From: Promethearchaeota archaeon
GTDB taxonomy: Archaea; Asgardarchaeota; Lokiarchaeia; Sigyniarchaeales; SOKP01
Length of the DNA stretch: 64,000 nucleotides
Assembly (NCBI GenBank): GCA_016840165.1
Contig: JAEOSU010000072.1
Coordinates: 96,001 to 160,000 of the forward strand
Direction: 5' to 3'
A program made the position numbers and the translations under genes. Shown piece after piece: positions 1 through 64,000 of the stretch. How positions within the stretch are numbered: position 1 is the stretch's first letter; the number at the start of each line of letters is the position of its first letter. The notes beneath the pieces were generated by a model. It was not told where the DNA came from. It saw only the letters and a list, made by a program, of their open reading frames with translations, and searched no databases.

Positions 1-629
1 GTCCATACTTTTTCTGCATCTTCATTTTCTAAAGAAAGCTCAAAACCTCTTTCTCCTGTATATCCCGTACGAGCTATAAATATCGGGAATCCTTTGAGAG
101 AGCAATGGTAGAAGTAAAAACGATTTAGTTGAGATAAATCTACATCAACTAATTTCTGTAATAATTCATCCGAATTTGGACCTTGAAAAGCTAATCTACA
201 TCGTTTTGTAGAAAGATTGGTAATTTTCACATCATAGTTCCCGATATGGTCATTTAACCACTGAAAATCTTTATCAATATTGCTTGCGTTCACAATCATT
301 CTAAATCGTGTAGGAGTCTCCTCATAATAGACTAAATCGTCTACTACAGTTCCATTTTCGTAGCACATACAAGAATATTGACCTTTATTTATCTCTAATA
401 AATTAAGATCATTTATCATTACATACTGTAGAAAATCGAATACATCATCGCCTTCTAATAAAAATTCTCCCATATGAGAAATATCAAAAATACCTGCGTT
501 TGTACGTACAGCTTCATGCTCTTCAATAATACTTTGATATTGTACGGGCATAGAAAAACCAGAAAAAGGAACCATACGTGCACCGAGTTTCATATGAATT
601 TCATAAAAAGGAGTTTTTTTTAGTGCCAT
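1..629 (-). CDS. gcvT: Glycine cleavage system T protein (aminomethyltransferase), 5' part; runs off the window edge
   Basis: Manual translation from ATG at 629: MALKKTPFYEIHMKLGARMVPFSGFSMPVQYQSIIEEHEAVRTNAGIFDISHMGE..., the canonical GcvT N-terminus; later YTGERGFE motif. Not in the ORF track because it is truncated. Confidence 0.95.
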   Translation of the reverse strand, partial: MALKKTPFYEIHMKLGARMVPFSGFSMPVQYQSIIEEHEAVRTNAGIFDISHMGEFLLEGDDVFDFLQYVMINDLNLLEINKGQYSCMCYENGTVVDDLVYYEETPTRFRMIVNASNIDKDFQWLNDHIGNYDVKITNLSTKRCRLAFQGPNSDELLQKLVDVDLSQLNRFYFYHCSLKGFPIFIARTGYTGERGFELSLENEDAEKVW

Positions 630-787
630 AGTAAGATACACTTCATTTGACATCTATAACTTGATATTGTGAGTATAAAGTGCTCAGAATTATTTAAATT
701 TTCAGACTTGTTTTATTTGAAAAAGTACTTAAAAGGAGATCAAACCGATATAGCATAAAAAAATAAAATATAATGATAAAATTGTGT

Positions 788-1324
788 TTACTCCTCTACG
801 GGAATCTGAACTAAGCTTAAAATATCGTAGCCTTCTAATTTATCTCTTCCGTGTAAACTACCTGTCAATTCAATAATAAAGGCTACTCCCGCTACTTCCC
901 CTCCCGCTTTTTCTATTAAATTGCACGCAGCTTTAGCGGTACCCCCTGTAGCTAAAAGATCGTCGAATATCAAGACTTTCTCGCCACGCTCGATTGCATC
1001 TTCATGCATTTCTATGGTATCAGTCCCATATTCAAGATCATAAGTCTCACTAATGATTTTTGCAGGCAGTTTTCCCGGCTTTCTAATTAAAATGAAACCT
1101 GCATCGAGATAATAGGCAATAACACCACCCCATACATACCCTCGGGCTTCAATCGCTGCAACTTTGTTAATGCCCATTACCTTATAATGATTGATAATTC
1201 GATCACAAGATTCTTTAAAGGCAATAGGATTTTGACATAACGTAGTAACATCTTTGAATTGAATGCCTTTAACTGGAAAATCGGGGACATTTCGTATATA
1301 ATCTTCTAAGTTCATACATACCAT
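788..1324 (-). CDS. apt: Adenine phosphoribosyltransferase
   Basis: VPDFPVKGIQFKD, IEARG, RKPGKLP, YDLEYG, DDLLATGGT PRPP-binding loop. Confidence 0.95.
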   Translation of the reverse strand: MVCMNLEDYIRNVPDFPVKGIQFKDVTTLCQNPIAFKESCDRIINHYKVMGINKVAAIEARGYVWGGVIAYYLDAGFILIRKPGKLPAKIISETYDLEYGTDTIEMHEDAIERGEKVLIFDDLLATGGTAKAACNLIEKAGGEVAGVAFIIELTGSLHGRDKLEGYDILSLVQIPVEE

Positions 1325-1528
1325 CTTTATTAAAGATAATTAGTTTATGAAAATATTATTTCCAATTAAAAATTATTTCTAATTAAATCCTAAAATTAAA
1401 TAAATCAAAAAAAATTGAGAAATTCCGTATTATTTAGAAAAAAATTAAATAAACATTAATTTATATATTTAAATATATTAGAACCATAAAAAAATAATTT
1501 TAATTCATATTCAAGAGTTGATTAGATC

Positions 1529-2482
1529 ATAAAGATCCTCCTTTTTGGTCCCCAAAACGCAGGTAAGACCTCTCTCATGCGTACCACGTGTTTAGGCTAC
1601 AACTTTATGAAGGTTCTCAATTTAAAGCCAACTAAAGGAATATCTCGAGAAAATTTCATCTTTCGTGGAATTATGGAATTAAATGTCTGGGATGCTGGCG
1701 GTCAAGAACGATATATGGAACGCTACTTTTCCGAATCACAACGACAATTGGTTTTTTCAGAAGTGACTACTGCGGTTTTCATGGTAGATTCTAGTGTTAA
1801 AGATCACAGTGAAAAAGAAATTTTTGATAAATTTTTGACAAATATTTTTGAATTTAGCCCTCAAATCGATATAGTGTATGTTTTATTAAATAAGATTGAC
1901 CTTCAAGATTCAAAAGAGGATGAGGTGTATTATCTTTTGATAAACGGCATTTCTAAGGAGTTAAAAGAGAAAATAGCCTTTACTCCTGTATCGGTAAAAG
2001 AAGGCAGCGCTCAACATCGATTAATTGAAATTTTGGACTACGAAATACAAACAAATACATTAGCACTGCAGAAGTTGGGTAAACTTCGACATATGCTGGA
2101 TCAAATGAAAGTAAATACATTAGCAGAATTTCTTTTGTTTAATCAACCAGATGGATTATTAATTGCCTCAACTCTTGGTAAGTTTGAGAGTAAACCACTC
2201 CAGTTTTTAAAATTTGAAATTTCAACCTTGGATTCTAATATCTATCAAATTTTTACGAAGATCAACGAAATTACGAATAATACAGTCACACCTCTTAATT
2301 TGACAACTATTATCTATGAAAGTGAAAATAATTATATCTTAGTAAAAGATGTAACAAATGGAGCTGTATTAATGGCGGTAACTAAAAATAAGGATAATGA
2401 GTCATTTAATAGCTTAATGAATTGCTTAGGTGGAGAAGATTTCTCAGAACTAAAAAATATTCTAGGCGAATCAGAGTTATAA
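1529..2482 (+). CDS. Rag/Gtr-like small GTPase with C-terminal roadblock-like domain (start extended upstream of ORF-track ATG 1577)
   Basis: In-frame upstream IKILLFGPQNAGKTS (G1 P-loop), PT (G2), WDAGGQERYMERYF (G3, RagA-like), NKID (G4); C-terminal LLFNQPDGLLIAST roadblock-like pattern. Confidence 0.85.
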   Translation: MKILLFGPQNAGKTSLMRTTCLGYNFMKVLNLKPTKGISRENFIFRGIMELNVWDAGGQERYMERYFSESQRQLVFSEVTTAVFMVDSSVKDHSEKEIFDKFLTNIFEFSPQIDIVYVLLNKIDLQDSKEDEVYYLLINGISKELKEKIAFTPVSVKEGSAQHRLIEILDYEIQTNTLALQKLGKLRHMLDQMKVNTLAEFLLFNQPDGLLIASTLGKFESKPLQFLKFEISTLDSNIYQIFTKINEITNNTVTPLNLTTIIYESENNYILVKDVTNGAVLMAVTKNKDNESFNSLMNCLGGEDFSELKNILGESEL

Positions 2483-2535
2483 ATCATTTAAAAAGAAAAA
2501 GTATGAAAGAAAATTTATTTTTTAATAATTTTACT

Positions 2536-3384
2536 CTACTGCTCCTTTTCATGAAGAGCTCGCTTTGATAAGAGATGCTGTTTGGAATGATGGGGCATTC
2601 TTAATACCGTATCATTTGATTTTTCAATTTCTCTTGCTTGGACACATAAATCTGCTGCAGTTTTCATCATTTCGTGTGCTGCAGCTAATAAAGGCATATA
2701 ATCAGCTCTCTCTTTAAGCACAAAACAAGCTTTACCTGTAATCTTAGAAACTGAGGCTGCTAATTCGAATGCAGCAATTGCTTTAGCACGAGCATAAGGA
2801 TTGGAAAATCCAGCTTCTTGGGTCGCATAACTCGCATCAATTTCAATCTGTGGTAACGTAGGTGTTTTTCCCTCTAACATGTCCATAATAACTTTGTTTA
2901 ACTCTTTTACAATAACATTTAAAGCACCAGTGATTGATAATACCTTTAATAAGTCTGAATTAAAACAACTCATTTCTATCGGGTCTAAAAAGGGGCGCCT
3001 TGCACCAATCATCGAGTCACATCCTACAATAATATATCCCATATTTTTTTCTTTATACTCCTCAATTGCTTTTTTAGCAGGAGCATCTGATATGACGATG
3101 GTTGGGATATTGCCTGCTAATTCTCTTGCTGCTTGTGGGCCTTTTAACGCAGCATTAGGACTCGACATGATGATTAATTCCGGTTCAAATTCCAAAAGTT
3201 TTTTCATTGTTTCCACACATTCCTCTGGAGGATGCATTTTAGCACCTGAAGTCACCTCCCGGACGTTTAATCGTGTTGCTTCTGCTCTTTCATCCATAAG
3301 GAAAGCGAGTAATAAAGATGAACCAATTGTACCATTTTTCAATATACCTATTTTTAATATTTTATCTTCGCTCATTTTTGACAA
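2536..3384 (-). CDS. mtd: F420-dependent methylene-H4MPT dehydrogenase
   Basis: GTIGSS, DERA, SGAKM, SPNAALKGP, DSMIGARRPFLDPIEM, FSNPYARAKA, AHEMM Mtd motifs; true start probably MSEDK. Confidence 0.93.
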   Translation of the reverse strand: MSKMSEDKILKIGILKNGTIGSSLLLAFLMDERAEATRLNVREVTSGAKMHPPEECVETMKKLLEFEPELIIMSSPNAALKGPQAARELAGNIPTIVISDAPAKKAIEEYKEKNMGYIIVGCDSMIGARRPFLDPIEMSCFNSDLLKVLSITGALNVIVKELNKVIMDMLEGKTPTLPQIEIDASYATQEAGFSNPYARAKAIAAFELAASVSKITGKACFVLKERADYMPLLAAAHEMMKTAADLCVQAREIEKSNDTVLRMPHHSKQHLLSKRALHEKEQ

Positions 3385-3560
3385 CTTATACTTTTATCAC
3401 TATCATTTAGAAATTCATTATGAATTTTTTAAAATGCTAGATAATTAAAATCTTTAGGTTTTTTTTCTTTAAAATTTTATATAGTATCACGTTCTATCAA
3501 AATTTGCTATAATAATCAGATTTTTTAAGAATAAATTAATAGAAAAAAGGTTAACTAGAA

Positions 3561-4472
3561 ATGGAATTAAATGGAGTTGAAATTGAAGATACTTTTTGTG
3601 AGGCGTTTGGGGCAGTTTTTACGCGGATTCTTGTTACTGCGATAAATGAAAAATGGGTAAAAATTGCTGCTCAAATCACGACGGGCTACGGCACTTCGAC
3701 AATTCATTGTGATTCTGAAGCGGGAATTGACATTTTAGTACCACCAGAAAAGACACCTGATAATCGCCCTGGAGCAGTCTTAATGTTTTTTAAGACCAAA
3801 AAAGATCAAATGGATAATGTACTCTTAAATAGGATCGGTCAATGTGTTCTCACTTGTCCAACTACTGCATGTTTTGATGCCATTAATGGCTCTCTTGATG
3901 TTGAAAAAGAATTTGAAATAAAAACAGGATTTAAGTTAAAGTTTTTCGGAGATAAATTTGAGGAGAAACTCGAGGGGAAATATCCATTCGAAGCATGGAA
4001 AATTCCAGTTATGGATGGCGAATTTATTATTCAGAGTATGTTTAAAGTGGGAAAGGGAATTGCTGGTGGTAACTTCTTAATTATGGGAAAGGATCAAAAA
4101 AGCGCATTAGAAGCAGCAGAAAGAGCCGTTGAAGCAATAAGTAAGGTTGAAAATGTGATCGCCCCATTTCCAGGAGGAATAGCTCGTTCTGGTTCGAAAG
4201 TAGGTTCACAATATAGCTTTTTGAATGCATCAACAAACGATCCCCTATGTCCAACTTTAAAGGATAAGATAAGTGAAAGCTTACTCCGAGATGGTGATAG
4301 TTGTGTATATGAAGTCATTATAGATGGAGCAACTGAAGATTCAATAGTGAAAGCGATGAAAATAGGGATTGAAGCAGCAGTAAAAGTTCCTGGTGTTAAT
4401 AGAATTTCTGCTGGAAATTATGGTGGAAAACTTGGAAAATTCCAATATAGATTACATGATATTCTGAGTTAA
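3561..4472 (+). CDS. ftr: Formylmethanofuran-H4MPT formyltransferase
   Basis: IEDTFCEAF, TPDNRPG, RIGQCVLTCPTTACF, GIAGGN, PFPGGIARSGSKVGS, SAGNYGGKLG. Confidence 0.97.
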   Translation: MELNGVEIEDTFCEAFGAVFTRILVTAINEKWVKIAAQITTGYGTSTIHCDSEAGIDILVPPEKTPDNRPGAVLMFFKTKKDQMDNVLLNRIGQCVLTCPTTACFDAINGSLDVEKEFEIKTGFKLKFFGDKFEEKLEGKYPFEAWKIPVMDGEFIIQSMFKVGKGIAGGNFLIMGKDQKSALEAAERAVEAISKVENVIAPFPGGIARSGSKVGSQYSFLNASTNDPLCPTLKDKISESLLRDGDSCVYEVIIDGATEDSIVKAMKIGIEAAVKVPGVNRISAGNYGGKLGKFQYRLHDILS

Positions 4473-4525
4473 TAAGTACAAGCAGTAATAATTAGATTAG
4501 TATTAAATTTAATAATTAAAAATTT

Positions 4526-6244
4526 TTATTTTAATCTTCTTTTAATTTTTCTTTGAATTGGTTTTTGTTCGCTAGGTTCTTTTTGAGGTTCTTCCTCACC
4601 AATTTCCTCTAACTCTTCCTCCTCTCTTAGCCGCTCCTTAACCTTTTTTCTTTTTAGCTTTTTCTTTTTCGATATTGCTTTTTGTGGTTCTGAATATTTT
4701 GATTTAAAATATCGATATACTAAAGCTATGCCTCCTAGAAAACCGAAAATCACGCCCAATATTAATGCAATCCAAGGAAGAACAGGACTTAATAAATCAG
4801 GGATTATCCTAATTTCCTTTGGAGCAAAACCGTAATCAGACGTAAGGCTTGTCACGCCTCCATCGCTATCATAAACAGTTAGATATACATACCATGACCC
4901 AGGCATTAAATCAACTGTTCGGATAATCACCTCCACATTATCTTTATATTTTATCGAAATATTGTACCATTCATTCCTCTCATTTAATAGATGCACTGTT
5001 ATTAAAGAAATTGTATCTTCTACATCAGAAACATTAAACATAAAGATTATATCTTCACCATAATTAATTGAGATACTGTTCTCAACATTTATCCCATTAA
5101 TGGTGAAACCATGGATCTCTGGAAGGTTATTCTCAACGGTTATTATTTCGATATATGGTTCACCTAAAGTTATGAATTGATCAAAAACATCAAATATTAC
5201 TTGATATTTTCCAATAGGTTTTCCAATAGCCACAGAAAAGGTGTAAACAAATGTCCAATCACCATTATTCGCCATTGAGGTAGGTGTGGTCTCTTCGCCT
5301 TCAGAGTCTTGGATTGTGATAAGTACAGAGATATTTTCGGCAAAAGTGTCTATATCCATATCTCCATCTGTCACATTTAACGAAACTGTGCATTCTTCAT
5401 CTATTTTTATTGTCGTTGCAGAAAAGTTTACAGATCCCGAGACAATCTCCGGAATTGAATTTAGAAGATTGAAAGGTAAATAGATCCTATTTATTTCGCT
5501 ATAATATGTATCATTAACTTTGATTTTAACATAATAGATATGATTTGACATAGAAAAGCTTTCATTTAATTCGAAGTAGAAAGATTCGATATCGGTTCCT
5601 AAGGTGAATAATGAAGTTTCAAGGGATTCATTGAGATTGTCCACAACCGAGAGAACCCAAGTAAAGGTATGAAGACCATAATCTACAATCTTAAATTCTC
5701 CCCACGCTAATTCTCCTCTCTCATAATCTGGTTTGTTTAAACTGCCCAAATAATTGCTAATTATTGTAAAATTAACGTATGTTGTATGAGCGTTTAATAA
5801 ATAATCACTTTGATTGAAAATGTAAAAATTTACTTTATGAAATCCTAATGGAGCGTTATACGCTGGCGTATAATTATAATCAAATTCATCATCATTTAAC
5901 TTGCTCATACTAAAATTTTTGAATACGTTATTTTGATAGGAAATTTGCATGAGCGTATAATTAGCATTCGAAAATCCAGAAACATTTACGCGAAAATAAA
6001 TTGATTCGAATAGTCTATTTATAGGTGAAAAGGTACTCTGATAAATAGAGGAATAATTCAATGATTTTAACCCATTGTCCGCGGATTTTGGGTTTAATTC
6101 CTTTTTATCCAATTGGAGGTAATTTGAATTCAATTCGTTTCCGTTAATATTGATTAAGCTTGCTGAAATGAAGACAGCAATCAATGAAATAATAATTAAA
6201 CTTATAGTAATTTTAGATCTTATTGAATGTTTAGGTTTTTTCAT
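4526..6244 (-). CDS. Membrane-anchored surface protein with Ig/cadherin-like beta repeats
   Basis: N-terminal hydrophobic segment, NSIPEI/NNLPEI repeats with VTDGD/VSDVED/VYDSDG, many N-x-S/T sequons, C-terminal TM and charged tail. Confidence 0.65.
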   Translation of the reverse strand: MKKPKHSIRSKITISLIIISLIAVFISASLININGNELNSNYLQLDKKELNPKSADNGLKSLNYSSIYQSTFSPINRLFESIYFRVNVSGFSNANYTLMQISYQNNVFKNFSMSKLNDDEFDYNYTPAYNAPLGFHKVNFYIFNQSDYLLNAHTTYVNFTIISNYLGSLNKPDYERGELAWGEFKIVDYGLHTFTWVLSVVDNLNESLETSLFTLGTDIESFYFELNESFSMSNHIYYVKIKVNDTYYSEINRIYLPFNLLNSIPEIVSGSVNFSATTIKIDEECTVSLNVTDGDMDIDTFAENISVLITIQDSEGEETTPTSMANNGDWTFVYTFSVAIGKPIGKYQVIFDVFDQFITLGEPYIEIITVENNLPEIHGFTINGINVENSISINYGEDIIFMFNVSDVEDTISLITVHLLNERNEWYNISIKYKDNVEVIIRTVDLMPGSWYVYLTVYDSDGGVTSLTSDYGFAPKEIRIIPDLLSPVLPWIALILGVIFGFLGGIALVYRYFKSKYSEPQKAISKKKKLKRKKVKERLREEEELEEIGEEEPQKEPSEQKPIQRKIKRRLK

Positions 6245-6251
6245 AATTTCC

Positions 6252-9059
6252 TCATCTTCTTAATAGTTTACGTTGTAATTCTTTATTTTTATAGTATAAT
6301 AAAATAGCGATTGGTATTAGGATCGGTAAAACATAAAAAACCATCAAATTGAACGCAGTTAACTCAAGTGCTATTTCATAATAATATTCAGCAAGGATTT
6401 CCCCTTGATTATCTTTTAGAGTAAAGGTGAATGTCTTAGATTGAAAATCATAAGGAAATATTGATGGGAGCACTTGAACGATGATTTTATTATCCCCTGG
6501 TCCTATGCCTGCAAGATTAGTTTCTACAGGGACTCCATTCACCAACATAGTAAAAGACTCTGAGATCTCTTGATTATTCCTAATTACTAAAATAAAATCA
6601 GCATATTCCCCTTGTGGAACGCTACTCGGAAATGAAACACTGATAATTTCAAATTTTGGATCGATATAAACAATGAATGATTTGTTATAAAAGACCGTTT
6701 CTCCCTTTTTTATCTTCATTATTATTTCAGTTGAATCCGCAACAATTTGATCTGAGATCTCTAAATCATAGTAAAGAGTTCTTATTTCATTCTTAGCTAA
6801 TGTGATCTCATCCAAAATATCATAAACTAAATGCTCTCCTGTGAAACTTATATTTAGTAATTGAGAACTATTTGGCAAAAAGTTTATTACTTTTAGAGAT
6901 AGTTGAATAGTGCCTCCTTTAATTGTTCTGCTATCATAAATGAAATCTCTATAATCAAATGAATGACCAATTTCAATTAATTTTATAATTTCTAAATAGA
7001 GAATAGTACCTCCAGAAAAGCTAAACCGAAGCTCATGAGGGCCTAGTTTTGCATCTAATTTCGCGGTCAAATTAAAAGTAATATTAGTCAAGACTAGAGT
7101 TTCAAGAAAGACTATCTGAGTTTCATTATAAATATCTTCTGATTCCATCGATACATTAAGTAAAACATTCTCATTACGAGTGTTATTAATTTGAAGGGTA
7201 ATATTAAGAGTTGGTCCTTGATATAATATGCTTGGTAGACCAAGTATATCCACCTCAATCAAACCTGAAACTACATTGAAGTGTTTTAGTGTAATTGCAG
7301 TTCCCATTTTTGAAGAATTTGCATAAACCCAAAGGGAATAATTATTGCCTATACTAACCAAATCAGTGATATTATACAAGAGAGTTGTAGGTGAAGAGGT
7401 TATTGGATCAGAGACAGTATCAAAAAGCGCCCCATTCTCGGGTGTTTTAAATAAATAAGTAATATCACCATCCTCGATCTCATAGATAATAGTTTTTGTT
7501 TCATAGACCTCCGTGGTGGTATTATAATATTGAATTTGGTTTTGATATGCATAAATCGAGGTTAAATTCATTATATCTTGATTGAAGATATAATCAGGAA
7601 CATTTTGAGAAACATTAAATTCAGCATCTAATAAAGTGCTATTATAAAGTTCGTATGCTTCGATATAAGCTTCACAGAGCACTAAATTTGCGTTAAAATC
7701 TTTGTCAGCATTGTAAGGATCACTAATTGAACTTCTATAGGCATTTACTGATTGATCATAAAATTCAGATTCAAATGTTTCATATAACTCCCAAGCTCGT
7801 TCATAATATGTAAAATTTCCGGTAACCTCAAAAAACCGAACACAAGCTAGCATCATTAAAGCATTTGCTTCAAGATCAATCATTCTATTTGCTCCAGCAC
7901 CACCCCAGAAGGGGTCTCTACTAAATTCATAAGCATTGTAACTGCCTCCAATATTAGGAGACCACATCTCAGTTTCCATCTTATTATATAATGCCTTCGT
8001 ATAATTAAAAAAGTCAGAATCTGGATTCATTCCCGATTCTAGCCAATATTCGATAAGTGTAATGATCCCCAACGCGTTTGTTTTAAGATACTTAAAGTTA
8101 TAACCTGGCGCTCCTGCTGTCCAATCGCGCTCGGTATATTCTTTAAAACCAATATTGGTCTGATCCCATATATCATTATCTAATAATTCAGTCATAGTTA
8201 AATTTGCCAACAATTCCGCTCTGTCTCTTATTTCAGAGTTTAAATTTAGATTATCGTATAAATTTTTAATCTTAAGACATGTTAATATCCCGTATAAATT
8301 GCTTTCAGTATATTTGTCGGTAGTTGAGTTATGATCATAAAAGCCTTTATAGGTATTATCCCAGAATATTGATGAATTTATTAACTCAAATAGTTCTTCT
8401 ATAGAGTCAACTGGAGTATTCCCATCAATATCAATCGTTGCAATTTGATCTCCAATATTATCTATGAGAAGATTGATCGCAACTAAATTATCAATTAAAT
8501 ATCTTCTATCATCAAAAATTTCATTATCTGAGTCATCCACAGACCTAATAAAACCATAATCATAAGATTGGCTATCTCCTTCATACCAAAAGGGTGAATC
8601 TCTTAAATCTAAATAGTTACTATATGTAGCAGTGGCATTCGTCTCTATTTTAAGAAGTGATTTATAAAGATATAAGTTATCCACTGGATATACCTTATCA
8701 TCTGTAATAGATCCAGTCTCATCGCCATTTCTGAAATAGGTGGATATTGGCAAATTTAAATTGGATTCATAATTTGACTGGAAAAAATACCAAATATCAC
8801 TAAAATTATCAAGAAAAGGAAACTCTAAGAGATCATCTAATCCTCCAGATAATAAAGGTGAGGATATTTCCTCTTCAAGAATTCCATTATTTTGGTCAAA
8901 TGGATTACTTTTATTTAAAATTTGATTATTAATATTATTAGAGATATATAAAATATTTAATAGCACTATAAATATGATAAAAAGCGAGAGAATGTTCCAA
9001 TTTTTTCCCATCTTCTTATTCTTCTTTATCTTAAAAAGAGAAGACCTACGTGAGTACAT
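6252..9059 (-). CDS. Large membrane-anchored surface protein: putative (alpha/alpha)6-barrel glycosidase-like domain plus Ig-like beta domains
   Basis: N-terminal signal anchor; repeated helical units ending in FWDNTYKGFY/IWDQTNIGF/FYDQSVNAY; EVTGNFTYYERAWELY; beta-rich C-terminal half; C-terminal TM plus basic tail. Confidence 0.6.
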   Translation of the reverse strand: MYSRRSSLFKIKKNKKMGKNWNILSLFIIFIVLLNILYISNNINNQILNKSNPFDQNNGILEEEISSPLLSGGLDDLLEFPFLDNFSDIWYFFQSNYESNLNLPISTYFRNGDETGSITDDKVYPVDNLYLYKSLLKIETNATATYSNYLDLRDSPFWYEGDSQSYDYGFIRSVDDSDNEIFDDRRYLIDNLVAINLLIDNIGDQIATIDIDGNTPVDSIEELFELINSSIFWDNTYKGFYDHNSTTDKYTESNLYGILTCLKIKNLYDNLNLNSEIRDRAELLANLTMTELLDNDIWDQTNIGFKEYTERDWTAGAPGYNFKYLKTNALGIITLIEYWLESGMNPDSDFFNYTKALYNKMETEMWSPNIGGSYNAYEFSRDPFWGGAGANRMIDLEANALMMLACVRFFEVTGNFTYYERAWELYETFESEFYDQSVNAYRSSISDPYNADKDFNANLVLCEAYIEAYELYNSTLLDAEFNVSQNVPDYIFNQDIMNLTSIYAYQNQIQYYNTTTEVYETKTIIYEIEDGDITYLFKTPENGALFDTVSDPITSSPTTLLYNITDLVSIGNNYSLWVYANSSKMGTAITLKHFNVVSGLIEVDILGLPSILYQGPTLNITLQINNTRNENVLLNVSMESEDIYNETQIVFLETLVLTNITFNLTAKLDAKLGPHELRFSFSGGTILYLEIIKLIEIGHSFDYRDFIYDSRTIKGGTIQLSLKVINFLPNSSQLLNISFTGEHLVYDILDEITLAKNEIRTLYYDLEISDQIVADSTEIIMKIKKGETVFYNKSFIVYIDPKFEIISVSFPSSVPQGEYADFILVIRNNQEISESFTMLVNGVPVETNLAGIGPGDNKIIVQVLPSIFPYDFQSKTFTFTLKDNQGEILAEYYYEIALELTAFNLMVFYVLPILIPIAILLYYKNKELQRKLLRR

Positions 9060-9169
9060 AGTAAATTCTACTTTGCGTTAAAATTATTTTTAAATAATAG
9101 TTATATCTTTTAAAAAAATTTCCTTCTCTTTAAAACTTTTTTCTGAATATCTCTGTGATTTAGGAATAT

Positions 9170-10678
9170 TTAAACTGATTTCATCATCAGTTCTTGTTGG
9201 ATAATCTTTGCTAACTCTGAAATTTTAACTCTTTTCTGTTCCATAGTATCCCTTTCTCGAAGTGTTACACTATTATCATTTAAAGAATCATAATCAATTG
9301 TAACACAATAAGGTGTCCCTAATTCGTCTTGCCGGCGATAACGCTTTCCAATTGACCCCGAGGAGTCAAAAAAGGAGATTATTCGATTGTCGATCAAGGT
9401 TTTATGGACTTCTTTTGATAATTTCAATATATCTTCTTTATTTCTTACCAATGGAAAGACAGCAACAGTATTTGGAGCAAGCTCTGGAAGAAGTTTTAAA
9501 ATAATTCTCTCATCCTCTACTTCAAAGCAAGTTTCAAGCAATGTATAAATAATTCTGTCTGGTCCAAATGCAATCTCTAGTATTTGTGGTATTTCTTTTA
9601 TTTTAGGATCTGATCCCATTGGAATTGCGAAATTTTGATTTGAAAATTCACCGTGTCTTTTTAGGTCATAATCTGTACGATCATGTATACCACAGATTTC
9701 AACCCATCCAAATTGTTGGGTTTGTACTTCAAGATCCCACGCATCGTCTGCATAATGGGCCATTTCATTAGGTGAGTGTTGTCTCAAGCGTAGAGTGCCA
9801 TCCGGATAGCCTAATTTCTGAGTTAGATAATAGCCTAAATATATACAATAGGCAAAAGCAGGTTTCTTTAAAATTTGTTTTTTGATTGCCTCTTTTAAAG
9901 ACATTAGAAGTGGTATATTTTGGTTTTTTTCTTGGGATTTCCAATCTAATAGAGGTACTTTATATCCTTGAATCTCCTTAAACTCTTCAAAATTCATCTC
10001 TTGCTCCTTTCCAATAAATAATTGAAGCTCAAATTGGTCAAAAGCTCTCATACGTAGAACTTGCTGTCTTGGAGAGATTTCATTTCTATATGCTTTTCCA
10101 TATTGAAATATCTTTATTGGGTATTGTCTGCGAGCATCTTGATCTAATCTATTAAAAAGCAGATATGTGGTGGTGGCAGTTTCAGGTCTTAAATAAACAG
10201 TAACATCGCTCCCAACCTCTGTTTTTAGCATTAGATTATAGGTCTCTATTTTTCCAAGTAGAACATCGCATTTTGGACATTTAAGATTGTTTTTTTGGAT
10301 TAATTCCTCCATTTCTCCAAATGATAATCCCTCAATCATTTCATCAGGAAGTGCTTCTTGTAAAAAATTATCTGCTCTATAAAGAGTATTACAATTTTTA
10401 CATTTTAATACAGGATCTATGAAACGTTCCAGATGTCCCGAAGCGTCCCAGACAATTTCTGGCATAATAGTCGGACATTCAACTTCTCCAAAGCCATAAG
10501 CGCGTAATTCTTTTCTGAAAAGACTGAGAATATTATTTTTAAGTGCCATACCTGCCGGTCCATACGAATAGAATCCCGCTAATCCACCATATATTTCTGG
10601 AGAGGGGCCCCAAATAAACCCTCTTCTTTTAACTAAGGAATTAAAAGTGTCTATACTATCTTCAATTTTCATATCCAA
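9170..10678 (-). CDS. glyS: Glycine--tRNA ligase (archaeal/eukaryotic alpha2 type)
   Basis: EIYGG, YLRPETA, GKAYRNEISPRQ, EMAHYA, GWVEICG, SIGKRYRRQDELGTPYCVTID. Confidence 0.96.
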   Translation of the reverse strand: MDMKIEDSIDTFNSLVKRRGFIWGPSPEIYGGLAGFYSYGPAGMALKNNILSLFRKELRAYGFGEVECPTIMPEIVWDASGHLERFIDPVLKCKNCNTLYRADNFLQEALPDEMIEGLSFGEMEELIQKNNLKCPKCDVLLGKIETYNLMLKTEVGSDVTVYLRPETATTTYLLFNRLDQDARRQYPIKIFQYGKAYRNEISPRQQVLRMRAFDQFELQLFIGKEQEMNFEEFKEIQGYKVPLLDWKSQEKNQNIPLLMSLKEAIKKQILKKPAFAYCIYLGYYLTQKLGYPDGTLRLRQHSPNEMAHYADDAWDLEVQTQQFGWVEICGIHDRTDYDLKRHGEFSNQNFAIPMGSDPKIKEIPQILEIAFGPDRIIYTLLETCFEVEDERIILKLLPELAPNTVAVFPLVRNKEDILKLSKEVHKTLIDNRIISFFDSSGSIGKRYRRQDELGTPYCVTIDYDSLNDNSVTLRERDTMEQKRVKISELAKIIQQELMMKSV

Positions 10679-10849
10679 TCACAGTATTCGCTATTAGATT
10701 TAGAAAATATTCGGTGATATTAGTAATTTTTTACGCATTTTAAATTCGAATTTAATAATATAAATTTTTATATAAGAAAAAGATAGTATTATTATAATTT
10801 TAAGATAAAATAACACATAATAAAGTTTTATTCGTCAAAGGTTGATTAT

Positions 10850-11701
10850 ATGCTATTTCAAGATTATTTTCAATTTTTCACTTTTTGGGATGCCGTTGAA
10901 TCGGGATTATATTTTATAATTGTAGGATATTATTTTCTGATCTTTGCCTATTTCCTACTTATGAGGTTTAGGACTTCTAAGAAATACTATTGGTTATTTT
11001 TCTCTCTATTATTTCTGTTTCTTGCCGCTGGGAGGGTGTTTTTTATTATTTATTATTTTTTTGCTCCAGAATTGGAAGGAACGATTAGCAACGTCGCTTT
11101 AGTAGAATTGTTGATGATCCAATATAGATTTGCTACATTCTGCACCTGGATGGGTATTGCCTCTTTAATGGGCGTTTTTGGAATATTAATATTCCCCCCT
11201 CTTACTGAAAATACTTTTGATGACTCTACTGCTGACTTCAAAATGAAGGTAAAAAAAATTTTAAAAAATCAGAAAGTGCGAATTATGTTGAGAATAACAC
11301 TTATTGCAATCCCGATTATCGTAGCAGTTCTTGCTTTGAGTCTACCCGATAGTTTACTCATGGATCCCGATTTTATTGGTAAATATGGAGTAGATCCTGG
11401 CTTAGTTTTAATATTTGAATATCCGGTGGGAAGAGCTGTTTTTAATTTTATATTATTACCATTATTTGTAGCTATTATTCCATTTCTATTTATCTATTTA
11501 GCCGTGAAAACTTTTGGAGTGTTAAGAAGATCCTATGCATTAAACGCAATCGGATTTTTTATATACTTTTTAGGTAGAATTCTTCAAGGTCTTTTTGATA
11601 GTATGAATTTACCCCATATAGAGGCAATTATGCCTCCACTTCTTATTTTATTATCTCTCCTCATCATAGTAATCGCAAACAATTATGAACAGTTGAGATA
11701 A
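10850..11701 (+). CDS. Uncharacterised polytopic membrane protein (~7 TM)
   Basis: Seven hydrophobic segments by eye with a basic loop between TM3 and TM4. Confidence 0.7.
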   Translation: MLFQDYFQFFTFWDAVESGLYFIIVGYYFLIFAYFLLMRFRTSKKYYWLFFSLLFLFLAAGRVFFIIYYFFAPELEGTISNVALVELLMIQYRFATFCTWMGIASLMGVFGILIFPPLTENTFDDSTADFKMKVKKILKNQKVRIMLRITLIAIPIIVAVLALSLPDSLLMDPDFIGKYGVDPGLVLIFEYPVGRAVFNFILLPLFVAIIPFLFIYLAVKTFGVLRRSYALNAIGFFIYFLGRILQGLFDSMNLPHIEAIMPPLLILLSLLIIVIANNYEQLR

Positions 11702-11843
11702 TTTATTTTATTCATTTTTCTTATTCAAACTTTAAATTAGCTATTCAAAATGGGAATGTACTCAAAAAACAAAAATTTATAGTAATGAAATATTTTTAAT
11801 TTTACGTCGATAGAAAGTAATTATTATTAAAGAGTTATCTTGT

Positions 11844-13469
11844 ATGTCAATTCATGGAAACCAATACGTCTTGCCTTTTTTTATCACTGAAAAAATATCG
11901 CCTATTGAAGAGAATGATGAGTTAGCATTAGCCTTCTATCTTTTAACAAAGGATGCAAATCAGTCTGATAAGATTGTTTCTTTTTCAAGATTATTATGGC
12001 CTTTTTTATGTGTTCAAGGAGTTATTAGTACACATATTATATTAGATGGACTTTTTGTCTTTTCCAAGAAGGGAAAGCTCTCCAATCCCCCCCGACAACC
12101 ATTAATCGGTCACTTACTAAGAAATATTGAGAATCGAGGTAAAATTGAGGAATTGGAGAAAATTATTGAAGTATTGACCTATGAGGATTTTGGAGCAGAA
12201 GAAATTGGAGAGGGAGAGGAATCTGAATTTCAAAATGTTTACATCGAATCCTTAGTTCCTCCTAATTACCTCCAAGCGCTAGTAAAACTAATCAGGTTAG
12301 TAGAATTCAAATCAATTTCAAATTCAATGCCTTTAGATTCAGGACTTACAACTGAAAAAGCATTAAATATTGCTGATCAATATAGAAATACTATTTCTTA
12401 TATGAAGGGAAATGCTTTACGTTGGAAATCCCAGATTGAACTTATCGAAAAAGAAACTGACAAATGGTTGATTGACTTAAATGTACAATTGAAAGATATT
12501 GAAACGCGGTATAGCTCTCAAATTAATAAAACTTCTCAGAGTATTGATGCTGCGCAAATTGAAGAACAAAAAGCTCTTGAAGGCGATAAAATTGATCAAT
12601 GGAAAGTGAATGAGAAAAAGAACCTAATTGAAAATATATCAGTTTTATTCAAAACAGCTGAAAGACACTTAGAAGAGATAATAAAAAAGAATAAGATGTT
12701 TACTCAGACAGAAATTTTAAAAAGTAAGGTCTTAGAGGATCTTTTTGAACCATTTGAGAATAATTTTAAATATTTGATTGAACAGGGCCAAAATTTTGTC
12801 CAGTCGGTAGAAAACCTTACGAAGAACTATATGGAGTTCAAAGTAAGAGTAAATCAAATAGATGCTGAAGCTAAAAAAAAATTAGATGACCTGATGAGTG
12901 ATTTAAAGACTAAATTAAAAGATCGAGACATACATCTTTCTGCTTTTATACAAGAAAAGGAAGAGAATATAAATGAAGTTGAAAAAATCAAGGCTCAAAT
13001 AGAAAAATTATCCTTTCAAATTAACAGCATCATTGAAATTAAGCAAGGAAATTGTCTTCAAGAAGCTAAAGAATTAATTTCTTGGTCTTTGGAAGATAAT
13101 CAAGCAGAATTGTTTTCACGTCCTATTCAGTGGATTTATATGCCTTTATATGTTATATTTCTTGAAGATACAAACACAAAACAAGAAAAATTCAAAGTTC
13201 TTCTTCCAGGATTTATTAAAAAGGATTTTCCACTATATTCTCATTTATCTGATGAAATGAAACAAATTCAGAATTTACTGAAGAACAAAATTGAAGACGA
13301 TATCGCATTACGGTCAAATTTCGAGTTTTCTTGTGAGAATAAAAACATAATTCATGAGAAAAATTTCCAGAAAATGATTCAAACTGGTATTTCATTGCTA
13401 CGAAGTAAAGGTGTGATTAATACCGATGTTGAAAGTATTATTAGAAAAAATATAAGTATGACACCATAA
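11844..13469 (+). CDS. Hypothetical protein with long central coiled coil
   Basis: E/K/Q/L-rich helical region (~aa 175-410) flanked by globular segments LLWPF... and IYMPLYV. Confidence 0.7.
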   Translation: MSIHGNQYVLPFFITEKISPIEENDELALAFYLLTKDANQSDKIVSFSRLLWPFLCVQGVISTHIILDGLFVFSKKGKLSNPPRQPLIGHLLRNIENRGKIEELEKIIEVLTYEDFGAEEIGEGEESEFQNVYIESLVPPNYLQALVKLIRLVEFKSISNSMPLDSGLTTEKALNIADQYRNTISYMKGNALRWKSQIELIEKETDKWLIDLNVQLKDIETRYSSQINKTSQSIDAAQIEEQKALEGDKIDQWKVNEKKNLIENISVLFKTAERHLEEIIKKNKMFTQTEILKSKVLEDLFEPFENNFKYLIEQGQNFVQSVENLTKNYMEFKVRVNQIDAEAKKKLDDLMSDLKTKLKDRDIHLSAFIQEKEENINEVEKIKAQIEKLSFQINSIIEIKQGNCLQEAKELISWSLEDNQAELFSRPIQWIYMPLYVIFLEDTNTKQEKFKVLLPGFIKKDFPLYSHLSDEMKQIQNLLKNKIEDDIALRSNFEFSCENKNIIHEKNFQKMIQTGISLLRSKGVINTDVESIIRKNISMTP

Positions 13470-13491
13470 AGATTAGTAATTTTATCTTAAT

Positions 13492-14166
13492 ATGTCTAAA
13501 ACAAGAAAAACTTTCAGTAAGAAAATCCAATTGAAACGGAAATTGCTTCATAATGTTTTTTTGCAGATTCAAAAAGAGAAAGAACAGGGAACCATTAGTG
13601 AAAGTGAAGAGAAGCTCCTTCAAGAGGGCATGGTATATAAACAGATGAGATTGCCAGTAGAAAAAATAACCCCCGAATTTGAATTACAGATGAAGGAAAA
13701 AATCGAGCATAATATTTACCAAGCCTCAATAAGGGAATCCACCGAAAAAGATCTACATATTGTGGTTGATATTTATAACAAATCTTGGTTAACTTCTAAT
13801 ACCCCATTCCGTCCTATGGAAAAAGAGACATTAAAAAAAATTTTTATGGATCCAGATACAGTTTTTCTTATTGCAAGGGTTTTTGGAATAGATAGTGCAT
13901 TTGTAATCCTAGATTTTGAAGGAAAAAATAATGAATATGGGATAATTGCAGGTCTGGGAGTAATTCCTAAATTTCAAAGAAAAGGATTAGGTAGTGTTCT
14001 AGGCCTTGCTACTTGGGATTATTTTAAGAAAAAAGGAGTAAAAGAATTGCGTTGTGAAGTCTACAAGAATAATGAGATCTCAACTAACTTTATTAAAGCG
14101 CTAAATTTTGAAGAATTTGGTCAAAAAATTTATCGTAAAGAAGATTTTGAGCTTGATGATAACTAA
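13492..14166 (+). CDS. GNAT family N-acetyltransferase (paralog 1)
   Basis: LGVIPKFQRKGLG acetyl-CoA motif A; ELRCEVYKNN. Confidence 0.88.
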   Translation: MSKTRKTFSKKIQLKRKLLHNVFLQIQKEKEQGTISESEEKLLQEGMVYKQMRLPVEKITPEFELQMKEKIEHNIYQASIRESTEKDLHIVVDIYNKSWLTSNTPFRPMEKETLKKIFMDPDTVFLIARVFGIDSAFVILDFEGKNNEYGIIAGLGVIPKFQRKGLGSVLGLATWDYFKKKGVKELRCEVYKNNEISTNFIKALNFEEFGQKIYRKEDFELDDN

Positions 14167-14231
14167 AGTATAATCCTTTTTATGTTTGAATCCTTTATTT
14201 ATTCAAAGTATTAACACCTATATGGAATTTA

Positions 14232-14885
14232 TTGATGTCAGATTCACGATTACAGCTTAAAAAGAGACGTTTAAGAAACTATTTTGTAAGTATTGAAACG
14301 GGCAATAAATCGAAAGAGGAAATTGAAGAAAAGATCGCTTCTGAGGGTTTAGAGTATATTCAAATGCGATTACCCGTAGAAAAAATTACGCCTGAATTTG
14401 AAGCAGAGATCAAAGAAAAGGTGGATCGGAATATTTTACATGCAAAAATACGAGAAGCTACTGAAGAGGATTTAGAAAGTGTTGCATATTTGCATAATCG
14501 AAGCTGGATGACTTCTTCAACACCCTTCCATCCTATTACAGTCGATACAATCCGAAAAATATTTGAATATCCTGAAACCACTATCCTTATCGCTAGGGTC
14601 TATGGGAGCGATTCTGGTTTTGCGATTTTAGATCTTGAAGGAGATAATCGAGAATTTGGAGTTATTGCTGGTCTTGGTGTGTTACCACGGTTTCAGCGTA
14701 AAGGATTAGGGACTGTGATTGGAATGGCAACGTGGAATCATTTCAAAGAAGTTGGTGTCAAAGAACTTAGATGTGAGGTATACAAGTCGAATTTAGTTTC
14801 CTATAATTTCATAAAATCATTAGGTTTTGAAGAATTTGGCGTTAAAACCTATAGGCCTGAGGATTTTATAATTGATGACACTTAA
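14232..14885 (+). CDS. GNAT family N-acetyltransferase (paralog 2)
   Basis: LGVLPRFQRKGLG; shares QMRLPVEKITPEFE and ELRCEVYK with the upstream paralog. Confidence 0.88.
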   Translation: MMSDSRLQLKKRRLRNYFVSIETGNKSKEEIEEKIASEGLEYIQMRLPVEKITPEFEAEIKEKVDRNILHAKIREATEEDLESVAYLHNRSWMTSSTPFHPITVDTIRKIFEYPETTILIARVYGSDSGFAILDLEGDNREFGVIAGLGVLPRFQRKGLGTVIGMATWNHFKEVGVKELRCEVYKSNLVSYNFIKSLGFEEFGVKTYRPEDFIIDDT

Positions 14886-14907
14886 TTTTTATTGAGTATT
14901 CAAAATC

Positions 14908-16059
14908 ATGAATAAAATAAAGAGTATTGATATTACTAAAGGTATTTCCGTATTATTCATTATTTTCTTAAATTCAGTTAATTATTGGCTAATTCTAAAT
15001 GAAGAGTTAAAATATATTATTGCATATATCGCGATTTTAAGCGAAATTTTTGGCTCTATGCTTTTCATTTTCACTTACTCATTTGAAACCATTTTCATTC
15101 TTCAAAAAATGATTGGTAGCCCCCCAGAGAGAACATATCGAAATCAAATATTTAAAAGAGGTTTTCTTTTTATATTACTCGGTCTATTATATAATTTAAT
15201 CGTAAGTTTATTCAATGAATTCACTCTTCGAATATGGGGTTGGAATATAATCCTTTTTATAGGATTTGCTCAAATTATAGTATATTTTTCATTTAAGTTA
15301 ATTAGGTGGGCTCGATTAGTAATTGGTTTATCCATTTTAATTTTTACTCCTATATTGAGGGAATTTCTTTATTTTAACAAAAGTAATAATATTCTTTTTG
15401 AAGCATTATATTTAGTCATTATATCCCCAGATCCAAGTTTCTGCTTATTGCCGTATGCTTCGTTTTGTTTTATTGCATCCATTTTTAGTGAGTTGATTTA
15501 CCAAGCACATGCATTAGAAAACAAAAGAGCTCTCAATCTTAGTTTTATATCTACTATACGCTATGGAATTACGTTTCTAATAGCAGGTTTCGCTTTAAGT
15601 TTAACTGATTTTAATCCCCTCATCACTCCTACATTCTATGATGCCCTTAAATATCCTTTCATTGATGGTAACCCTATATTGCGTTATTATAATTTTCAAT
15701 ATATCCCCTACATGCCTGAATTCCTTTTAGAGGGGACTTCTGCATATATTTTGTTCATTATCGGAATTTTTATAATTACATTAGGGGTTGCGTTTTATTT
15801 CTCCGAGATTTCGAAAAAAAATTCTAGAGTATGTTATGGAATTAAATTTTATGGAGAAAATTCGTTAACACTAATCTTTATGCAATATATTTTCTTGCCT
15901 CTTTTTATAATTAGGATCCATATCTTCGTATTTTTTCCTCTATATTTATTATTTATCACCTTACTAAGTTATCTAATATATATTTGGAAAAAATATATCA
16001 ATAGTAAATATACCATTGAATGGATTATTGAAAAAGCTACAGTAAAAAAAAGAAGTTAG
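14908..16059 (+). CDS. DUF1624/heparan-alpha-glucosaminide N-acetyltransferase-like membrane protein
   Basis: IKSIDITKGISV N-terminus, WNIILFIG, YGENSLTLI, TIEW C-terminus; multi-TM. Confidence 0.65.
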   Translation: MNKIKSIDITKGISVLFIIFLNSVNYWLILNEELKYIIAYIAILSEIFGSMLFIFTYSFETIFILQKMIGSPPERTYRNQIFKRGFLFILLGLLYNLIVSLFNEFTLRIWGWNIILFIGFAQIIVYFSFKLIRWARLVIGLSILIFTPILREFLYFNKSNNILFEALYLVIISPDPSFCLLPYASFCFIASIFSELIYQAHALENKRALNLSFISTIRYGITFLIAGFALSLTDFNPLITPTFYDALKYPFIDGNPILRYYNFQYIPYMPEFLLEGTSAYILFIIGIFIITLGVAFYFSEISKKNSRVCYGIKFYGENSLTLIFMQYIFLPLFIIRIHIFVFFPLYLLFITLLSYLIYIWKKYINSKYTIEWIIEKATVKKRS

Positions 16060-16070
16060 ATATCGATCAA

Positions 16071-17507
16071 TTAAATGGAATTATCATTCTGAGCAAGTTT
16101 CTCTAATTTCTTTTCGAGATCCGAAGCATTATCTTCATCTTGTAGTTCATTATAATAATTCTTAGCCCTCGTATAGAAAGAAGCAGCAAGCTCAAATTTT
16201 TCATTTTTATGATAAATATCTCCTAGAAGGCTGGTTATTTCTGCTGATTGTTTCGTAAAATTCAAATCTTCATATATTTCTAACGCTTCTTCTAAATATT
16301 GAATAGAACTACTTCGATCTTGGAGAAAGTCATAATAAATCTTTCCAATATTAAACTTTATCTTAGCGATTTTAGATTTATCTCCAAATTTTTCATAAAT
16401 CTCTAAACTGATATTAAAATACTCAATTGCTTTTTGATCTTCCCCTTTAATGGTATACAACTTCGCAAGATTTTCTAATACTAATCCTTCCTTGATGTTT
16501 TCGTGGATTTCAAAAGTTCTTACAGCTTCCAAACTTTTTAAAAGCAAACTTTCTGCTTCGATATCATTGTCCCATGTTATTGCGAGTAACCCTAAGTATA
16601 AATAGCATTCCCATTCTAAATGTGATCTAATATATAAGGAAGCGCTTTCCTTAATTTTATCTAATAACGTTAATACTTCTTGGAATTTTTGATATGAGGC
16701 TTCATAATTATCCTCACCTAATAAATAATAAAATTTTCCATATTTAATTAAGGTCTGAATCATTCCATAAATATCATTTTTTTGTTCGAAATACTTGGTA
16801 TTATTGAGTAAAATCTTTTTAATGCGATCATAATCTCGCAAAACAAATAAAGTTTCGACTAAATTACTTGCAGATTTCACAGCTTCAAATTCCAAGTCTT
16901 CCCGTTCTGCAATATTTAATGCATCCTGGTAGGATTCATAGGAATGCTCTATATCGTTAATTTGAAGATAAACATTCCCGATATTATTCAATACTTGAAC
17001 TACTTTATGATAGTCCTTGAGGTTGTTCAATTTATCAAGAGCTCTTTCAAAGTGATATATTGCTTGCTCAAAAAAACCAGTTTCTTCTTCAATTAGCCCT
17101 ATTTCATTATGGCATATTGCAATTTTAAGATCATCTCCCTCTGACTCAAAATTACTTAAAGCCATTTCTAAATTCTTTAAACTTTTCTCTAAATCTCTCT
17201 GTTTATAATATGCACTTGCTTTATTAAGTAATAAATCTCCTACTGGTTCACCTAATAATTCTTTTTCTTTTAATCGATCTTCAATTTCAATTAATTGCTC
17301 TTTTAGTCCTTCATCATCATTCAAATTTAAATCAAAATCTTTTTCATCATCATCATAATTAAAATATTCTATTGAGTGATCATCTGCTTTTTGTTGAATA
17401 CTTCTGCTTAATCCAATATCTACTGTCGATATTAATGGCTTATTACAATATCGACAATATAACCAATCATCCTTAATTTCCCGTTCACAATAGGGGCAAA
17501 GCCTCAT
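16071..17507 (-). CDS. TPR-repeat protein with N-terminal zinc ribbon
   Basis: CPYC...CRYC followed by multiple TPRs (AICHNEIG, VLNNIGNVY, AIEYFNISLEI). Confidence 0.85.
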   Translation of the reverse strand: MRLCPYCEREIKDDWLYCRYCNKPLISTVDIGLSRSIQQKADDHSIEYFNYDDDEKDFDLNLNDDEGLKEQLIEIEDRLKEKELLGEPVGDLLLNKASAYYKQRDLEKSLKNLEMALSNFESEGDDLKIAICHNEIGLIEEETGFFEQAIYHFERALDKLNNLKDYHKVVQVLNNIGNVYLQINDIEHSYESYQDALNIAEREDLEFEAVKSASNLVETLFVLRDYDRIKKILLNNTKYFEQKNDIYGMIQTLIKYGKFYYLLGEDNYEASYQKFQEVLTLLDKIKESASLYIRSHLEWECYLYLGLLAITWDNDIEAESLLLKSLEAVRTFEIHENIKEGLVLENLAKLYTIKGEDQKAIEYFNISLEIYEKFGDKSKIAKIKFNIGKIYYDFLQDRSSSIQYLEEALEIYEDLNFTKQSAEITSLLGDIYHKNEKFELAASFYTRAKNYYNELQDEDNASDLEKKLEKLAQNDNSI

Positions 17508-17612
17508 AAATAACAGAATTTAATATTTTTAATTAAAATATATCTTAAATATTATGAAAATTAATTCATAAATAGTTTTCTGATCTAAACACAAGGTTGT
17601 TCTCTTAAAACA

Positions 17613-18539
17613 TTAGGGGGAATCTCTACTACTTTCGAGTTCTTTGAGTTCATTATCTATTTGGTGCTCATTTAATCCGAAAGAATTTAAAATAACCTTA
17701 ATTTGAATAATAGCATTCTTAGCGTTAACTTTTTTAGCAATATACAGGGCTTCAAGGTAATTCTGTTTAGCAGATTTAATATTTCCAAGATAAAATAAGG
17801 CTTCTCCGATATAGCTAAATCCTTTGATTATTAATTCGCTATAATTTGATTCTTTTGCTCGTTGAGTTCCCTTTTCAAAATAAGTAAATGCTTTCTGGTA
17901 ATTATTCTCTTTTTTCTCTAATATCCCTAAATTAAAATTTGAAATGATAATTCCTTTGAAATCTTTCATTTTCTCAAACGCTTCAAGAGTTTTTTTATAC
18001 AACTCTTTTACTACATCCCAGTTTTGCTGAGTTTCATGAATATGTATTAAATTTCCAAGACAATCTAAAAGATGATATATATCATTTTCATCAGAACATT
18101 TTGCACTACATTCAAGGAAAATATCACATGCCTCATCCAATTTTTCCAATTTTATTAATGCATTACCCATCCCTATTAGACAAATAATTTCTTCGTTATA
18201 TTGATTGAGATCTTTATATATCTCATATGCCTTGCTGTAGTGCTCATATGATGCATGATAATCCCCAGATTTGAATTTGAGCACCCCAAGAATACCATAT
18301 GTTGCTGCCTTTCCTAAATTGTCCTTTTGTAGTTCAAAATGCTTCAAACATAGCTGTAAATTTTTTTCCGCGTTTATGAATTCATTTATTTCAATCTGTA
18401 GGAGTGCTAAAGTGCTTAGTTCCTGAAAATAATTAGAATCTTTACCTAGTTCTTCTAAGATTTTAATATTTTTTTTAGTTTCATCAATTTTATTCTTTAT
18501 TTGTTCCTCGGTTAATTCAACATCATCTTGTATATGTAT
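17613..18539 (-). CDS. TPR-repeat protein (probable ATA start at 18539; ORF track starts at TTG 18347)
   Basis: TPR motifs throughout; frame open to 18548 with helical sequence; GTGGTGA SD 9 nt before ATA 18539. Confidence 0.75.
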   Translation of the reverse strand: MHIQDDVELTEEQIKNKIDETKKNIKILEELGKDSNYFQELSTLALLQIEINEFINAEKNLQLCLKHFELQKDNLGKAATYGILGVLKFKSGDYHASYEHYSKAYEIYKDLNQYNEEIICLIGMGNALIKLEKLDEACDIFLECSAKCSDENDIYHLLDCLGNLIHIHETQQNWDVVKELYKKTLEAFEKMKDFKGIIISNFNLGILEKKENNYQKAFTYFEKGTQRAKESNYSELIIKGFSYIGEALFYLGNIKSAKQNYLEALYIAKKVNAKNAIIQIKVILNSFGLNEHQIDNELKELESSRDSP

Positions 18540-18652
18540 AAGTAAAGTTCACCACAAGATACCTTTTAAAAAATATATGTAAACATTATAACAATGCTTA
18601 CTTATTATTTATTTGTGATTAATGAAATAAGTAATTGAGGGTGATAATAGAA

Positions 18653-19768
18653 ATGAAAAAAGAGGCGCGATTATGGGAAAGACTCGAAGATAATAAAATA
18701 AAATGTTCTGTATGTGCAAATGAATGTATCGTTACCCCAGGAAATCTTGGTATATGCAGAACCCGAAAAAATTTTGAAGGGACATTCTACACTCTGATTT
18801 ATGGATCTTTAATCTCTAACGGAAGTTTAGATCCTATTGAAAAAAAACCGCTTTATAATTTCTGGCCAGGAGCTGTTGCCTATTCAATTGCGTCAATTGG
18901 GTGTTCTTTTCGATGTCAAAATTGTCAAAATTGGTCTATAAGTCAAGCAAGTCCATCTGATAATGGAAAGAATGGATTCTATACGCTTGAAGGTATGGAA
19001 AATCGTAGGATGTCCTTAATAGAAATGAGCCCAGAGGAGTTAGTTGAAAAAGTAATCAAGAGTGGAGCTAAAACCATAGCTTATACTTATAATGAACCAC
19101 TTATATGGCATGAATATATCTTAGATACAGTTCCCCTCCTAAAGAAGGAAGACATAAAGAGCATTTTGGTCACGAATGGGTATTCTACGGCTTCCGCGAG
19201 TAAAGAATTAATTGATGTAGGAATAGATGCAGCTAATATAGACATCAAATCTATGTCCGATGATTTTTACAAAGATATTTGTGGCGTAAAGTCAGTAAAG
19301 CCTGTATTGGATACAGCAAAACGATTTAAAGAAGGAGGAGTTCATGTGGAAATAACAAATTTAATTATTCCTGATTTAAATGATAGTTCGGATGAATTAA
19401 AGCTATTGGCAACCTGGGTTTACGATAATTTAGGAAAAAACACCCCTCTTCATTTCTCTGCCTACCATCCCGACTTTCAAATGCCCTCAGACAAGAGGAC
19501 TCCATATGAAACTTTAGATAAAGCATATAACCTCGCGAAAGAAGTGGGATTAAATTATGTATATGTTGGAAACTTACAGCATCAGAAAGGAAGTAATACT
19601 TATTGTCCAGCCTGTGGTAAAGTAGTTATAGGGAGAAGTGGATATAGATTTTCTGAGATTAATATTACTGAGGATAATCATTGTAAAAAATGTGGGTATG
19701 ATCTAAAAAACGATATCATTGGGAAGATCTCAAAAAATGCTAACCATCGATTTGCCTATTTTTCTTAG
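18653..19768 (+). CDS. amrS: AmmeMemoRadiSam system radical SAM enzyme (PFL-activase-like)
   Basis: DPIEKKPLYNF, CSFRCQNC (CxxxCxxC), YTYNEP, NIDIKS, TPLHFSAYHP, C-terminal CPAC/CKKC; GGTGAT SD before ATG 18653. Confidence 0.88.
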   Translation: MKKEARLWERLEDNKIKCSVCANECIVTPGNLGICRTRKNFEGTFYTLIYGSLISNGSLDPIEKKPLYNFWPGAVAYSIASIGCSFRCQNCQNWSISQASPSDNGKNGFYTLEGMENRRMSLIEMSPEELVEKVIKSGAKTIAYTYNEPLIWHEYILDTVPLLKKEDIKSILVTNGYSTASASKELIDVGIDAANIDIKSMSDDFYKDICGVKSVKPVLDTAKRFKEGGVHVEITNLIIPDLNDSSDELKLLATWVYDNLGKNTPLHFSAYHPDFQMPSDKRTPYETLDKAYNLAKEVGLNYVYVGNLQHQKGSNTYCPACGKVVIGRSGYRFSEINITEDNHCKKCGYDLKNDIIGKISKNANHRFAYFS

Positions 19769-19806
19769 GATCATTGAAAAAATAGAATAAAAATAAGAAA
19801 TATTAA

Positions 19807-20475
19807 TTAAAAAAGCCCAGTTATGGATACCCCTATTACTAATAGTAAGAAACCTTGTAATAAACAAAAAGCACCTAAAATAAAAGCTAAGGGAGGCCAT
19901 GATATTGCTTTCGATATTGCCATCAATGCGCCTATATAGAACTTGACCGTAAGTGCAACTATTGCGAAAACAACAATAAAGACAATTATGAGGAGCAATT
20001 TTGGATTTATAAAGACTGCAATTACTTCGACAACTTCATCAGGAATAGAGAGTGCTAAGATAATAACAACTACAGAAGCTAATAAAATGCCCAATACACT
20101 AGATATCGGTAGATCATTGAGTGGTTTTAATAGAGTTAATATACCAACGATGATTAAAAAGACTGAGGTAAACAGACTTTTATGTGGAGAATTACTAGCA
20201 AAGGCTGTGCTGGGGGGTTGATCTAGTATAAGACCGCCAATACCGCTTATTAAGCTAAATATTCCGACAACTATCCCTAAATAGGTAAGAAATTTTAAAA
20301 ATTTGGTAATATCAAAATTCCAATCCTCTACCTTACGCTCCTTAAATGAACCACGTCGTTTGGTTTCATAAAATGCATATACCAACCACATTATCCCCAA
20401 AATCAAGGTGAAAAATCCCGCAAATTGTGCAAGAGGTTCCATAAAATTATCAGTAAAATTAAATTGATATATCAA
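19807..20475 (-). CDS. Uncharacterised membrane protein
   Basis: Six to seven hydrophobic helices. Confidence 0.7.
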   Translation of the reverse strand: MIYQFNFTDNFMEPLAQFAGFFTLILGIMWLVYAFYETKRRGSFKERKVEDWNFDITKFLKFLTYLGIVVGIFSLISGIGGLILDQPPSTAFASNSPHKSLFTSVFLIIVGILTLLKPLNDLPISSVLGILLASVVVIILALSIPDEVVEVIAVFINPKLLLIIVFIVVFAIVALTVKFYIGALMAISKAISWPPLAFILGAFCLLQGFLLLVIGVSITGLF

Positions 20476-20613
20476 TTATTTTCACGTCCAAATTATAATA
20501 TTAGTTTATTATTAAGATGAATATCGTTAATAAAATATTAATATATATTATAGTCCAATTTTTGAATTCAAGAAAATTTTTAATATAAAATAGAAGAATT
20601 GAAATTTCAACGA

Positions 20614-22308
20614 TTAGTTTATGAATGATACTGTCTTATCAACATAATCTAAATAATTTTGGATCTCCATATTTTTCTTAGCCTTATCCCATGAATATTC
20701 ATTTTTCATTATCTCAGCTACAATTTCTGCCGCTTCAGATGCTTTTCGATGGTCAATCCATAGTGACATTTCAGTTCGACGACAGAATAAATCGATTAGA
20801 TGGGTGGTTAATTCGTATCGTAGCGTATAAACAATTTCTGCCTTTATAAAATAGTTCTCATCAATGATTTTCTCCTTAAGTGTAGGATCTTGTCTGATTA
20901 ATTCAAGGATTTTGAGCGCTCCTTTGCCATATTGTTGATAAAGATGGTCTGAACCGTCATTATCCAATTCAATATCGAACTTTTGACGAGCTTTTTCCCA
21001 ATCCTCCTTTTGAAATGCTATAATATATTCTTGTCTTGAAAAATGTTTCTCTCTCTTAATATTGGAAAATATATTTAGCTCTTCTATTTTTTCAAATAAA
21101 TCTTCTGCCATAGCTCTCCAAGTTGTCAACTTTCCACCAGTAATAGTCATTAATCCATCTTTAGAATGAAAGATAAGATGTTTTCGAGAGATCTCACTTT
21201 CAGATTTACCTTTTTGCATGACTAATGGCCGTATTCCCGCATATGTAGACAATATATTCTTATAATCTAATTCCGCATTCGGAAAATAATATTTAGCAGC
21301 TTCAATGAGATAATCCGCATCCTCCTTATCACAAAAGGGATTTGCTAAATCTCCCTTATAATCAGTATCAGTGGTTCCGACTATTGTATAATGTTCATTT
21401 CGGGGCAATACAAATAAAAATCTACCATCAGATTTAGAACGGAGTATAGTTGCCATATTATTTTTAACATGCTCTCTTCTAAACTGTAGATGTACTCCCT
21501 TTGTCGGTCGTATTACTGGATTCGGAATATCATCTGGATAGTTCTCCACTAACTCGTCCGTCCATATTCCAGTCGCATTTACTACTAATTTGGCTTTTAC
21601 TTCAAATTCAATATTGTGTTCCAAATCCATGCATTTTATTCCATATATTTTCCCCTCATGTTTAAGGTATCCTATTACTTTGCAATAACTCAGAGCGTCA
21701 GCTCCCCGAATCACGGCTTCTTTGATAGTCTCTAGTGTTAGACGAGCATCATCGACGTTATTATCGTAATAAACAGCACCTCCTAGATTTCCCTCTCTAA
21801 TATACTCTGGTTCCATTTCGAATACCTCTTCAGGAGAATACCACTTGTATTGTTTATAGTTTTTAAACTCTGAATCCTTGTCGCTTAGAAAATCGTAAAC
21901 TTTACAAGCACCCTCAATTACCCGTTTTTTATATGTGCTACCTTCTAGATGTACAAACAAAAATGGTAGAGGGCGTATCAAATGTGGTATATGAACCCTC
22001 ATCCAATTCCTTTCTCTCGTAGCCTCCTTAACTAGGTCCATATCGCCATGACTAAGATATCGGATACCTCCATGTGCTAATTTTGTACTTCGCGACGAAG
22101 TCCCAGCTGAAAAGTCTTGCATGTCAATGATTGCAACCTTAAGACCTCTCATCGTAGCTTCTCTCGCGACTCCAGAACCTGTGATACCCGCTCCAATAAT
22201 AAATATATCATAAATTATAGATTCTAAATTCTGTCTAATTTTACTTCTTGCTTTTTCATTCCACAATCCGTCAAATAATCTCTCTTCTAAATTTGCCATT
22301 GATATCAC
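20614..22308 (-). CDS. glpD: FAD-dependent glycerol-3-phosphate dehydrogenase (GlpD/GlpA family)
   Basis: GAGITG, DFSAGTSSRSTKLAHGGIRYL, DDARL, NATGIW, GTTDT, YAGIRPL, GGKLTTWR. Confidence 0.92.
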   Translation of the reverse strand: MISMANLEERLFDGLWNEKARSKIRQNLESIIYDIFIIGAGITGSGVAREATMRGLKVAIIDMQDFSAGTSSRSTKLAHGGIRYLSHGDMDLVKEATRERNWMRVHIPHLIRPLPFLFVHLEGSTYKKRVIEGACKVYDFLSDKDSEFKNYKQYKWYSPEEVFEMEPEYIREGNLGGAVYYDNNVDDARLTLETIKEAVIRGADALSYCKVIGYLKHEGKIYGIKCMDLEHNIEFEVKAKLVVNATGIWTDELVENYPDDIPNPVIRPTKGVHLQFRREHVKNNMATILRSKSDGRFLFVLPRNEHYTIVGTTDTDYKGDLANPFCDKEDADYLIEAAKYYFPNAELDYKNILSTYAGIRPLVMQKGKSESEISRKHLIFHSKDGLMTITGGKLTTWRAMAEDLFEKIEELNIFSNIKREKHFSRQEYIIAFQKEDWEKARQKFDIELDNDGSDHLYQQYGKGALKILELIRQDPTLKEKIIDENYFIKAEIVYTLRYELTTHLIDLFCRRTEMSLWIDHRKASEAAEIVAEIMKNEYSWDKAKKNMEIQNYLDYVDKTVSFIN

Positions 22309-22368
22309 AAAGTAGAATCTTAGATGTTAATTAAAATTTATTTGATTGTTTAACATATTTTAAATTAA

Positions 22369-23553
22369 TCAGGGAAAGTAAGGTTTGTCTTCTAGAACGA
22401 ATTCCATGTATCTTTCAATGTACTGAATTAGCTGATTAAAACTTGGAGAAAATCCTGTTCGTACAAAAATCGCTGTTAAAGCATTTCCAATTAATATTGA
22501 TTCGGGAGGAGTCATCTTGGTTGTGAGTGATAGTGCAACTCCCGAGTTAAAATGATCTCCTGCAGCAACTGTAAACTTTGGGGTTGATGTATAACCCTCT
22601 GTAATCCAATAATGATCGGAATAAGTTGAAATGGTAGCAAAATGAGGTGAATGAATAACAAAATATGATAAATTAATTTCATCATTAATTAATCGCCCTC
22701 CTTTGACAAAATCTTTATTGTTTTCTTTTTTGGGTGTAATAGGTTTAACATTACTTAAAATGTGAGAAAGCCTAATGGCTTCTCGATCGTTAACGGTTAG
22801 CATTACTGGGATTTCTTGATCTACTTTTTGGAGTATCGCAATCATCTTATTAATATCCTCTTTCGATCGCTTTGTAATATCTGCAATGTCCACAAAAAAA
22901 AGTTTACTTTTTTTGTCTGTAACAGAAGGGAATAGGTTATCCAAGAAATAATCCCAAATATCATTTAGATGTGGGATTAAAGCCCAGTGTCCAAATCCAA
23001 GTATATTGGATTTATTAATATACTCTATTAATTTTGATTTTGAGACAGATTTCATAAGTGTTTCCGGATTTATATTAAGAATCGGTTCAAAATCTGTAAT
23101 CATTATTTTTCCATCATCAAACTCCAATCCAAGAGTCTCTCCTGGATTTGCGATTGATATTGATTCTACTAAGGATGATGATTTATAATATTGAGAAAGA
23201 TCAGGGCGTCCTAACGCCGCCACTAAAATGGTTTTAACACCTAAAGCATTTAACGCTCGACTGGTATTAGGAGCAAAACCTCCAAATATTCTCTTTTTTA
23301 AAACTCTCTCAATATTAGCAGAACTTCCTGCGATATCAATAATTAAAGTACCAAATTCCTTCATTGATTCCATTCTATCCCAATTTATCGCATCACTTCT
23401 ACTCTTGACTATTGAATAAAGTAAATCCAGATATCCATCAAAACCTAAAAAGCATGTCTTTATTATGGCTTGACGTTTAAAAGTATCGAGTTTAGGACTA
23501 ATATTATCGAGAGTTTCTAAAGTTACATCATATGCATTCAGCCTTTCGTACAT
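22369..23553 (-). CDS. PfkB/ribokinase-like carbohydrate kinase
   Basis: GFDGYLD N-terminus, GGFAPN, C-terminal TVAAGDHFNSG signature. Confidence 0.75.
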   Translation of the reverse strand: MYERLNAYDVTLETLDNISPKLDTFKRQAIIKTCFLGFDGYLDLLYSIVKSRSDAINWDRMESMKEFGTLIIDIAGSSANIERVLKKRIFGGFAPNTSRALNALGVKTILVAALGRPDLSQYYKSSSLVESISIANPGETLGLEFDDGKIMITDFEPILNINPETLMKSVSKSKLIEYINKSNILGFGHWALIPHLNDIWDYFLDNLFPSVTDKKSKLFFVDIADITKRSKEDINKMIAILQKVDQEIPVMLTVNDREAIRLSHILSNVKPITPKKENNKDFVKGGRLINDEINLSYFVIHSPHFATISTYSDHYWITEGYTSTPKFTVAAGDHFNSGVALSLTTKMTPPESILIGNALTAIFVRTGFSPSFNQLIQYIERYMEFVLEDKPYFP

Positions 23554-23582
23554 AGATAATGATATTAAAGCTTTTATTTAAA

Positions 23583-24554
23583 TTAATCAGATAATAAACG
23601 ACTCAAAATGAGTGGAAGGGAATATATATCCCAATAATTATGATGTATTATTTCTCGTATTACTCCCACGTATCTGTAAGGGTCTTCGAGATATAATTTA
23701 TAACAGAATCCCACCAAACTACTTGGGAGTTCATTGTCTCTTTTGATTTCTAAGAGTTTTCTTTCCATATTAGTGAGGGTATAGCTGTTGAACATTCCTT
23801 TATATTTTCTACGACAGTTATGATACAAATCAATATGGTGATACCTTGTATTCGAGTTTTCATAAGGAATTTCATCACTGGAAATCATAGGATTTTCTTC
23901 GAAAAAATACAAAAGTCGATTTGCTATATAAGGAATATCAAAACTTTTACCATTAAAAGAGATAAAGCATTTAAAATAAGGGAGAATTTGTTTACGGAAA
24001 TGGTCGCATATTGCAATTTCCTCTTCTAAATCTCGAGCAAATAGAATTCTTATCTGAAATTGATTATCTTGAAAAAAGCCAAGGCCAATTATGATTATTG
24101 GACTATCATATATACCTAGCGTTTCAATGTCAATAAATAGAAGATCTTGGAGATTGAAGCAAAATGATACATCTAAATCATAGATATAACTATTCTGTAA
24201 GAGACGCTCGTATTCTTTTCTTTTTATTAATTCTATTAACTCTAAGGCAGATTTATTATATCGCTTATGGATTCTTAAATCTAAAATGGATTTAACTCCT
24301 TTCTTCACCAAGTTTTGCTCTATTTTTTCTCCGATATAATACACGGTCTTGAGATTTCTAAGAAGTTTTTTCCGAGTGGCAAGTAAATTTAAATTCCAAC
24401 TAGGATTTTCAACTGACCAGCTAAGTTCCATAAAAGAGCCAAAATCATTGGTGATAATTGAATGTTGATCAAAAATATGCTCTAATTTCTCTCCGCTATA
24501 TTGATCTAGCAATGCACTGATATCAAAACTATCAAAATTATAGTAATAATCCAT
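23583..24554 (-). CDS. RNase H-like (YprB/RNase_H_2) DEDD exonuclease domain protein
   Basis: FIDIETLG, SFNGKSFDIPYI, HIDL, HNYWDI. Confidence 0.85.
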   Translation of the reverse strand: MDYYYNFDSFDISALLDQYSGEKLEHIFDQHSIITNDFGSFMELSWSVENPSWNLNLLATRKKLLRNLKTVYYIGEKIEQNLVKKGVKSILDLRIHKRYNKSALELIELIKRKEYERLLQNSYIYDLDVSFCFNLQDLLFIDIETLGIYDSPIIIIGLGFFQDNQFQIRILFARDLEEEIAICDHFRKQILPYFKCFISFNGKSFDIPYIANRLLYFFEENPMISSDEIPYENSNTRYHHIDLYHNCRRKYKGMFNSYTLTNMERKLLEIKRDNELPSSLVGFCYKLYLEDPYRYVGVIREIIHHNYWDIYSLPLILSRLLSD

Positions 24555-24659
24555 TATCTTAAGTAAAAGTATTGAAATATTTATTAATTCATGCTCTTAA
24601 GATTTTTAATAAAAGTAATACCATAGAAAGGATTGAATGATTTTGAGTTATACAACGTA

Positions 24660-25994
24660 TTAGTAGTTAATTTTAGGAATAGTATCATCTCTTTCACTGC
24701 GAGAGGGTTTATATTTAAAGAATCTTCGTGATTCACTATCCTCTAAGACATAATTGCTTCCTCCGCCATGTACCATACAATAAGGATCCAGCAGACCAAT
24801 TTCATTCGCATATTGCCGAGTAAATCCTCGACCCCCCATAGTCCTGAAACAATGTATGGCACTTTCAAACCCTAATTCCGTTGTACTAATCTTTAGTCCC
24901 ATAGCATTAGCTGCCATCAGTTTTGAGCTTCCCAGTTCAGGATCTTCATCCAATTGTCTTGTGTAGTTAATTAACGCAGATATATGCAAATTTAATTCTC
25001 TTATTTTCCGAGATATTGGAAATCTGATAACTTGATATTGATGTAATCTTTTTTCAAATTGTCTTCGTTGCAAGGCATATGCATGAGAATAAAGTAGTTT
25101 TTTCATTGCATCACCTAATGCTTCAGCGCTAATTACCAATCTTTCTTCAGTTAATTGATGAAATGCGATATCTAAACCATGACCTTGCAGAAGGTTCTCT
25201 TTTGGGATTTCAACTCTGTCAAAGATAAGCCTACTTACAAATGCATCAGTCATACCATAAGTTCTTACACGCATACTACGAAAATCCTTTACTTGTTGAT
25301 TTTCAGTTTCAAAAATTATTGCACCTAATTGCCCATTGTCTAATCGGCCATATATTATGATATAATCAGCGATCATTCCATTAGTAATAAATAATTTCTT
25401 ACCTTTTGCAATGATTTTATCATCTTTTTCATATAATCTTAACTCCATTCTAAAGATATCTGATCCCGCATTGAATTCTGTCATTGCAGAAGCACCTACT
25501 TGACCATCTTTTGCGACGGGAATTAGGTAACGCTCTTTTTGCCATTCATTTGCCGCATAATTAACAGGATTGCAATATAAGGTACCACCCGCCAGTCTTC
25601 CCATTTCAATACTGTAATTTCCGGCGATATATCTCTCACTATATTCACTCCAGCGCCCTCCACATAATGCATAAGCTATTAATGCATTACGTGTAATTCT
25701 ACCTACTTCATAATCATCAGTATTTAGAACCGTTGAATAGTAGCCTCTTTTAGCTAATTTTTTCATGATCCCTATGACTATCTCTTTCTTCTTTTCTTGA
25801 GTAGGTTCTTCAACAAAATAGTTTAATTCTTCTAATTTTCTTAATTCGACATCAATTTCGTTTTCAATAAATTCGTATAATTCTGCTAAAAATTCCTTCT
25901 CATTTGATTTAAGAACGGGATTATTTAATAAATCTAATTCAGGGACATAGCGCTGGATTTTAATCTTTTCAAATTCGCTGATTCTTGTATCCAT
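24660..25994 (-). CDS. Acyl-CoA dehydrogenase
   Basis: AMTEFNAGSD, GKKLFITNG, YALQRRQF, MGGRGF; HGGG replaces YEG, so catalytic Glu is probably in LTEERL (LCAD/IVD-type position). Confidence 0.88.
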   Translation of the reverse strand: MDTRISEFEKIKIQRYVPELDLLNNPVLKSNEKEFLAELYEFIENEIDVELRKLEELNYFVEEPTQEKKKEIVIGIMKKLAKRGYYSTVLNTDDYEVGRITRNALIAYALCGGRWSEYSERYIAGNYSIEMGRLAGGTLYCNPVNYAANEWQKERYLIPVAKDGQVGASAMTEFNAGSDIFRMELRLYEKDDKIIAKGKKLFITNGMIADYIIIYGRLDNGQLGAIIFETENQQVKDFRSMRVRTYGMTDAFVSRLIFDRVEIPKENLLQGHGLDIAFHQLTEERLVISAEALGDAMKKLLYSHAYALQRRQFEKRLHQYQVIRFPISRKIRELNLHISALINYTRQLDEDPELGSSKLMAANAMGLKISTTELGFESAIHCFRTMGGRGFTRQYANEIGLLDPYCMVHGGGSNYVLEDSESRRFFKYKPSRSERDDTIPKINY

Positions 25995-26139
25995 TTTAAA
26001 TCAATAAATTAAAGTAGTATATCTTGAATATTATAACTCTAGTAATTTTAAAAGTTTAAAGGTAAAAAAACTTTATAACTAACAAATTTAATTGATTTTA
26101 AAAAAAATTTAAAAATTTAACAATAAGAGTTTGAAAAAA

Positions 26140-27561
26140 ATGATTAAATTTAGTGATAAGCAATTAAAGATACCAGAAATGAGTAAGCCAGTCTACTTAG
26201 CCACTGTTGGCATGTCAAAATTTGATCGTGCATTTCCAGAAACAAGAACTGAGGAGCTATGTATTCAAGCGTTAACAGCTGCAGCAGATTTTGTGAACAT
26301 GACTCCAGCTGAATTGAAAAGCTTTATTCATACTGCATATTATGGGCATTTTGCGGATCATTTTGGTGATCAATTACTCGGAGAAGCAGTAATACATGAT
26401 AGACTTGGATTGGATCCTTTAGGAACTATTGGTGTTAAAACAGGTGGTGCTACAGGTGGATCAACCATGTGGGAAGCAATTAAAGCAGTAGCTTCTGGGT
26501 ATAGTGACTGTGCTTTGGCTCTAGGCTGGGAACGTATGGATGAGGTTCCTACAGATGAGGGAAATCATCTAATTTCATGCGCTGCTGATAAAGATTGGGA
26601 AACTCCACTTGGTCACATTTATACAGGTTATTATGCAGTTATGGCTCAAAGGTATTGGCAGATATTTGGGAAAGCTGAAGATTCTTTTAGGAAAACTATG
26701 GCTGAAATTGCGGTTAAGAATCGAGGATATGCAAGAATGAATCCACACGCACACGGTCCTATGAAAATAACTGTGGAAGATGTTATTAACTCCCCCGTTG
26801 TAGCATATCCCCTCCGAGCCCTAGATTGTTGTTTAATGAGTGTCGGCTCTGCCTGTGGAATTGTATGTGATGAGAAAACGGCGTATGAAATAACCGATAA
26901 GCCTCTTCGGATTTGGATTGGTGCAGGAAGCCATACTTTAAGAGTTGCTGATCGACGTGATATGAAAATCCCACTTCTACCCAATGAAGAACCGGGTCAA
27001 TATGACGATCTAGGTAAAAAATTTCCAGGCGGAGATAGATATCCTGGATTTAGTAGCTTCTTAGCCGCTCGTATTGCTGCCTACTATGCTTATAATATGA
27101 CAGGGGTAGTGGATCCAAGCGAAGATTTAGATGTAGTTGAACTTCATGATGCATTTACAATAAGTGATATTCAATCATATGAAGATATTGGAATTAGACC
27201 ATATGGACAGGGTAGGGACTATATTGAATCTGGTGATGCCTATGTTATAAATCCAAAGACGAATAAACCTGGAAAATTACCAAGCAATCCATGTGGAGGG
27301 CTTATAGGCTGTATGCATGCTGTGGGTGCTACAGGACTAATGCAAATCGCAGAAATCGGTTATCACATTTGGAATCGATGGGATGAAATTCATGAGCCAG
27401 AAGAAAAATGGAAAGCTTTTGGTCGGGAAAAACCAAAAGATTGGACGAGTTTACAAGTAAAAGGAGCCAAACGTGGATTAGCTATTAGTCATGCGGGAGT
27501 AGGTTCGCATGTTACCTGTACCATTTTAATGGATCCTAATCATTTAATCAAGGAGGATTAA
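26140..27561 (+). CDS. Thiolase-fold (SCP-x type) protein lacking the nucleophilic Cys
   Basis: AVKNR, ELHDAF, NPCGGL, HAVGATG; KTGGATGGS at the usual NACASG site. Confidence 0.88.
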   Translation: MIKFSDKQLKIPEMSKPVYLATVGMSKFDRAFPETRTEELCIQALTAAADFVNMTPAELKSFIHTAYYGHFADHFGDQLLGEAVIHDRLGLDPLGTIGVKTGGATGGSTMWEAIKAVASGYSDCALALGWERMDEVPTDEGNHLISCAADKDWETPLGHIYTGYYAVMAQRYWQIFGKAEDSFRKTMAEIAVKNRGYARMNPHAHGPMKITVEDVINSPVVAYPLRALDCCLMSVGSACGIVCDEKTAYEITDKPLRIWIGAGSHTLRVADRRDMKIPLLPNEEPGQYDDLGKKFPGGDRYPGFSSFLAARIAAYYAYNMTGVVDPSEDLDVVELHDAFTISDIQSYEDIGIRPYGQGRDYIESGDAYVINPKTNKPGKLPSNPCGGLIGCMHAVGATGLMQIAEIGYHIWNRWDEIHEPEEKWKAFGREKPKDWTSLQVKGAKRGLAISHAGVGSHVTCTILMDPNHLIKED

Positions 27562-27566
27562 AAAAA

Positions 27567-28169
27567 ATGCCGAAAACAGAAGAGGAAAAGGGTTTTGTTG
27601 ATATAGTTAATGGAAGGTATAAACCGAGGGGAAAATTTCACATAATAGAGAAAAATCAACCCATAATTAACAAGGACACGGGAAAATTAGCAGGAGTAAC
27701 AAATCCAAGAGATATGACCTATATCCATTCTTACGGTGGTGAAGCTCCATTTTTCGAAGGAATAGGTAAAGGAAAACTTTTAGCAACCCGATGTGATAAT
27801 CCAAAATGTGATAGCAAGGGTTCGATTTTTGAGCCTTTCAGAATTTATTGTCCTGATTGTTTAAGAAAAGCCACTATAGTTGATATCACAGAAAAAGCAC
27901 GTAACACTGCGAAAATTCATTCCTTTATTATTACTCATCGTTCAGGAGCGTTTAATACTCTACCTAAACCTATAAAATTCATTAATGTTGAGTTTGATGA
28001 AGAAGTAGTCACTATTCTGATGAGCGTATTAGTCGTAGGAGAACCAGAGATTGGAAAGAGAGTAGTACCAATTTTTCGAACAAAAGACCCCACCTATACT
28101 ATTATGGACTTAATGTTTGTTCTTGAAGGTACTCCCGAATCAGAACTACCTGAAGGATTCACATTTTAA
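27567..28169 (+). CDS. DUF35 Zn-ribbon/OB-fold acyl-CoA-binding protein
   Basis: CDNPKC...YCPDC, IGKRVVPIF; 5 nt downstream of the thiolase-fold gene. Confidence 0.85.
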   Translation: MPKTEEEKGFVDIVNGRYKPRGKFHIIEKNQPIINKDTGKLAGVTNPRDMTYIHSYGGEAPFFEGIGKGKLLATRCDNPKCDSKGSIFEPFRIYCPDCLRKATIVDITEKARNTAKIHSFIITHRSGAFNTLPKPIKFINVEFDEEVVTILMSVLVVGEPEIGKRVVPIFRTKDPTYTIMDLMFVLEGTPESELPEGFTF

Positions 28170-28257
28170 ACTAAATAATCTTTTATATTTTTTTTATATA
28201 TATACCTAAGAGAAAAAAAGAGAAATAAAAAAATTTTGTAAAAAAGGAATTTGTTGC

Positions 28258-29157
28258 TTAAAGTTCTACATGCTCCTTTTTAAGATGGAAGATTTTTCTT
28301 GCTTCGTCGCCTTGAGCAATTTCCCTTCCTGCAACTTCCGCTACCTTTTTAGCCCATGCTACTTGTTCATAACTTCCTTTTGCTAATTCACCAGATATAA
28401 CACGGGTATTATCTTCTAAACCAACTCGAATATGCCCTCCTAATGCGGCAGCACATAAACCAGCTGAGAATTGTTGTTTGGAAACCCCACAAACGCTCCA
28501 TGTAGCATCTTCAGGTATAAGTTCTAATAATAAGGATAAATTCTTAGGTGAGAACGGAATACCTCCAAGAACACCCCATACAAACTGGAAGTGTAGTGGT
28601 TGAGCAAATGTGCTTTCATCCCGATTGAGGAAAAGCATATTATACAGCCCTCCTAAGTCATATATCTCCATTTCTGGTTTTGTTCTTGCTTTTTTCATTT
28701 CTTTAGCAAACTTCGAAATAGTTTTAAAAGTATTAGCAAAAATATTTCCCGCTCCCATTCCTACTTTTCCAGTTCTATAATCTCCTACAGCAAAATTCAT
28801 AGATGCTGTATTCAAGGAAGCTAATGGGGGTTTAAATGTTTGAACGGGCGCAATTCTTTGCTTATCTGTAGCCACTGAACTAATAGCGCTACTTAAATTA
28901 ATAATCACATCCGGAGCTTTTGATTTAATATTATCTAATACATCTTTAATAAGATCTAATTCATGAGTAGGATTCCCTTTTTCTGGATCTCTTGCATGAA
29001 TATGGACAATCGCAGCACCCGCATCGTAACATTTTTTAGCTTCATCTCCAAATTCTTCTGCTGTATAAGGAACGGAAGGATTATTGGCCTTTGTGGTAAT
29101 TGCACCAGCTAAAGCTGCTGAAATAACCAACTTATTTTCTGGATTTGATTCAGACAT
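28258..29157 (-). CDS. Beta-keto acid cleavage enzyme (DUF849/Kce family)
   Basis: NPSVPYT, AGAAIVHIHARD, KPEMEIYD, GGHIRVGLEDN. Confidence 0.92.
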   Translation of the reverse strand: MSESNPENKLVISAALAGAITTKANNPSVPYTAEEFGDEAKKCYDAGAAIVHIHARDPEKGNPTHELDLIKDVLDNIKSKAPDVIINLSSAISSVATDKQRIAPVQTFKPPLASLNTASMNFAVGDYRTGKVGMGAGNIFANTFKTISKFAKEMKKARTKPEMEIYDLGGLYNMLFLNRDESTFAQPLHFQFVWGVLGGIPFSPKNLSLLLELIPEDATWSVCGVSKQQFSAGLCAAALGGHIRVGLEDNTRVISGELAKGSYEQVAWAKKVAEVAGREIAQGDEARKIFHLKKEHVEL

Positions 29158-29368
29158 GTTTAATTTACACTTTTTAGTATTTAGATTGTTATTCATATAT
29201 GATTATATTAAATTAAAATTGATCATCTTTCTATTTAAATTTTAAAAATTGGGTCTTGTAGAACTTACTTTTTTATACAAACCAAATAAAAACTATTTAT
29301 AGATCAATTATTCAATATAATAATAATTTAAATGAATTTTTAAAAATTAAAAGACATGGAATTCAAAA

Positions 29369-30511
29369 ATGGACAAAGTAGCAATTGTAGGATGTACTCA
29401 GTCGAAATATGAAGCTCAAAAAATCGATTTACCTTATTCAGAACTTGATTTTGAAGTTGTTAAAAAGCTTCATAACGAACTGGGAATAAGTAATGATGAT
29501 GTGGGGTGTGTAATCACAAGTTCCAATGATTTTAACGATGGGAGAACAATAGCTAATATGGCTATTCAAGACGCTGTTGGGGCTGTCAGGAAAGCCGAAT
29601 CTAGAGTTTCTGGCGATGGAGCATTTGCATACATGTATGGAGCCATGAGAATACTCTCTGGAGAATATGATACTGTTCTTGTGGTTTCACATGGTAAATG
29701 TTCTGAGGGGGATCAATGTCTAATAAATAATTCGATATTTGATCCTTTTTACCAACGACATTTAGGATTAGATCAAATTTCTTCTGCGGGATTAATGGCG
29801 AATATGTATATGACTAAATATAATATTACTGAGGAACAGGCTGCTAAGATAGTAGTGAAAAATCGAAAAAATGCTCTCAATAATCCTTATGCCCATCTTC
29901 AGAAAGCAGTGAATTTAAATGAAGTCTTAAAGTCAGAAATGCTCGCTTATCCATTAAAACAGCTAGATTTTCCCCCTTATAGTGATGGAGCAGTTGCGAT
30001 GTTACTTACTAGCGAAAAGATGGCGAAGAAGTTAACTGACACTCCAATATGGTTAAAAGGGTATGCCAGCTGTACTGACAGTTATTATCTTGGACATAGA
30101 ACCATGACAGATCTAATAGGATTAGAGTATGCCGCGAAAGAAGCATATAAAATAGCCGGTATTAAGAATCCAGTTAAAGATTTAGACGTGGCTGAAGTTT
30201 TTGAAGCTTTTTCTGCCCATGAACTCATGATTTATGAAGCATTAGGTTTTTGTGGGAAAGGAGAAGGAGGGAAATATATGGACAGTGGAGAGACAGAGAT
30301 GGATGGGGAAATTCCTGTTAATCCATCGGGAGGAGTGCTATCTAGTAATATAGCAATGGGAAATGGTTTAGTTCGCGTTGCTGAGATCGCTCTACAGCTT
30401 ATGGGGAAGGCTGAAAAACGACAAGTTTCCGACGCAAAAATTGGATTAGCATATGGAATGAATGGGATATGTTCCCAGGGAAATTGTGTATTAATATTTG
30501 GAGGTGCATAA
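29369..30511 (+). CDS. Ltp4-like thiolase-fold protein (aldolase subunit)
   Basis: SSNDFNDGR, AESRVSGDGAFA, RILSGEYDTVLV-HGKCSEG, DQISSAGLMA resemble actinobacterial Ltp4 as recalled; no catalytic Cys/His. Confidence 0.8.
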   Translation: MDKVAIVGCTQSKYEAQKIDLPYSELDFEVVKKLHNELGISNDDVGCVITSSNDFNDGRTIANMAIQDAVGAVRKAESRVSGDGAFAYMYGAMRILSGEYDTVLVVSHGKCSEGDQCLINNSIFDPFYQRHLGLDQISSAGLMANMYMTKYNITEEQAAKIVVKNRKNALNNPYAHLQKAVNLNEVLKSEMLAYPLKQLDFPPYSDGAVAMLLTSEKMAKKLTDTPIWLKGYASCTDSYYLGHRTMTDLIGLEYAAKEAYKIAGIKNPVKDLDVAEVFEAFSAHELMIYEALGFCGKGEGGKYMDSGETEMDGEIPVNPSGGVLSSNIAMGNGLVRVAEIALQLMGKAEKRQVSDAKIGLAYGMNGICSQGNCVLIFGGA

Positions 30512-30514
30512 AAG

Positions 30515-31687
30515 ATGCCGAAACATGATGTAGCAGTCGTAGGAATTGGTCAAACAAAATTTAGAAGTAAAAGACGCGATGTTAACATACCTGAAATGAT
30601 CTACGAAGCAGTTAAGATGGCTTTGGATGACGCACAAATGGAACCAAAGGATATAGATGCAATTTTAATTGGGAATATGGATCATTTTGAAGGAATAAAT
30701 TTCTCTGAGATGTGGTGTGGAATTGATGCAGCACCGGGATATTTAAAACCAGTATTAAAAATTGCGACGGGAGGAACTACAGGATCTTCCCTAGGTATTT
30801 GCGGGTATTATAATATTGCCTCTGGTATCTATAAAAATATTTTAGTTGTAGGATGGGAAAAATTAAACGAAGGAGGAGCTACTACGGGAATAATCACTGC
30901 ATTTGATGCTGTATGGGAGCGTCCTTCATTAGCAGGAGCTTTAGGACCATTAGCGTTAATGGCAAATATGTATGCGGCAAAGTATGGAATTACTTCAGAA
31001 CAAGCAGCAAAAGTGACCGTGAAAAATCGATCAAACGCCGCAAATAATCCTTTTGCACATTTACAAATGCCCGGTATTACCCTTGATTACGTAATGGGAT
31101 CTCAAATGATCTCTTATCCTCTAAGGTTGCACGATTGTTGTCCTCAAAGTGAAGGTGCATGTGCGGTAATTTATGCCAATGAAAAAGAGGCTAAAAAGAT
31201 AACGGATAATCCTGCATGGTTTAAAACAGTTTCAACAGCTCATTATTATACCTTTGGAACTGATGATCTAATGTATGATTTACCTACCGCAACTATTGCT
31301 TCAAAAAAGGCTTACAAGAAGGCAGGCATCAAGGACCCCATTAAGGATCTTGATGTAGCAGAAATTTATGAACCGACTTCATGGTCAGAACTGAGTTGGA
31401 CTGAAGCCTTAGGTTTTGCAGAAGCGGGTGGAGGAGGTAAATTGCTAGATGAGGGGATAACAGCAATGAGCGGTGAGCTACCAGTGAATCCTTCTGGTGG
31501 AGTATTAAGTACTAATCCAATAGGAGCAACTGCTTTAGTACGATTTGCTGAAGCAGCAATACAAGTTATGGGTAAAGGTGGTAAGCGTCAAGTACCAGAT
31601 GTAGAAACATCCCTAGGAATGGGCTTTGGTGGAAGTCTTTGGACGGAGCTTGCAATATTTGGAAAGGATCCTAATCCGGTGAGGTGA
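30515..31687 (+). CDS. Ltp3-like thiolase-fold protein (aldolase subunit)
   Basis: GQTKFRSKRRDV, DHFEG, ATGGTTGSS, GWEK, NPFAHLQ, CPQSEGACAV, AEIYEP, LSTNPIGA resemble Ltp3 as recalled. Confidence 0.82.
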   Translation: MPKHDVAVVGIGQTKFRSKRRDVNIPEMIYEAVKMALDDAQMEPKDIDAILIGNMDHFEGINFSEMWCGIDAAPGYLKPVLKIATGGTTGSSLGICGYYNIASGIYKNILVVGWEKLNEGGATTGIITAFDAVWERPSLAGALGPLALMANMYAAKYGITSEQAAKVTVKNRSNAANNPFAHLQMPGITLDYVMGSQMISYPLRLHDCCPQSEGACAVIYANEKEAKKITDNPAWFKTVSTAHYYTFGTDDLMYDLPTATIASKKAYKKAGIKDPIKDLDVAEIYEPTSWSELSWTEALGFAEAGGGGKLLDEGITAMSGELPVNPSGGVLSTNPIGATALVRFAEAAIQVMGKGGKRQVPDVETSLGMGFGGSLWTELAIFGKDPNPVR

Positions 31688-31692
31688 AAAAA

Positions 31693-32184
31693 ATGGGAAA
31701 AAAAGATAAAGAATTTTTGATTAAATGGAAAACAAACTTACCCTATAAATACTCTATGGGGGAGTTAGCGGTTAAATTTTTCGAGGAACTCAAAGAAAAC
31801 AAGAAAATTATGGGAAGTAAATGCCCCAAATGTGGTAGGGTGCATTTGCCTCCTCGAGCGGTATGTGCAGACTGTCTGGTCAAAATGACGCTCGATGATA
31901 TGGTTGAATTACCTCCAAGGGGCACTTTAGAGGGTTTTACAGTAGTAAATTATCCTTTTATTGATCCAAATACAGGAGGGATGCGCCCATTTCCCTATGG
32001 TTATGGTATATTTAAGTTAGACGGTGCAGATACATATATGATGCATTTCGTAGATGAAACTGATCATACTAAATTTAAAATTGGCCAACGAGTAGAAGCA
32101 GTTTTTAAAGAAGAGAGAGAAGGTAATTTAGGAGATATTCCCTATTTTAAAATTGTTCGAGAAGAAACGGAGGGAGAAAAATGA
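31693..32184 (+). CDS. DUF35 Zn-ribbon/OB-fold protein
   Basis: CPKCGRVHLPPRAVCADC, KLDGADT, GQRVEAVF. Confidence 0.9.
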   Translation: MGKKDKEFLIKWKTNLPYKYSMGELAVKFFEELKENKKIMGSKCPKCGRVHLPPRAVCADCLVKMTLDDMVELPPRGTLEGFTVVNYPFIDPNTGGMRPFPYGYGIFKLDGADTYMMHFVDETDHTKFKIGQRVEAVFKEEREGNLGDIPYFKIVREETEGEK

Positions 32185-32633
32185 GTGATGATATGGAGAA
32201 AAAAGTATTTAAAGGGAGGATTAAAGTCCCTTATAAACATACAGCAGGAGCCTATGTAGAGAAGTTTATAACGGATATTGGGAAAAGTAATAAAATTGTA
32301 GGCGATAAGTGTCCAAATTGTGGTTTAATCTATGTACCTCCTAAAATGATCTGCTTTAAATGCTTTGAAAAGATGGAGGAATGGGTTGAAGTAGGAAATA
32401 AAGGCACTGTTAAAGGATTCACGGTTATTACCCATTCTACCCCAGTTATGCCCTTAGAACCACCATTCGCCTATGCATTGATTACTCTTGACGGATCAAC
32501 CACAGATATAATTCATCTCATCAAAGAAACAGATCCGAAGAAACTTAAAGAGGGGATGAGAGTCGAGGCTGTATTCAAAGAAAAGCCTCGGAAAAGAATC
32601 ACAGATATCGAGTACTTTAAAATAATTGATTAG
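32181..32633 (+). CDS. DUF35 Zn-ribbon/OB-fold protein
   Basis: CPNCGLIYVPPKMICFKC, PFAYALITLDG, GMRVEAVF; ATGA overlap with previous gene. Confidence 0.9.
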   Translation: MSDDMEKKVFKGRIKVPYKHTAGAYVEKFITDIGKSNKIVGDKCPNCGLIYVPPKMICFKCFEKMEEWVEVGNKGTVKGFTVITHSTPVMPLEPPFAYALITLDGSTTDIIHLIKETDPKKLKEGMRVEAVFKEKPRKRITDIEYFKIID

Positions 32634-32650
32634 ATTTGATTATAATATTT

Positions 32651-32672
32651 ATTTTCTTTTTTTTTTGTATTT
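32651..32672 (+). terminator. Oligo-T tract, probable archaeal intrinsic terminator
   Basis: attttcttttttttttgtattt immediately after the stop of the ltp4-ltp3-DUF35-DUF35 operon. Confidence 0.45.
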
Positions 32673-32787
32673 TCTCTAGTTAATGACCAATTGAGGGATT
32701 TTATACCAACTCATCAAAATTAATAAACTATATTTTTAGCTCGATCCTAGTTATAATTATTAAATTAAATATAATATATGAAAAATT

Positions 32788-33612
32788 ATGAGCGATAATG
32801 TAGTTTTAATTGAGGAAAATGAAGATAATACCATCACTACCATCAAATTAAATCGCTTAGACAAAAAAAATGCGATAAATTACGACTTAATGGTTGGATT
32901 TCAAAAAGCCATTGATCAAGTGGAACGATCTAATGCGAGAGTTGTGATTATTACTGGTGGAGATGATCTATTCAGTTCGGGCATTGATTTAAATTTCTTA
33001 ACTGGACAAGAAAGAGATCCAGAAGGAGTAATTCCAGATTTACGAATTCCTCGCAATTTTCGATATTTTGCAAATACATGGATTCATCCTATTTTTACCA
33101 AAATTGAGAAAATGGAAAAGCCTGTAATCGCAAAAATCAATGGCTATTGTTTTGGGATGGCTTTTGAACTCGCGTTAGCATGTGACTTTCGATTTTGTAC
33201 TGAATCAGCTCAATTCCATATGTTAGAAAGCAAGATTGGTATGAATCCAGATGTGGGCGGTTCTATTCGCTTAACACGTATAGTAGGAATTCAAAATGCT
33301 AAAGATATCATTTTAACGGGACGAAGATTCGATGGAGATGAAGCTTATCGGCTGGGAGTGGTTAATCGTGTGGCAAAGACCCATGAGGAATTAGATTCAA
33401 TTATTAAAATGTACACGGATGAGCTAATGACGAGTGGTCCATTAGCCATAGGTCTTGCGAAAAAGTTAATAGATGACTGCTATGGAAAGGATACTGCCTT
33501 GGGATTAGAACTTGAAACCCTTGTTAGCTCTCAGCTACTTCAAACTAAAGACGCAGTTAATGCCGCTTTAGCGCGACTTACTAAAACAAAACCTAAATGG
33601 AAATGGAAATAA
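32788..33612 (+). CDS. Enoyl-CoA hydratase (crotonase) with both catalytic Glu
   Basis: FSSGIDL, KPVIAKINGYCFGMAFELALACDFR, MLESKIG. Confidence 0.9.
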   Translation: MSDNVVLIEENEDNTITTIKLNRLDKKNAINYDLMVGFQKAIDQVERSNARVVIITGGDDLFSSGIDLNFLTGQERDPEGVIPDLRIPRNFRYFANTWIHPIFTKIEKMEKPVIAKINGYCFGMAFELALACDFRFCTESAQFHMLESKIGMNPDVGGSIRLTRIVGIQNAKDIILTGRRFDGDEAYRLGVVNRVAKTHEELDSIIKMYTDELMTSGPLAIGLAKKLIDDCYGKDTALGLELETLVSSQLLQTKDAVNAALARLTKTKPKWKWK

Positions 33613-33668
33613 TCTATTTTTCAACTTTATTTTTTAATTTTTTTAGATAAAAAAAAGAAAAAGTTCAA

Positions 33669-34880
33669 TTAGAAATCTATATTTTTTCCTTCGTAGGCGT
33701 ACCTATAAAGATTTTCGAAATCTGCTTTGGAAGGTAATCGGGGTGCCATAGAGCCACTTGCATCTTGAAAACATAAATTTACTAAAGAGTTAAGATTGTT
33801 TTCTAAATCTTCCTTGGAAATATCAACATCTTGTATTTTTTCGGGAAATCCCACCTTTTTATATAATTCTTTTAGTTTTTCTAGTACAGTCTCCGCGGCT
33901 TTTTGATCATTATCATCCCATTTTGCCCATCCTAGTTGTTTTGCTAATTTAGAATAGATAATTGTAGAGAGATCATCCTTATCAGGATTATTTAAGCAAT
34001 ATTGCGTTACATACTTCAGCATAAGGCCAACACATTTTCCATGAGGCTTTTGAAAGACGGCACCGAGACAATGGCCCATAGTATGACCAAGATGGACGTT
34101 TCCATTGCCAAATGCTAATCCTGCCATCGTAGCTGCTTGATGTAAATTATCTCTGGCTTCTACGTTCGTTCCCTCTTTATATGCAATAGGCAAGAAGCGA
34201 AAAACTAATTCGATTGCTTTGGTGGCTAATGCATTACTGAACTCATTTCTTCCATTAGCAATCAATGCCTCCATCGAATGAGCTAAAACATCCATACCAG
34301 TATCCACAGTCAAGCTAGAGGGCATTCCCATAGGGAAGATCGGATCTAAAATCGAATAACTAGGCACTAATCCCTTATGGGCTTGAATAAGTTTTTGCCA
34401 TACTCCATTATTTTCCCTTGATACGACGGCAGCATATGTTACATCAGCTCCAGTTCCAGAAGTTGTAGGGATTGCGATTAACTTTGCTTTTTTACCAAGT
34501 TCATACAAATCATTATTGAAGATATGTATATCGTCAATTCCATAATTCGGATACTCATACATTACCCATACTCCTTTAGATGTATCTATTACTGAACCGC
34601 CTCCTAAAGCGATGATCAAATCAGGTTCATAAGCTAAACACTTTTCTTTCGCATTTAAAACAATCTGTTCCTTTGGATCGGGTTTAACTTGATTAAATAC
34701 TTCATAAGTTTTTCCAAAGTTATCTAACTTATCCGTCAAAATCTTAAGATAACCAAGATCTTCTATTATTTTATCAGTAACTATAAAACATTTAGTACCC
34801 TTGATGTTTTCTAAAAAGTCTATTGCTTCTTCCCCATATATTATATTTGGACTGTAAAAATACCACATTAATTTTATCAT
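33669..34880 (-). CDS. Iron-containing alcohol dehydrogenase
   Basis: ALGGGSVID, IPTTSGTG, DVLAHSME, HTMGH, PHG. Confidence 0.92.
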   Translation of the reverse strand: MIKLMWYFYSPNIIYGEEAIDFLENIKGTKCFIVTDKIIEDLGYLKILTDKLDNFGKTYEVFNQVKPDPKEQIVLNAKEKCLAYEPDLIIALGGGSVIDTSKGVWVMYEYPNYGIDDIHIFNNDLYELGKKAKLIAIPTTSGTGADVTYAAVVSRENNGVWQKLIQAHKGLVPSYSILDPIFPMGMPSSLTVDTGMDVLAHSMEALIANGRNEFSNALATKAIELVFRFLPIAYKEGTNVEARDNLHQAATMAGLAFGNGNVHLGHTMGHCLGAVFQKPHGKCVGLMLKYVTQYCLNNPDKDDLSTIIYSKLAKQLGWAKWDDNDQKAAETVLEKLKELYKKVGFPEKIQDVDISKEDLENNLNSLVNLCFQDASGSMAPRLPSKADFENLYRYAYEGKNIDF

Positions 34881-34920
34881 CTCCTATTAAAATAGAAAAA
34901 AAGAATAAAATTTCAAATAT

Positions 34921-35331
34921 CTATAAAAATTCTGTATCAACATTTTGTAAACTATTCACAATCTCTTGGGCTGCTCGTGTTGCTCGCATCAATTTAGCCA
35001 TGTTTCCGACAAGTCTTAGCTTTCCAGACATAACACCTTGAATAGTGTCCAATTCTTTCTTAGCAATCTTAACCCAGTTTCCATAAGGACCCGAAAGTGT
35101 AAATTCTGCCTCCGGTTCCTCACCCTCTTCTAATAACTTAACTCCTGTGCACTCACCATGAAAAAGTCCGAGAAGAAAACGTACTTCATGATCTAAAGGA
35201 CCATCAGGCTCTATTACACAAATCATATCCCCTTCCCACCAAGAAGCAGACTCCTTATAAGCGGGATTGTCATTTATGGCTTGTCCAAAGGCATCTAACC
35301 ATTCTGTCGTTAAAATTTTCAATTTATTCAC
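34921..35331 (-). CDS. SCP2 sterol/lipid-binding domain protein
   Basis: EWLDAF, WEGD, LFHGEC, AEFTLSGPYGNW, GVMSGKLRLVGNMAKLMR. Confidence 0.85.
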   Translation of the reverse strand: MNKLKILTTEWLDAFGQAINDNPAYKESASWWEGDMICVIEPDGPLDHEVRFLLGLFHGECTGVKLLEEGEEPEAEFTLSGPYGNWVKIAKKELDTIQGVMSGKLRLVGNMAKLMRATRAAQEIVNSLQNVDTEFL

Positions 35332-35399
35332 CTTATCTATTACTTGAAAGTAATTTTTGTATAATAATTATTCTTAGTTTTTAATGTTTATAAAACCAT

Positions 35400-36587
35400 T
35401 CAAGTGTAGGTTAAATCTAAATGGACGTCAGTTATGGGATATGAGACACAAGGATGAATAAATCCAAAATCATTATCGACTTCTCTTACTGTCACTTCAG
35501 GAGGAACAAACACATTGCCTTTTAAGAGTTTAGTTCTACATAATGCGCACTCTCCAGAACGACAACCATTATCAATAGTAATTTGTGAGTTCTTAAACCC
35601 TTCTATACTATTAAGAAGTGGTTCTACACAATATACTTCAAATTCTTGATTCTCTATCTCTTTTGTTCCGCGAAAAGATACGGTCACCTTTACTTTTTTA
35701 GAAGAATCTATATTACTTGGCCATCCCATTACTTGTGTGATATCCTCAGGAACTCCAAATGCCTCATAATATATTTTGTGTCTAGGTACTCCCATCTCGT
35801 TAAGCTCATTTTCAATGAATTTGTACATCGGTCGATTTCCCACTACATAAAAATATTTATCCTTGAATGATCCAATTTGAGTTATTATTTTATCTTTCGT
35901 TATAAAACCGCATTCTCCCTTCCAATCTGCCGCAGGTTCAGAAAGAATATGAGTAATTGTGATATTCGATCGTCTTGATAGAATTTCTCTTAGTTCTTCG
36001 TTAAATAGTATATCCTTTTCAGTAACACATCCATATAAAAGTATGATCTTAATAGGAACTGCTCTCTCTGTTATGTCTCTCAACATTGAAATAAATGGTG
36101 TTATCCCGCACCCTCCCGCAATGAAAACCAAATTTTTTCCATGGAACAGAGGATTATAATACAGATTACCTAAGGGTTCCGTACTTACAAATATATCCCC
36201 TATTTGAGCATTATGATACAAGAAAGGACTTACAAAACCCCCTTCTTTTTTTCGAATCCCTAGTTCATAATATGCTAATTGATTTGGAGATGATACTAAG
36301 GAATATGGACGGGAGGTTCGAACGCTATTGATATTTACAGTTAAACCAATATATGAGCCCGCTCGAAACGGAGCAAGAGGTTTGTCTGGGTTTGCAGAGA
36401 TAAATCGATATAGTTTAGTGTCATAGGAGAGATCTTTAATATCTGTTAATTTTAATAGTTGGCTTGTTGGATGAATTCTATCACATAATTTTTCAAGTCC
36501 GTCATAATACCAAGGAATAGGTTGATTCTTTTCACGCAATTTTTTCTCTTTCTCAGCTTTCTGGTACTTTTTGATATCTTCCATCAT
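35400..36587 (-). CDS. FAD/NAD(P)-binding oxidoreductase with C-terminal [2Fe-2S] ferredoxin (PaaE/KshB/Hcr-like architecture)
   Basis: RPYSL, GGFVS, AGGCGITP, YEAFG, CRSGECALC...HPC. Confidence 0.88.
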   Translation of the reverse strand: MMEDIKKYQKAEKEKKLREKNQPIPWYYDGLEKLCDRIHPTSQLLKLTDIKDLSYDTKLYRFISANPDKPLAPFRAGSYIGLTVNINSVRTSRPYSLVSSPNQLAYYELGIRKKEGGFVSPFLYHNAQIGDIFVSTEPLGNLYYNPLFHGKNLVFIAGGCGITPFISMLRDITERAVPIKIILLYGCVTEKDILFNEELREILSRRSNITITHILSEPAADWKGECGFITKDKIITQIGSFKDKYFYVVGNRPMYKFIENELNEMGVPRHKIYYEAFGVPEDITQVMGWPSNIDSSKKVKVTVSFRGTKEIENQEFEVYCVEPLLNSIEGFKNSQITIDNGCRSGECALCRTKLLKGNVFVPPEVTVREVDNDFGFIHPCVSYPITDVHLDLTYT

Positions 36588-36590
36588 TTT

Positions 36591-38144
36591 TTACCACCTG
36601 CCCTCTATTTTATCTTTAAGATACATACCCGCAGCAATCCGCCCTCCCAATATAGAAGTAGAAAATCCACCTCCAAAATTAGTCCACGCACCTACTTGAT
36701 ATAAACCGGGAATCGCTCCCCTACTTTTTAGTCTAAGTAATGGCCCATTAGTCACATCTTGAGTAGTCCCATAGATAGCTCCTTCAATGTTCTTAGAATA
36801 ACGATAATAAGTCAAGGGGGTTGCTGCAACCGCCACCTCTATGTAATCTCTTATCTCTGGACAAATAGTACTTTCTATTAAAGAAATCATACTATCCGCA
36901 ATCTCATCTTTTAATTTAAAATATTGATCGGGACTTACACTCTGCCAAAGTTTACCCATTTGAAGTGTAGTTAATACTAGTTGGGTAGTTCCAGGAGGAG
37001 ATATATCTTCATAGATGTGATTGTAACATGCTGCAACAATATATTTAGGTTGTTCTAACTTAAAGAAGGATTCAAAACATCGATTCATATCATAAGATTC
37101 ATTAACAAATGTCTCGTGAGCAGTTAATCCCAGTTTTTTATAAGATGCATTCAATCCAATATATACCGAAAAACCAGAGGGTCCTATTTGGGGAGCATAT
37201 ATAGCTTTTTTATAACTTTCTGGGACAACTTCTGGAGGTAACATTTTCATTGTCGTGCATATTGGATTTACGTTTGAGATCACAGCATTTGATAAGTATA
37301 TGTCCCCATTAAGTAATTCTACACCACAAGTTCTTCCATCTTTCACAAGTATTCTATTAACCAATGCATTATATCTTATTTCACCCCCTCGCTCTTCGAA
37401 AGCTTTTACAATGGCATTGGTAAGTGAATGTGAACGTCCTACAGGAAATGCCGCTCCCCAGTTTAAATAAAATATAAGCATAGCTACGAATGCATATGCA
37501 TTCATTCTGTCAGGAGGAAGTCCGATATACCCCCATAATTGAGACATTAATGAGATTAATTTCTTGTCTGAAAAGAATTTTTCATATAATTCTGCGAGCG
37601 TAAGTCCTGATACCCGTGGAAGCCAAGGATGTTCTTTAAGCACTTCTTGGGGTACAAATTTCCCCCCTTTAGAAGCAATATACTCAATTCCAGCTAACAC
37701 TGCCTTACACATATCCATAAATTCTTCTATCCCCTTCTCTTCCGCAGGAAATAACTCAATTAGTTTATTTTTATACTCTTCAAAACCAAGTGGCATTGTT
37801 TCGTCAAAACCATCCAAATAAACACTTCTATAAAACTCAGGTACTTGTTTAAAGGTCAATTTATCGGGCACAACACCTAGACGCTCAAGATATCGATATA
37901 AAGCCCCTTTATTGTCCTCTGTACCAATATCACTTAATTCATGAAGAGCGCCTTCAAATTCGAATCTACCACGCACAAAAGAAGTCGCAAAACCACCTGG
38001 AACATTGTGTTTTTCAAGTAATAATACTTTTTCTCCCTTTAACACCAATTGCGAAGCTGCTCCTAAACCTCCTAACCCAGCACCGATTACGATAACGGGA
38101 TATTTAGATATAACTCGACTTTCATCAAAATTAACATTAGCCAT
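36591..38144 (-). CDS. Phytoene desaturase (CrtI)/retinol saturase-like FAD oxidoreductase
   Basis: GAGLGGL, EKHNVPGGFATSF.RGRFEFE, ATPLT, GAIYG, IPGLYQVGAW...GGGF. Confidence 0.85.
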   Translation of the reverse strand: MANVNFDESRVISKYPVIVIGAGLGGLGAASQLVLKGEKVLLLEKHNVPGGFATSFVRGRFEFEGALHELSDIGTEDNKGALYRYLERLGVVPDKLTFKQVPEFYRSVYLDGFDETMPLGFEEYKNKLIELFPAEEKGIEEFMDMCKAVLAGIEYIASKGGKFVPQEVLKEHPWLPRVSGLTLAELYEKFFSDKKLISLMSQLWGYIGLPPDRMNAYAFVAMLIFYLNWGAAFPVGRSHSLTNAIVKAFEERGGEIRYNALVNRILVKDGRTCGVELLNGDIYLSNAVISNVNPICTTMKMLPPEVVPESYKKAIYAPQIGPSGFSVYIGLNASYKKLGLTAHETFVNESYDMNRCFESFFKLEQPKYIVAACYNHIYEDISPPGTTQLVLTTLQMGKLWQSVSPDQYFKLKDEIADSMISLIESTICPEIRDYIEVAVAATPLTYYRYSKNIEGAIYGTTQDVTNGPLLRLKSRGAIPGLYQVGAWTNFGGGFSTSILGGRIAAGMYLKDKIEGRW

Positions 38145-38235
38145 AAAGATATTTCTACCAGATAATTATTAAAGATATGGTTTTGTTAAGGAAGTATTAA
38201 ATTATACAATAAAGTTAGCAATAAAATAAATGGTT

Positions 38236-39057
38236 CTAACGCCCAATAAAATGAGGCTCATGTTTTTCTTTAAGAGCATTCATCGATTCCATAAAATCCT
38301 TTGAACGGAATGTTTTTCGTAATCCCTTATTCTCCAAATCCAAGGTTTGTTCAAGAATGGGGATAAAATATGCATGCATTGTCTTTTTCATTAATTTTAT
38401 AGATAAACTTGGTCCATTTGGTGGGATGAGTTTTAATGCTTGTTCTCTTGCATAGGGTATCAATTGTTCCTTTGGTAAAACTTTATTTACTAATCCTAAT
38501 TCATATGCTTTTTGAGCAGAGATTTCCTCACCGAAGAAACAGATCTCTTTTGCTTTTTGAAAGCCGATCAGAAAAGGTAAGATAAAATTTGCTCCAAATT
38601 CTGGGATGATAGCTCTTTTTCCAAAATAGAAGCCTAGCCAAGCATCCTCGGCCATATAAATTAAATCAGCCCCGGATAAGGGCATAGTAATGGCTCCACC
38701 TATAGCTAATCCATTTATTGCGACAATTACAGGTTTATAGAACGTCCAAAGTCTCATACATAATTTCTTTTGGGCTATGTCCATTAGATCAATTTCTGCT
38801 CTTACTTCCTTATGAACTTTTTTAAAGAAATCAGGTTCGAAAAACCCACCAGATGAGAAAGCATTCCCCTCAGGATTTCCTGTAATGATTAAAACTCGTG
38901 CTTTTTCATCATTTTCCATATCATTTATAGCAGTAAACATTTCTAAAAAAGTAAGGTATGATACGGCATTTCTCCTTTCAGCTTTGTTTAGAGTAATAGT
39001 ACATATTCCATTATCTTCCTTATCATACAGAATATCTTCAAAATCTTCTATATTCAT
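38236..39057 (-). CDS. Enoyl-CoA hydratase/isomerase family protein (isomerase-type)
   Basis: AFSSGG, KPVIVAINGLAIG; lacks both canonical hydratase Glu, has IIPEFG. Confidence 0.87.
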   Translation of the reverse strand: MNIEDFEDILYDKEDNGICTITLNKAERRNAVSYLTFLEMFTAINDMENDEKARVLIITGNPEGNAFSSGGFFEPDFFKKVHKEVRAEIDLMDIAQKKLCMRLWTFYKPVIVAINGLAIGGAITMPLSGADLIYMAEDAWLGFYFGKRAIIPEFGANFILPFLIGFQKAKEICFFGEEISAQKAYELGLVNKVLPKEQLIPYAREQALKLIPPNGPSLSIKLMKKTMHAYFIPILEQTLDLENKGLRKTFRSKDFMESMNALKEKHEPHFIGR

Positions 39058-39142
39058 TTTTAAATCAAATTGTAACTTATATTTTTGAACTTCAAATTTA
39101 GATTAGTAAAATAAAAAAATTTAAAAAAAGATTACTAAAAGT

Positions 39143-40840
39143 CTATTCTTCTCTTAAAGCTTTCTTTTGAACTTTTCCAACTAATGTAAGAGGTAACTCT
39201 TCACGGAATTCCCATATTTTAGGAACTTCATATTTAGATAATTTTTCTTCAGCAAATTCCTGGATTCTCTTTTTCACTTCATCAGATTCTGAAACTCCTT
39301 CCTTTAGTTGCACAACTGCTTTAACAATTTCAGCTCCAGGTCTATCAGGATTAGGTACTCCGATAATTGCTAAGAGTTCTATATCCGGATGCTTAGTCAG
39401 TTGTTCCTCCACATGAACGCTATAGACTTTAAAACCACTTACAATTAACATATCCTTAGTTCGATCTACAATTTTTAAATAACCTTCTTCATCGAATACG
39501 CCCACATCACCAGAGTGAAAATAGCCTTCACTATCAAACGCTGCTTTAGACTCTTCAGGTTTATTATGATACCCCTTTGTTACTTGTGGGCCTCGAATTA
39601 AGATTTCACCGGGTTCCCCAACTCCTAATTCTTTACCAGTATCAACATCAACAATTTTTATTTCTGTATCGCTCAATGGTAATCCAACAGACCCAATTTT
39701 TTTAGTTCCTTTAGCAGGGTTAGCAGTTGCTAAAGGAGATGATTCAGTCATACCATAGACCTCTACAAACTTGTTTTGTGCATGGAAAAATTTTTCAAAT
39801 TCTCTTATAGCCTCCTCCGGAAATGGAGCGGCTCCGCTGACATAGAGAGTAATCTTATCTAAAACATCTACTGGAATATCTTTAGCTTTTGGATTATTCA
39901 TTATCATTAGGAATAATGTTGGGACATTTCCAAAACTCGAAGGTCTCTTATCAATTAATTCCTTAATGATATGATCCGTATCCCTTGGATTAGCAATTAA
40001 GGTCTGTGTTCCTTTTATGAAGGGTAGAAAAAGTCCTATTAAATATCCTGCGATATGGAAGAAAGGAAATGCTGATATTAACACTTCTTTTCCATGTTCC
40101 CTTCCAAGCCACGCATCAAATTGTGTAAGATTGGCGACTAAGTTTGCGTGGGTAATAATAGTACCCTTTGGACGCCCAGTTGTTCCACCAGTATACTGAA
40201 TTAAAGCACGATCTTCATTATTATTGATACTCACCTTTTTTATATCAATTTCAGTTTTGAGTGCTTCTAAGAAAGGAACTACTGTTCTTCCAGGATATGG
40301 TTTCATTTTTCCTTTTGGAATCTTTCCAATTAATTTACCCATAAATACCTTAAAACCGCCAAATCCCATGAATTCAGATATATTAGTGGGGATGATCAAT
40401 TTAAGATCAGGCAATTTATCTAATAGAGGGGTAAGCCGCTTCTCATAAATTATGTCCATTGTTACTATGGCTTTAGCTTTAGAATCCTCTAACTGGTACT
40501 GAATTTCTGGAGCACTCATTAGGGGAGAGCAACCTGAAATGGCTGCTCCGGCCATATATGTTCCATAGACGGCAAATAAATATTGAGGAGTATTGGGGAG
40601 ACAAATTGAAACAATATCACCTTTTTCAATTCCATTTTTTTGTAGGAATGTTGCAAACCTTTGAGAATATTCTAATACCTCTCTATAGGTAATAGCAGCA
40701 TCCATGAAATATATCCCTATCTTATCAGGGAATTCTTTCATATTATTTATTAAAATTGTTCCAAGATCATCAGAAGTGTAATTAAGCGTAGGTTTTACGT
40801 TAGGATCATACGATTTTAACCATAAATTTTTATCTACCAT
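39143..40840 (-). CDS. Long-chain acyl-CoA synthetase
   Basis: YTGGTTGRPKG, YGMTE, HSGD, DRTKD, LVGKVQK. Confidence 0.92.
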   Translation of the reverse strand: MVDKNLWLKSYDPNVKPTLNYTSDDLGTILINNMKEFPDKIGIYFMDAAITYREVLEYSQRFATFLQKNGIEKGDIVSICLPNTPQYLFAVYGTYMAGAAISGCSPLMSAPEIQYQLEDSKAKAIVTMDIIYEKRLTPLLDKLPDLKLIIPTNISEFMGFGGFKVFMGKLIGKIPKGKMKPYPGRTVVPFLEALKTEIDIKKVSINNNEDRALIQYTGGTTGRPKGTIITHANLVANLTQFDAWLGREHGKEVLISAFPFFHIAGYLIGLFLPFIKGTQTLIANPRDTDHIIKELIDKRPSSFGNVPTLFLMIMNNPKAKDIPVDVLDKITLYVSGAAPFPEEAIREFEKFFHAQNKFVEVYGMTESSPLATANPAKGTKKIGSVGLPLSDTEIKIVDVDTGKELGVGEPGEILIRGPQVTKGYHNKPEESKAAFDSEGYFHSGDVGVFDEEGYLKIVDRTKDMLIVSGFKVYSVHVEEQLTKHPDIELLAIIGVPNPDRPGAEIVKAVVQLKEGVSESDEVKKRIQEFAEEKLSKYEVPKIWEFREELPLTLVGKVQKKALREE

Positions 40841-40888
40841 TTAAATCATCATTTTTTAGTTTATAATTTAAAATTTCTTTTTAATTTA

Positions 40889-40996
40889 TTATTTTGCTTT
40901 TATTGTTTTTATACATTGATATTTTGTATTTTTATATTCCCACATCTCAGGTGATGGTTTGGTTACAGTATCAGATCGTAAATCTACAACTCTCAT
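40889..40996 (-). pseudogene. 5' remnant of low-specificity L-threonine aldolase (LtaE)
   Basis: Manual translation MRVVDLRSDTVTKPSPEMWEY-KNTKYQCIKTIKAK*; DLRSDTVTxP...M is the hallmark LtaE N-terminus, followed by AT-rich non-homologous sequence. Confidence 0.75.
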
Positions 40997-41113
40997 AAAT
41001 ATCAATTAAGTTTTATATTAAGAATGTATAATTTATACACTACATTAAACTTTTCAAATTACAGTCTTAAGTAAATAAAGTTTAGAAAAAGAAAATAAAA
41101 ATAGGGATAATAA

Positions 41114-41485
41114 TTATTTAGATTTCAATGCCACAGTTATAGCTCTAGTTAATCTCACGACATCCATTACCTTTCCTCGCTCCACAGTAATTTGCTCTCG
41201 TGATATTGCGTGAGTAAAGTCACCTTTTCCATTACAAATTCTCACAATTGCCTCGGGATCACCTGTCATTACGATATCGGCATCTAGTTTTGTTCCATTT
41301 GATAATATCCCTTTTCGATCATTTATACTTAAATAAAATGGATCCTCATTACTTAGGTTAAATTGAAAGGACATTTTCCAATTAACATCCTTACCAGCTA
41401 CATTCGTGACAAATACGGCTTGTGCTTTCTCATTTTGATTAACTTTCGTGATAATATTCTCTAAATTCTCTTTGGCTGCACCCAT
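41114..41485 (-). CDS. SCP2 lipid-binding domain protein
   Basis: FQFNL...FYLSI...G...ADIVMTGD...FTHAI...ITV.G SCP2 pattern. Confidence 0.75.
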   Translation of the reverse strand: MGAAKENLENIITKVNQNEKAQAVFVTNVAGKDVNWKMSFQFNLSNEDPFYLSINDRKGILSNGTKLDADIVMTGDPEAIVRICNGKGDFTHAISREQITVERGKVMDVVRLTRAITVALKSK

Positions 41486-41488
41486 TAT

Positions 41489-41983
41489 TTACTTCCCTCC
41501 CTCAAATTCAGGTTTTTTAATCCAATTTTCATATTCATCCTCAGGAACAAAAAAGAAATCCGTCATCTTACCTTCTCTTTCTTGTAAGAACACTGCTTTT
41601 ACTCGTCGTCCTTTTTTGACTTTGGATGGCACTAGATTATCTGAAAATATCCCTTGAAGGAATGAAGTTTCCGCACCATCAAGTTTAATAAAGCCTATTG
41701 CATAAGGAATTGCTTTAATAAAGGCAGAAGTAGTATACCATACTATTGTACTGACTTGTATCGTTCCAGTTTGCTTAAGTTCAATCCATTCTGCCGGAGA
41801 ATAACAATCAGAGCAATTAATACGAGGAGGCATCCAAGTCTTACCACATTTTGTACATTTCGTACCTAATAACTTTTTATTATTCATCACTTCTAAAAAA
41901 AATTTAGATTGACCCCCCATTGTATATTTGTAATTTATTTTTATTACATCTCTTATCTGATGTTCGTGAAATTCTTCATTCAT
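41489..41983 (-). CDS. DUF35 Zn-ribbon/OB-fold protein
   Basis: CTKCGKTWMPPRINCSDC, PYAIGFIKLDG, GRRVKAVF. Confidence 0.9.
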   Translation of the reverse strand: MNEEFHEHQIRDVIKINYKYTMGGQSKFFLEVMNNKKLLGTKCTKCGKTWMPPRINCSDCYSPAEWIELKQTGTIQVSTIVWYTTSAFIKAIPYAIGFIKLDGAETSFLQGIFSDNLVPSKVKKGRRVKAVFLQEREGKMTDFFFVPEDEYENWIKKPEFEGGK

Positions 41984-41985
41984 AA

Positions 41986-43239
41986 TTATAGCACTCCCTC
42001 CTCATTAGCCATTACAATAATAGCCGCATAAGCAGCTCCCGGACCGCCAATTGAATGGGAAATAGCTCGCCCTTTATTGATTGTCACTTGATGTTTTCCT
42101 GCCTCTCCTCGTAATTGGAGGGCAGCTTCACCAGTACTCATAATTCCTGTAGCACCCACAGCATGGCCACATCCAATTAAACCTCCCGATGGACAACAAG
42201 GTAATTCACCTTCAATCCAGGGTCCTTCTCCTGGTTTTTCAAATGAGTTTTCAATCCAAGGTCCTCCTTCTCCAAATGGTACAAAACCTAGCTCTTCATA
42301 CGAGATTACTTCTTGACCGCTGAAAGCATCATGTAGCTCGGCTAGATCTATTTGTTTTTTAATGTTATTATAGTCTAAGCCAGCCATTTTATATGCCACT
42401 TTTGCAGCATAAATATTAGAATATAAACGGCCCATGTCTTCTCTATTTCCTATGAAACAATCAGTATTAGCAGCTCCTACGCCAGTAATCCAAATTGGAT
42501 TTTCAACCCCTAATTCCTTTACCTTCTCTTTATTTGCTAAAATTAAGGCCGCAGATGCTTCTGAATACAAACAACAATCTAACATCTTGAAAGGGTAACA
42601 GATAATACGAGAATTCATAACATCTTCTACCGTTATCTTCATGGGAGATTGGGCTTTTGGATTAAGCATTGCATTTCCATGGTTTTTCACTCCTACGAAA
42701 GCCATCTGCTCTTCAGTAGGGTTTCCAAATTCTTCATAATGTGCGTTAACCATTGATACATACGAGGAGGCAGCCATCATTCCCATTGGATATTCATAAG
42801 TCATATCTGCAGAATAAGCAATGGCATTAAGCACTTCTGGGGTCGTTGTTCCTGTTTGTTCGTCATAACAATCATTACATTTTTCAAGTCCAATGCATAA
42901 ACATAAATCAGAAATTCCCGATGCCACCTCAGCATAAGCCATTCGGACAGTATAACCTCCAGTAGCTCCTCCTGTAGCCACTCTCGTTCCTGGTTTATTA
43001 TTCATTCCCAGATATGAATTGGTAAAAATATCTGGCATAAATTGACGCTCAAAAAGCTCATTATATATACCATACACCGTCGATTGAAGATCTTTATGAG
43101 TGATGTGGGCACCATTTTTATTTGCATCTTCTAAGGCTAATTTGGTCGCATCATAGGCAAGTTCAAAGTATGTTTTATCTAAATACCGTGCTCTAAAAGG
43201 TGTTATTCCAACACCAATTATCGCTACTTCTTTAGGCAT
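41986..43239 (-). CDS. Thiolase-fold (SCP-x type) protein lacking the nucleophilic Cys
   Basis: RVATGGATGG, VKNH, ELHDAF, PSGGLIGCGHAVGATG. Confidence 0.88.
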   Translation of the reverse strand: MPKEVAIIGVGITPFRARYLDKTYFELAYDATKLALEDANKNGAHITHKDLQSTVYGIYNELFERQFMPDIFTNSYLGMNNKPGTRVATGGATGGYTVRMAYAEVASGISDLCLCIGLEKCNDCYDEQTGTTTPEVLNAIAYSADMTYEYPMGMMAASSYVSMVNAHYEEFGNPTEEQMAFVGVKNHGNAMLNPKAQSPMKITVEDVMNSRIICYPFKMLDCCLYSEASAALILANKEKVKELGVENPIWITGVGAANTDCFIGNREDMGRLYSNIYAAKVAYKMAGLDYNNIKKQIDLAELHDAFSGQEVISYEELGFVPFGEGGPWIENSFEKPGEGPWIEGELPCCPSGGLIGCGHAVGATGIMSTGEAALQLRGEAGKHQVTINKGRAISHSIGGPGAAYAAIIVMANEEGVL

Positions 43240-43481
43240 AATTCTTTTTCACCATTTTAATTATTGTTAGTTATTTTTTTTTATATCTCATCTAATATTT
43301 GAAAATTAATTAAAATTCGTTAAAAGGATATTTATAAATATTTTTTTGATGAAATTCAGAAAATTTCTATAGAAAATAGGCAAAATTATATTCCATGCAT
43401 ATAAATAAAAATCGAAAGCATAATACTTAAAAATTTAAAGAGTAAATTATGCATAATTAAAATGATATATGAGGATATATA

Positions 43482-45164
43482 ATGTCTTGGGAAGAATTTG
43501 AAACGGTTCCTCATACAGTAAATGGTGTAATAGAGAAATGGGCTAAAGAAAAGCCAGATAAAGTTGCATTCATTTTTTATGACACGGAAAAAGAGTATAC
43601 GTTCAAGGATTTTCGTGATGCCATAACTGTGATGGCATTTAAGCTTTATAATCTGGGATTTAGAAAAGGAGACATAATTGCGACTTCCTTACCTTTTCTC
43701 TATGAGCATATAATTTTAGGTTATGCTTGTGCAAAATTAGGTGTAATGTGGAATCCTATGGATTTACGCTTAAAACCTCCAGAAATTATGAGAAACCTGA
43801 GTTTATTAAAAGAAAAGTGTAAAATGTATTGTCATTTAGGCAAGACGTCTGCTGCAAACTTTGGAATGATTGGTGCGGCTGTCATGAAAAATAATCCTTG
43901 GTTACAATATGTGGTCCAATTTAGTAGCCCAGATGACAGATATAGAAAAGGAATTATCCCTGCATTTCAGTTAATGCAAGAAGCTCAAAAAGAATTTAAA
44001 GAAGCGCAGACAAAACCGGAATCTATGAAAGAATTTATTGCAGAATGTGAAAAAGTAGGGGAGGATGATCCTATATTAATCATATTTACCACTGGATCAA
44101 CAGGGTATCCAAAACCTGCTATGTTAACAAATAAAGGTATCACCTGTCAGAATATGTGCTTAGCAAAGGGACTTGAATCTGAAGAGGATGATTTCATGCT
44201 GGTTAATTTACCACCTTCTCACGTTGGAGGAACAACTGAACAGTTTATGACACCTATATTTAAAGGTGGAGGTGTGGTTGTGCTACACATTTTTGATCCT
44301 GCTAAAAGTCTTGATGCAATTCAAAAATATAAGATTACTGTAATGGGGCAAATTCCAGCATTATTCGTAATGGAGTGGAGACTCCCTAATTTTGATGAAT
44401 ATGATCTTAGTTCTTTAAAATATGCAATTGCAGCAGGTCAACCAGTCGACAAACCTTTCTTGGAACGATTAACAACTATGGCTCCAAATTTGTTTACCGG
44501 GCTGGGATTAACCGAAACTTCAGGTTTTTGTTCTTATACACCTACAGATCTCACTTTAGATGAATTTACGGGTACTTTAGGTTATGATTTTCCAATTTAT
44601 CCGATGTCAATTAGAAAACCCATGAAAGAAGATGGAAGTGCCGGAGATGAATTACCAAAAGGAGAGATTGGAGAAATATGCTATAAAGGACCTCAAACCT
44701 TTTTAGGATATTTTGGAAATCAAGAGGCAACACGCAACACTTTATCAACAGATGGATATTTATACACGGGGGATATGGGTTATATTGACGAAAAAGGGCT
44801 TCATCTTGAGGGACGAAGAAAATTTCTGATAAAGCCAAAAGGCTATCAAGTATTTCCGCCAGAAGTTGAGGCTTATATCGCAGAATTATCACAAGTAGAG
44901 TTCGTGGGAGTGATTGGCGCTAAACATGAGGTATTTACTGAAGGAATCGTTGCATATATTAAGTTAAAGGAAGGTGAGACACTTACAGAACAAGAAGTAT
45001 TGGAACATTGTAAAGGGATGGCAGCCTATAAAAGACCTTCCATGGTTGTATTTGTAGACGAGTTTCCACTTAATCGTGTGGCAAAAACAGATTATGTAGC
45101 TTTAAAATCCAGAGCTGATGACGATATTCAAGCTGCAAGAGCACAAGGTGGTTGGGATAGTTAA
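43482..45164 (+). CDS. Acyl-CoA synthetase (class I adenylate-forming enzyme)
   Basis: FTTGSTGYPK, LGLTET, YTGDMG, NRVAKTD. Confidence 0.9.
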   Translation: MSWEEFETVPHTVNGVIEKWAKEKPDKVAFIFYDTEKEYTFKDFRDAITVMAFKLYNLGFRKGDIIATSLPFLYEHIILGYACAKLGVMWNPMDLRLKPPEIMRNLSLLKEKCKMYCHLGKTSAANFGMIGAAVMKNNPWLQYVVQFSSPDDRYRKGIIPAFQLMQEAQKEFKEAQTKPESMKEFIAECEKVGEDDPILIIFTTGSTGYPKPAMLTNKGITCQNMCLAKGLESEEDDFMLVNLPPSHVGGTTEQFMTPIFKGGGVVVLHIFDPAKSLDAIQKYKITVMGQIPALFVMEWRLPNFDEYDLSSLKYAIAAGQPVDKPFLERLTTMAPNLFTGLGLTETSGFCSYTPTDLTLDEFTGTLGYDFPIYPMSIRKPMKEDGSAGDELPKGEIGEICYKGPQTFLGYFGNQEATRNTLSTDGYLYTGDMGYIDEKGLHLEGRRKFLIKPKGYQVFPPEVEAYIAELSQVEFVGVIGAKHEVFTEGIVAYIKLKEGETLTEQEVLEHCKGMAAYKRPSMVVFVDEFPLNRVAKTDYVALKSRADDDIQAARAQGGWDS

Positions 45165-45222
45165 AAATCTTTCATTTAACTAATTTTTATTTATTTTATA
45201 TTTTTTTAATAGATGTTTATCA

Positions 45223-45816
45223 TTACAGTATACATTTTTTCAAAAGTAGAATACTCTCTTCTCTCGCTTTTAATAATGTTCTCTCTGTTATACCTTTCAT
45301 CTCTTCTGAGGGTAAAATTTTTTCTTTCAATACTTTTTTATACCACAGATATTCATCCTTTCTGCTAATAAATGGATCTACTTCCCGAGTTTCTATGAAA
45401 TTTTCAATTAAAGTCTTTTTACCATTGTTATTTCCTTCTGTGAGATCAAATCTATATTGTTTATAGACTAAAAAGCAGTGATCCATAGGAATGTAAGGTA
45501 TATTATACTTTTCCTGTATTTTCTGAGCACCAGTCGTAATTTCCTCCGTAAATTTGTATACTCCCACATTTTTTTGGAGTGGAATACCAAGTTCTCTGGC
45601 AAGACCCGCTATAATAGCATGTTTGGTGGTACAAGTTCCTATATTTTCTTTAAACAAAATCAAATCATCTTCATAGGTCGAATTATAACCATATTCTATT
45701 TCATGAATATATTTACACGCTTCCTTAAATGATTTAATACCCAGTTCTAAAAACTTCTTTGATATTTCTCCTTGAGATTTAATTTCTGCGTCTGGAAGAT
45801 TCTCGTATGAGTCCAT
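45223..45816 (-). CDS. Hypothetical protein, transglutaminase-like Cys-His-Asp pattern
   Basis: GTCTTKH, DHCF, FDLT. Confidence 0.6.
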   Translation of the reverse strand: MDSYENLPDAEIKSQGEISKKFLELGIKSFKEACKYIHEIEYGYNSTYEDDLILFKENIGTCTTKHAIIAGLARELGIPLQKNVGVYKFTEEITTGAQKIQEKYNIPYIPMDHCFLVYKQYRFDLTEGNNNGKKTLIENFIETREVDPFISRKDEYLWYKKVLKEKILPSEEMKGITERTLLKAREESILLLKKCIL

Positions 45817-46046
45817 AATTTCAAGAAGTAACTCATATCTTTTATTTTAATTCTATATAGAATATAAAAAAATCTGTCAAATCGATTAATTCGAATTATT
45901 TCTATGGATTGAATATAATAAGCAACGATATTTTGTGATTATTCAAAATTCCTTCACTAAGATGTCACAAAATAATAGGATTCTATGGATAATTTTTTTA
46001 AGTGCAAAAGTCTAATCATAACCATACTTATTGAAGTGAATATAAA

Positions 46047-47069
46047 ATGATTAAAACACGATTAACAGAGGAGTTTGGATTAAAGTATCCAATTATTAGC
46101 GCTCCAATGGGCCCTTTTTATACTACTGAACTTACAATTGCAGTTTCCGAGGCTGGAGGCTTGGGTGTTGTGAGTCATGCTACTTTACGAGGAAAAAATT
46201 CCCTCCAAGACATGAAAGAACAATTATTTCATGTAATTGAACATACAGATAAACCTTTTGGGGTAAACGTAAGGACCGCTCGAATCCAGACGGATCATAA
46301 AATAATGCTAAGAAAAATTGCTCAATGGGCAAAGGAGAATCCTAAACTTCGTGAGCAGCTAGTTTATGTTCTTACCAGTGCTGGAGGCCCACGTGATGCA
46401 AGTAAAATATTAAAAGACAAAGCACCTCATATTCATCATTTCCATGTAGCTCCTGCATTGTGGTTAGTTGATAAGGTCGTTGCATCAGGTTGTGATGGAA
46501 TCGTTGCCACCGGCACAGAAGGTGGAGGTCATCAAAGTTACGAGGGAATTTCTACTTTAGTTTTGGTTCAACAAGTTGCTCAAAAGTATCCTGAGAAGCA
46601 ATTAATCGCATGTGGAGGGTTTGCAACTCCCCAAGGGATAGCTGCGGGATTAGCTATGGGAGCTGATGCCGTGGCTATGGGAACGCGTTTTATCGCATCG
46701 AATCAGAGCGAATTCCATCCAAACTATAAAGCTCTTATCCCCCCTGCTACAGCAAGAGATACTTTATTAACTACGGGTGGTTTTGGTCCAATACGATTAT
46801 TAAAAAACAAATACTGTATAGAGCATGGCAAAGTAATAAGTAAGAATGATAAAATCGCACAAGAATTAGCTTACAGCATGGATGAGTATTTAGAAGACCT
46901 CATGCATTATGAAATTGTTTATACTAAGGGAGATGTTGAGAACGGGGCAATTCCAGTGGGTCAAACTGTCGGTTTAATTGACTCAATGATGGATGTGGAT
47001 GAAATTTTGACGAGCTTCACTAAAGAAGCAGAAAAAATTCTTAAAAATTTATGTTCGAATGTAACGTAA
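46047..47069 (+). CDS. Nitronate monooxygenase / FabK-like FMN enoyl reductase
   Basis: PIISAPM, AVSEAGGLG, EGGGH, IACGG, AMGTRF, GQTVGLI. Confidence 0.88.
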   Translation: MIKTRLTEEFGLKYPIISAPMGPFYTTELTIAVSEAGGLGVVSHATLRGKNSLQDMKEQLFHVIEHTDKPFGVNVRTARIQTDHKIMLRKIAQWAKENPKLREQLVYVLTSAGGPRDASKILKDKAPHIHHFHVAPALWLVDKVVASGCDGIVATGTEGGGHQSYEGISTLVLVQQVAQKYPEKQLIACGGFATPQGIAAGLAMGADAVAMGTRFIASNQSEFHPNYKALIPPATARDTLLTTGGFGPIRLLKNKYCIEHGKVISKNDKIAQELAYSMDEYLEDLMHYEIVYTKGDVENGAIPVGQTVGLIDSMMDVDEILTSFTKEAEKILKNLCSNVT

Positions 47070-47140
47070 ATTTTATTCTTTCTTTTTAATTTATATAAAT
47101 CAGAATTATTGTTATTTTAGTGTATTTTTTGTGCGTAATT

Positions 47141-47401
47141 ATGAATAGCGCTTCGATAAACTTAGAACGTAAGATAAAGGAATTATCATTACTTCATTAT
47201 AAAGCTATAACTATTTTAGAAAGATGTCGGGGCTGCGGAACATGTGTGAGATTTTGTCCGTTAAATATCCGAAAGTTTAATGAAGTGGGTAAAGCGATTA
47301 CAATTAGCTCTGTTAGAGATTGTGGTGGATGCTCCGTTTGCTATCATAGGTGCCCAAATAAAGCAATTGAGTTAATTCAACTGCAAAAAACTAATAAATG
47401 A
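47141..47401 (+). CDS. 2x[4Fe-4S] ferredoxin
   Basis: CRGCGTCVRFCP and CGGCSVCYHRCP; start uncertain. Confidence 0.85.
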   Translation: MNSASINLERKIKELSLLHYKAITILERCRGCGTCVRFCPLNIRKFNEVGKAITISSVRDCGGCSVCYHRCPNKAIELIQLQKTNK

Positions 47402-47429
47402 ATATTATATGATATTCTCTATATTCAGC

Positions 47430-47867
47430 TTAAAGTTTCCATTTATACAGTTTTTCATCGGGAATGAAACTCATCATGACCAGATCATCCCTTATCTCCC
47501 ATCCAAGTTTTTTATAGAAGTTTATCACAGAGTGATTATATTTTTCGATAAAAAGATGGATTTTATGGACTTTCATTTCTTTAAATCTAAACATAAGCTC
47601 ATCCATTAATTTCTTCCCATATCCTTGATGTTGATAATCAGGATCGACTGCTAAATGATGAATATATCCTCTTCTGCCGTCGTAACCGCCTAACACGACT
47701 GCAATTAGATTATGATCTAATCTTCCTACTAAAAAAAGATTTGGATTCCTATTTGACATCTTTTCAATTTCTTCTTTGGTATCAGAGGATCCTACATTAA
47801 TTCCCGCTCTTTCCCAAATATTAATGATCGCGGGGTAATCTTTCATGTTAAACTGTTCGATCTTCAT
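47430..47867 (-). CDS. GNAT acetyltransferase (YpeA-like)
   Basis: GYDGRRGYIHHLAVDPDYQHQGYG, FYKKLG. Confidence 0.88.
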   Translation of the reverse strand: MKIEQFNMKDYPAIINIWERAGINVGSSDTKEEIEKMSNRNPNLFLVGRLDHNLIAVVLGGYDGRRGYIHHLAVDPDYQHQGYGKKLMDELMFRFKEMKVHKIHLFIEKYNHSVINFYKKLGWEIRDDLVMMSFIPDEKLYKWKL

Positions 47868-47877
47868 GATAGTTTCA

Positions 47878-49926
47878 TCACAGTTCCATACTTAAATTTG
47901 CAATTTCTTTTCTTATTTCTATTTTTTTATCAATAATATTTTTAATATATAGAGAAATCTCCTTCCTTCTGTTTATATCTGAGGGAATCGGAAGTTTAAC
48001 TTCCATAATTCTATTTCCTAAGGTGGCAATCGTGCCTTGAACAAAAGTGATGGCTTTAATCTGATCCTGAACTATATCGAGATTCAAGAGGTATAAGAGA
48101 AGGTAAGGATCAATCGCCTCATCGTTCGGTAAAACTTTTATTTGATAAATATGACTCTGAATGATAATTTTTGTGTCGAAAGAAGTGACGTAGGCTGTCT
48201 TTCCAATTAAATTAGGGCCACCATCTTTTACTAAAAGGATATCTCCCTCTTCAATGTTTTGTTTATCTTTATATTGAAAATATACTTCTTCTGAGGTTTT
48301 TTTATGAGAATCTAAGTTAATTTCCCAATTATTTAATTCAGTTGTTCGAATGAATGGAACCTCTCCTAAACCATATACATTTGAACCAATCTCATTACCC
48401 CGAGGTAAATACCCACCTCTGTTCGTATAAATAATATTTCGTTCTACTAAATTTTGAATTGATTCAAGAATATACTCTGCTTTTTCTTTGAGACTTTCCA
48501 ATCTTCTTTCGACACCTGTATAGTAGCTAGGAATGAAAATACCATTCTTGATCTGGCTAAATTTGATCTTAAAGACGTTTTGGTTTTTGCGATAATCTAA
48601 TTGATCGCAATCCTTAATTTGCTGATGAAGATCAGTCAATTCATCATTTATTATCATCTCACCTTCCTCAGTTGTCCTTTTAGACCCATCTTTGTTTAAT
48701 TTATAAAGAATCTTTCCATCTTTATCATGGCCTACATTGTTTACAATAGCGAAATCAATAAAATAATCATTTGGAATATTACTTGATTTCTCAAAAAAAA
48801 GGATACTAGTTTTATTGCAGGTATAAGGTTGAAAGGTATTTTGATCTAATGAAACTACACCTAATACTTTACCATTAGAGGTTAAGTATTCCCAGATATA
48901 ACGATCTGAGGGATTGCCAAATATGCCTTCAGGTAATATTATTCCTAATTTACCTTTATTCCGCAGGAGTTGAACGCATCTTTCAATGAAGAGTATTTGG
49001 GGCGATTGTTGTGACGATATTTGTTCCTGCATTTCCCATTTTCCTCCAATAATTTTCCACACATGAGCTAAATGATAGGTTTTTAGAGTATTTTTATCTG
49101 TAATCGGGATTCTGGCTCCAAAAGGAGGATTAGTAAAGATGTAATCAAATAAGTCATTTTTAATTAATATCTTAATTGGTTGGCGATAACTATCTGGATC
49201 CAATGAGTTTTCACAAAATACGTGAGATTTTCCTCCACTAAGAATTTCTAAGTATAATTTACAAATTTTTGCAAGAAATAGGTCTTTATCTATTCCAAAA
49301 AGGTTAGATATTAATTCTTTTTTAGAAATTGGATCATTAGTTTTTTCCCATAAAAGATCTTTAATATGGAGTAAAAAACCTCCATGTCCACAAGCAGGAT
49401 CTAAAATTTTTGAATTTAAAGAAGGATCTAAATAATTTACCATAAACTTTATAACATTCGAAGGAGTAAAGAATTGTCCAGCCTCATCCTTTAATACTTT
49501 ACTTACAAAGATTTCATACGCATCGTTAAGGATATCCTTGGAGGATTCTATAAGTGAAATTTCCTGTAATTCTTTAATAATTAAATATAATAAATCTTTA
49601 TTCAATCCAATCTTTTCATTTTCATTAAAAACCTCACTGTAGAGAGCTTTTACATTTTCCTCGAAGAAAAGTTGGATTCTTTGAAATAATTCTTCTTTAG
49701 ATTCTCCTTTTTTAATACTAAATTCCACATAATCAGAGGTAGATTTCTCAATTTCATCTACCAATTTACACATTAAAAGATTTATTATCTCTTTTGACCT
49801 TGTTCGTGTATCTGTATCGATATATTTTAATTTCGCATAGAGATGGCGATTAATCTCATTAAATTTTTCAATTAAATTCGAGATTTTTTTTAATTGTGCC
49901 TTCTTGATCTGGAAATTCATGCTCAT
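47878..49926 (-). CDS. N6-adenine DNA methyltransferase fused to a type I S-like target recognition domain; no adjacent nuclease
   Basis: GQFFTP, DPACGHGGF (motif I), NPPF (motif IV), ILPEG; C-terminal GDILL..DG...IGKTA and LPIP TRD pattern. Confidence 0.88.
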   Translation of the reverse strand: MSMNFQIKKAQLKKISNLIEKFNEINRHLYAKLKYIDTDTRTRSKEIINLLMCKLVDEIEKSTSDYVEFSIKKGESKEELFQRIQLFFEENVKALYSEVFNENEKIGLNKDLLYLIIKELQEISLIESSKDILNDAYEIFVSKVLKDEAGQFFTPSNVIKFMVNYLDPSLNSKILDPACGHGGFLLHIKDLLWEKTNDPISKKELISNLFGIDKDLFLAKICKLYLEILSGGKSHVFCENSLDPDSYRQPIKILIKNDLFDYIFTNPPFGARIPITDKNTLKTYHLAHVWKIIGGKWEMQEQISSQQSPQILFIERCVQLLRNKGKLGIILPEGIFGNPSDRYIWEYLTSNGKVLGVVSLDQNTFQPYTCNKTSILFFEKSSNIPNDYFIDFAIVNNVGHDKDGKILYKLNKDGSKRTTEEGEMIINDELTDLHQQIKDCDQLDYRKNQNVFKIKFSQIKNGIFIPSYYTGVERRLESLKEKAEYILESIQNLVERNIIYTNRGGYLPRGNEIGSNVYGLGEVPFIRTTELNNWEINLDSHKKTSEEVYFQYKDKQNIEEGDILLVKDGGPNLIGKTAYVTSFDTKIIIQSHIYQIKVLPNDEAIDPYLLLYLLNLDIVQDQIKAITFVQGTIATLGNRIMEVKLPIPSDINRRKEISLYIKNIIDKKIEIRKEIANLSMEL

Positions 49927-49939
49927 TAATTCTTAATAT

Positions 49940-50053
49940 TTGACTGTTCTAGTAATGTATCTTCTCTATGATTTATTATTATTTTTTATTAAATGTAAAT
50001 TAAAGTTAACTATGGCTTTAGATGATTTTGATTTCGGTAAATATATCGAATTT
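49940..50053 (+). repeat. 114-bp direct repeat, copy 1 (upstream region plus 14-codon stub MALDDFDFGKYIEF* of the enoyl-CoA hydratase gene)
   Basis: Aligns without gaps to 52143-52256 with 7 mismatches (manual count); ATG 50012, TAA 50054-50056. Confidence 0.93.
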
Positions 50054-50215
50054 TAAGGTGATAATTAAACAATTCTTAACTCAATTAATCGCAAACTTTG
50101 ATCAATGGATAAAAGATATTGATATCAGGTTATATTTTAACCTTCTTTGACAAAAAGAATTATTAATTATTATATGTATTTTTTAATTATTAACACAATT
50201 GTAAATAAAGGTACA

Positions 50216-50458
50216 ATGATGAATAAAAACCTTATTAGTATCATTTTAATAATATTTGGAGGATATTTGTTCATAGGAAATACTATCTTATCGTTCGTCA
50301 TTACTTATAAAGATCCACATCTGTTTAATGATACAATGAGTTTTGAAGATTTTTGGACTACTTGGTGGGAGAATTATGGGATACCAACGGTAATAACGGC
50401 GGTATTGGGAATTGTGTTAATTATGATTGGCTTGAATATTTATAAAAGAAAATCTTAA
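50216..50458 (+). CDS. Small two-TM membrane protein
   Basis: Two hydrophobic helices around FEDFWTTWW; AAGGT SD before ATG 50216. Confidence 0.65.
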   Translation: MMNKNLISIILIIFGGYLFIGNTILSFVITYKDPHLFNDTMSFEDFWTTWWENYGIPTVITAVLGIVLIMIGLNIYKRKS

Positions 50459-50867
50459 TTAAACGCTAATCTTTAAAAAGCTAGTTTTATTTTTTCTAAA
50501 TCATTGTAATTTTTTGATTTTCTAATCTCCCCTAGTAATTGTAAAGAGGCATATCAGAAAATTTTTAATGTCAATTACAGACATCTCCTAAATAGACATA
50601 TTCTATCCCATTAATTCTTTCAATGGATAGTGTAGATTTTAACATAAAGCAATCTTCTATTTTACAATCCTTCCAGATATATTTGTTTGATAACTTTTAA
50701 AACATAATTCAAAAGTAGTTTTTTCAAATAATTGTCATACACCTCTAATTCTATATATATAGTGATATAATTAAGTATATATACATTTTTGTCTTAAAAT
50801 TTATTTAGATAAATTTCCAAATAATAAAAAATAGAAAAATAATATTTTAGAAAGGGAGATTTATTTT

Positions 50868-51563
50868 ATGAATAAAAATGATTATCAATTCATAGGGTAT
50901 TTTCTATTATTCTCTGCCCTAATAGGTCTTGTAGTTTTGCCAGTAACAAATGTTACTGCGGCATCACCTGTACGTAATTATGCAGGATATTATTATTATA
51001 ATGATTCTCAAATGGCTCCTGATGGCGTTCAAGCAAAGATCAGAACAGTAAACACCGGATTTCCCCCATTCTTTGAAACTATCTCAGAGTGGGACTCAAT
51101 AGTAATAAGTTATAATCTTCATTATTGGGTTCAGATAGGGTACACAATACACTGGAAATTGCTCTTTTTTATTCCATATGTGTCCGTCGATTTTTACAAG
51201 GAGAAGCAGGACTCCAGTGGTCATGAGTTTGTGTGTATAGGAACGCCAACATTTAACACCGTATACAAATATGAATTGTTACTTACAGGAGTAGGGGAAT
51301 TTAGTTATCATATATATCAAGGTTATACTACGATACTTAGTGGAAAACTTTATGTAAATCAGTATACTACAAGAGATCTGCAAGCTTTTATTGAAACTAG
51401 CCATACAGGAATTAACATCGATGGAAGTCATTTTCCATGTCTTCGGTATCACGATTCTGGAACATCTTGGCGACTCTGGAACCGTCATGTACCAAGAGAT
51501 GATCCTCCCTATTCTCTAAATGAAATTTACGATTTTGAATTTACAGCCAGTGGAGGTGGTTAA
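50868..51563 (+). CDS. Secreted protein, putative glutamic peptidase (G1 eqolisin/neprosin-like fold)
   Basis: Signal peptide ending VTAA; NYAGY, GVQAKI, SEW, WVQIGY, QAFIE, C-terminal FTASGGG; GGGAG SD. Confidence 0.55.
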   Translation: MNKNDYQFIGYFLLFSALIGLVVLPVTNVTAASPVRNYAGYYYYNDSQMAPDGVQAKIRTVNTGFPPFFETISEWDSIVISYNLHYWVQIGYTIHWKLLFFIPYVSVDFYKEKQDSSGHEFVCIGTPTFNTVYKYELLLTGVGEFSYHIYQGYTTILSGKLYVNQYTTRDLQAFIETSHTGINIDGSHFPCLRYHDSGTSWRLWNRHVPRDDPPYSLNEIYDFEFTASGGG

Positions 51564-51566
51564 TAA

Positions 51567-52142
51567 TTGATTAGTAAAAGAAAAAATATATTAATAGGTT
51601 TATTTTTAACTTTTACATTATTTATAATCGTCTCGGTTTCGACCTCAATAAAACCATTAATAACTTCAGAGCCACCAGATTTTTATAGTACTTCTAAGGA
51701 AGTCTCATTGGAGGAAATGATGAATGTTGCAAGTAATTATGATATTTCAATTTATTTACCAACTTTTTTACCAAATGATCTTAAGTTGACCGCGATTTAT
51801 CTTAAAGAAAGTCCTTTTATTGCTATTTTAGTTTATAGTTCTGTGGGAAACAAAGATTATAAAAGTGCTGAATTAACGCTTGAAATAGCCCCAGTAGATC
51901 CAAAATGGATTCCTACATTTACTGAACTCCAATCTGAAGCAGAAAAATCTCAAGATAAAACCGCTCTTCAAATTAATAGTTGGTCTGTGCTAATTCAAGA
52001 AAATGCTTATGCATATGGAAAGTATACCATGCTCATCAATATATGGATCGAGGAGGTGAATTATTTATACAACGCTCCAACCCTAACCGTTCAAGATGCT
52101 ATTGGGATGCTTGAAAGTACACAGGTAGTAAGTGTAGCTTAA
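51567..52142 (+). CDS. Membrane-anchored exported protein, DUF4367-like
   Basis: N-terminal TM, SLEE...ISIYLPTFLP, C-terminal W...Y...LTVQDAIGMLES; 3 nt after the previous gene. Confidence 0.55.
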   Translation: MISKRKNILIGLFLTFTLFIIVSVSTSIKPLITSEPPDFYSTSKEVSLEEMMNVASNYDISIYLPTFLPNDLKLTAIYLKESPFIAILVYSSVGNKDYKSAELTLEIAPVDPKWIPTFTELQSEAEKSQDKTALQINSWSVLIQENAYAYGKYTMLINIWIEEVNYLYNAPTLTVQDAIGMLESTQVVSVA

Positions 52143-52256
52143 TTGACTGTTCTACTTATGTATCTTCTCTATGATTTATTATTATTTTTTATTAAATGTA
52201 AATTAAAGTTAATTATGGATGTAGATAATTTTGATTTCGGTAAATATATAGAATTT
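52143..52256 (+). repeat. 114-bp direct repeat, copy 2 (functional 5' region of enoyl-CoA hydratase)
   Basis: Matches 49940-50053; contains ATG 52215 MDVDNFDFGKYIEF. Confidence 0.93.
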
Positions 52257-53012
52257 GCAATAAAAAAAAGATTTGGCGTTATAACCTTAAATAGAGTTCA
52301 TCGATCAAATGCTTTTTCGATTGAGCAACTAGAAAATCTAAGAGACGCCATTTTGTACTGTCAGAATAGTGAAAATGTTAGAGGAATTATTTTAACGAAT
52401 AATGGTTCTTCTTTTAGCACAGGAATAGATTTAGGAGAGATTGATGGGAGTAATCATTCAGCAGTTAAATATCTTGAAAGTACTGCTGCCAGTATTTGCA
52501 AGCTACTCTATAATGGAAAACCAGCAATATGTGGGGTTGATGGTCGAACTTTTGGGGAAGGAGTTGTGTTTATGACATGTTGCGACTACAGAATCGCGAC
52601 CAAAGAAAGTTATTTTCAAATGCCAGAGATTTATTCTGGAATATTTCCTGGTACTGGCTGTATTATTCTATTTTCAAAGATTTTAGGTATTCCTTGGACC
52701 AAGAAATTATTGATGTTCAGTGAAAGAGTCTCTTCTGAAAAAGCACTTGAAATCGGTTTAATCGATCAAATTGTAAGTTCAAAAGAAGACTTAATTGATG
52801 AAATGATGAAAAAAGCAACTTTTCTTTTTACAAAGCAACAAACTGTTTTAAATGCAATTAAACTCTGTAGTAATCATTTACTAGATAAAACATTTAAAGA
52901 GGGATACGAATTGGAAAAACTCGGGTCTGCATGGTTTGAATATAAAGATCATCAAGAATTTCTCCAGAAATTCAAACAAAACTTTGATTGGAATACGACA
53001 TACTCGGAATAA
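52215..53012 (+). CDS. Enoyl-CoA hydratase/isomerase family protein
   Basis: TLNR..RSNAF, FSTGIDL, KPAICGVDG, CDYRIA, FQMPE; the ORF-track N-terminal extension from 52143 is non-coding repeat. Confidence 0.88.
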   Translation: MDVDNFDFGKYIEFAIKKRFGVITLNRVHRSNAFSIEQLENLRDAILYCQNSENVRGIILTNNGSSFSTGIDLGEIDGSNHSAVKYLESTAASICKLLYNGKPAICGVDGRTFGEGVVFMTCCDYRIATKESYFQMPEIYSGIFPGTGCIILFSKILGIPWTKKLLMFSERVSSEKALEIGLIDQIVSSKEDLIDEMMKKATFLFTKQQTVLNAIKLCSNHLLDKTFKEGYELEKLGSAWFEYKDHQEFLQKFKQNFDWNTTYSE

Positions 53013-53179
53013 GACATAATATAAAAAATAACAAAATGTTTAAATCGTTCTTTAAGTTAATAATGCTTAGCTAATAGGTTACATTTAGCCACAGATTTAG
53101 CAATTCTTAGAAGAGAAAAAAGCTGAAAACAAACAAAAGAAAAAGAATATACAAACCAATGAAATTAAGGTGATAATAG

Positions 53180-53461
53180 TTGGGAAAAGAAGATGACTCA
53201 AAAGTGTTTATTGGTAGGAAGAAATCAATGAGCTATGTAATGGCGTCCATGGTTGTTTTAAATGAAAAGCCCGTTAGACTACTTGCTCGTGGCAGAACTA
53301 TTTCTAGAGCTGTAGATGTTGCTGAAATTCTGATTAACAAATTCGTGAAAGGAAGCAGCTATGGTGAAATTCTAATTAGTACAGAAACCATTACCAATAA
53401 AGACGGTACAGATTCAAATGTCTCATCCATCGAAATTGAGATTAAACCCCCTGAAAAATAA
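53180..53461 (+). CDS. albA: DNA/RNA-binding protein Alba
   Basis: VFIGRK.SMSYV, ARGRTISRAVDVAE, NVSSIEI; AGGTGAT SD plus TTG. Confidence 0.95.
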   Translation: MGKEDDSKVFIGRKKSMSYVMASMVVLNEKPVRLLARGRTISRAVDVAEILINKFVKGSSYGEILISTETITNKDGTDSNVSSIEIEIKPPEK

Positions 53462-53494
53462 CTTAGGAAAAAACCCTAAATACTCAGGAGAAAT

Positions 53495-53803
53495 TCAGGA
53501 GATTATCTCGCTTTTTTTTATTTTATCTAACTTTTTTTGGAAAGATTCGATATCTGCGGAAGTAGCTTTACCACTTTCAAGATGCATCATAAGTTCCATA
53601 AAGGGCTGTACTAACTCATGTTCAAAAACGATACAAGTTTGATTCAAAGTGTTAACATCTAAAATTAACGCCGATCGTAATGTATCCCCCGCTCCTAGGA
53701 CATCACGGAATAGTAATTGATTATCATCAGTATAGGAGAGGACAACAATATCTTCTAATATCTGTGAACCATCTTTTTTTTTGATAATCTTAAATTCACA
53801 CAT
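53495..53803 (-). CDS. cooT: CooT family nickel-binding protein with C-terminal extension
   Basis: N-terminal MCEF, ILEDI, FRDVLG; divergent from cdhB/cdhC. Confidence 0.78.
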   Translation of the reverse strand: MCEFKIIKKKDGSQILEDIVVLSYTDDNQLLFRDVLGAGDTLRSALILDVNTLNQTCIVFEHELVQPFMELMMHLESGKATSADIESFQKKLDKIKKSEIIS

Positions 53804-53902
53804 GGTATTAAGAAATTTTTTAAAATACGCTTAATAAAATAAAGTATAGCAAATATTTTAAAACTTATATCTTAAAACGAAAACAAAGGAATTTGATGAA
53901 GA

Positions 53903-54439
53903 ATGGCAAGACCTTATCAAAAAGCAAATATCCCTGGACCCGAAATGGGAACTAGCGTTTATGAACCAAAAGTTATGGCGACTTTATTGAAATCCCCAAA
54001 ACGAAAAGTCTTTATCATCGGTTCCGAATCACTTGATAAAAACTTTCATATTGATGGAAAACCCGTAGCTGACTATTTTGTCGAAATTGCTAAAAAACTA
54101 CAATGTCACGTTGTCGCAACCGGTCATATTTACAAGTTCTTGGTTGATAAAGTCGATGCAGATAAACTATGGGATATGTCTTTAATCAACATTACGGGAA
54201 GATTAGTTGATAAAGATTGGAAAGGTTTAGATGGAAAAGGACAATATAATATGGCCATTTTTGGTGGGCATCAAGTGTTCTATGTTTCACAAACCCTCAG
54301 CCGTATTAAAAATTTTTCGAATTGGGTTAAGACTATAGAACTCGACAAGTATTCACATCCAAATGCTCGTTTTAGCCTGCCAAATCTAAGCAACGACGAT
54401 TGGAAACAATTTTTAGAAGAACTAATAAAATTATTATAA
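53903..54439 (+). CDS. cdhB: CO dehydrogenase/acetyl-CoA synthase epsilon subunit
   Basis: ANIPGP, DKDWKGLDGKGQYN, YVSQTLSRIKNF, DKYSHPNARFSLPN. Confidence 0.9.
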   Translation: MARPYQKANIPGPEMGTSVYEPKVMATLLKSPKRKVFIIGSESLDKNFHIDGKPVADYFVEIAKKLQCHVVATGHIYKFLVDKVDADKLWDMSLINITGRLVDKDWKGLDGKGQYNMAIFGGHQVFYVSQTLSRIKNFSNWVKTIELDKYSHPNARFSLPNLSNDDWKQFLEELIKLL

Positions 54440-54480
54440 GAATTAATTTAAATAATCAAAAATAAGAGGAAAAATGAAAT

Positions 54481-55890
54481 ATGAGTTTTAGCGATATCCC
54501 CGTAGATGTGGGACCTGTATATGAAGGTGAACGTATACGAGCAAAACAAATGTATGTTGAACTTGGTGGTCCTAAAATTGAAAAGCATTTTGAGCTCGTA
54601 AGGGTCAAACAACCCAAAGAAATTAAGGATGGGCAAGTCACAATTTACGGTCCTGATTTAAAAGACATGAAAGAGGGAGAACGATACCCAATAGGCATTT
54701 TAGTCGAGGTCGCTGGAGAAGAACTCGAGGAAGATCTTGAGGCTGTTTTTGAGCGTAGAGTCCATGAATTCTGCAATTTCGTAAATGGAATCATGCATCT
54801 TAATCAACGCTATACTAATTGGATAAGACTATCCAAAGCGGCATACGAAAAAGGTTTTAATACCTTAGATCTACTCGGAAAAGTCTTAATTCGATTATAT
54901 AAAGCGGAATTACCTATTATTAAACAAGCACAAGTCACATTCTACACTGATCCGAAAGATATTGAGAAACCTTATGATATGGCAATGGAAATCTATAATA
55001 AACGAGATGAGCGAGCACGAACGATTCATGATGAAGATGTAGACATGTTCTATGGATGTGTGTTATGCCAATCATTTGCTCCAACACATGCATGTTGTAT
55101 AACCCCAGACAGGACTTCATTATGCGGCTCTATTAACTGGTTTGATGCAAGAGCAGCAGCGAAGGTAGATCCAAAGGGACCAATCTATGAAGTTCCGCCA
55201 AAGGAATGTTTAGATGAATTAGCTGGAGAATATACTGGTGTTAATGAAATGATTAAAAAACGTTCTCTCGGTGAGATTGATAGAATCTTTCTTTATAGTG
55301 GAATGGAATTTCCGCACACTTCATGTGGTTGCTTCGAGGCTATTGATTTTTATATTCCTGAGGTAAATGGACATGGAATTGTTGACCGAAATTACGGTAG
55401 TGTGGCGATCAACGGTCTTCCTTTTAGTGCTATGGCAAATCAGACTGGGGGAGGCAAACAAATGCCCGGATTCAATGGAGTTAGTATCCAATATATCGTT
55501 AGTCCGAAGTATCAACAATATGATGGTGGCATTGAGACTATTGTATGGATGCCAAAAGCCGTAAAAGACCGCGTTGGAGATTTTCTTCCTCAAGATTTGG
55601 TGGGAAAGATAGCGACCGAAGAAGAGGTTCAGGACCTTGCTCAATTAAAAGAATATTTACAGGAAGTAAATCATCCAATCGTAGAAACCTGGGCAGAGAT
55701 GTTAGAAGAAGAGGAGGAAGAAGAAGAATACGAAGCTGAAGGTGCTATGGTTCCTATGGGTACAGTTGGAATGACGATTCCTGGCGCTGGTGGAGTTGGT
55801 GGCTTTAAAATAATCTTAAAGAACTGTAAAGTTCATGCCGAGGCAATAATCATCAAAAAGATTGACTCTAAAGGTAAGCGTAAAAAGTAA
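54481..55890 (+). CDS. cdhC: Acetyl-CoA synthase beta subunit
   Basis: YEGERIR, ERRVH, CVLCQSFAP, CGSINW, HTSCGCFE A-cluster ligands; acidic linker and KIILKN C-terminal domain. Confidence 0.97.
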   Translation: MSFSDIPVDVGPVYEGERIRAKQMYVELGGPKIEKHFELVRVKQPKEIKDGQVTIYGPDLKDMKEGERYPIGILVEVAGEELEEDLEAVFERRVHEFCNFVNGIMHLNQRYTNWIRLSKAAYEKGFNTLDLLGKVLIRLYKAELPIIKQAQVTFYTDPKDIEKPYDMAMEIYNKRDERARTIHDEDVDMFYGCVLCQSFAPTHACCITPDRTSLCGSINWFDARAAAKVDPKGPIYEVPPKECLDELAGEYTGVNEMIKKRSLGEIDRIFLYSGMEFPHTSCGCFEAIDFYIPEVNGHGIVDRNYGSVAINGLPFSAMANQTGGGKQMPGFNGVSIQYIVSPKYQQYDGGIETIVWMPKAVKDRVGDFLPQDLVGKIATEEEVQDLAQLKEYLQEVNHPIVETWAEMLEEEEEEEEYEAEGAMVPMGTVGMTIPGAGGVGGFKIILKNCKVHAEAIIIKKIDSKGKRKK

Positions 55891-55912
55891 TTATTTTCTT
55901 TTTTATTTTTTT
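55891..55912 (+). terminator. Oligo-T tract after cdhC
   Basis: ttattttcttttttattttttt directly after the stop codon. Confidence 0.45.
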
Positions 55913-56048
55913 CCTATTTATAATAAATTTCTTAAGTTTATATCTTAATTTTCACGTATTTTTTTGGGTAATGGGTGTTTTATTCAAATAATTCAAAAAC
56001 CAATATAATTTTGGTAATAATAGGATTATATTATTGGGGAATTATAAT

Positions 56049-57311
56049 ATGTTGATCTTTAAAGAGGATATTGATGAAGCGAAAGGACGTTTAGAGGCAT
56101 GGTGGGATCACGAAATTATTGATCGTCCTGTATTTTCATATTACGCATCAAAAAATAGGGCATCTCTTGGAGCATATCTCGATGCAAGAAGTAATGAATG
56201 GACATTAGCGCAGCAACCTGAAAATATTGAAAATGTACTTGATGGTTTCGAGAAGCGAGCTGAAAGTACATATTTTGGAGGAGAATCAATGCCTAGTTTC
56301 ATGCCTAATTATGGTTCAGGTATATTATCTGCAATATTTGGGGTCGTTCCAAAATTTCAATCCGAAACAGTTTGGTTTAGCCGTCCTACCGAGCCGAAGG
56401 ATATCATCGCTCATTTAGAAAGTATTAAATTGAACCAAAATAATAAATGGTTTGAGAGGTTATTAAGGGTTACGGAATGTGCTGCACAACGATCGAAAGG
56501 AGCTTATCAAATTTCTGTAAGCGATATTGGTGGTGTGTTGGATACGTTATCGTCCTTTTTAGGTCCAAGCAAACTGATTCTTACAATGAAACGTAAGCCA
56601 GAAATAATTGACACGTGTAGAAGAATCATTCTTGAGAAACTTCTATTTTTATACGATAAGTTACAAAATACTATAGAAAAATATTGTGATGGTTGTAATT
56701 CTTGGCTTAACGTTTGGTGTAGAAAACGCTGGTATCCCGTTCAATGTGACTTTATTGCGATGTTAAATCCTAAATGGTTCAAAAGATTTGCATTACCTGA
56801 TATAAAGGCTCAAATTGAGCATATGGATTATGCAATCTATCATATGGATGGTCATTATCAAATCCCTTTCTTAGAAGACTTTTTATCTATATCGGAGTTA
56901 ACAGGTATTCAATGGGTTCCTGGAGCAGGCAAAAAAGTTCAAGGAGCAGAGCCATGGATCGTATTATATAAAAAAATTCAAGCTACTGGGAAGAGTGTAG
57001 TCATCGATACCACCCCTGAAAATGTTCATCATTTGTATGCTAGTTTGGATCCAAAATTGACCTATGTGAGAACATACTACTTTACAAAGACGGTATCAAA
57101 GTATTATGTACCTTCATTTATCGGAGATGGAGAAGAACCTTTAATAAATGATTTAATCAATTGGTGTATGGAAAAGAAACAAACTCAGATTAGTAAAAAT
57201 GAATTAAACGAATTTCTAGATAACAAGCATATAGATCTTGACAATAAGATTAAAAAGGAATTTTTAAAAGAGATTAAATTAGCTTTTGTAGAAAAGCACA
57301 ATTTTACTTAG
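56049..57311 (+). CDS. UroD/methylcobalamin:CoM methyltransferase-like TIM-barrel protein
   Basis: AWWDHEIIDRP, NYGSG, QCDF, IYHMDG, IQWVPGAG. Confidence 0.7.
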   Translation: MLIFKEDIDEAKGRLEAWWDHEIIDRPVFSYYASKNRASLGAYLDARSNEWTLAQQPENIENVLDGFEKRAESTYFGGESMPSFMPNYGSGILSAIFGVVPKFQSETVWFSRPTEPKDIIAHLESIKLNQNNKWFERLLRVTECAAQRSKGAYQISVSDIGGVLDTLSSFLGPSKLILTMKRKPEIIDTCRRIILEKLLFLYDKLQNTIEKYCDGCNSWLNVWCRKRWYPVQCDFIAMLNPKWFKRFALPDIKAQIEHMDYAIYHMDGHYQIPFLEDFLSISELTGIQWVPGAGKKVQGAEPWIVLYKKIQATGKSVVIDTTPENVHHLYASLDPKLTYVRTYYFTKTVSKYYVPSFIGDGEEPLINDLINWCMEKKQTQISKNELNEFLDNKHIDLDNKIKKEFLKEIKLAFVEKHNFT

Positions 57312-57416
57312 ATTTCCTTAAAGAGAATTTGATATTTCAGTAGTCTTACAGGCTTTTTTCATTTAAATATAAAATAATATGAATTAATTTAAGATCAGTA
57401 TTTGGTCATATAAAAT

Positions 57417-58598
57417 ATGAACCACTCATATAATCCTAGATCTCTGCCATTAAATGAATTACCTCTAGAAAAGAAAACAGATCAAACTATTAGATTTATT
57501 CACACGAGTGATATTCATTTAGGGAGCCATCAATATGAGAAATCTCTTCGTTCCGACGATTTTATTTTTGCCTTAAAGGAAGTATTACAAATCTCCCAAA
57601 ATATTTCAGCCGATTTCATATTATTGGGAGGAGATATCTTTAATTCACTAGATATACTCCCCGGTAAAATGAAAGTTATCATTGAAATTTTAAAAGAATT
57701 CCAAAAAGCAACAAAGGGAAAAGTACCAATTATTACAATTGAAGGAAATCATGATATCAGACGTTTTTCACGGGGAGTTAAATTCAGACATCGCGATCAA
57801 TCATGGTTGAAAGTTTGTGCTAAATTAGGATTACTTATTCTTTTAGATGCGGATTTTCAAGCGCCTTCTGAGCATGTTTTCCAACCATATGATTTCGAAC
57901 AGGTAAAGGGAGGAAAAATACAAATCAAAAATGTTGTGATCTATGGTTCACGATATCTTGGAGAAAAGCCAATATCCGCATTATCAATTATAAGAAAAGG
58001 GATCAAGAAAGAGGGGGGGATATATAATATTCTACTCCAACATTTTGGAGTGGAGGGGCAAATGAAAAATGTTCCGGGTGTTCCTTTAGAAATATTGAAA
58101 CCATTGCATCATCGAGTAGATTATCTCGCTCTAGGGCATTTTCATAAACAATTTATTTTGGATAATTGGATCTATAATCCAGGCTCGGCTGAGGCTGTAA
58201 GTTCAATGGATTTCAAATATAATCGTGGCATATTTTTTGTCGAAATTAGCGGTCTTGAAACATTTGAGAAGAAAGTACAAATTTTAAAATTGAATAATAG
58301 GAGATATTTAAAGAAATTCATATGCAATCCATTTCAATTTAAAAAGAAGGAGAATTTTTATAGATACATAATTAAAAGGTTAAAAATGGCACCTGAATTT
58401 GTAAGAATAACAAAGATCACATCTTGTTTGAAATCTCCATTTCTATTTCTTACTATTCGAGGAGTGAAGCCTTTTTTGTACTATGATATTAAACATAGAG
58501 AGTTTGAAAAATTCCTTGTCCAAAATTTACCAATTGTCGGGGCAAAAGTATATCAAAATTATGATTCGAAGATAATTACATTAGAGAATTATCTCTAA
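57417..58598 (+). CDS. Mre11/SbcD-like metallophosphoesterase nuclease
   Basis: SDIHLG, GGDIF, GNHD, YLALGHFH, YNPGSAE. Confidence 0.85.
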   Translation: MNHSYNPRSLPLNELPLEKKTDQTIRFIHTSDIHLGSHQYEKSLRSDDFIFALKEVLQISQNISADFILLGGDIFNSLDILPGKMKVIIEILKEFQKATKGKVPIITIEGNHDIRRFSRGVKFRHRDQSWLKVCAKLGLLILLDADFQAPSEHVFQPYDFEQVKGGKIQIKNVVIYGSRYLGEKPISALSIIRKGIKKEGGIYNILLQHFGVEGQMKNVPGVPLEILKPLHHRVDYLALGHFHKQFILDNWIYNPGSAEAVSSMDFKYNRGIFFVEISGLETFEKKVQILKLNNRRYLKKFICNPFQFKKKENFYRYIIKRLKMAPEFVRITKITSCLKSPFLFLTIRGVKPFLYYDIKHREFEKFLVQNLPIVGAKVYQNYDSKIITLENYL

Positions 58599-58682
58599 TA
58601 ACTGAATATTTTAATATTGAGAAGAAAAGCATTTTCTAAGAACAATTCAAATTTTATAAACAAGTTGATTTGAAATTATATT

Positions 58683-60296
58683 ATGGCTCAAGAATTAAGT
58701 TGGAAAAAAAAGAAAGTTTTTTTCATTTTAACAATCATAACGATTCTATGGGTAGCGATTTTGTTAATATTAGGCATTATAAATCAAAGAACTATTGTCT
58801 TTTATGACACTCTCGCTTTACACGATGTGTCTTCTGAATATATAAGCGAACTTCCATTTCTAAGATACTTAATAGAACCTCTTGTTGCAACTACATTTAT
58901 ATTGGAATGGGAATTCACATGGCTAATATCCTTTTTAATATTTTATCCTATAATAAGAGGAATTTATAAGTATTTAAGGTACCGTGGAAAGTTTAAATCA
59001 ACAAAGTTCTTGTATGTATGTAAAATTTTTTCAGAAATCTTAGAATTTTCTTTTAAGATATTTTCCGTTGTAATTTTATTGATCCTTGGATTTATCATTG
59101 TCGGATACATTTTTCAAGGATTTTTCTTTGTAAACCGCTATTTCATGGTTCCTGTACAGATTGGAGTGCATTTGGCATATGCTGTGATAGCACTAAAAGT
59201 TATATATATTCTTATTTGCTTATTTCATCCCAAATTGAGATGGAAGCTAAAAAGTAAGCGAAATCCCAAAAAGAGGACCAAACACGAGAAAGTATTAAAA
59301 TATAGAGTTGGATTAAAAAAAGAGATCGTTTACATAGTTGCGTGCGTATATTTGCTACTCGGGATGAATATTATATTAATTTCTTTTAAATTCCCAAATC
59401 AAAGAATAAAACCGATAGTTCCACTTGCAGATGATGAGTTTTTATTTGATTTTCATGTTCATACTATTATGTCAGATGGTTGGTTAACGCCGGAGGAGAG
59501 AGTACTCTGGTATATGGAACAGGGGATTTCTGGCGCTGTATTTTCTGACCATGATAATTTACGAGGAGTATTAATCGCCCAAGAATTTGTAGAGCGGAAT
59601 AACCTAGATTTTATCGTTTTTATTGGGGAAGAATGGACAGATCATGAAAATGACATTCATATGAATTACTTTGGTTTAGAGGAGGAGATTGTACCCCTTG
59701 AATCATATACAATAGACGGACCTAAAGCAATGAATGCTTCAGATTTAATTTCTTATGTAAAATCAAATGGGGGGTACATTACAGTAAATCATTATAATTA
59801 TGAACCTAATGATGGCGGATATGGGGTACCCTATACGCTTACTCAACTGTATAATTGGGGGGTAGATGGTTTTGAAATAGTGAATGGAGGTTCTTATTAT
59901 GGAAAATACGAGCAGATTCGTCAATTTTGCCTTGCAAACAATTTAATATGTATTGGTGGTTCTGATATTCATATTAATGAAGATTTAAACACTTTTATTA
60001 AAATAAAACTAGCAGATCCAACAAATTTGACTATTACTAATATTTTTGAAACGATGAAAGCTAATACCCATGAAGTAATCGCTATACAATTTTATCCAAG
60101 AATAGTTGATTTTCCAGGAGAATTGGACGATTTAGGTTTCTATTTTCTAGAAGGATTGATTAATTATTTTCTAAATATAGATATATTCCAAGCTTTATCT
60201 TGGATCGGATGGTCAGTACTTTTTTATTTGATAATAATTTTAGGATATAGAAAAATTAAAAGTATCGCCCCAGAAAAATTAAAATCAAAATTTTAA
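58683..60296 (+). CDS. Membrane-bound PHP-domain phosphoesterase
   Basis: About five N-terminal TMs, DFHVHT..SDG, SDHDN, GEEWT, VNH, GGSDIH, C-terminal TM. Confidence 0.82.
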   Translation: MAQELSWKKKKVFFILTIITILWVAILLILGIINQRTIVFYDTLALHDVSSEYISELPFLRYLIEPLVATTFILEWEFTWLISFLIFYPIIRGIYKYLRYRGKFKSTKFLYVCKIFSEILEFSFKIFSVVILLILGFIIVGYIFQGFFFVNRYFMVPVQIGVHLAYAVIALKVIYILICLFHPKLRWKLKSKRNPKKRTKHEKVLKYRVGLKKEIVYIVACVYLLLGMNIILISFKFPNQRIKPIVPLADDEFLFDFHVHTIMSDGWLTPEERVLWYMEQGISGAVFSDHDNLRGVLIAQEFVERNNLDFIVFIGEEWTDHENDIHMNYFGLEEEIVPLESYTIDGPKAMNASDLISYVKSNGGYITVNHYNYEPNDGGYGVPYTLTQLYNWGVDGFEIVNGGSYYGKYEQIRQFCLANNLICIGGSDIHINEDLNTFIKIKLADPTNLTITNIFETMKANTHEVIAIQFYPRIVDFPGELDDLGFYFLEGLINYFLNIDIFQALSWIGWSVLFYLIIILGYRKIKSIAPEKLKSKF

Positions 60297-60321
60297 TATT
60301 TATTTCTTTAATAACAAGTTT

Positions 60322-60780
60322 TTAGATGTAATACCCAGATTTGTCCTCATCATATGGGTCATAATCATCATCACCATCGGTATCATCATCTTCCCCCCTA
60401 AATTTTTTCGAGAAATATTTGATGAGTTCTTCTAAATCAACGTCAGGGTCAATATCTTTTAAATCGTTAAGATTAATCGGGATTATCCCTCCCTTCTTTA
60501 AAGTACCAAATCGATTTTTAAATTCTCGTTCCATTTTCTCTTGTTTTCTTGCATGCATAGTAAGTTCTTTTCGCATTAAATCAATTAGCTCATTTGCAAC
60601 TAACTCATCTAATTCATTGGGTTTTAGAGTTAGAAGCACATTATCCCCGTAGGTTTTCGATAACCTTTTAATAGCTTTATCTTTTTTGTATTCAGGAATT
60701 TGAGTTATAGAATCAAGACCTAAGATGCTGATAATATTCAACCAATCAAGCTGATAGGACCAGTTTTTCTTTTCAGACAT
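60322..60780 (-). CDS. Hypothetical protein with acidic C-terminus
   Basis: Long ORF in expected gene position; ends DDDYDPYDEDKSGYYI. Confidence 0.65.
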   Translation of the reverse strand: MSEKKNWSYQLDWLNIISILGLDSITQIPEYKKDKAIKRLSKTYGDNVLLTLKPNELDELVANELIDLMRKELTMHARKQEKMEREFKNRFGTLKKGGIIPINLNDLKDIDPDVDLEELIKYFSKKFRGEDDDTDGDDDYDPYDEDKSGYYI

Positions 60781-60975
60781 AATAAATTTACTTTTTTATA
60801 GATAGAAATAATTCTGGATACTAACAAAAATAAATTTCTACAATTAAAAATATAAAATAAACCCAAATAAATTTATTTCTTTTGAGATATTTAATATCAG
60901 ATGTTTATTATGATGATTTTAAATGTATTTTGTTTATATAATTTTAGAATATAATCAAACCAAACTTTAATGATT

Positions 60976-61836
60976 TTATCCTTCTAAAAATTCAATAATT
61001 TTTGTAGATATTAGTTGTGGTTCTTCATGCATGACCCAATGAGAGGAATTAGGGATTTTTTGTATTATTAAATCTTTAACATACTTTTCTAAACCTTCAA
61101 GAATTACCGGCAATAGCGCAGTATCTTTCATCCCATGAAATACTAAAGTCGGAACCTTAATGATGCCAGCAAAATCATCAAAACTGGGATTAGCCTTGTA
61201 ATAATTAACTCCACTAATAATAGCATTCGGCTGAGACCATGCATTTATATATTGTTCTTTATCAAATTCATCAAGAGCCCCTTTGTTCACAAGGCTACCA
61301 AAGAGGGCAATTTTTAACCATTTAAAATCATCTTCAAAAAGAAATTGTTCGCCACCAGGTTTAAGAAATTGAAAGATATAGAAGCTAGCCTTTTGTTGAG
61401 CTTTATTAGTTCGAAGTAATATTCCAAATATTTTGGGATGAGGCGAATTTAATATAATTAGTTTTTGAATAAGTTCTGGATACTTTTCAGCAAATATCCA
61501 CGCTACTATTCCTCCCCAGTCGTGACCTGCGATAAATGGTTTCTCTAAGTCCAAGGCTTCTATTAATCCTTTAATATCATCGATCAAATATTTTATCCTG
61601 TATTTTTGAGTCCCTTTAGGTTTATCTGATAAATTATATCCTCTCATATCAGGAATGATAAGTTTAAATTTTTCTTTCAACTCTGGAATTACACTCTTCC
61701 AACCATACCAAAAATCGGGAAATCCATGGAGAAGAATTAGTGGTCTTCCCTTCCCTATTATGATTGTATGTAGTGTTATATTATTAGTTTTAATATACTT
61801 TTCTTGAATATCATTCAATATCTCCATAATCTTCAT
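60976..61836 (-). CDS. Alpha/beta hydrolase (epoxide hydrolase-like)
   Basis: HGFPD, DMRGY, GHDWGG (Asp nucleophile), NYY, SHWV. Confidence 0.9.
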   Translation of the reverse strand: MKIMEILNDIQEKYIKTNNITLHTIIIGKGRPLILLHGFPDFWYGWKSVIPELKEKFKLIIPDMRGYNLSDKPKGTQKYRIKYLIDDIKGLIEALDLEKPFIAGHDWGGIVAWIFAEKYPELIQKLIILNSPHPKIFGILLRTNKAQQKASFYIFQFLKPGGEQFLFEDDFKWLKIALFGSLVNKGALDEFDKEQYINAWSQPNAIISGVNYYKANPSFDDFAGIIKVPTLVFHGMKDTALLPVILEGLEKYVKDLIIQKIPNSSHWVMHEEPQLISTKIIEFLEG

Positions 61837-62153
61837 TCTCTTTCATTAATTTTAAATCATTTGACTATATTTAAAAAAAAAAAAAAGATTAGTCTCCTCT
61901 TAACTTAAAAGAATTAATTTCATCTATTATTCATAATCCGAGAATATTATTTAATTAAAAAAGGAAATATTTGGCTCATCTCGAGAAGATTCTATTTCAT
62001 GATTAGATATTTTATTCACCTAAATGTAAAAACTTATTTTTTAAGTATTTCTTAAGAAATTTTAATATATAAATAAGATAGATTAATAGAAAAAGGATAG
62101 AACATAATATAAAATTAAATAGAATAAGCTAATTGAAAAAAAGTCTTTTTAAA

Positions 62154-62363
62154 TTATTCAAAATATTCATTAAATGATTCTTCAAAATCATCCATACTAT
62201 TACTATTAATTTCAGCGAATTTATAACGTCCTCGAGGAACTTTTTCTTTCCTTTTTACAAAACGTCTTAAAGCGCTCTCAAAGTCACTTGCGCTCATACT
62301 TTTTTCCTCAGCGAACTTTATCTCGCCAAAATATTTCAAATACTCAGGATCGGTTTCACTCAT
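62154..62363 (-). CDS. Small hypothetical protein (69 aa)
   Basis: Strong AGGTGAT SD 6 nt before ATG; stand-alone position. Confidence 0.65.
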   Translation of the reverse strand: MSETDPEYLKYFGEIKFAEEKSMSASDFESALRRFVKRKEKVPRGRYKFAEINSNSMDDFEESFNEYFE

Positions 62364-62730
62364 TCGTATATCACCTTCGTTCGTTTACAATTTTTTTGTT
62401 CAAATGTTTATTTAATTTATTAGATCACTAAATGGATAGTCGAGTATATAAATCTTTTCATACCATAAAACGTATCAAAAAAGGGTTAAGAAATGGGAAT
62501 CTAAGCCCATATTCAAGGCGTTTAATCAATGCTCTATCTTATATTTTCAAGAGTATACATAGCATTATCGAAAAAGTATAAAAATAGTTCTTTTCATACA
62601 AAATAATATACCAAAGTAAAAAGTAGTAAAAAAAATCTTAAAAGTTAATATTAAATAGTAAGCTAAAAAATAATTACAAAAAGGTTAATAAATTATATTT
62701 TTGATATGAGAGGGTAAGGAGGACATTAAA

Positions 62731-63666
62731 ATGGCTAGAAAAGTTGATAATACAACCTATTTAAATTATTTATTACAATCACTCAATGTTCCCGATTTAA
62801 AACAGATCTGTAAAGACTTTGATATAAAGGGGTATTCAAGATTAAAAAAATTAGAATTAATTGATTTCATTATTGATTCTCTTGCAGAAGAGGAGATTTT
62901 AGCCCTTATCAATGACAAAGAGCTGGAAATAATTAAAGACTCAATTGACCTTGCAATCAAAAAGATTAATGGAGAAGACAGAGAAACTATAGGCTCTATA
63001 AAAATTGTCAATGAAAAAGACCATGAAGTTGAAATTTTGTTTAAAGGATTTAACTGGGAGAATACCATTCTCTTATCAATAAATCCTAAGAATATTGACA
63101 ATCCTTTAAGAGATTGTGATTGTAGAATCGGAGCGAATATGGGTTTTTGCAGTCATTTCTGGACAGCATTTATTTTTTCCTTGAAGCAGGGGTATTTTAA
63201 ATTATCCGACTGGAGTTTAACGAAATTGCCCGATGATTTTGAGAAGAAAATAAAGTCCATAAAAATATCTACTGCCACCACAGGAGAGAAAACTTCAGAA
63301 GTTAGCTTAATAGATGAAGATTCTCCGGTTTATAAATTGTTGCAACATGATAGAGTCACAATTTATGAAGGAAAGATAGAAGAAATTGTTGAAAAGCAAG
63401 CAGATTTTCAAGGTAATATTACTATTTACTATCTCATTACTATAAAAGATGCTAAAATCGGGCCCCAACTCAAAAAAACCAAGGATAAAAATGAAGAGGA
63501 AATATTCTCACTTGATAAAGTGTTATTAAGAGTAAGTGATAAAGCGTTCAATAAGGTAAAAGTCGAAGTTGGAAACAAAATTACATGTAATGGGGGAGTG
63601 GACCAAGATAGGATATTAGGAGTAATGTTAAAACGAGTAACTGCATTTAAAAAGCTGAAAACGTAA
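62731..63666 (+). CDS. HeH/Rho-N-like + SWIM Zn finger + putative OB-fold protein
   Basis: LNVPDLKQICKDFDIKGYSRLKKLELI; CDC...CSH; beta-rich C-terminus; AGGAGG SD. Confidence 0.7.
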   Translation: MARKVDNTTYLNYLLQSLNVPDLKQICKDFDIKGYSRLKKLELIDFIIDSLAEEEILALINDKELEIIKDSIDLAIKKINGEDRETIGSIKIVNEKDHEVEILFKGFNWENTILLSINPKNIDNPLRDCDCRIGANMGFCSHFWTAFIFSLKQGYFKLSDWSLTKLPDDFEKKIKSIKISTATTGEKTSEVSLIDEDSPVYKLLQHDRVTIYEGKIEEIVEKQADFQGNITIYYLITIKDAKIGPQLKKTKDKNEEEIFSLDKVLLRVSDKAFNKVKVEVGNKITCNGGVDQDRILGVMLKRVTAFKKLKT

Positions 63667-63781
63667 ATTAAGTAGTCTATTTTTCCTAAAAAAATAATGA
63701 TCTAAAATATAACTAATTTTATGCGATAAATCCTTAATAGGTAGTAAAGAAGTCTATCTACTTTCTTTTTGGTGATGAAGA

Positions 63782-64000
63782 ATTAGTTTTGATTATGCGA
63801 TTTTAACCGATTTCTACCAATTAACCATGGCAAATGGATATTTACTCAAAGGGATAGAAAATGGTAATGCGGTATTTGATCTTTTTTTTCGAAATGCTCC
63901 GTTTAAAGGTGTTTATGCGATTTGTTATGGCTTGAGTAAAGCAATTAAAGATATTCATCAGATGAAATTTTCCGATGATTCGATTAATTATCTCCAAGAG
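63782..64000 (+). CDS. pncB: Nicotinate phosphoribosyltransferase, 5' part (probable ATT start); runs off the window edge
   Basis: Manual translation ISFDYAILTDFYQLTMANGYLLKGIENGNAVFDLFFRNAPFKGVYAI..GL; TDxYQLTM and FDLFFR are NAPRTase hallmarks. Confidence 0.85.
   Translation, partial: MSFDYAILTDFYQLTMANGYLLKGIENGNAVFDLFFRNAPFKGVYAICYGLSKAIKDIHQMKFSDDSINYLQE

Follow-up and report, generated by a model that had tools for sequence, protein, structure and literature searches.

A 23 kb acyl-CoA island in an Asgard archaeon with cysteine-less thiolase-fold proteins as candidate carbon-carbon cleavage enzymes

A 23 kb island of fatty-acid-type genes in an Asgard archaeon from marine sediment may be a locus for acyl-CoA processing in which carbon-carbon bonds are cleaved by enzymes other than thiolases, a reading for and against which we find the case evenly balanced. 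Pfam and NCBIfam analysis of the window (the whole stretch of 64,000 nucleotides), complemented by profile-profile comparison for the fourth DUF35 protein, bore out the gene inventory of the preliminary description: one acyl-CoA dehydrogenase (ACAD), two ligases, two crotonases, four thiolase-fold proteins (P1 to P4), four DUF35 proteins, two SCP2 proteins, a beta-keto acid cleavage enzyme (BKACE), an iron-containing alcohol dehydrogenase (Fe-ADH), a CrtI-like enzyme with an FNR-like reductase, an NMO and a ferredoxin, all at the coordinates given below. The clustering of thiolase-fold and DUF35 genes is not due to chance, since four of the nine Thiolase_C_1 matches and four of the eight DUF35 matches of the 3.6-Mb genome sit within 17 kb. 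They form three modules, each combining Cys-less thiolase-fold and DUF35 genes (P1 with DUF35w; P2-P3 with DUF35a and DUF35b; P4 with DUF35c and SCP2b), and every thiolase-fold protein is operonic with DUF35, as are Ltp2 and Sal. The genes are tightly coupled, by gaps of 2-5 nt or overlaps of 4 nt.

The nucleophilic cysteine is missing from all four thiolase-fold proteins, where the position is Gly or a gap. Alignment to solved thiolases places G-G-A-T of P4 where 7YVY, 6ESQ and 7PXP_C carry A-C-A/S-S/G, and P1-P3 are likewise Cys-less in an alignment with the genome's own canonical thiolase. Because the nucleophile is replaced in this way, canonical thiolysis is, as judged from these alignments, impossible for all four, and they probably perform an aldol-type split of the carbon chain. 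CtSal, which has Gly at the nucleophile column, shows no thiolysis (PMC12329534). In a quick FastTree tree of only moderate node support, built without any characterised sequence of the Ltp2, Sal, Ltp3 or Ltp4 type, P1-P4 and a further pair on contig C4 share a single clade, in which 49 of the 50 rows are without Cys (SH-like support 83). The same clade includes an Ltp2/Sal-like group; P0388, also in this clade, scores 193 bits against TcLtp2 (6OK1) and about 130 against Cys thiolases.

P2 and P3, together with two DUF35 genes, constitute by their profile matches an Ltp3/Ltp4-type cassette. P2 (29369-30511, + strand; NF006180 and NF005924 are its best or near-best matches) is an Ltp4-like Cys-less subunit with FEAF and without His; its motif position is variable among 80 orthologs, and it is probably non-catalytic. 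P3 (30515-31687, + strand) is the Ltp3-like Cys-less subunit, with NF006180 as its best match (375 bits, cut-off 514). Its Tyr285-Glu-Pro and Asn334 are invariant among 119 homologs, and in the alignment the Tyr-Glu-Pro stands at the catalytic-base position, opposite YDHF in Ltp2 and YDCY in Sal; the second catalytic residue of Ltp2 (Tyr344) or Sal (Cys304) is absent. The last 4 nt of P3 are shared with the start of DUF35a (31684-32184, + strand), and the last 4 nt of DUF35a with that of DUF35b (32181-32633, + strand); both DUF35 proteins match Pfam OB_ChsH2_C and zf-ChsH2.

The divergent ACAD (24660-25994, - strand; 444 aa; Pfam Acyl-CoA_dh_1/_M) is transcribed divergently from P1, which it adjoins in all family relatives examined, and its best PDB matches are generic butyryl/isovaleryl-CoA dehydrogenase types. 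Of the two crotonases, both Pfam ECH_1, ECH1 (32788-33612, + strand) is predicted to be hydratase-competent because inspection by eye of its motifs, FELALACD and MLESKIG, shows both catalytic Glu; ECH2 (38236-39057, - strand; motif GGAITMPLSGAD, read by eye) is without the first catalytic Glu and isomerase-like. Lig1 (39143-40840, - strand) is a FadD-like long-chain acyl-CoA ligase (PRK05605, 397 bits), and Lig2 (43482-45164, + strand; Pfam) is an acyl-CoA ligase present in only two of six genus relatives. BKACE (DUF849; 28258-29196, - strand) scores 297 bits in Pfam, lies under all NCBIfam equivalog cut-offs, and is also found beside the cassette in Jordarchaeia and at locus L148. Fe-ADH (33669-34880, - strand; Pfam Fe-ADH and ADH_Fe_C) recurs at an identity of at least 60% in three of 12 relatives examined (2/6 of the genus, 1/6 of the family or order). 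SCP2a, a lipid-carrier domain protein (34921-35331, - strand; Pfam SCP2, 35 bits), is followed, in order of position, by the FNR-like reductase (35400-36587, - strand; FAD_binding_6, NAD_binding_1 and 2Fe-2S in Pfam) and by a flavoenzyme of the CrtI/carotenoid-isomerase/amine-oxidase family (36591-38144, - strand), best matched by TIGR02730 at 148 bits and by PDB 4DGK. The sole hints toward sterols, hopanoids or isoprenoids come from this CrtI-like flavoenzyme and from the SCP2 proteins. The island closes with an unassigned 197-aa protein giving no Pfam match (45223-45816, - strand), an NMO/FabK-like FMN oxidoreductase (46047-47069, + strand) and a 2x[4Fe-4S] ferredoxin (47120-47401, + strand), the latter two identified by profile matches.

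These components can be arranged into a ligase, ACAD and ECH1 route ending in retro-aldol cleavage by P2/P3, with P1/P4 related, an arrangement to which we give an even chance. A hydrophobic acid carried on SCP2 would be activated by the FadD-like ligases, dehydrogenated by the ACAD and hydrated by the two-Glu crotonase ECH1. The resulting 3-hydroxyacyl-CoA would then undergo retro-aldol cleavage to acetyl- or propionyl-CoA and a carbonyl product, either a ketone or an aldehyde. For this step the leading candidate is a heterodimer of P2 and P3 with two DUF35 proteins as its clamp; P3 would be the catalytic subunit, with Tyr285 as base, and P2 a structural partner. The carbonyl product could pass to Fe-ADH or to one of the genome's nine AOR genes and be re-activated by a ligase. 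BKACE may cleave free beta-keto acids with acetyl-CoA. Double bonds of the chain may be handled by the CrtI-like enzyme and its reductase, by ECH2 with its single Glu, and by the NMO together with the ferredoxin. The sterol, hopanoid or isoprenoid substrate proposed in the preliminary description found no backing: the accessory enzymes are generic, and the ACAD, crotonases and ligases fall under every equivalog cut-off. Within the literature searched, such an archaeal pathway is indeed undescribed.

The window holds neither a 3-hydroxyacyl-CoA dehydrogenase (3HCDH) nor a Cys thiolase, as had been described, nor any SDR, aldehyde dehydrogenase or AOR gene. The first two absences apply to the window only: six 3HCDH genes and three classical plus two archaeal-type Cys thiolases lie elsewhere in the genome, and the bypass of dehydrogenation and thiolysis by the organism therefore does not follow. 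With ordinary beta-oxidation genes present elsewhere, the island would therefore be a specialised addition.

The island occupies the same chromosomal place in all six genus and all five family relatives examined. Synteny across Asgard thus holds for one family, across the whole of which the island is conserved and is therefore no one-off aggregate; beyond that family, the modules travel alone. P1 and its partner often stand by themselves among housekeeping genes and the P2-P3 cassette also occurs alone, including a copy on contig C4, so that co-location need not mean one pathway. It is a serious though doubtful possibility that the island is a collection point of independent two- to four-gene modules for different substrates, gathered by transfer and paralog turnover, with no single pathway. 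The P1, cassette and P4-DUF35-SCP2 modules and the CrtI-like/reductase block are each found alone elsewhere, and modules are gained, lost or swapped among close relatives, content varying even within the genus. Furthermore, P1 orthologs occur in only two of some 30 families sampled in the phylum, yet P1 is 75-79% identical to copies in bacteria and Thermoplasmatota, a pattern consistent with transfer, and copies of P3 in Syntrophaceae, Thermodesulfobacteriota and Acidobacteria show 50-57% identity to it. Against a mere collection point, however, ACAD, crotonase, ligase and Cys-less modules stay together at the same locus across four genera. A Syntrophaceae locus (L157) likewise carries, on one strand, DUF35, Ltp4-like, Ltp3-like, DUF35, ACAD, ligase, crotonase, ACAD, CrtI-like and FNR-like genes, the last encoding a 40% homolog of the FNR-like reductase that adjoins the CrtI-like gene; acidobacterial loci L151 and L152 add SCP2. 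We judge the island to be a real variant of an ACAD-hydratase-aldolase scheme; the earlier interpretation is partly supported.

P1 and P4 share the signature G / HDAF / C-x-H. P1 (26131-27561, + strand; 476 aa) scores 676 bits against NF004982 (cut-off 695), and its Gly, HDAF and His are invariant among 120 homologs. Its partner DUF35w (27567-28169, + strand; 200 aa) is divergent, with a C4 zinc ribbon and OB fold; it lies under the Pfam cut-off (E 1e-3) and was recognised by hhalign against DUF35 (97% probability, E 1e-10), and at the loci examined its homologs always stand immediately downstream of P1 homologs. A model of the P1-DUF35w complex reached an ipSAE of 0.70, a mark attained by 58 out of 80 complexes of solved structure and two of 110 mismatched pairs, compared with 0.00 for the best control (contact agreement between runs at least 86%, partner pLDDT at least 85). 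As thiolase-DUF35 complexes have already been solved, the model shows likeness to these and is no proof. P4 (41986-43239, - strand; 417 aa; assigned by alignments) is followed after 2 nt by DUF35c (41489-41983, - strand; Pfam) and, as third gene of the operon, SCP2b (41114-41485, - strand; Pfam SCP2, 25 bits). Its lineage is narrow: the next representative is 47% identical. P0242, a relative of P4 at 47% identity, belongs to a row of UbiD, crotonase, thiolase-like and DUF35 genes, some 5 kb upstream of which is an AOR gene.

The earlier claim of aldolase-type cleavage is favoured by the missing Cys of P1-P4, the operonic DUF35 genes and the invariant Tyr of P3, and is weakened for P1 and P4: as these lack the aldolase Tyr, carrying HDAF at the base position, and keep both thiolase His, the label 'aldolase' is for them one of kinship only. 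Their His pair would polarise the thioester, probably for related enolate chemistry on other substrates. It seems unlikely that the Cys-less proteins, at least P1/P4, are not aldolases but catalytically inert scaffolds, PhlC-like acyl-transfer enzymes or decarboxylases acting on malonyl-type CoA esters. P1 and P4 do keep a His/His oxyanion hole and no base, the Cys-less relative TbSLP has weak malonyl-CoA decarboxylase activity only (PMC12329534), and thiolases, HMG-CoA synthase complexes and the PhlABC acylase also use DUF35 partners. However, the identity of P1 across domains and its roughly 100 invariant polar residues argue for a constrained catalyst over an inert scaffold, relatives adjoin crotonases and an AOR gene, and P1/P4 group with Tyr-type members in the tree. 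It is highly improbable that the pairs serve an archaeal fatty-acid synthase in the role of ketothiolase/DUF35 condensing units, as a mean of 3.8 KT/DUF35 pairs per Asgard genome, read as possible fatty-acid synthesis (bioRxiv 2024.07.05.601840), and the FabK-like NMO gene might suggest, because all four proteins lack the nucleophilic Cys required for the Claisen acyl-enzyme step, the window has no SDR ketoreductase, and Pfam finds no MaoC dehydratase or MDR/zinc-ADH enoyl-reductase domain among the ORFs of 19807-52142.

Among known systems, Ltp3-Ltp4 resembles the P2-P3 cassette in its two adjacent, divergent Cys-less thiolase-fold genes and two DUF35 units, with crotonase and ligase genes nearby. 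NF006180 and NF005924, the families matched by P3 and P2, we take to be of the Rv3523/Rv3522 type (Ltp3-Ltp4), which presumably acts with a tandem-DUF35 protein of the Rv3521 type in actinobacterial sterol catabolism. Here, in contrast, both scores lie under the cut-offs (that of P2 at 192 against 419), each DUF35 unit has a gene of its own, and the host is an anaerobic archaeon whose cluster is without sterol-ring genes. The 'aldol-lyase' role of Ltp3/Ltp4 comes from genetics only (Wilbrink 2012, cited in PMC6593523).

The steroid side-chain aldolases Ltp2-ChsH2(DUF35) and Sal-Shy(DUF35) share the thiolase fold, the DUF35 partner and Gly for Cys (PDB 6OK1; PMC12329534), work after an ACAD and a hydratase, and have in common with P3 the Tyr at the base position. 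Unlike in these systems, the second catalytic residue is absent from P3, the hydratase is a crotonase and not MaoC, and DUF35 is free-standing rather than hydratase-fused; 6OK1 also matches P1-P4 less well than do archaeal thiolases or 4YZO. Among solved structures the latter, the Cys-less thiolase-like ST0096 of Sulfolobus tokodaii, matches P2 and P3 best (E 1e-45 to 1e-46), with Ser-Gly-Ser-Gly-Gly at the thiolase Cys site; unlike P2/P3, it retains the His of GHP and carries HDMA, and the match adds no mechanism. DUF35-clamped Cys thiolases have the same fold and DUF35 clamp and a likeness of about 35-40% to P1 and P4, but they carry an ACAS nucleophile and HDCF, both of which P1-P4 lack. 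Finally, although eukaryotic SCPx lacks DUF35 and, with its Cys and HDCF, is a true thiolase, its fusion of thiolase and SCP2 is mirrored in the P4-DUF35c-SCP2b operon, which joins an SCP2-thiolase-type protein to an SCP2 protein.

Pfam and NCBIfam searches placed every gene that the preliminary description had listed for the island (24660-47401) where it had been located; the window is C54:96001-160000 of a host genome of 3.6 Mb that is 99.7% complete. The island opens with an acyl-CoA dehydrogenase gene (ACAD) on the minus strand, followed on the plus strand by the thiolase-fold protein P1 (26131-27561) and its partner DUF35w (27567-28169), on the minus strand by a DUF849 gene (BKACE), and on the plus strand by the thiolase-fold proteins P2 (29369-30511) and P3 (30515-31687) with DUF35a, DUF35b and the crotonase ECH1. 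A minus-strand run then comprises the fourth thiolase-fold protein, P4 (41986-43239), DUF35c and the SCP2 protein SCP2b, followed by a CoA ligase (Lig1), a second crotonase (ECH2), CrtI-like and FNR-like genes, SCP2a and an Fe-ADH. The island ends with a second ligase (Lig2, plus strand), a 197-aa gene of no known family (minus strand) and an NMO-ferredoxin pair (plus strand). Within each thiolase/DUF35 module the genes are separated by 2-5 nt or overlap by 4 nt. Four of the nine Thiolase_C_1 matches of the genome and four of its eight DUF35 matches fall within the same 17 kb, and the clustering is, therefore, real. Sequencing runs containing this DNA derive from marine sediment, soil and marsh metagenomes, with no RNA run among those listed.

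Three of the island's DUF35 proteins are recognised by Pfam as a zinc ribbon followed by an OB fold (zf-ChsH2 and OB_ChsH2_C). The fourth, the 200-residue DUF35w that follows P1, falls under the Pfam cut-off; it matches a DUF35 profile by hhalign (97% probability, E 1e-10) and carries a C4 zinc ribbon. BKACE matches PF05853 over its full length (297 bits, profile positions 1-274), while every NCBIfam equivalog scores below its cut-off; the established chemistry of this family converts a beta-keto acid and acetyl-CoA to an acyl-CoA and acetoacetate. Both catalytic Glu residues are present in ECH1, as read by eye, and the first of them is absent from ECH2, which may be an isomerase.

Thiolase_N and Thiolase_C_1 domains were detected above the Pfam cut-off in all four thiolase-fold proteins. 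These were aligned with the genome's own archaeal-type thiolase on contig C30, which is accompanied by a DUF35 protein and bears the motifs ACASS, HDCF and GHP, and with the solved thiolases 7YVY, 6ESQ and BbsB (7PXP_C). All of these references possess Cys in the nucleophile column, at the turn between N-beta3 and N-alpha3; in this column P1, P3 and P4 carry Gly, or in some alignments Thr, and P2 is gapped. The earlier observation that the window holds no Cys-containing thiolase is thus borne out for P1-P4, which, judged by their sequences, are not thiolases. At the HDCF position, which holds the acid/base Cys in thiolases of the SCP2/archaeal type, HDAF is found in P1 and P4, FEAF in P2 and YEPT in P3, and the His of the GHP motif is retained in P1 and P4 and replaced by Asn in P2 and P3. 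Since the true thiolases 7YVY and BbsB likewise have HDAF, it is the lack of the nucleophile that is decisive. The same replacement has been described in CtSal, where Gly occupies the nucleophile position and the enzyme is hence incapable of thiolysis; at the HDCF position the aldolase TcLtp2 has YDHF and CtSal has YDCY, with Tyr as the catalytic base in both (PMC12329534).

The P3 motif Y285-E-P-T places a Tyr at this catalytic-base position of Ltp2 and Sal, where P1 and P4 have His and P2 has Phe. P3 carries Pro at the Cys304/His296 position and so does not possess the second catalytic residue of Sal (Cys304), nor, probably, that of Ltp2 (Tyr344). Tyr285-Glu-Pro and Asn334 of P3 are invariant among 119 homologs, down to 55% identity, whereas the motif position of P2 varies among 80 orthologs (YDAF, SENF, FEAF), and for this reason we infer that P3 would be the catalytic subunit and P2 its structural partner. 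In P1, the Gly, HDAF and His are invariant among 120 homologs; a Cys two residues ahead of the invariant His is found in only 105 of the 120 and is, therefore, not essential. The thioester oxyanion hole of thiolases is formed by two His residues, and as both are kept in P1 and P4, enolate chemistry is plausible for these two proteins.

The predicted complex of P1 with its 200-residue partner scored 0.70, and the best of three controls scored 0.00; 58 of 80 solved complexes attained the mark of 0.70, as did 2 of 110 mismatched pairs. Contacts agreed between runs by at least 86%, and the pLDDT of the partner was at least 85. Thiolase-DUF35 complexes have already been solved, and the model is for this reason to be read as a likeness to these and not as proof of binding.

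The top NCBIfam model for P3 was NF006180 (375 bits against a cut-off of 514); P2 scored 270 bits with the same model and 192 bits with NF005924 (cut-off 419). We regard these two as the models of Ltp3 and Ltp4; the three scores all lie below the cut-offs and represent best or near-best matches only. P1 scored 676 bits with NF004982, just under the cut-off of 695, and the top model for P4 was NF004720 (302 bits against 420). The closest solved structure to P2 and P3 is 4YZO (ST0096 of Sulfolobus tokodaii), which likewise has no Cys and which the literature searched mentions solely in connection with PhlC, as its structural neighbour. In a protein-atlas look-up, P1 matched only generic clusters named 'propanoyl-CoA C-acyltransferase / thiolase'.

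A FastTree phylogeny combined P1-P4 with their paralogs in the genome and 132 representatives, without reference sequences for the characterised Ltp2, Sal, Ltp3 or Ltp4. P1, P2, P3, P4 and a second genomic pair, on contig C4, fell into one clade of 50 rows (SH-like support 83), 49 of which have no Cys; the 90 rows outside it comprise 68 Cys thiolases and 22 proteins that are also without Cys. The position of Ltp2 was approximated by the representative P0388, which lies inside this clade and whose PDB matches include 4U4E (248 bits), TcLtp2 (6OK1, 193 bits) and 9MYR (161 bits; probably CtSal, from its name and length), compared with about 130 bits for Cys thiolases. A second stand-in, P0306, was discarded as it bears no resemblance to Ltp2. 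Because P0388 groups in this manner, the characterised aldolase type appears to share the Cys-less lineage of P1-P4, with moderate support and with the aldolase references themselves outside the tree. A further Cys-less thiolase-like gene (IENGPASGG, HDAF, GHP) occurs 14 kb upstream of the window (C54:80044-82573; L053:12044-14573) and falls outside the clade. It scores 420.6 bits with NF004720, barely at the cut-off of 420, and is followed 0.9 kb downstream by a small DUF35 gene; a methylmalonyl-CoA mutase gene adjoins.

The island lies between the same flanks in all six genus relatives examined, at 70-92% identity, with G3P dehydrogenase and RNase H-like genes on one side and GNAT and methylase genes on the other. 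In the window this downstream flank (47430-49926) encodes a GNAT acetyltransferase and a 682-aa N6-adenine DNA methylase (N6_Mtase, Eco57I-type), and it is conserved in the genus relatives. Modules turn over within the genus: FeADH and SCP2a are present in two of six relatives, the CrtI-like and FNR-like genes in five, the P1 module in five and Lig2 in two. Three more genera of the family retain the locus, all with ACAD-P1-DUF35w, and their thiolase pair is either orthologous or swapped for a pair about 39% identical. Synteny across Asgard archaea, proposed earlier as a check, holds in part: the island occupies the same place at the family level, but its modules are exchanged and an order-level relative keeps P1 and DUF35w alone. 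In a phylum sample of 300 genomes, P1 orthologs were confined to two families, occurring in 33 of 68 genomes of one and 3 of 7 of the other, and none were found in the 226 other genomes searched.

Beyond the phylum, P1 has homologs at 75-79% identity in MAGs labelled as Planctomycetes, Cytophagales, Krumholzibacteria, FCB group, Neomarinimicrobiota, Gammaproteobacteria and Thermoplasmata/Thermoplasmatota. The partner is 62-65% identical between the archaeon and those MAGs (pair at 26131-28169; homologs L057, L058, L059, L161, L162 and L163); the pair often stands alone among housekeeping genes, and this conservation is unusually strong for a pair without a known function. Among seven contexts, three include an ACAD (one with a CoA-transferase), one includes B12-binding, crotonase and acyl-CoA synthetase genes, and three contain unrelated genes only. 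The P4 lineage is narrow, its nearest other representative being 47% identical. This relative sits in a UbiD-crotonase-thiolase-like-DUF35 row on a JGI metagenome contig (L158:1129-9665), flanked upstream, at about 5 kb, by an AOR gene and downstream by a molybdenum hydroxylase, and the locus resembles an anaerobic cluster for aromatic or alicyclic acids.

Jordarchaeia carry the P2-P3-DUF35-DUF35 cassette at 73-75% identity, with two BKACE genes and a CoA-transferase alongside, and copies at 50-57% identity occur in Syntrophaceae/Syntrophales, Thermodesulfobacteriota, Poribacteria, Abyssobacteria and Acidobacteria. Across 80 related loci it is complete wherever the locus is of sufficient length; the other island genes are missing from most cassette loci outside the family, with three exceptions. 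In an uncultured Syntrophaceae (CAZGNL010000037.1; L157:6283-20645), a single strand encodes an SDR, a small ORF, DUF35, Ltp4-like, Ltp3-like and DUF35 proteins, an ACAD, a ligase, a crotonase, a 606-aa ACAD, and CrtI-like (36% identical) and FNR-like (40% identical) proteins. Two acidobacterial loci encode a ligase, an ACAD, an SCP2 protein, DUF35, Ltp4-like and Ltp3-like proteins and a further DUF35. That these genes recur independently is the strongest evidence that the cassette acts together with an ACAD, a ligase, a crotonase, SCP2 and the CrtI-like/reductase pair. The Syntrophaceae locus mirrors the core of the island in a bacterium and offers a candidate for experimental work in a lineage that can be cultivated.

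The absence of a 3-hydroxyacyl-CoA dehydrogenase (3HCDH), as claimed in the preliminary description, holds for the window, which also contains no SDR, but not for the genome, which carries six 3HCDH genes elsewhere. Outside the island there are also three classical thiolases with both catalytic Cys residues, one of them adjoining a 3HCDH gene. The organism does not, therefore, lack the ordinary beta-oxidation parts, and the island is an addition to them. A 3HCDH gene 20 kb upstream of the window on the same contig was considered as an extension of the island and rejected, as it is surrounded by unrelated genes (peptidase, presenilin and glycosyltransferase). The genome also has nine AOR genes. 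Of its seven thiolase-fold/DUF35 sets, five have no Cys and two have the catalytic Cys, one of these two being frameshifted. The frameshifted gene (C103:31000-32800; VENYCASG, HDCF, GHP) is of the archaeal type and lies behind a DUF35-containing ORF; it is interrupted just after the nucleophile region and is, therefore, a pseudogene or an assembly error. A second cassette is found at C4:28516-31912 (L055:8516-11912, minus strand), in the order DUF35, Ltp4-like (384 aa), Ltp3-like (415 aa), DUF35, scoring 349 bits with NF006180 and 186 bits with NF005924. Its neighbours are unrelated (alpha-amylase, SepF, MtrH) and, unlike the island's cassette, it has matches of ~40% identity, probably orthologs, in other families of the order.

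The thiolase fold, the absent nucleophile, the pairing with DUF35 proteins and the gene neighbourhoods are direct observations, and a route may be proposed beside them. FadD-like ligases would activate the substrate, ACAD would dehydrogenate it and ECH1 would hydrate the product, which P2/P3 and two DUF35 proteins would then split by a retro-aldol reaction. The carbonyl product might pass to the Fe-ADH or an AOR and be re-activated by a ligase, while ECH2, the CrtI-family flavoenzyme, the NAD(P)H/2Fe-2S reductase and the FabK-like NMO/ferredoxin might eliminate or move double bonds. The joint reading, which we regard as possible but rather unlikely, is that one Asgard family keeps a complete route of chain shortening without a 3-hydroxyacyl-CoA dehydrogenase or a thiolase, using three Cys-less thiolase-fold/DUF35 lyases and BKACE on branched or isoprenoid-derived acids, P1 and its DUF35 partner being a widespread, unrecognised C-C lyase.

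As to the substrate, the SCP2 pair and the CrtI-family enzyme weakly suggest a bulky, possibly isoprenoid chain. The sterol or hopanoid side chains proposed earlier find no such echo, as the scores of the accessory enzymes with steroid models do not exceed those with generic ones; the ACAD, crotonases and ligases fall far below the cut-offs of EchA19, CasG and similar models, and a steroid-specific role was rejected as unsupported. The weakest alternative, that the sets serve fatty-acid synthesis as archaeal ketothiolase/DUF35 synthases, draws on the about four ketothiolase/DUF35 pairs per Asgard genome that have been taken as a hint of such synthesis (bioRxiv 2024.07.05.601840), and was rejected here because the nucleophilic Cys is missing. 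Of the SDR, MaoC and MDR partners of such a synthase, no SDR occurs in the window, and Pfam detected no MaoC or MDR/zinc-ADH domain among the ORFs of 19807-52142. Indeed, with a catalytic Cys in only two of the seven sets of this genome, one frameshifted, such counts overstate condensing capacity. If the joint reading of a Cys-less chain-shortening route is true, most Asgard 'ketothiolase/DUF35' pairs would not be condensing enzymes, and the genomic case for Asgard fatty-acid synthesis would be weakened. No closer relatives of eukaryotes are known than the Asgard archaea, whose lipid metabolism is relevant to membrane change during eukaryote origins.

To our knowledge, none of the Ltp3/Ltp4-like, P1-type or P4-type enzymes has ever been assayed. 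Such Cys-less sets are common in anaerobic sediment microbes; were they retro-aldolases, they would provide a widespread, oxygen-independent shortening of chains beyond ordinary beta-oxidation, and would also be useful as C-C bond biocatalysts. The literature searched contained no paper on Cys-less thiolase/DUF35 sets in Asgard archaea. The additions made here are that all three module types are Cys-less and share a clade, the conservation of P1 and its partner across domains, the conservation of the island at the family level with module turnover, and the Syntrophaceae counterpart of its core. With respect to known systems, we rate the island as a variant of the ACAD-hydratase-aldolase scheme. 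Ltp2 and Sal act in complex with DUF35 proteins, and the four thiolase-fold proteins of the island, whose genes all adjoin DUF35 genes, may do so; the P2-P3 cassette has in common with the Ltp3/Ltp4 module two adjacent paralogous Cys-less thiolase-fold genes and two DUF35 units.

Follow-up and report, generated by a model that had tools for sequence, protein, structure and literature searches.

The window, the whole 64,000-nt stretch of DNA from a Promethearchaeota archaeon that was analysed, carries on its forward strand four consecutive genes, here called A, B, D1 and D2. A (29369–30511, 380 aa; Pfam Thiolase_N/Thiolase_C_1) and B (30515–31687, 390 aa; Pfam Thiolase_N and Thiolase_C_1) encode an Ltp4-like and an Ltp3-like SCP2-thiolase-fold subunit, respectively. 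D1, starting at 31684 (GTG) or 31693 (ATG) and ending at 32184, encodes a DUF35 protein with a zinc ribbon and an OB fold, and D2 (32181–32633) encodes a second, distinct one (both Pfam zf-ChsH2 and OB_ChsH2_C). The TAA stop codon of A is separated from the ATG of B by 3 nt, with GGAGGTG upstream. The TGA stop codon of B overlaps the GTG at 31684. D1 may start there, but more likely does so at 31693, with an ATG that has GGTGAGGTG in front of it. The end of D1 shares 4 nt (ATGA) with the beginning of D2. The 3-nt gap and the 4-nt overlaps, together with the Pfam assignments, confirm that the four genes form a tightly coupled set, as the original prediction had claimed in calling two thiolase-fold and two DUF35 genes translationally coupled. 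The hydratase with two Glu residues that it had placed downstream is also present on the same strand, a crotonase-type enoyl-CoA hydratase (32788–33612; Pfam ECH_1) in which an alignment to 5ZAI finds both catalytic Glu residues kept (ELALACD and LESKIG), but it lies 154 nt from D2 and is not coupled. This gap holds a T-rich run 3′ of the D2 stop codon (32650–32676, forward strand) and then an AT-rich TATA-like stretch; the run, as read from the sequence, is possibly an archaeal terminator parting the four-gene unit from the hydratase gene, which is probably transcribed separately and thus associated with the module rather than coupled to it. On the reverse strand, divergent from A, lies a gene for a beta-keto-acid cleavage enzyme (BKACE; 28258–29196; Pfam BKACE, 297 bits).

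A and B were aligned with canonical thiolases from the same genome and from one actinobacterium. At the position of the nucleophilic Cys, A has a loop deletion and B has Gly (TGGTTG). The His of the HDCF motif is replaced by Phe in A (EVFEAF) and by Tyr in B (EIYEPT), and the His of the GHP motif by Asn in both A (SS-NIAM) and B (S-TNPIG), with a one-residue deletion. Two earlier claims, that neither protein has the Cys and the His pair and that the second has Tyr and Asn instead, are thus borne out. With neither the Cys nor either His left, the two proteins cannot carry out thiolysis or Claisen condensation via an acyl-enzyme.

This bears on the possibility that the genes encode an ordinary archaeal ketothiolase/DUF35 pair, catalyzing Claisen condensation or thiolysis in CoA-dependent fatty-acid synthesis (cf. 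Saci_1121/1120) or in beta-oxidation. Such pairs number 3.8 per Asgard genome and have been proposed to function in fatty-acid synthesis (10.1101/2024.07.05.601840), the source annotations name B "acetyl-CoA C-acetyltransferase", and CoA ligases, ACAD, crotonases and a FabK-like reductase are encoded in the surrounding cluster. However, the loss of the catalytic residues, which takes in the Cys of the HDCF motif as well as its His, is family-wide, the tree puts A and B in a separate clade from this genome's Cys-bearing thiolases, and only two of its nine SCP2-type thiolase-fold genes keep the Cys; we therefore regard a ketothiolase as quite improbable. The acetoacetyl-CoA thiolase/HMG-CoA synthase/DUF35 complex (6ESQ) and Saci_1121/1120 resemble the module in fold (TM 0.91), in having a DUF35 partner and in being archaeal, whereas they are true Cys/His/His thiolases, homodimeric and with one type of DUF35. 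The solved structure closest in sequence to both A and B is the ST0096 thiolase-like protein of Sulfolobus tokodaii (4YZO; 158–161 bits, 30% identity), in which the Cys is likewise absent in the alignment but both His residues are kept (HD and GHP motifs).

The two subunits differ in the state of their active sites. Among 35 B-type proteins of diverse origin, Y285 is conserved in 34, N334 in 35 and H182 in 33, whereas the column equivalent to the Tyr varies across 39 A-type proteins. Identity among orthologues is 76–83% for A versus 73–91% for B, A evolving faster than B. Thus, B is the probable catalytic subunit, using Tyr285, Asn334 and His182; A is probably a non-catalytic partner, because its active site is degenerate. 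An AlphaFold model of B (pLDDT 88) has the SCP2-thiolase fold.

Ltp3, Ltp4 and a tandem DUF35 protein are encoded by Rv3523, Rv3522 and Rv3521 of Mycobacterium tuberculosis, and ltp3 and ltp4 are also found in Rhodococcus rhodochrous; they belong to the catabolism of C24-branched sterol side chains. Ltp3-Ltp4 has been reviewed as a heteromeric aldol-lyase (PMC6678751), a role for which the evidence consists of gene deletions only. The resemblance of A and B to these proteins, which the original prediction drew from motifs, is real and extends to active-site signatures and indels. The actinobacterial Ltp3 signature consists of Gly at the Cys site, Tyr within Tyr-x-Pro, and Asn within Asn-Pro-Ile-Gly after a one-residue deletion, all of which are found in B (Y-E-P in the second case), and A bears the Ltp4-type loop (x-D-G-A-x-A; x-D-G/A-A-x-A in the two families together). 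A scores 188–192 bits on the Ltp4 model NF005924 (other actinobacterial paralogues, 75 bits or less), and B scores 375 bits on the Ltp3 model NF006180 (other paralogues, 160 bits or less), although both miss the curated NCBI cut-offs (419 bits for A at 188; 514 bits for B at 375). B is 40–43% identical to Ltp3, and A is about 33% identical to Ltp4. In the reciprocal comparison proposed with the prediction, B and Ltp3 each retrieve the other as best hit, but the best actinobacterial match of A is Ltp3 rather than Ltp4. In the maximum-likelihood tree, a phylogeny also proposed there, A clusters with Ltp4 (96/94), as does B with Ltp3 (94/87), inside an A+B superclade (100/100), outside which Ltp2 and canonical thiolases fall. 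These results support assigning A and B to the two paralogous lineages of which Ltp4 and Ltp3 are the actinobacterial members. A clade uniting Ltp3 with Ltp4 was rejected by the AU test (p = 2e-14), and therefore the A/B pair predates the split of the lineages.

The DUF35 partners extend the likeness. Both systems comprise two Cys-less SCP2-thiolase-fold paralogues, the Ltp4 type preceding the Ltp3 type, plus two DUF35 domains; two actinobacterial genomes have the order tandem DUF35, NF005924, NF006180, with genes for an ECH and a CoA ligase close by, just as a crotonase and a CoA ligase are found near the module here. The DUF35 domains are split and downstream of A–B here, but fused and upstream in the Ltp3/Ltp4 system. 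In genomes of the same family, D1 and D2 are fused into one gene of 319–332 aa, a tandem-DUF35 arrangement as in Rv3521, in keeping with the earlier claim of a double DUF35 split into two genes, and in two loci (L068 and L081) D2 is fused behind D1. D1-type and D2-type proteins form two separate clades, both lineages being kept per module. Each of D1 and D2 has a canonical C-x2-C-x10-C-x2-C zinc ribbon, whereas the four zinc Cys residues are missing in the actinobacterial tandem protein examined.

DUF35 genes accompany the A–B pair in all 30 module copies (29 loci inspected), arranged as A-B-D-D, D-A-B-D, A-B-fused-DD or A-B-D, and the hosts among the inspected loci are Asgard genomes and one high-GC bacterial phylum. 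B homologues with 85–97% identity occur in Promethearchaeota, Hodarchaeota and Lokiarchaeota MAGs, which supports an Asgard origin of this DNA. This genome has two modules, G148 has three within 15 kb, and genomes of family f19 have at least five each; this multiplicity indicates many substrates. The module is neither rare nor special to this organism but widespread in Asgard and bacterial genomes, and to call it the best candidate for an undescribed system, as was done at the outset, was an overstatement. A conserved Asgard cluster of acyl-CoA genes surrounds it, encoding long-chain CoA ligases, ACAD, crotonases, BKACE and SCP2 proteins, and also a CrtI-like flavoprotein with an FNR-type reductase and an Fe-alcohol dehydrogenase. 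A crotonase gene adjoins the module in L070, L076, L078, L068/L081 and bacterial L094/L104, and lies elsewhere in some relatives. In 9 of 16 Asgard loci, a BKACE gene is found no more than about 4 kb from the module, and in bacterial L104 one belongs to the module's own strand run, while this genome has only five BKACE genes; we infer a functional link between the two.

We consider that A–B–D1–D2 encodes an enzyme unit of the Ltp3/Ltp4 type for retro-aldol cleavage of a 3-hydroxyacyl-CoA, with a probability of about 0.6. The four-part complex that we infer would be a heterodimer in which B provides a conserved non-thiolase active site and A a structural partner, D1 and D2 each capping one thiolase-fold subunit with a zinc ribbon and an OB fold. 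The neighboring crotonase would supply the 3-hydroxyacyl-CoA, which would be cleaved into acetyl- or propionyl-CoA and an aldehyde or ketone. If so, a branch or tertiary alcohol that stops normal beta-oxidation would be bypassed. Retro-aldol cleavage is the most likely reaction, because the acyl-enzyme route is lost and the Tyr of B shares a column with the catalytic base of Ltp2 and Sal: Tyr in place of the HDCF His is the proven base in TcLtp2 (YDHF) and CtSal (YDCY; PMC12329534). TcLtp2-ChsH2 (6OK1) and CtSal-Shy (9MYR) are steroid side-chain retro-aldolases of the SCP2-thiolase fold in which the nucleophilic Cys is missing; each pairs with a DUF35 protein, and a hydratase acts before it. 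Unlike A–B, each is a homodimer with two identical DUF35 domains at its flanks, the latter being fused to a MaoC hydratase; they belong to different clades, B matches them at only 72–84 bits, and their second catalytic residue is not conserved in B, where Tyr344 of Ltp2 corresponds to Asn and Cys304 of Sal to Pro.

Structural neighbors in known complexes all pair with DUF35 (6ESQ, 7PXP, 6OK1, 9MYR, 5M3K). PhlC, MucABC and TbSLP are also structural neighbors, and PhlC and MucABC likewise combine two thiolase-fold proteins with DUF35. The module might then perform other thiolase-fold chemistry, such as Friedel-Crafts or other acyl transfer (PhlABC/MucABC) or decarboxylation (TbSLP), or none, as a structural or lipid-binding scaffold; the clear degeneracy of A would also speak for such a reading. 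It seems rather unlikely: PhlC-type acyltransferases use a Cys that B does not have (a C88S variant is listed), the near-invariance of the Tyr, Asn and His of B favors catalysis, and the recurring crotonase and BKACE neighbors suit hydroxyacyl-CoA chemistry.

Returning to retro-aldol cleavage, strict functional orthology with Ltp3/Ltp4 would mean that phytosterol-like side chains are first carboxylated at C28 and hydrated and then lose their C24 branch through the action of the module. The parts and their order match Rv3521-ltp4-ltp3, B and Ltp3 find each other reciprocally, the crotonase and CoA-ligase neighbors parallel echA19 and fadD19, and genes with the SCP2 "sterol carrier" domain lie near. 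Such orthology is nevertheless highly improbable. A PF01039 carboxyltransferase was not found in the genome, which is 99.7% complete, and therefore a pathway of the sterol or Atu type, in which carboxylation and hydration precede a lyase step, would not be available here; A and B remain below the family cut-offs, the module is multi-copy, and the Wood-Ljungdahl gene context indicates an anaerobic archaeal host. The sterol C24 pathway is thus unlikely in this genome, and the substrate is probably not a sterol. In line with an Asgard origin, the window also holds a gene for a Gtr1/RagA-type GTPase and H4MPT/CODH-ACS genes.

The five open reading frames of the original prediction are present as it described them. 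The Ltp4-like gene (A, 29369-30511) and the Ltp3-like gene (B, 30515-31687) each match Pfam Thiolase_N and Thiolase_C_1, and they are followed by two DUF35 genes, D1 (31684-32184) and D2 (32181-32633), each matching zf-ChsH2 and OB_ChsH2_C, and by a crotonase-type hydratase gene (32788-33612; ECH_1), whose product keeps both catalytic Glu residues. A and B are separated by a 3-nt gap, with a GGAGGTG motif upstream of B. For D1, a GTGA overlap with B offers a GTG start at 31684, but the more plausible start is the ATG at 31693, preceded by GGTGAGGTG; D1 and D2 share an ATGA overlap. Read from these junctions, A, B, D1 and D2 are tightly coupled. The predicted operon of four genes stands. The hydratase gene lies 154 nt 3′ of D2, beyond a run rich in T and a TATA-like, AT-rich segment, and is probably a transcript of its own. 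A scan for sigma-70 promoters and intrinsic terminators, which is not applicable to archaea, gave counts at the level of shuffled sequence.

Reference genes were taken from two actinobacterial genomes, a Dietzia MAG and an uncultured Actinomycetota, and were identified as Ltp4 and Ltp3 by passing the NCBIfam cut-offs and by synteny resembling that of Rv3521-23, not by their names. In both genomes a gene above the cut-off of NF005924 (PRK07937; 653 and 481 bits) is located directly upstream of a gene above that of NF006180 (PRK08313; 764 and 665 bits). At the sole locus translated, that of the reference genome G003, a 343-aa tandem-DUF35 gene immediately precedes the pair. A gene matching the Ltp2-type model NF005892 is found elsewhere, and a divergent crotonase/CoA-ligase pair is 3-4 kb distant. 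This agrees with the published layout of Rv3515c (fadD19), Rv3516 (echA19), Rv3521, Rv3522 (ltp4), Rv3523 (ltp3) and Rv3540c (ltp2) (PMC6429209), and the genes were used as Ltp4, Ltp3 and Ltp2. In actinobacteria, the need for Ltp3 and Ltp4 in degradation of C24-branched sterol side chains, and their role as aldol-lyases, are based on genetic evidence only (Wilbrink 2012).

As in these references, the window carries an Ltp4-type gene directly upstream of an Ltp3-type gene together with two DUF35 domains. B scores 375 bits on NF006180 (Ltp3, Rv3523 type), below the curated cut-off of 514 bits, and A scores 188-192 bits on NF005924 (Ltp4, Rv3522 type), below the cut-off of 419 bits. Each lies well clear of the remaining actinobacterial paralogues on its model (at most 160 bits on NF006180, where orthologues reach 665-764 bits, and at most 75 bits on NF005924, where true orthologues reach 481-653 bits). 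The best match of B in the reference genomes G003 and G001 is Ltp3 (281 and 255 bits; next match 122), and the best match of Ltp3 in the genome of the window is B (284 and 259 bits). The reciprocal best hits that had been proposed as a check were therefore obtained for B. For A the picture is mixed: Ltp4 finds A or its paralogue on contig C4 (131 and 79 bits), whereas A finds Ltp3 first (171 bits) and Ltp4 second (122 bits).

A tree of 52 proteins (IQ-TREE, LG+C20 PMSF) bore out the expected grouping for both subunits. A-type and B-type proteins form a clade (100/100) that leaves outside the canonical SCP2 thiolases, Ltp2, which is placed with them, and the other thiolase-fold genes of the window. 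Within it, A, its paralogue and Ltp4 form one clade (96/94) and B, its paralogue and Ltp3 another (94/87). Constraining Ltp3 and Ltp4 to group together, a grouping chosen after the tree had been viewed, costs 104 log-likelihood units and is rejected by the AU test (p = 2e-14). This rejection, with the two clades, means that the A/B duplication is older than the split between the actinobacterial and Asgard versions, and that A and B have travelled together. Homologues of B at 85-97% identity are found in MAGs named Promethearchaeota, Hodarchaeota or Lokiarchaeota.

When A and B are aligned to Cys/His/His thiolases from the same genomes, the nucleophilic Cys, the His/Cys of the HDCF motif and the His of the GHP motif are all absent from both, as predicted; the full set is present in a thiolase of the window's own genome (C30:258856-260121). 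At the position of the nucleophilic Cys, B and Ltp3 have Gly, whereas A and Ltp4 share a loop deletion with the signature x-D-G/A-A-x-A. At the HDCF site B and Ltp3 have Tyr-x-Pro (EIYEP and EIYVP, respectively) and A and Ltp4 have variable residues. At the GHP site a one-residue deletion is followed by Asn-Pro-Ile-Gly in B and Ltp3, and A has a deletion and Asn (25 of 39 A-type sequences). Thus, B carries the complete Ltp3 signature of Gly, Tyr-x-Pro and one-residue deletion plus Asn, including the predicted Tyr and Asn. Conservation among B-type sequences is nearly complete (Tyr285 in 34/35, Asn334 in 35/35, His182 in 33/35), whereas the column equivalent to the Tyr holds S, Y, C, H, T or F across the 39 A-type sequences.

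Tyr285 of B shares its column with the Tyr of the LYDHF motif of Ltp2. In the steroid side-chain retro-aldolases TcLtp2 (YDHF) and CtSal (YDCY), both of thiolase fold, the Tyr at the position of the HDCF His is the catalytic base (PMC12329534). B shares with these enzymes the Tyr at the catalytic position but not clade membership, as Ltp2 falls outside the A-B clade, and where they have a second catalytic residue (Tyr344 of Ltp2, Cys304 of Sal) B has Asn and Pro. AlphaFold models B with an SCP2-thiolase fold (pLDDT 88), and the nearest solved structures to this model are the Sulfolobus tokodaii thiolase-like protein ST0096 (4YZO), the archaeal thiolase of the HMGCS/DUF35 complex (TM 0.91), BbsB, Ltp2, PhlC and Sal, of which the last five come from entries solved with a DUF35 partner.

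Pairs of a ketothiolase and a DUF35 protein have been proposed to make up an Asgard fatty-acid synthase (preprint 10.1101/2024.07.05.601840), and the module could be taken for such a condensing pair. The conserved loss of Cys/His/His in both A and B contradicts this assignment. Seven of the nine SCP2-type thiolase-fold genes in the window's genome have lost the Cys; with only two retaining it, counts of ketothiolase/DUF35 pairs as condensing enzymes should be tempered, which bears on the fatty-acid synthase proposal and, through it, on lipid-metabolism arguments for the origin of eukaryotes. One of the two Cys-bearing genes (C103:31541-32808, plus strand) is itself split over two frames at about 31882; a frameshift, an error in sequencing or a pseudogene would each account for this.

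Kin to Ltp3/Ltp4 and with active sites in the same state, the module is best read as an Ltp3/Ltp4-type heteromeric lyase. We infer a complex in which B would be the catalytic subunit, A a degenerate partner and D1 and D2 caps with zinc ribbons; its predicted reaction is retro-aldol cleavage of a 3-hydroxyacyl-CoA, with a mechanism based on Tyr.

The module is a real system, ordinary in its distribution. All 16 Asgard loci have an A-B pair with DUF35 genes, arranged as A-B-D1-D2, D-A-B-D, A-B-D or A-B plus a single gene of 319-332 aa. Support for the idea that a double DUF35 has been split into two genes comes from two same-family genomes, in which D1 and D2 are fused into one tandem-DUF35 frame (L068 8353-9351, minus strand, 332 aa; L081 8255-9214, minus strand, 319 aa) with 71-73% identity in the D1 part and 81% in the D2 part, an architecture also seen in actinobacterial Rv3521. 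Proteins of D1 type and of D2 type fall into two separate clades. Which of D1 and D2 corresponds to which half, N- or C-terminal, of the tandem protein from actinobacteria is ambiguous (69-78 bits either way). At the lone closely related D-A-B-D locus the DUF35 gene on the side of B is of D1 type and that on the side of A of D2 type, which hints that each DUF35 serves one subunit, D1 capping B and D2 capping A.

At 50% identity, 508 cluster representatives match A at E≤1e-30. Genomes of family f19 have at least five A-B pairs each. A B-type gene occurs in 22 of 201 genomes of a high-GC bacterial phylum, with the order DUF35-A-B or A-B-D in 10/10 short loci, unchanged in the four viewed at 20 kb. 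The window's genome has a second, divergent copy ordered DUF35-A'-B'-DUF35 (C4:28517-31913; L043 6517-9913, minus strand), which has an alpha-amylase and a nitroreductase as neighbours and no adjoining hydratase or BKACE (beta-keto-acid cleavage enzyme). A Hodarchaeota-type contig of the same family (G148:C6; L069 3982-15484) holds three complete A/B/DUF35/DUF35 modules within 15 kb, ordered A-B-D-D, D-A-B-D on the opposite strand, and then BKACE with A-B-D1-D2.

Around the module, the stretch from 24.6 to 47 kb of the window is an acyl-CoA cluster, largely syntenic in same-family genomes, with an acyl-CoA dehydrogenase, BKACE (28258-29196, minus strand), two crotonases, an Fe-alcohol dehydrogenase, two long-chain-type CoA ligases, a FabK-like reductase, a CrtI-family flavoprotein adjoining an FNR-[2Fe-2S] reductase, and two more thiolase-fold genes without the Cys, partnered by DUF35-like or SCP2 genes. 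NCBIfam gave only generic, below-cut-off matches, without a substrate clue, for the dehydrogenase, the CoA ligases, the crotonases and the FabK-like gene. In 9/16 Asgard loci a BKACE gene is found no more than about 4 kb from the module, although the window's genome has only five BKACE genes, and in one bacterium it is on the module's strand run. This bacterial cassette (G187:C10, 75% GC; L104 7441-13940), ACAD-A-B-DUF35-ECH-ECH-BKACE on one strand (ACAD, acyl-CoA dehydrogenase; ECH, crotonase-type hydratase), shows the same company of crotonases and BKACE that the module keeps in Asgard genomes.

The sterol C24 route requires carboxylation ahead of hydration and aldol cleavage (review, PMC6678751). 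No PF01039 carboxyltransferase was matched in the window's genome, which is 99.7% complete, and this makes it unlikely that the host runs a sterol-type or Atu-type pathway in the literal sense. The same absence weakens the possibility that the lyase makes a beta-keto acid for BKACE from a carboxylated, HMG-CoA-like intermediate. The module with crotonase and BKACE might be the core of a route, so far undescribed, that needs neither oxygen nor a carboxylase. By it, Asgard archaea and many anaerobes among the bacteria would trim acyl chains that are branched (isoprenoid-like) or resist beta-oxidation in some other way: hydration would come first, a retro-aldol step would then free acetyl- or propionyl-CoA, and the keto product would go on to handling of the BKACE type. 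Most Asgard ketothiolase/DUF35 pairs would then be lyases rather than condensing enzymes; we regard this wider proposal as a long shot, with roughly one chance in five of being right.

Several other gene groups lie in the window. A three-gene operon (41114-43239, minus strand) encodes a 417-aa thiolase-fold protein, a DUF35 protein and SCP2; the 417-aa protein has Gly at the Cys site, keeps HDAF and GH-A-VG, and is of a different Cys-less type, apart from the A/B clade. At 26131-28169 (plus strand) the gene for a 476-aa thiolase-fold protein, Cys-less but retaining both His, lies 5 nt upstream of one whose 200-aa product matches nothing in Pfam or NCBIfam, and this pair is conserved in loci L070 and L080. 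A block at 33669-38144 (minus strand) brings together a CrtI/carotenoid-isomerase-family flavoprotein, an FNR-type FAD/NAD/[2Fe-2S] reductase, SCP2 and the Fe-alcohol dehydrogenase; it adjoins the module in L068 and L081, L070 retains only the CrtI and FNR genes, and no oxygenase partner was seen for it.

Our literature searches, made within one library, found no publication on archaeal Ltp3/Ltp4-type modules. A- and B-type proteins are annotated in databases as acetyl-CoA acetyltransferases, yet they cannot be thiolases, and they belong to a large family whose sole studied members, Ltp3 and Ltp4, are known from knock-outs alone. Being compact, with the zinc ribbon intact and with natural split and fused DUF35 forms, the archaeal module is a convenient target for the first biochemical and structural study of this family. 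New for this window are the tree with its AU test, the D1-D2 fusion that close relatives carry naturally, the distinction of two lineages of DUF35, the finding that BKACE and crotonase neighbours recur in a bacterial phylum, and the missing carboxyltransferase.

Genes at 1577-4472 and 53903-55890 encode a Gtr1/RagA-family small GTPase, methylene-H4MPT dehydrogenase, formylmethanofuran:H4MPT formyltransferase and CODH/ACS epsilon and beta subunits, which fit an anaerobic Asgard host using the Wood-Ljungdahl pathway. Finally, an IS6110 primer sequence was met in loci L017-L032, carried by very small contigs of low coverage from assemblies that are unrelated (Bacillus, Streptomyces, Metamycoplasma, Draconibacterium and others), which looks like contamination of public assemblies with DNA of the M. 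tuberculosis complex.
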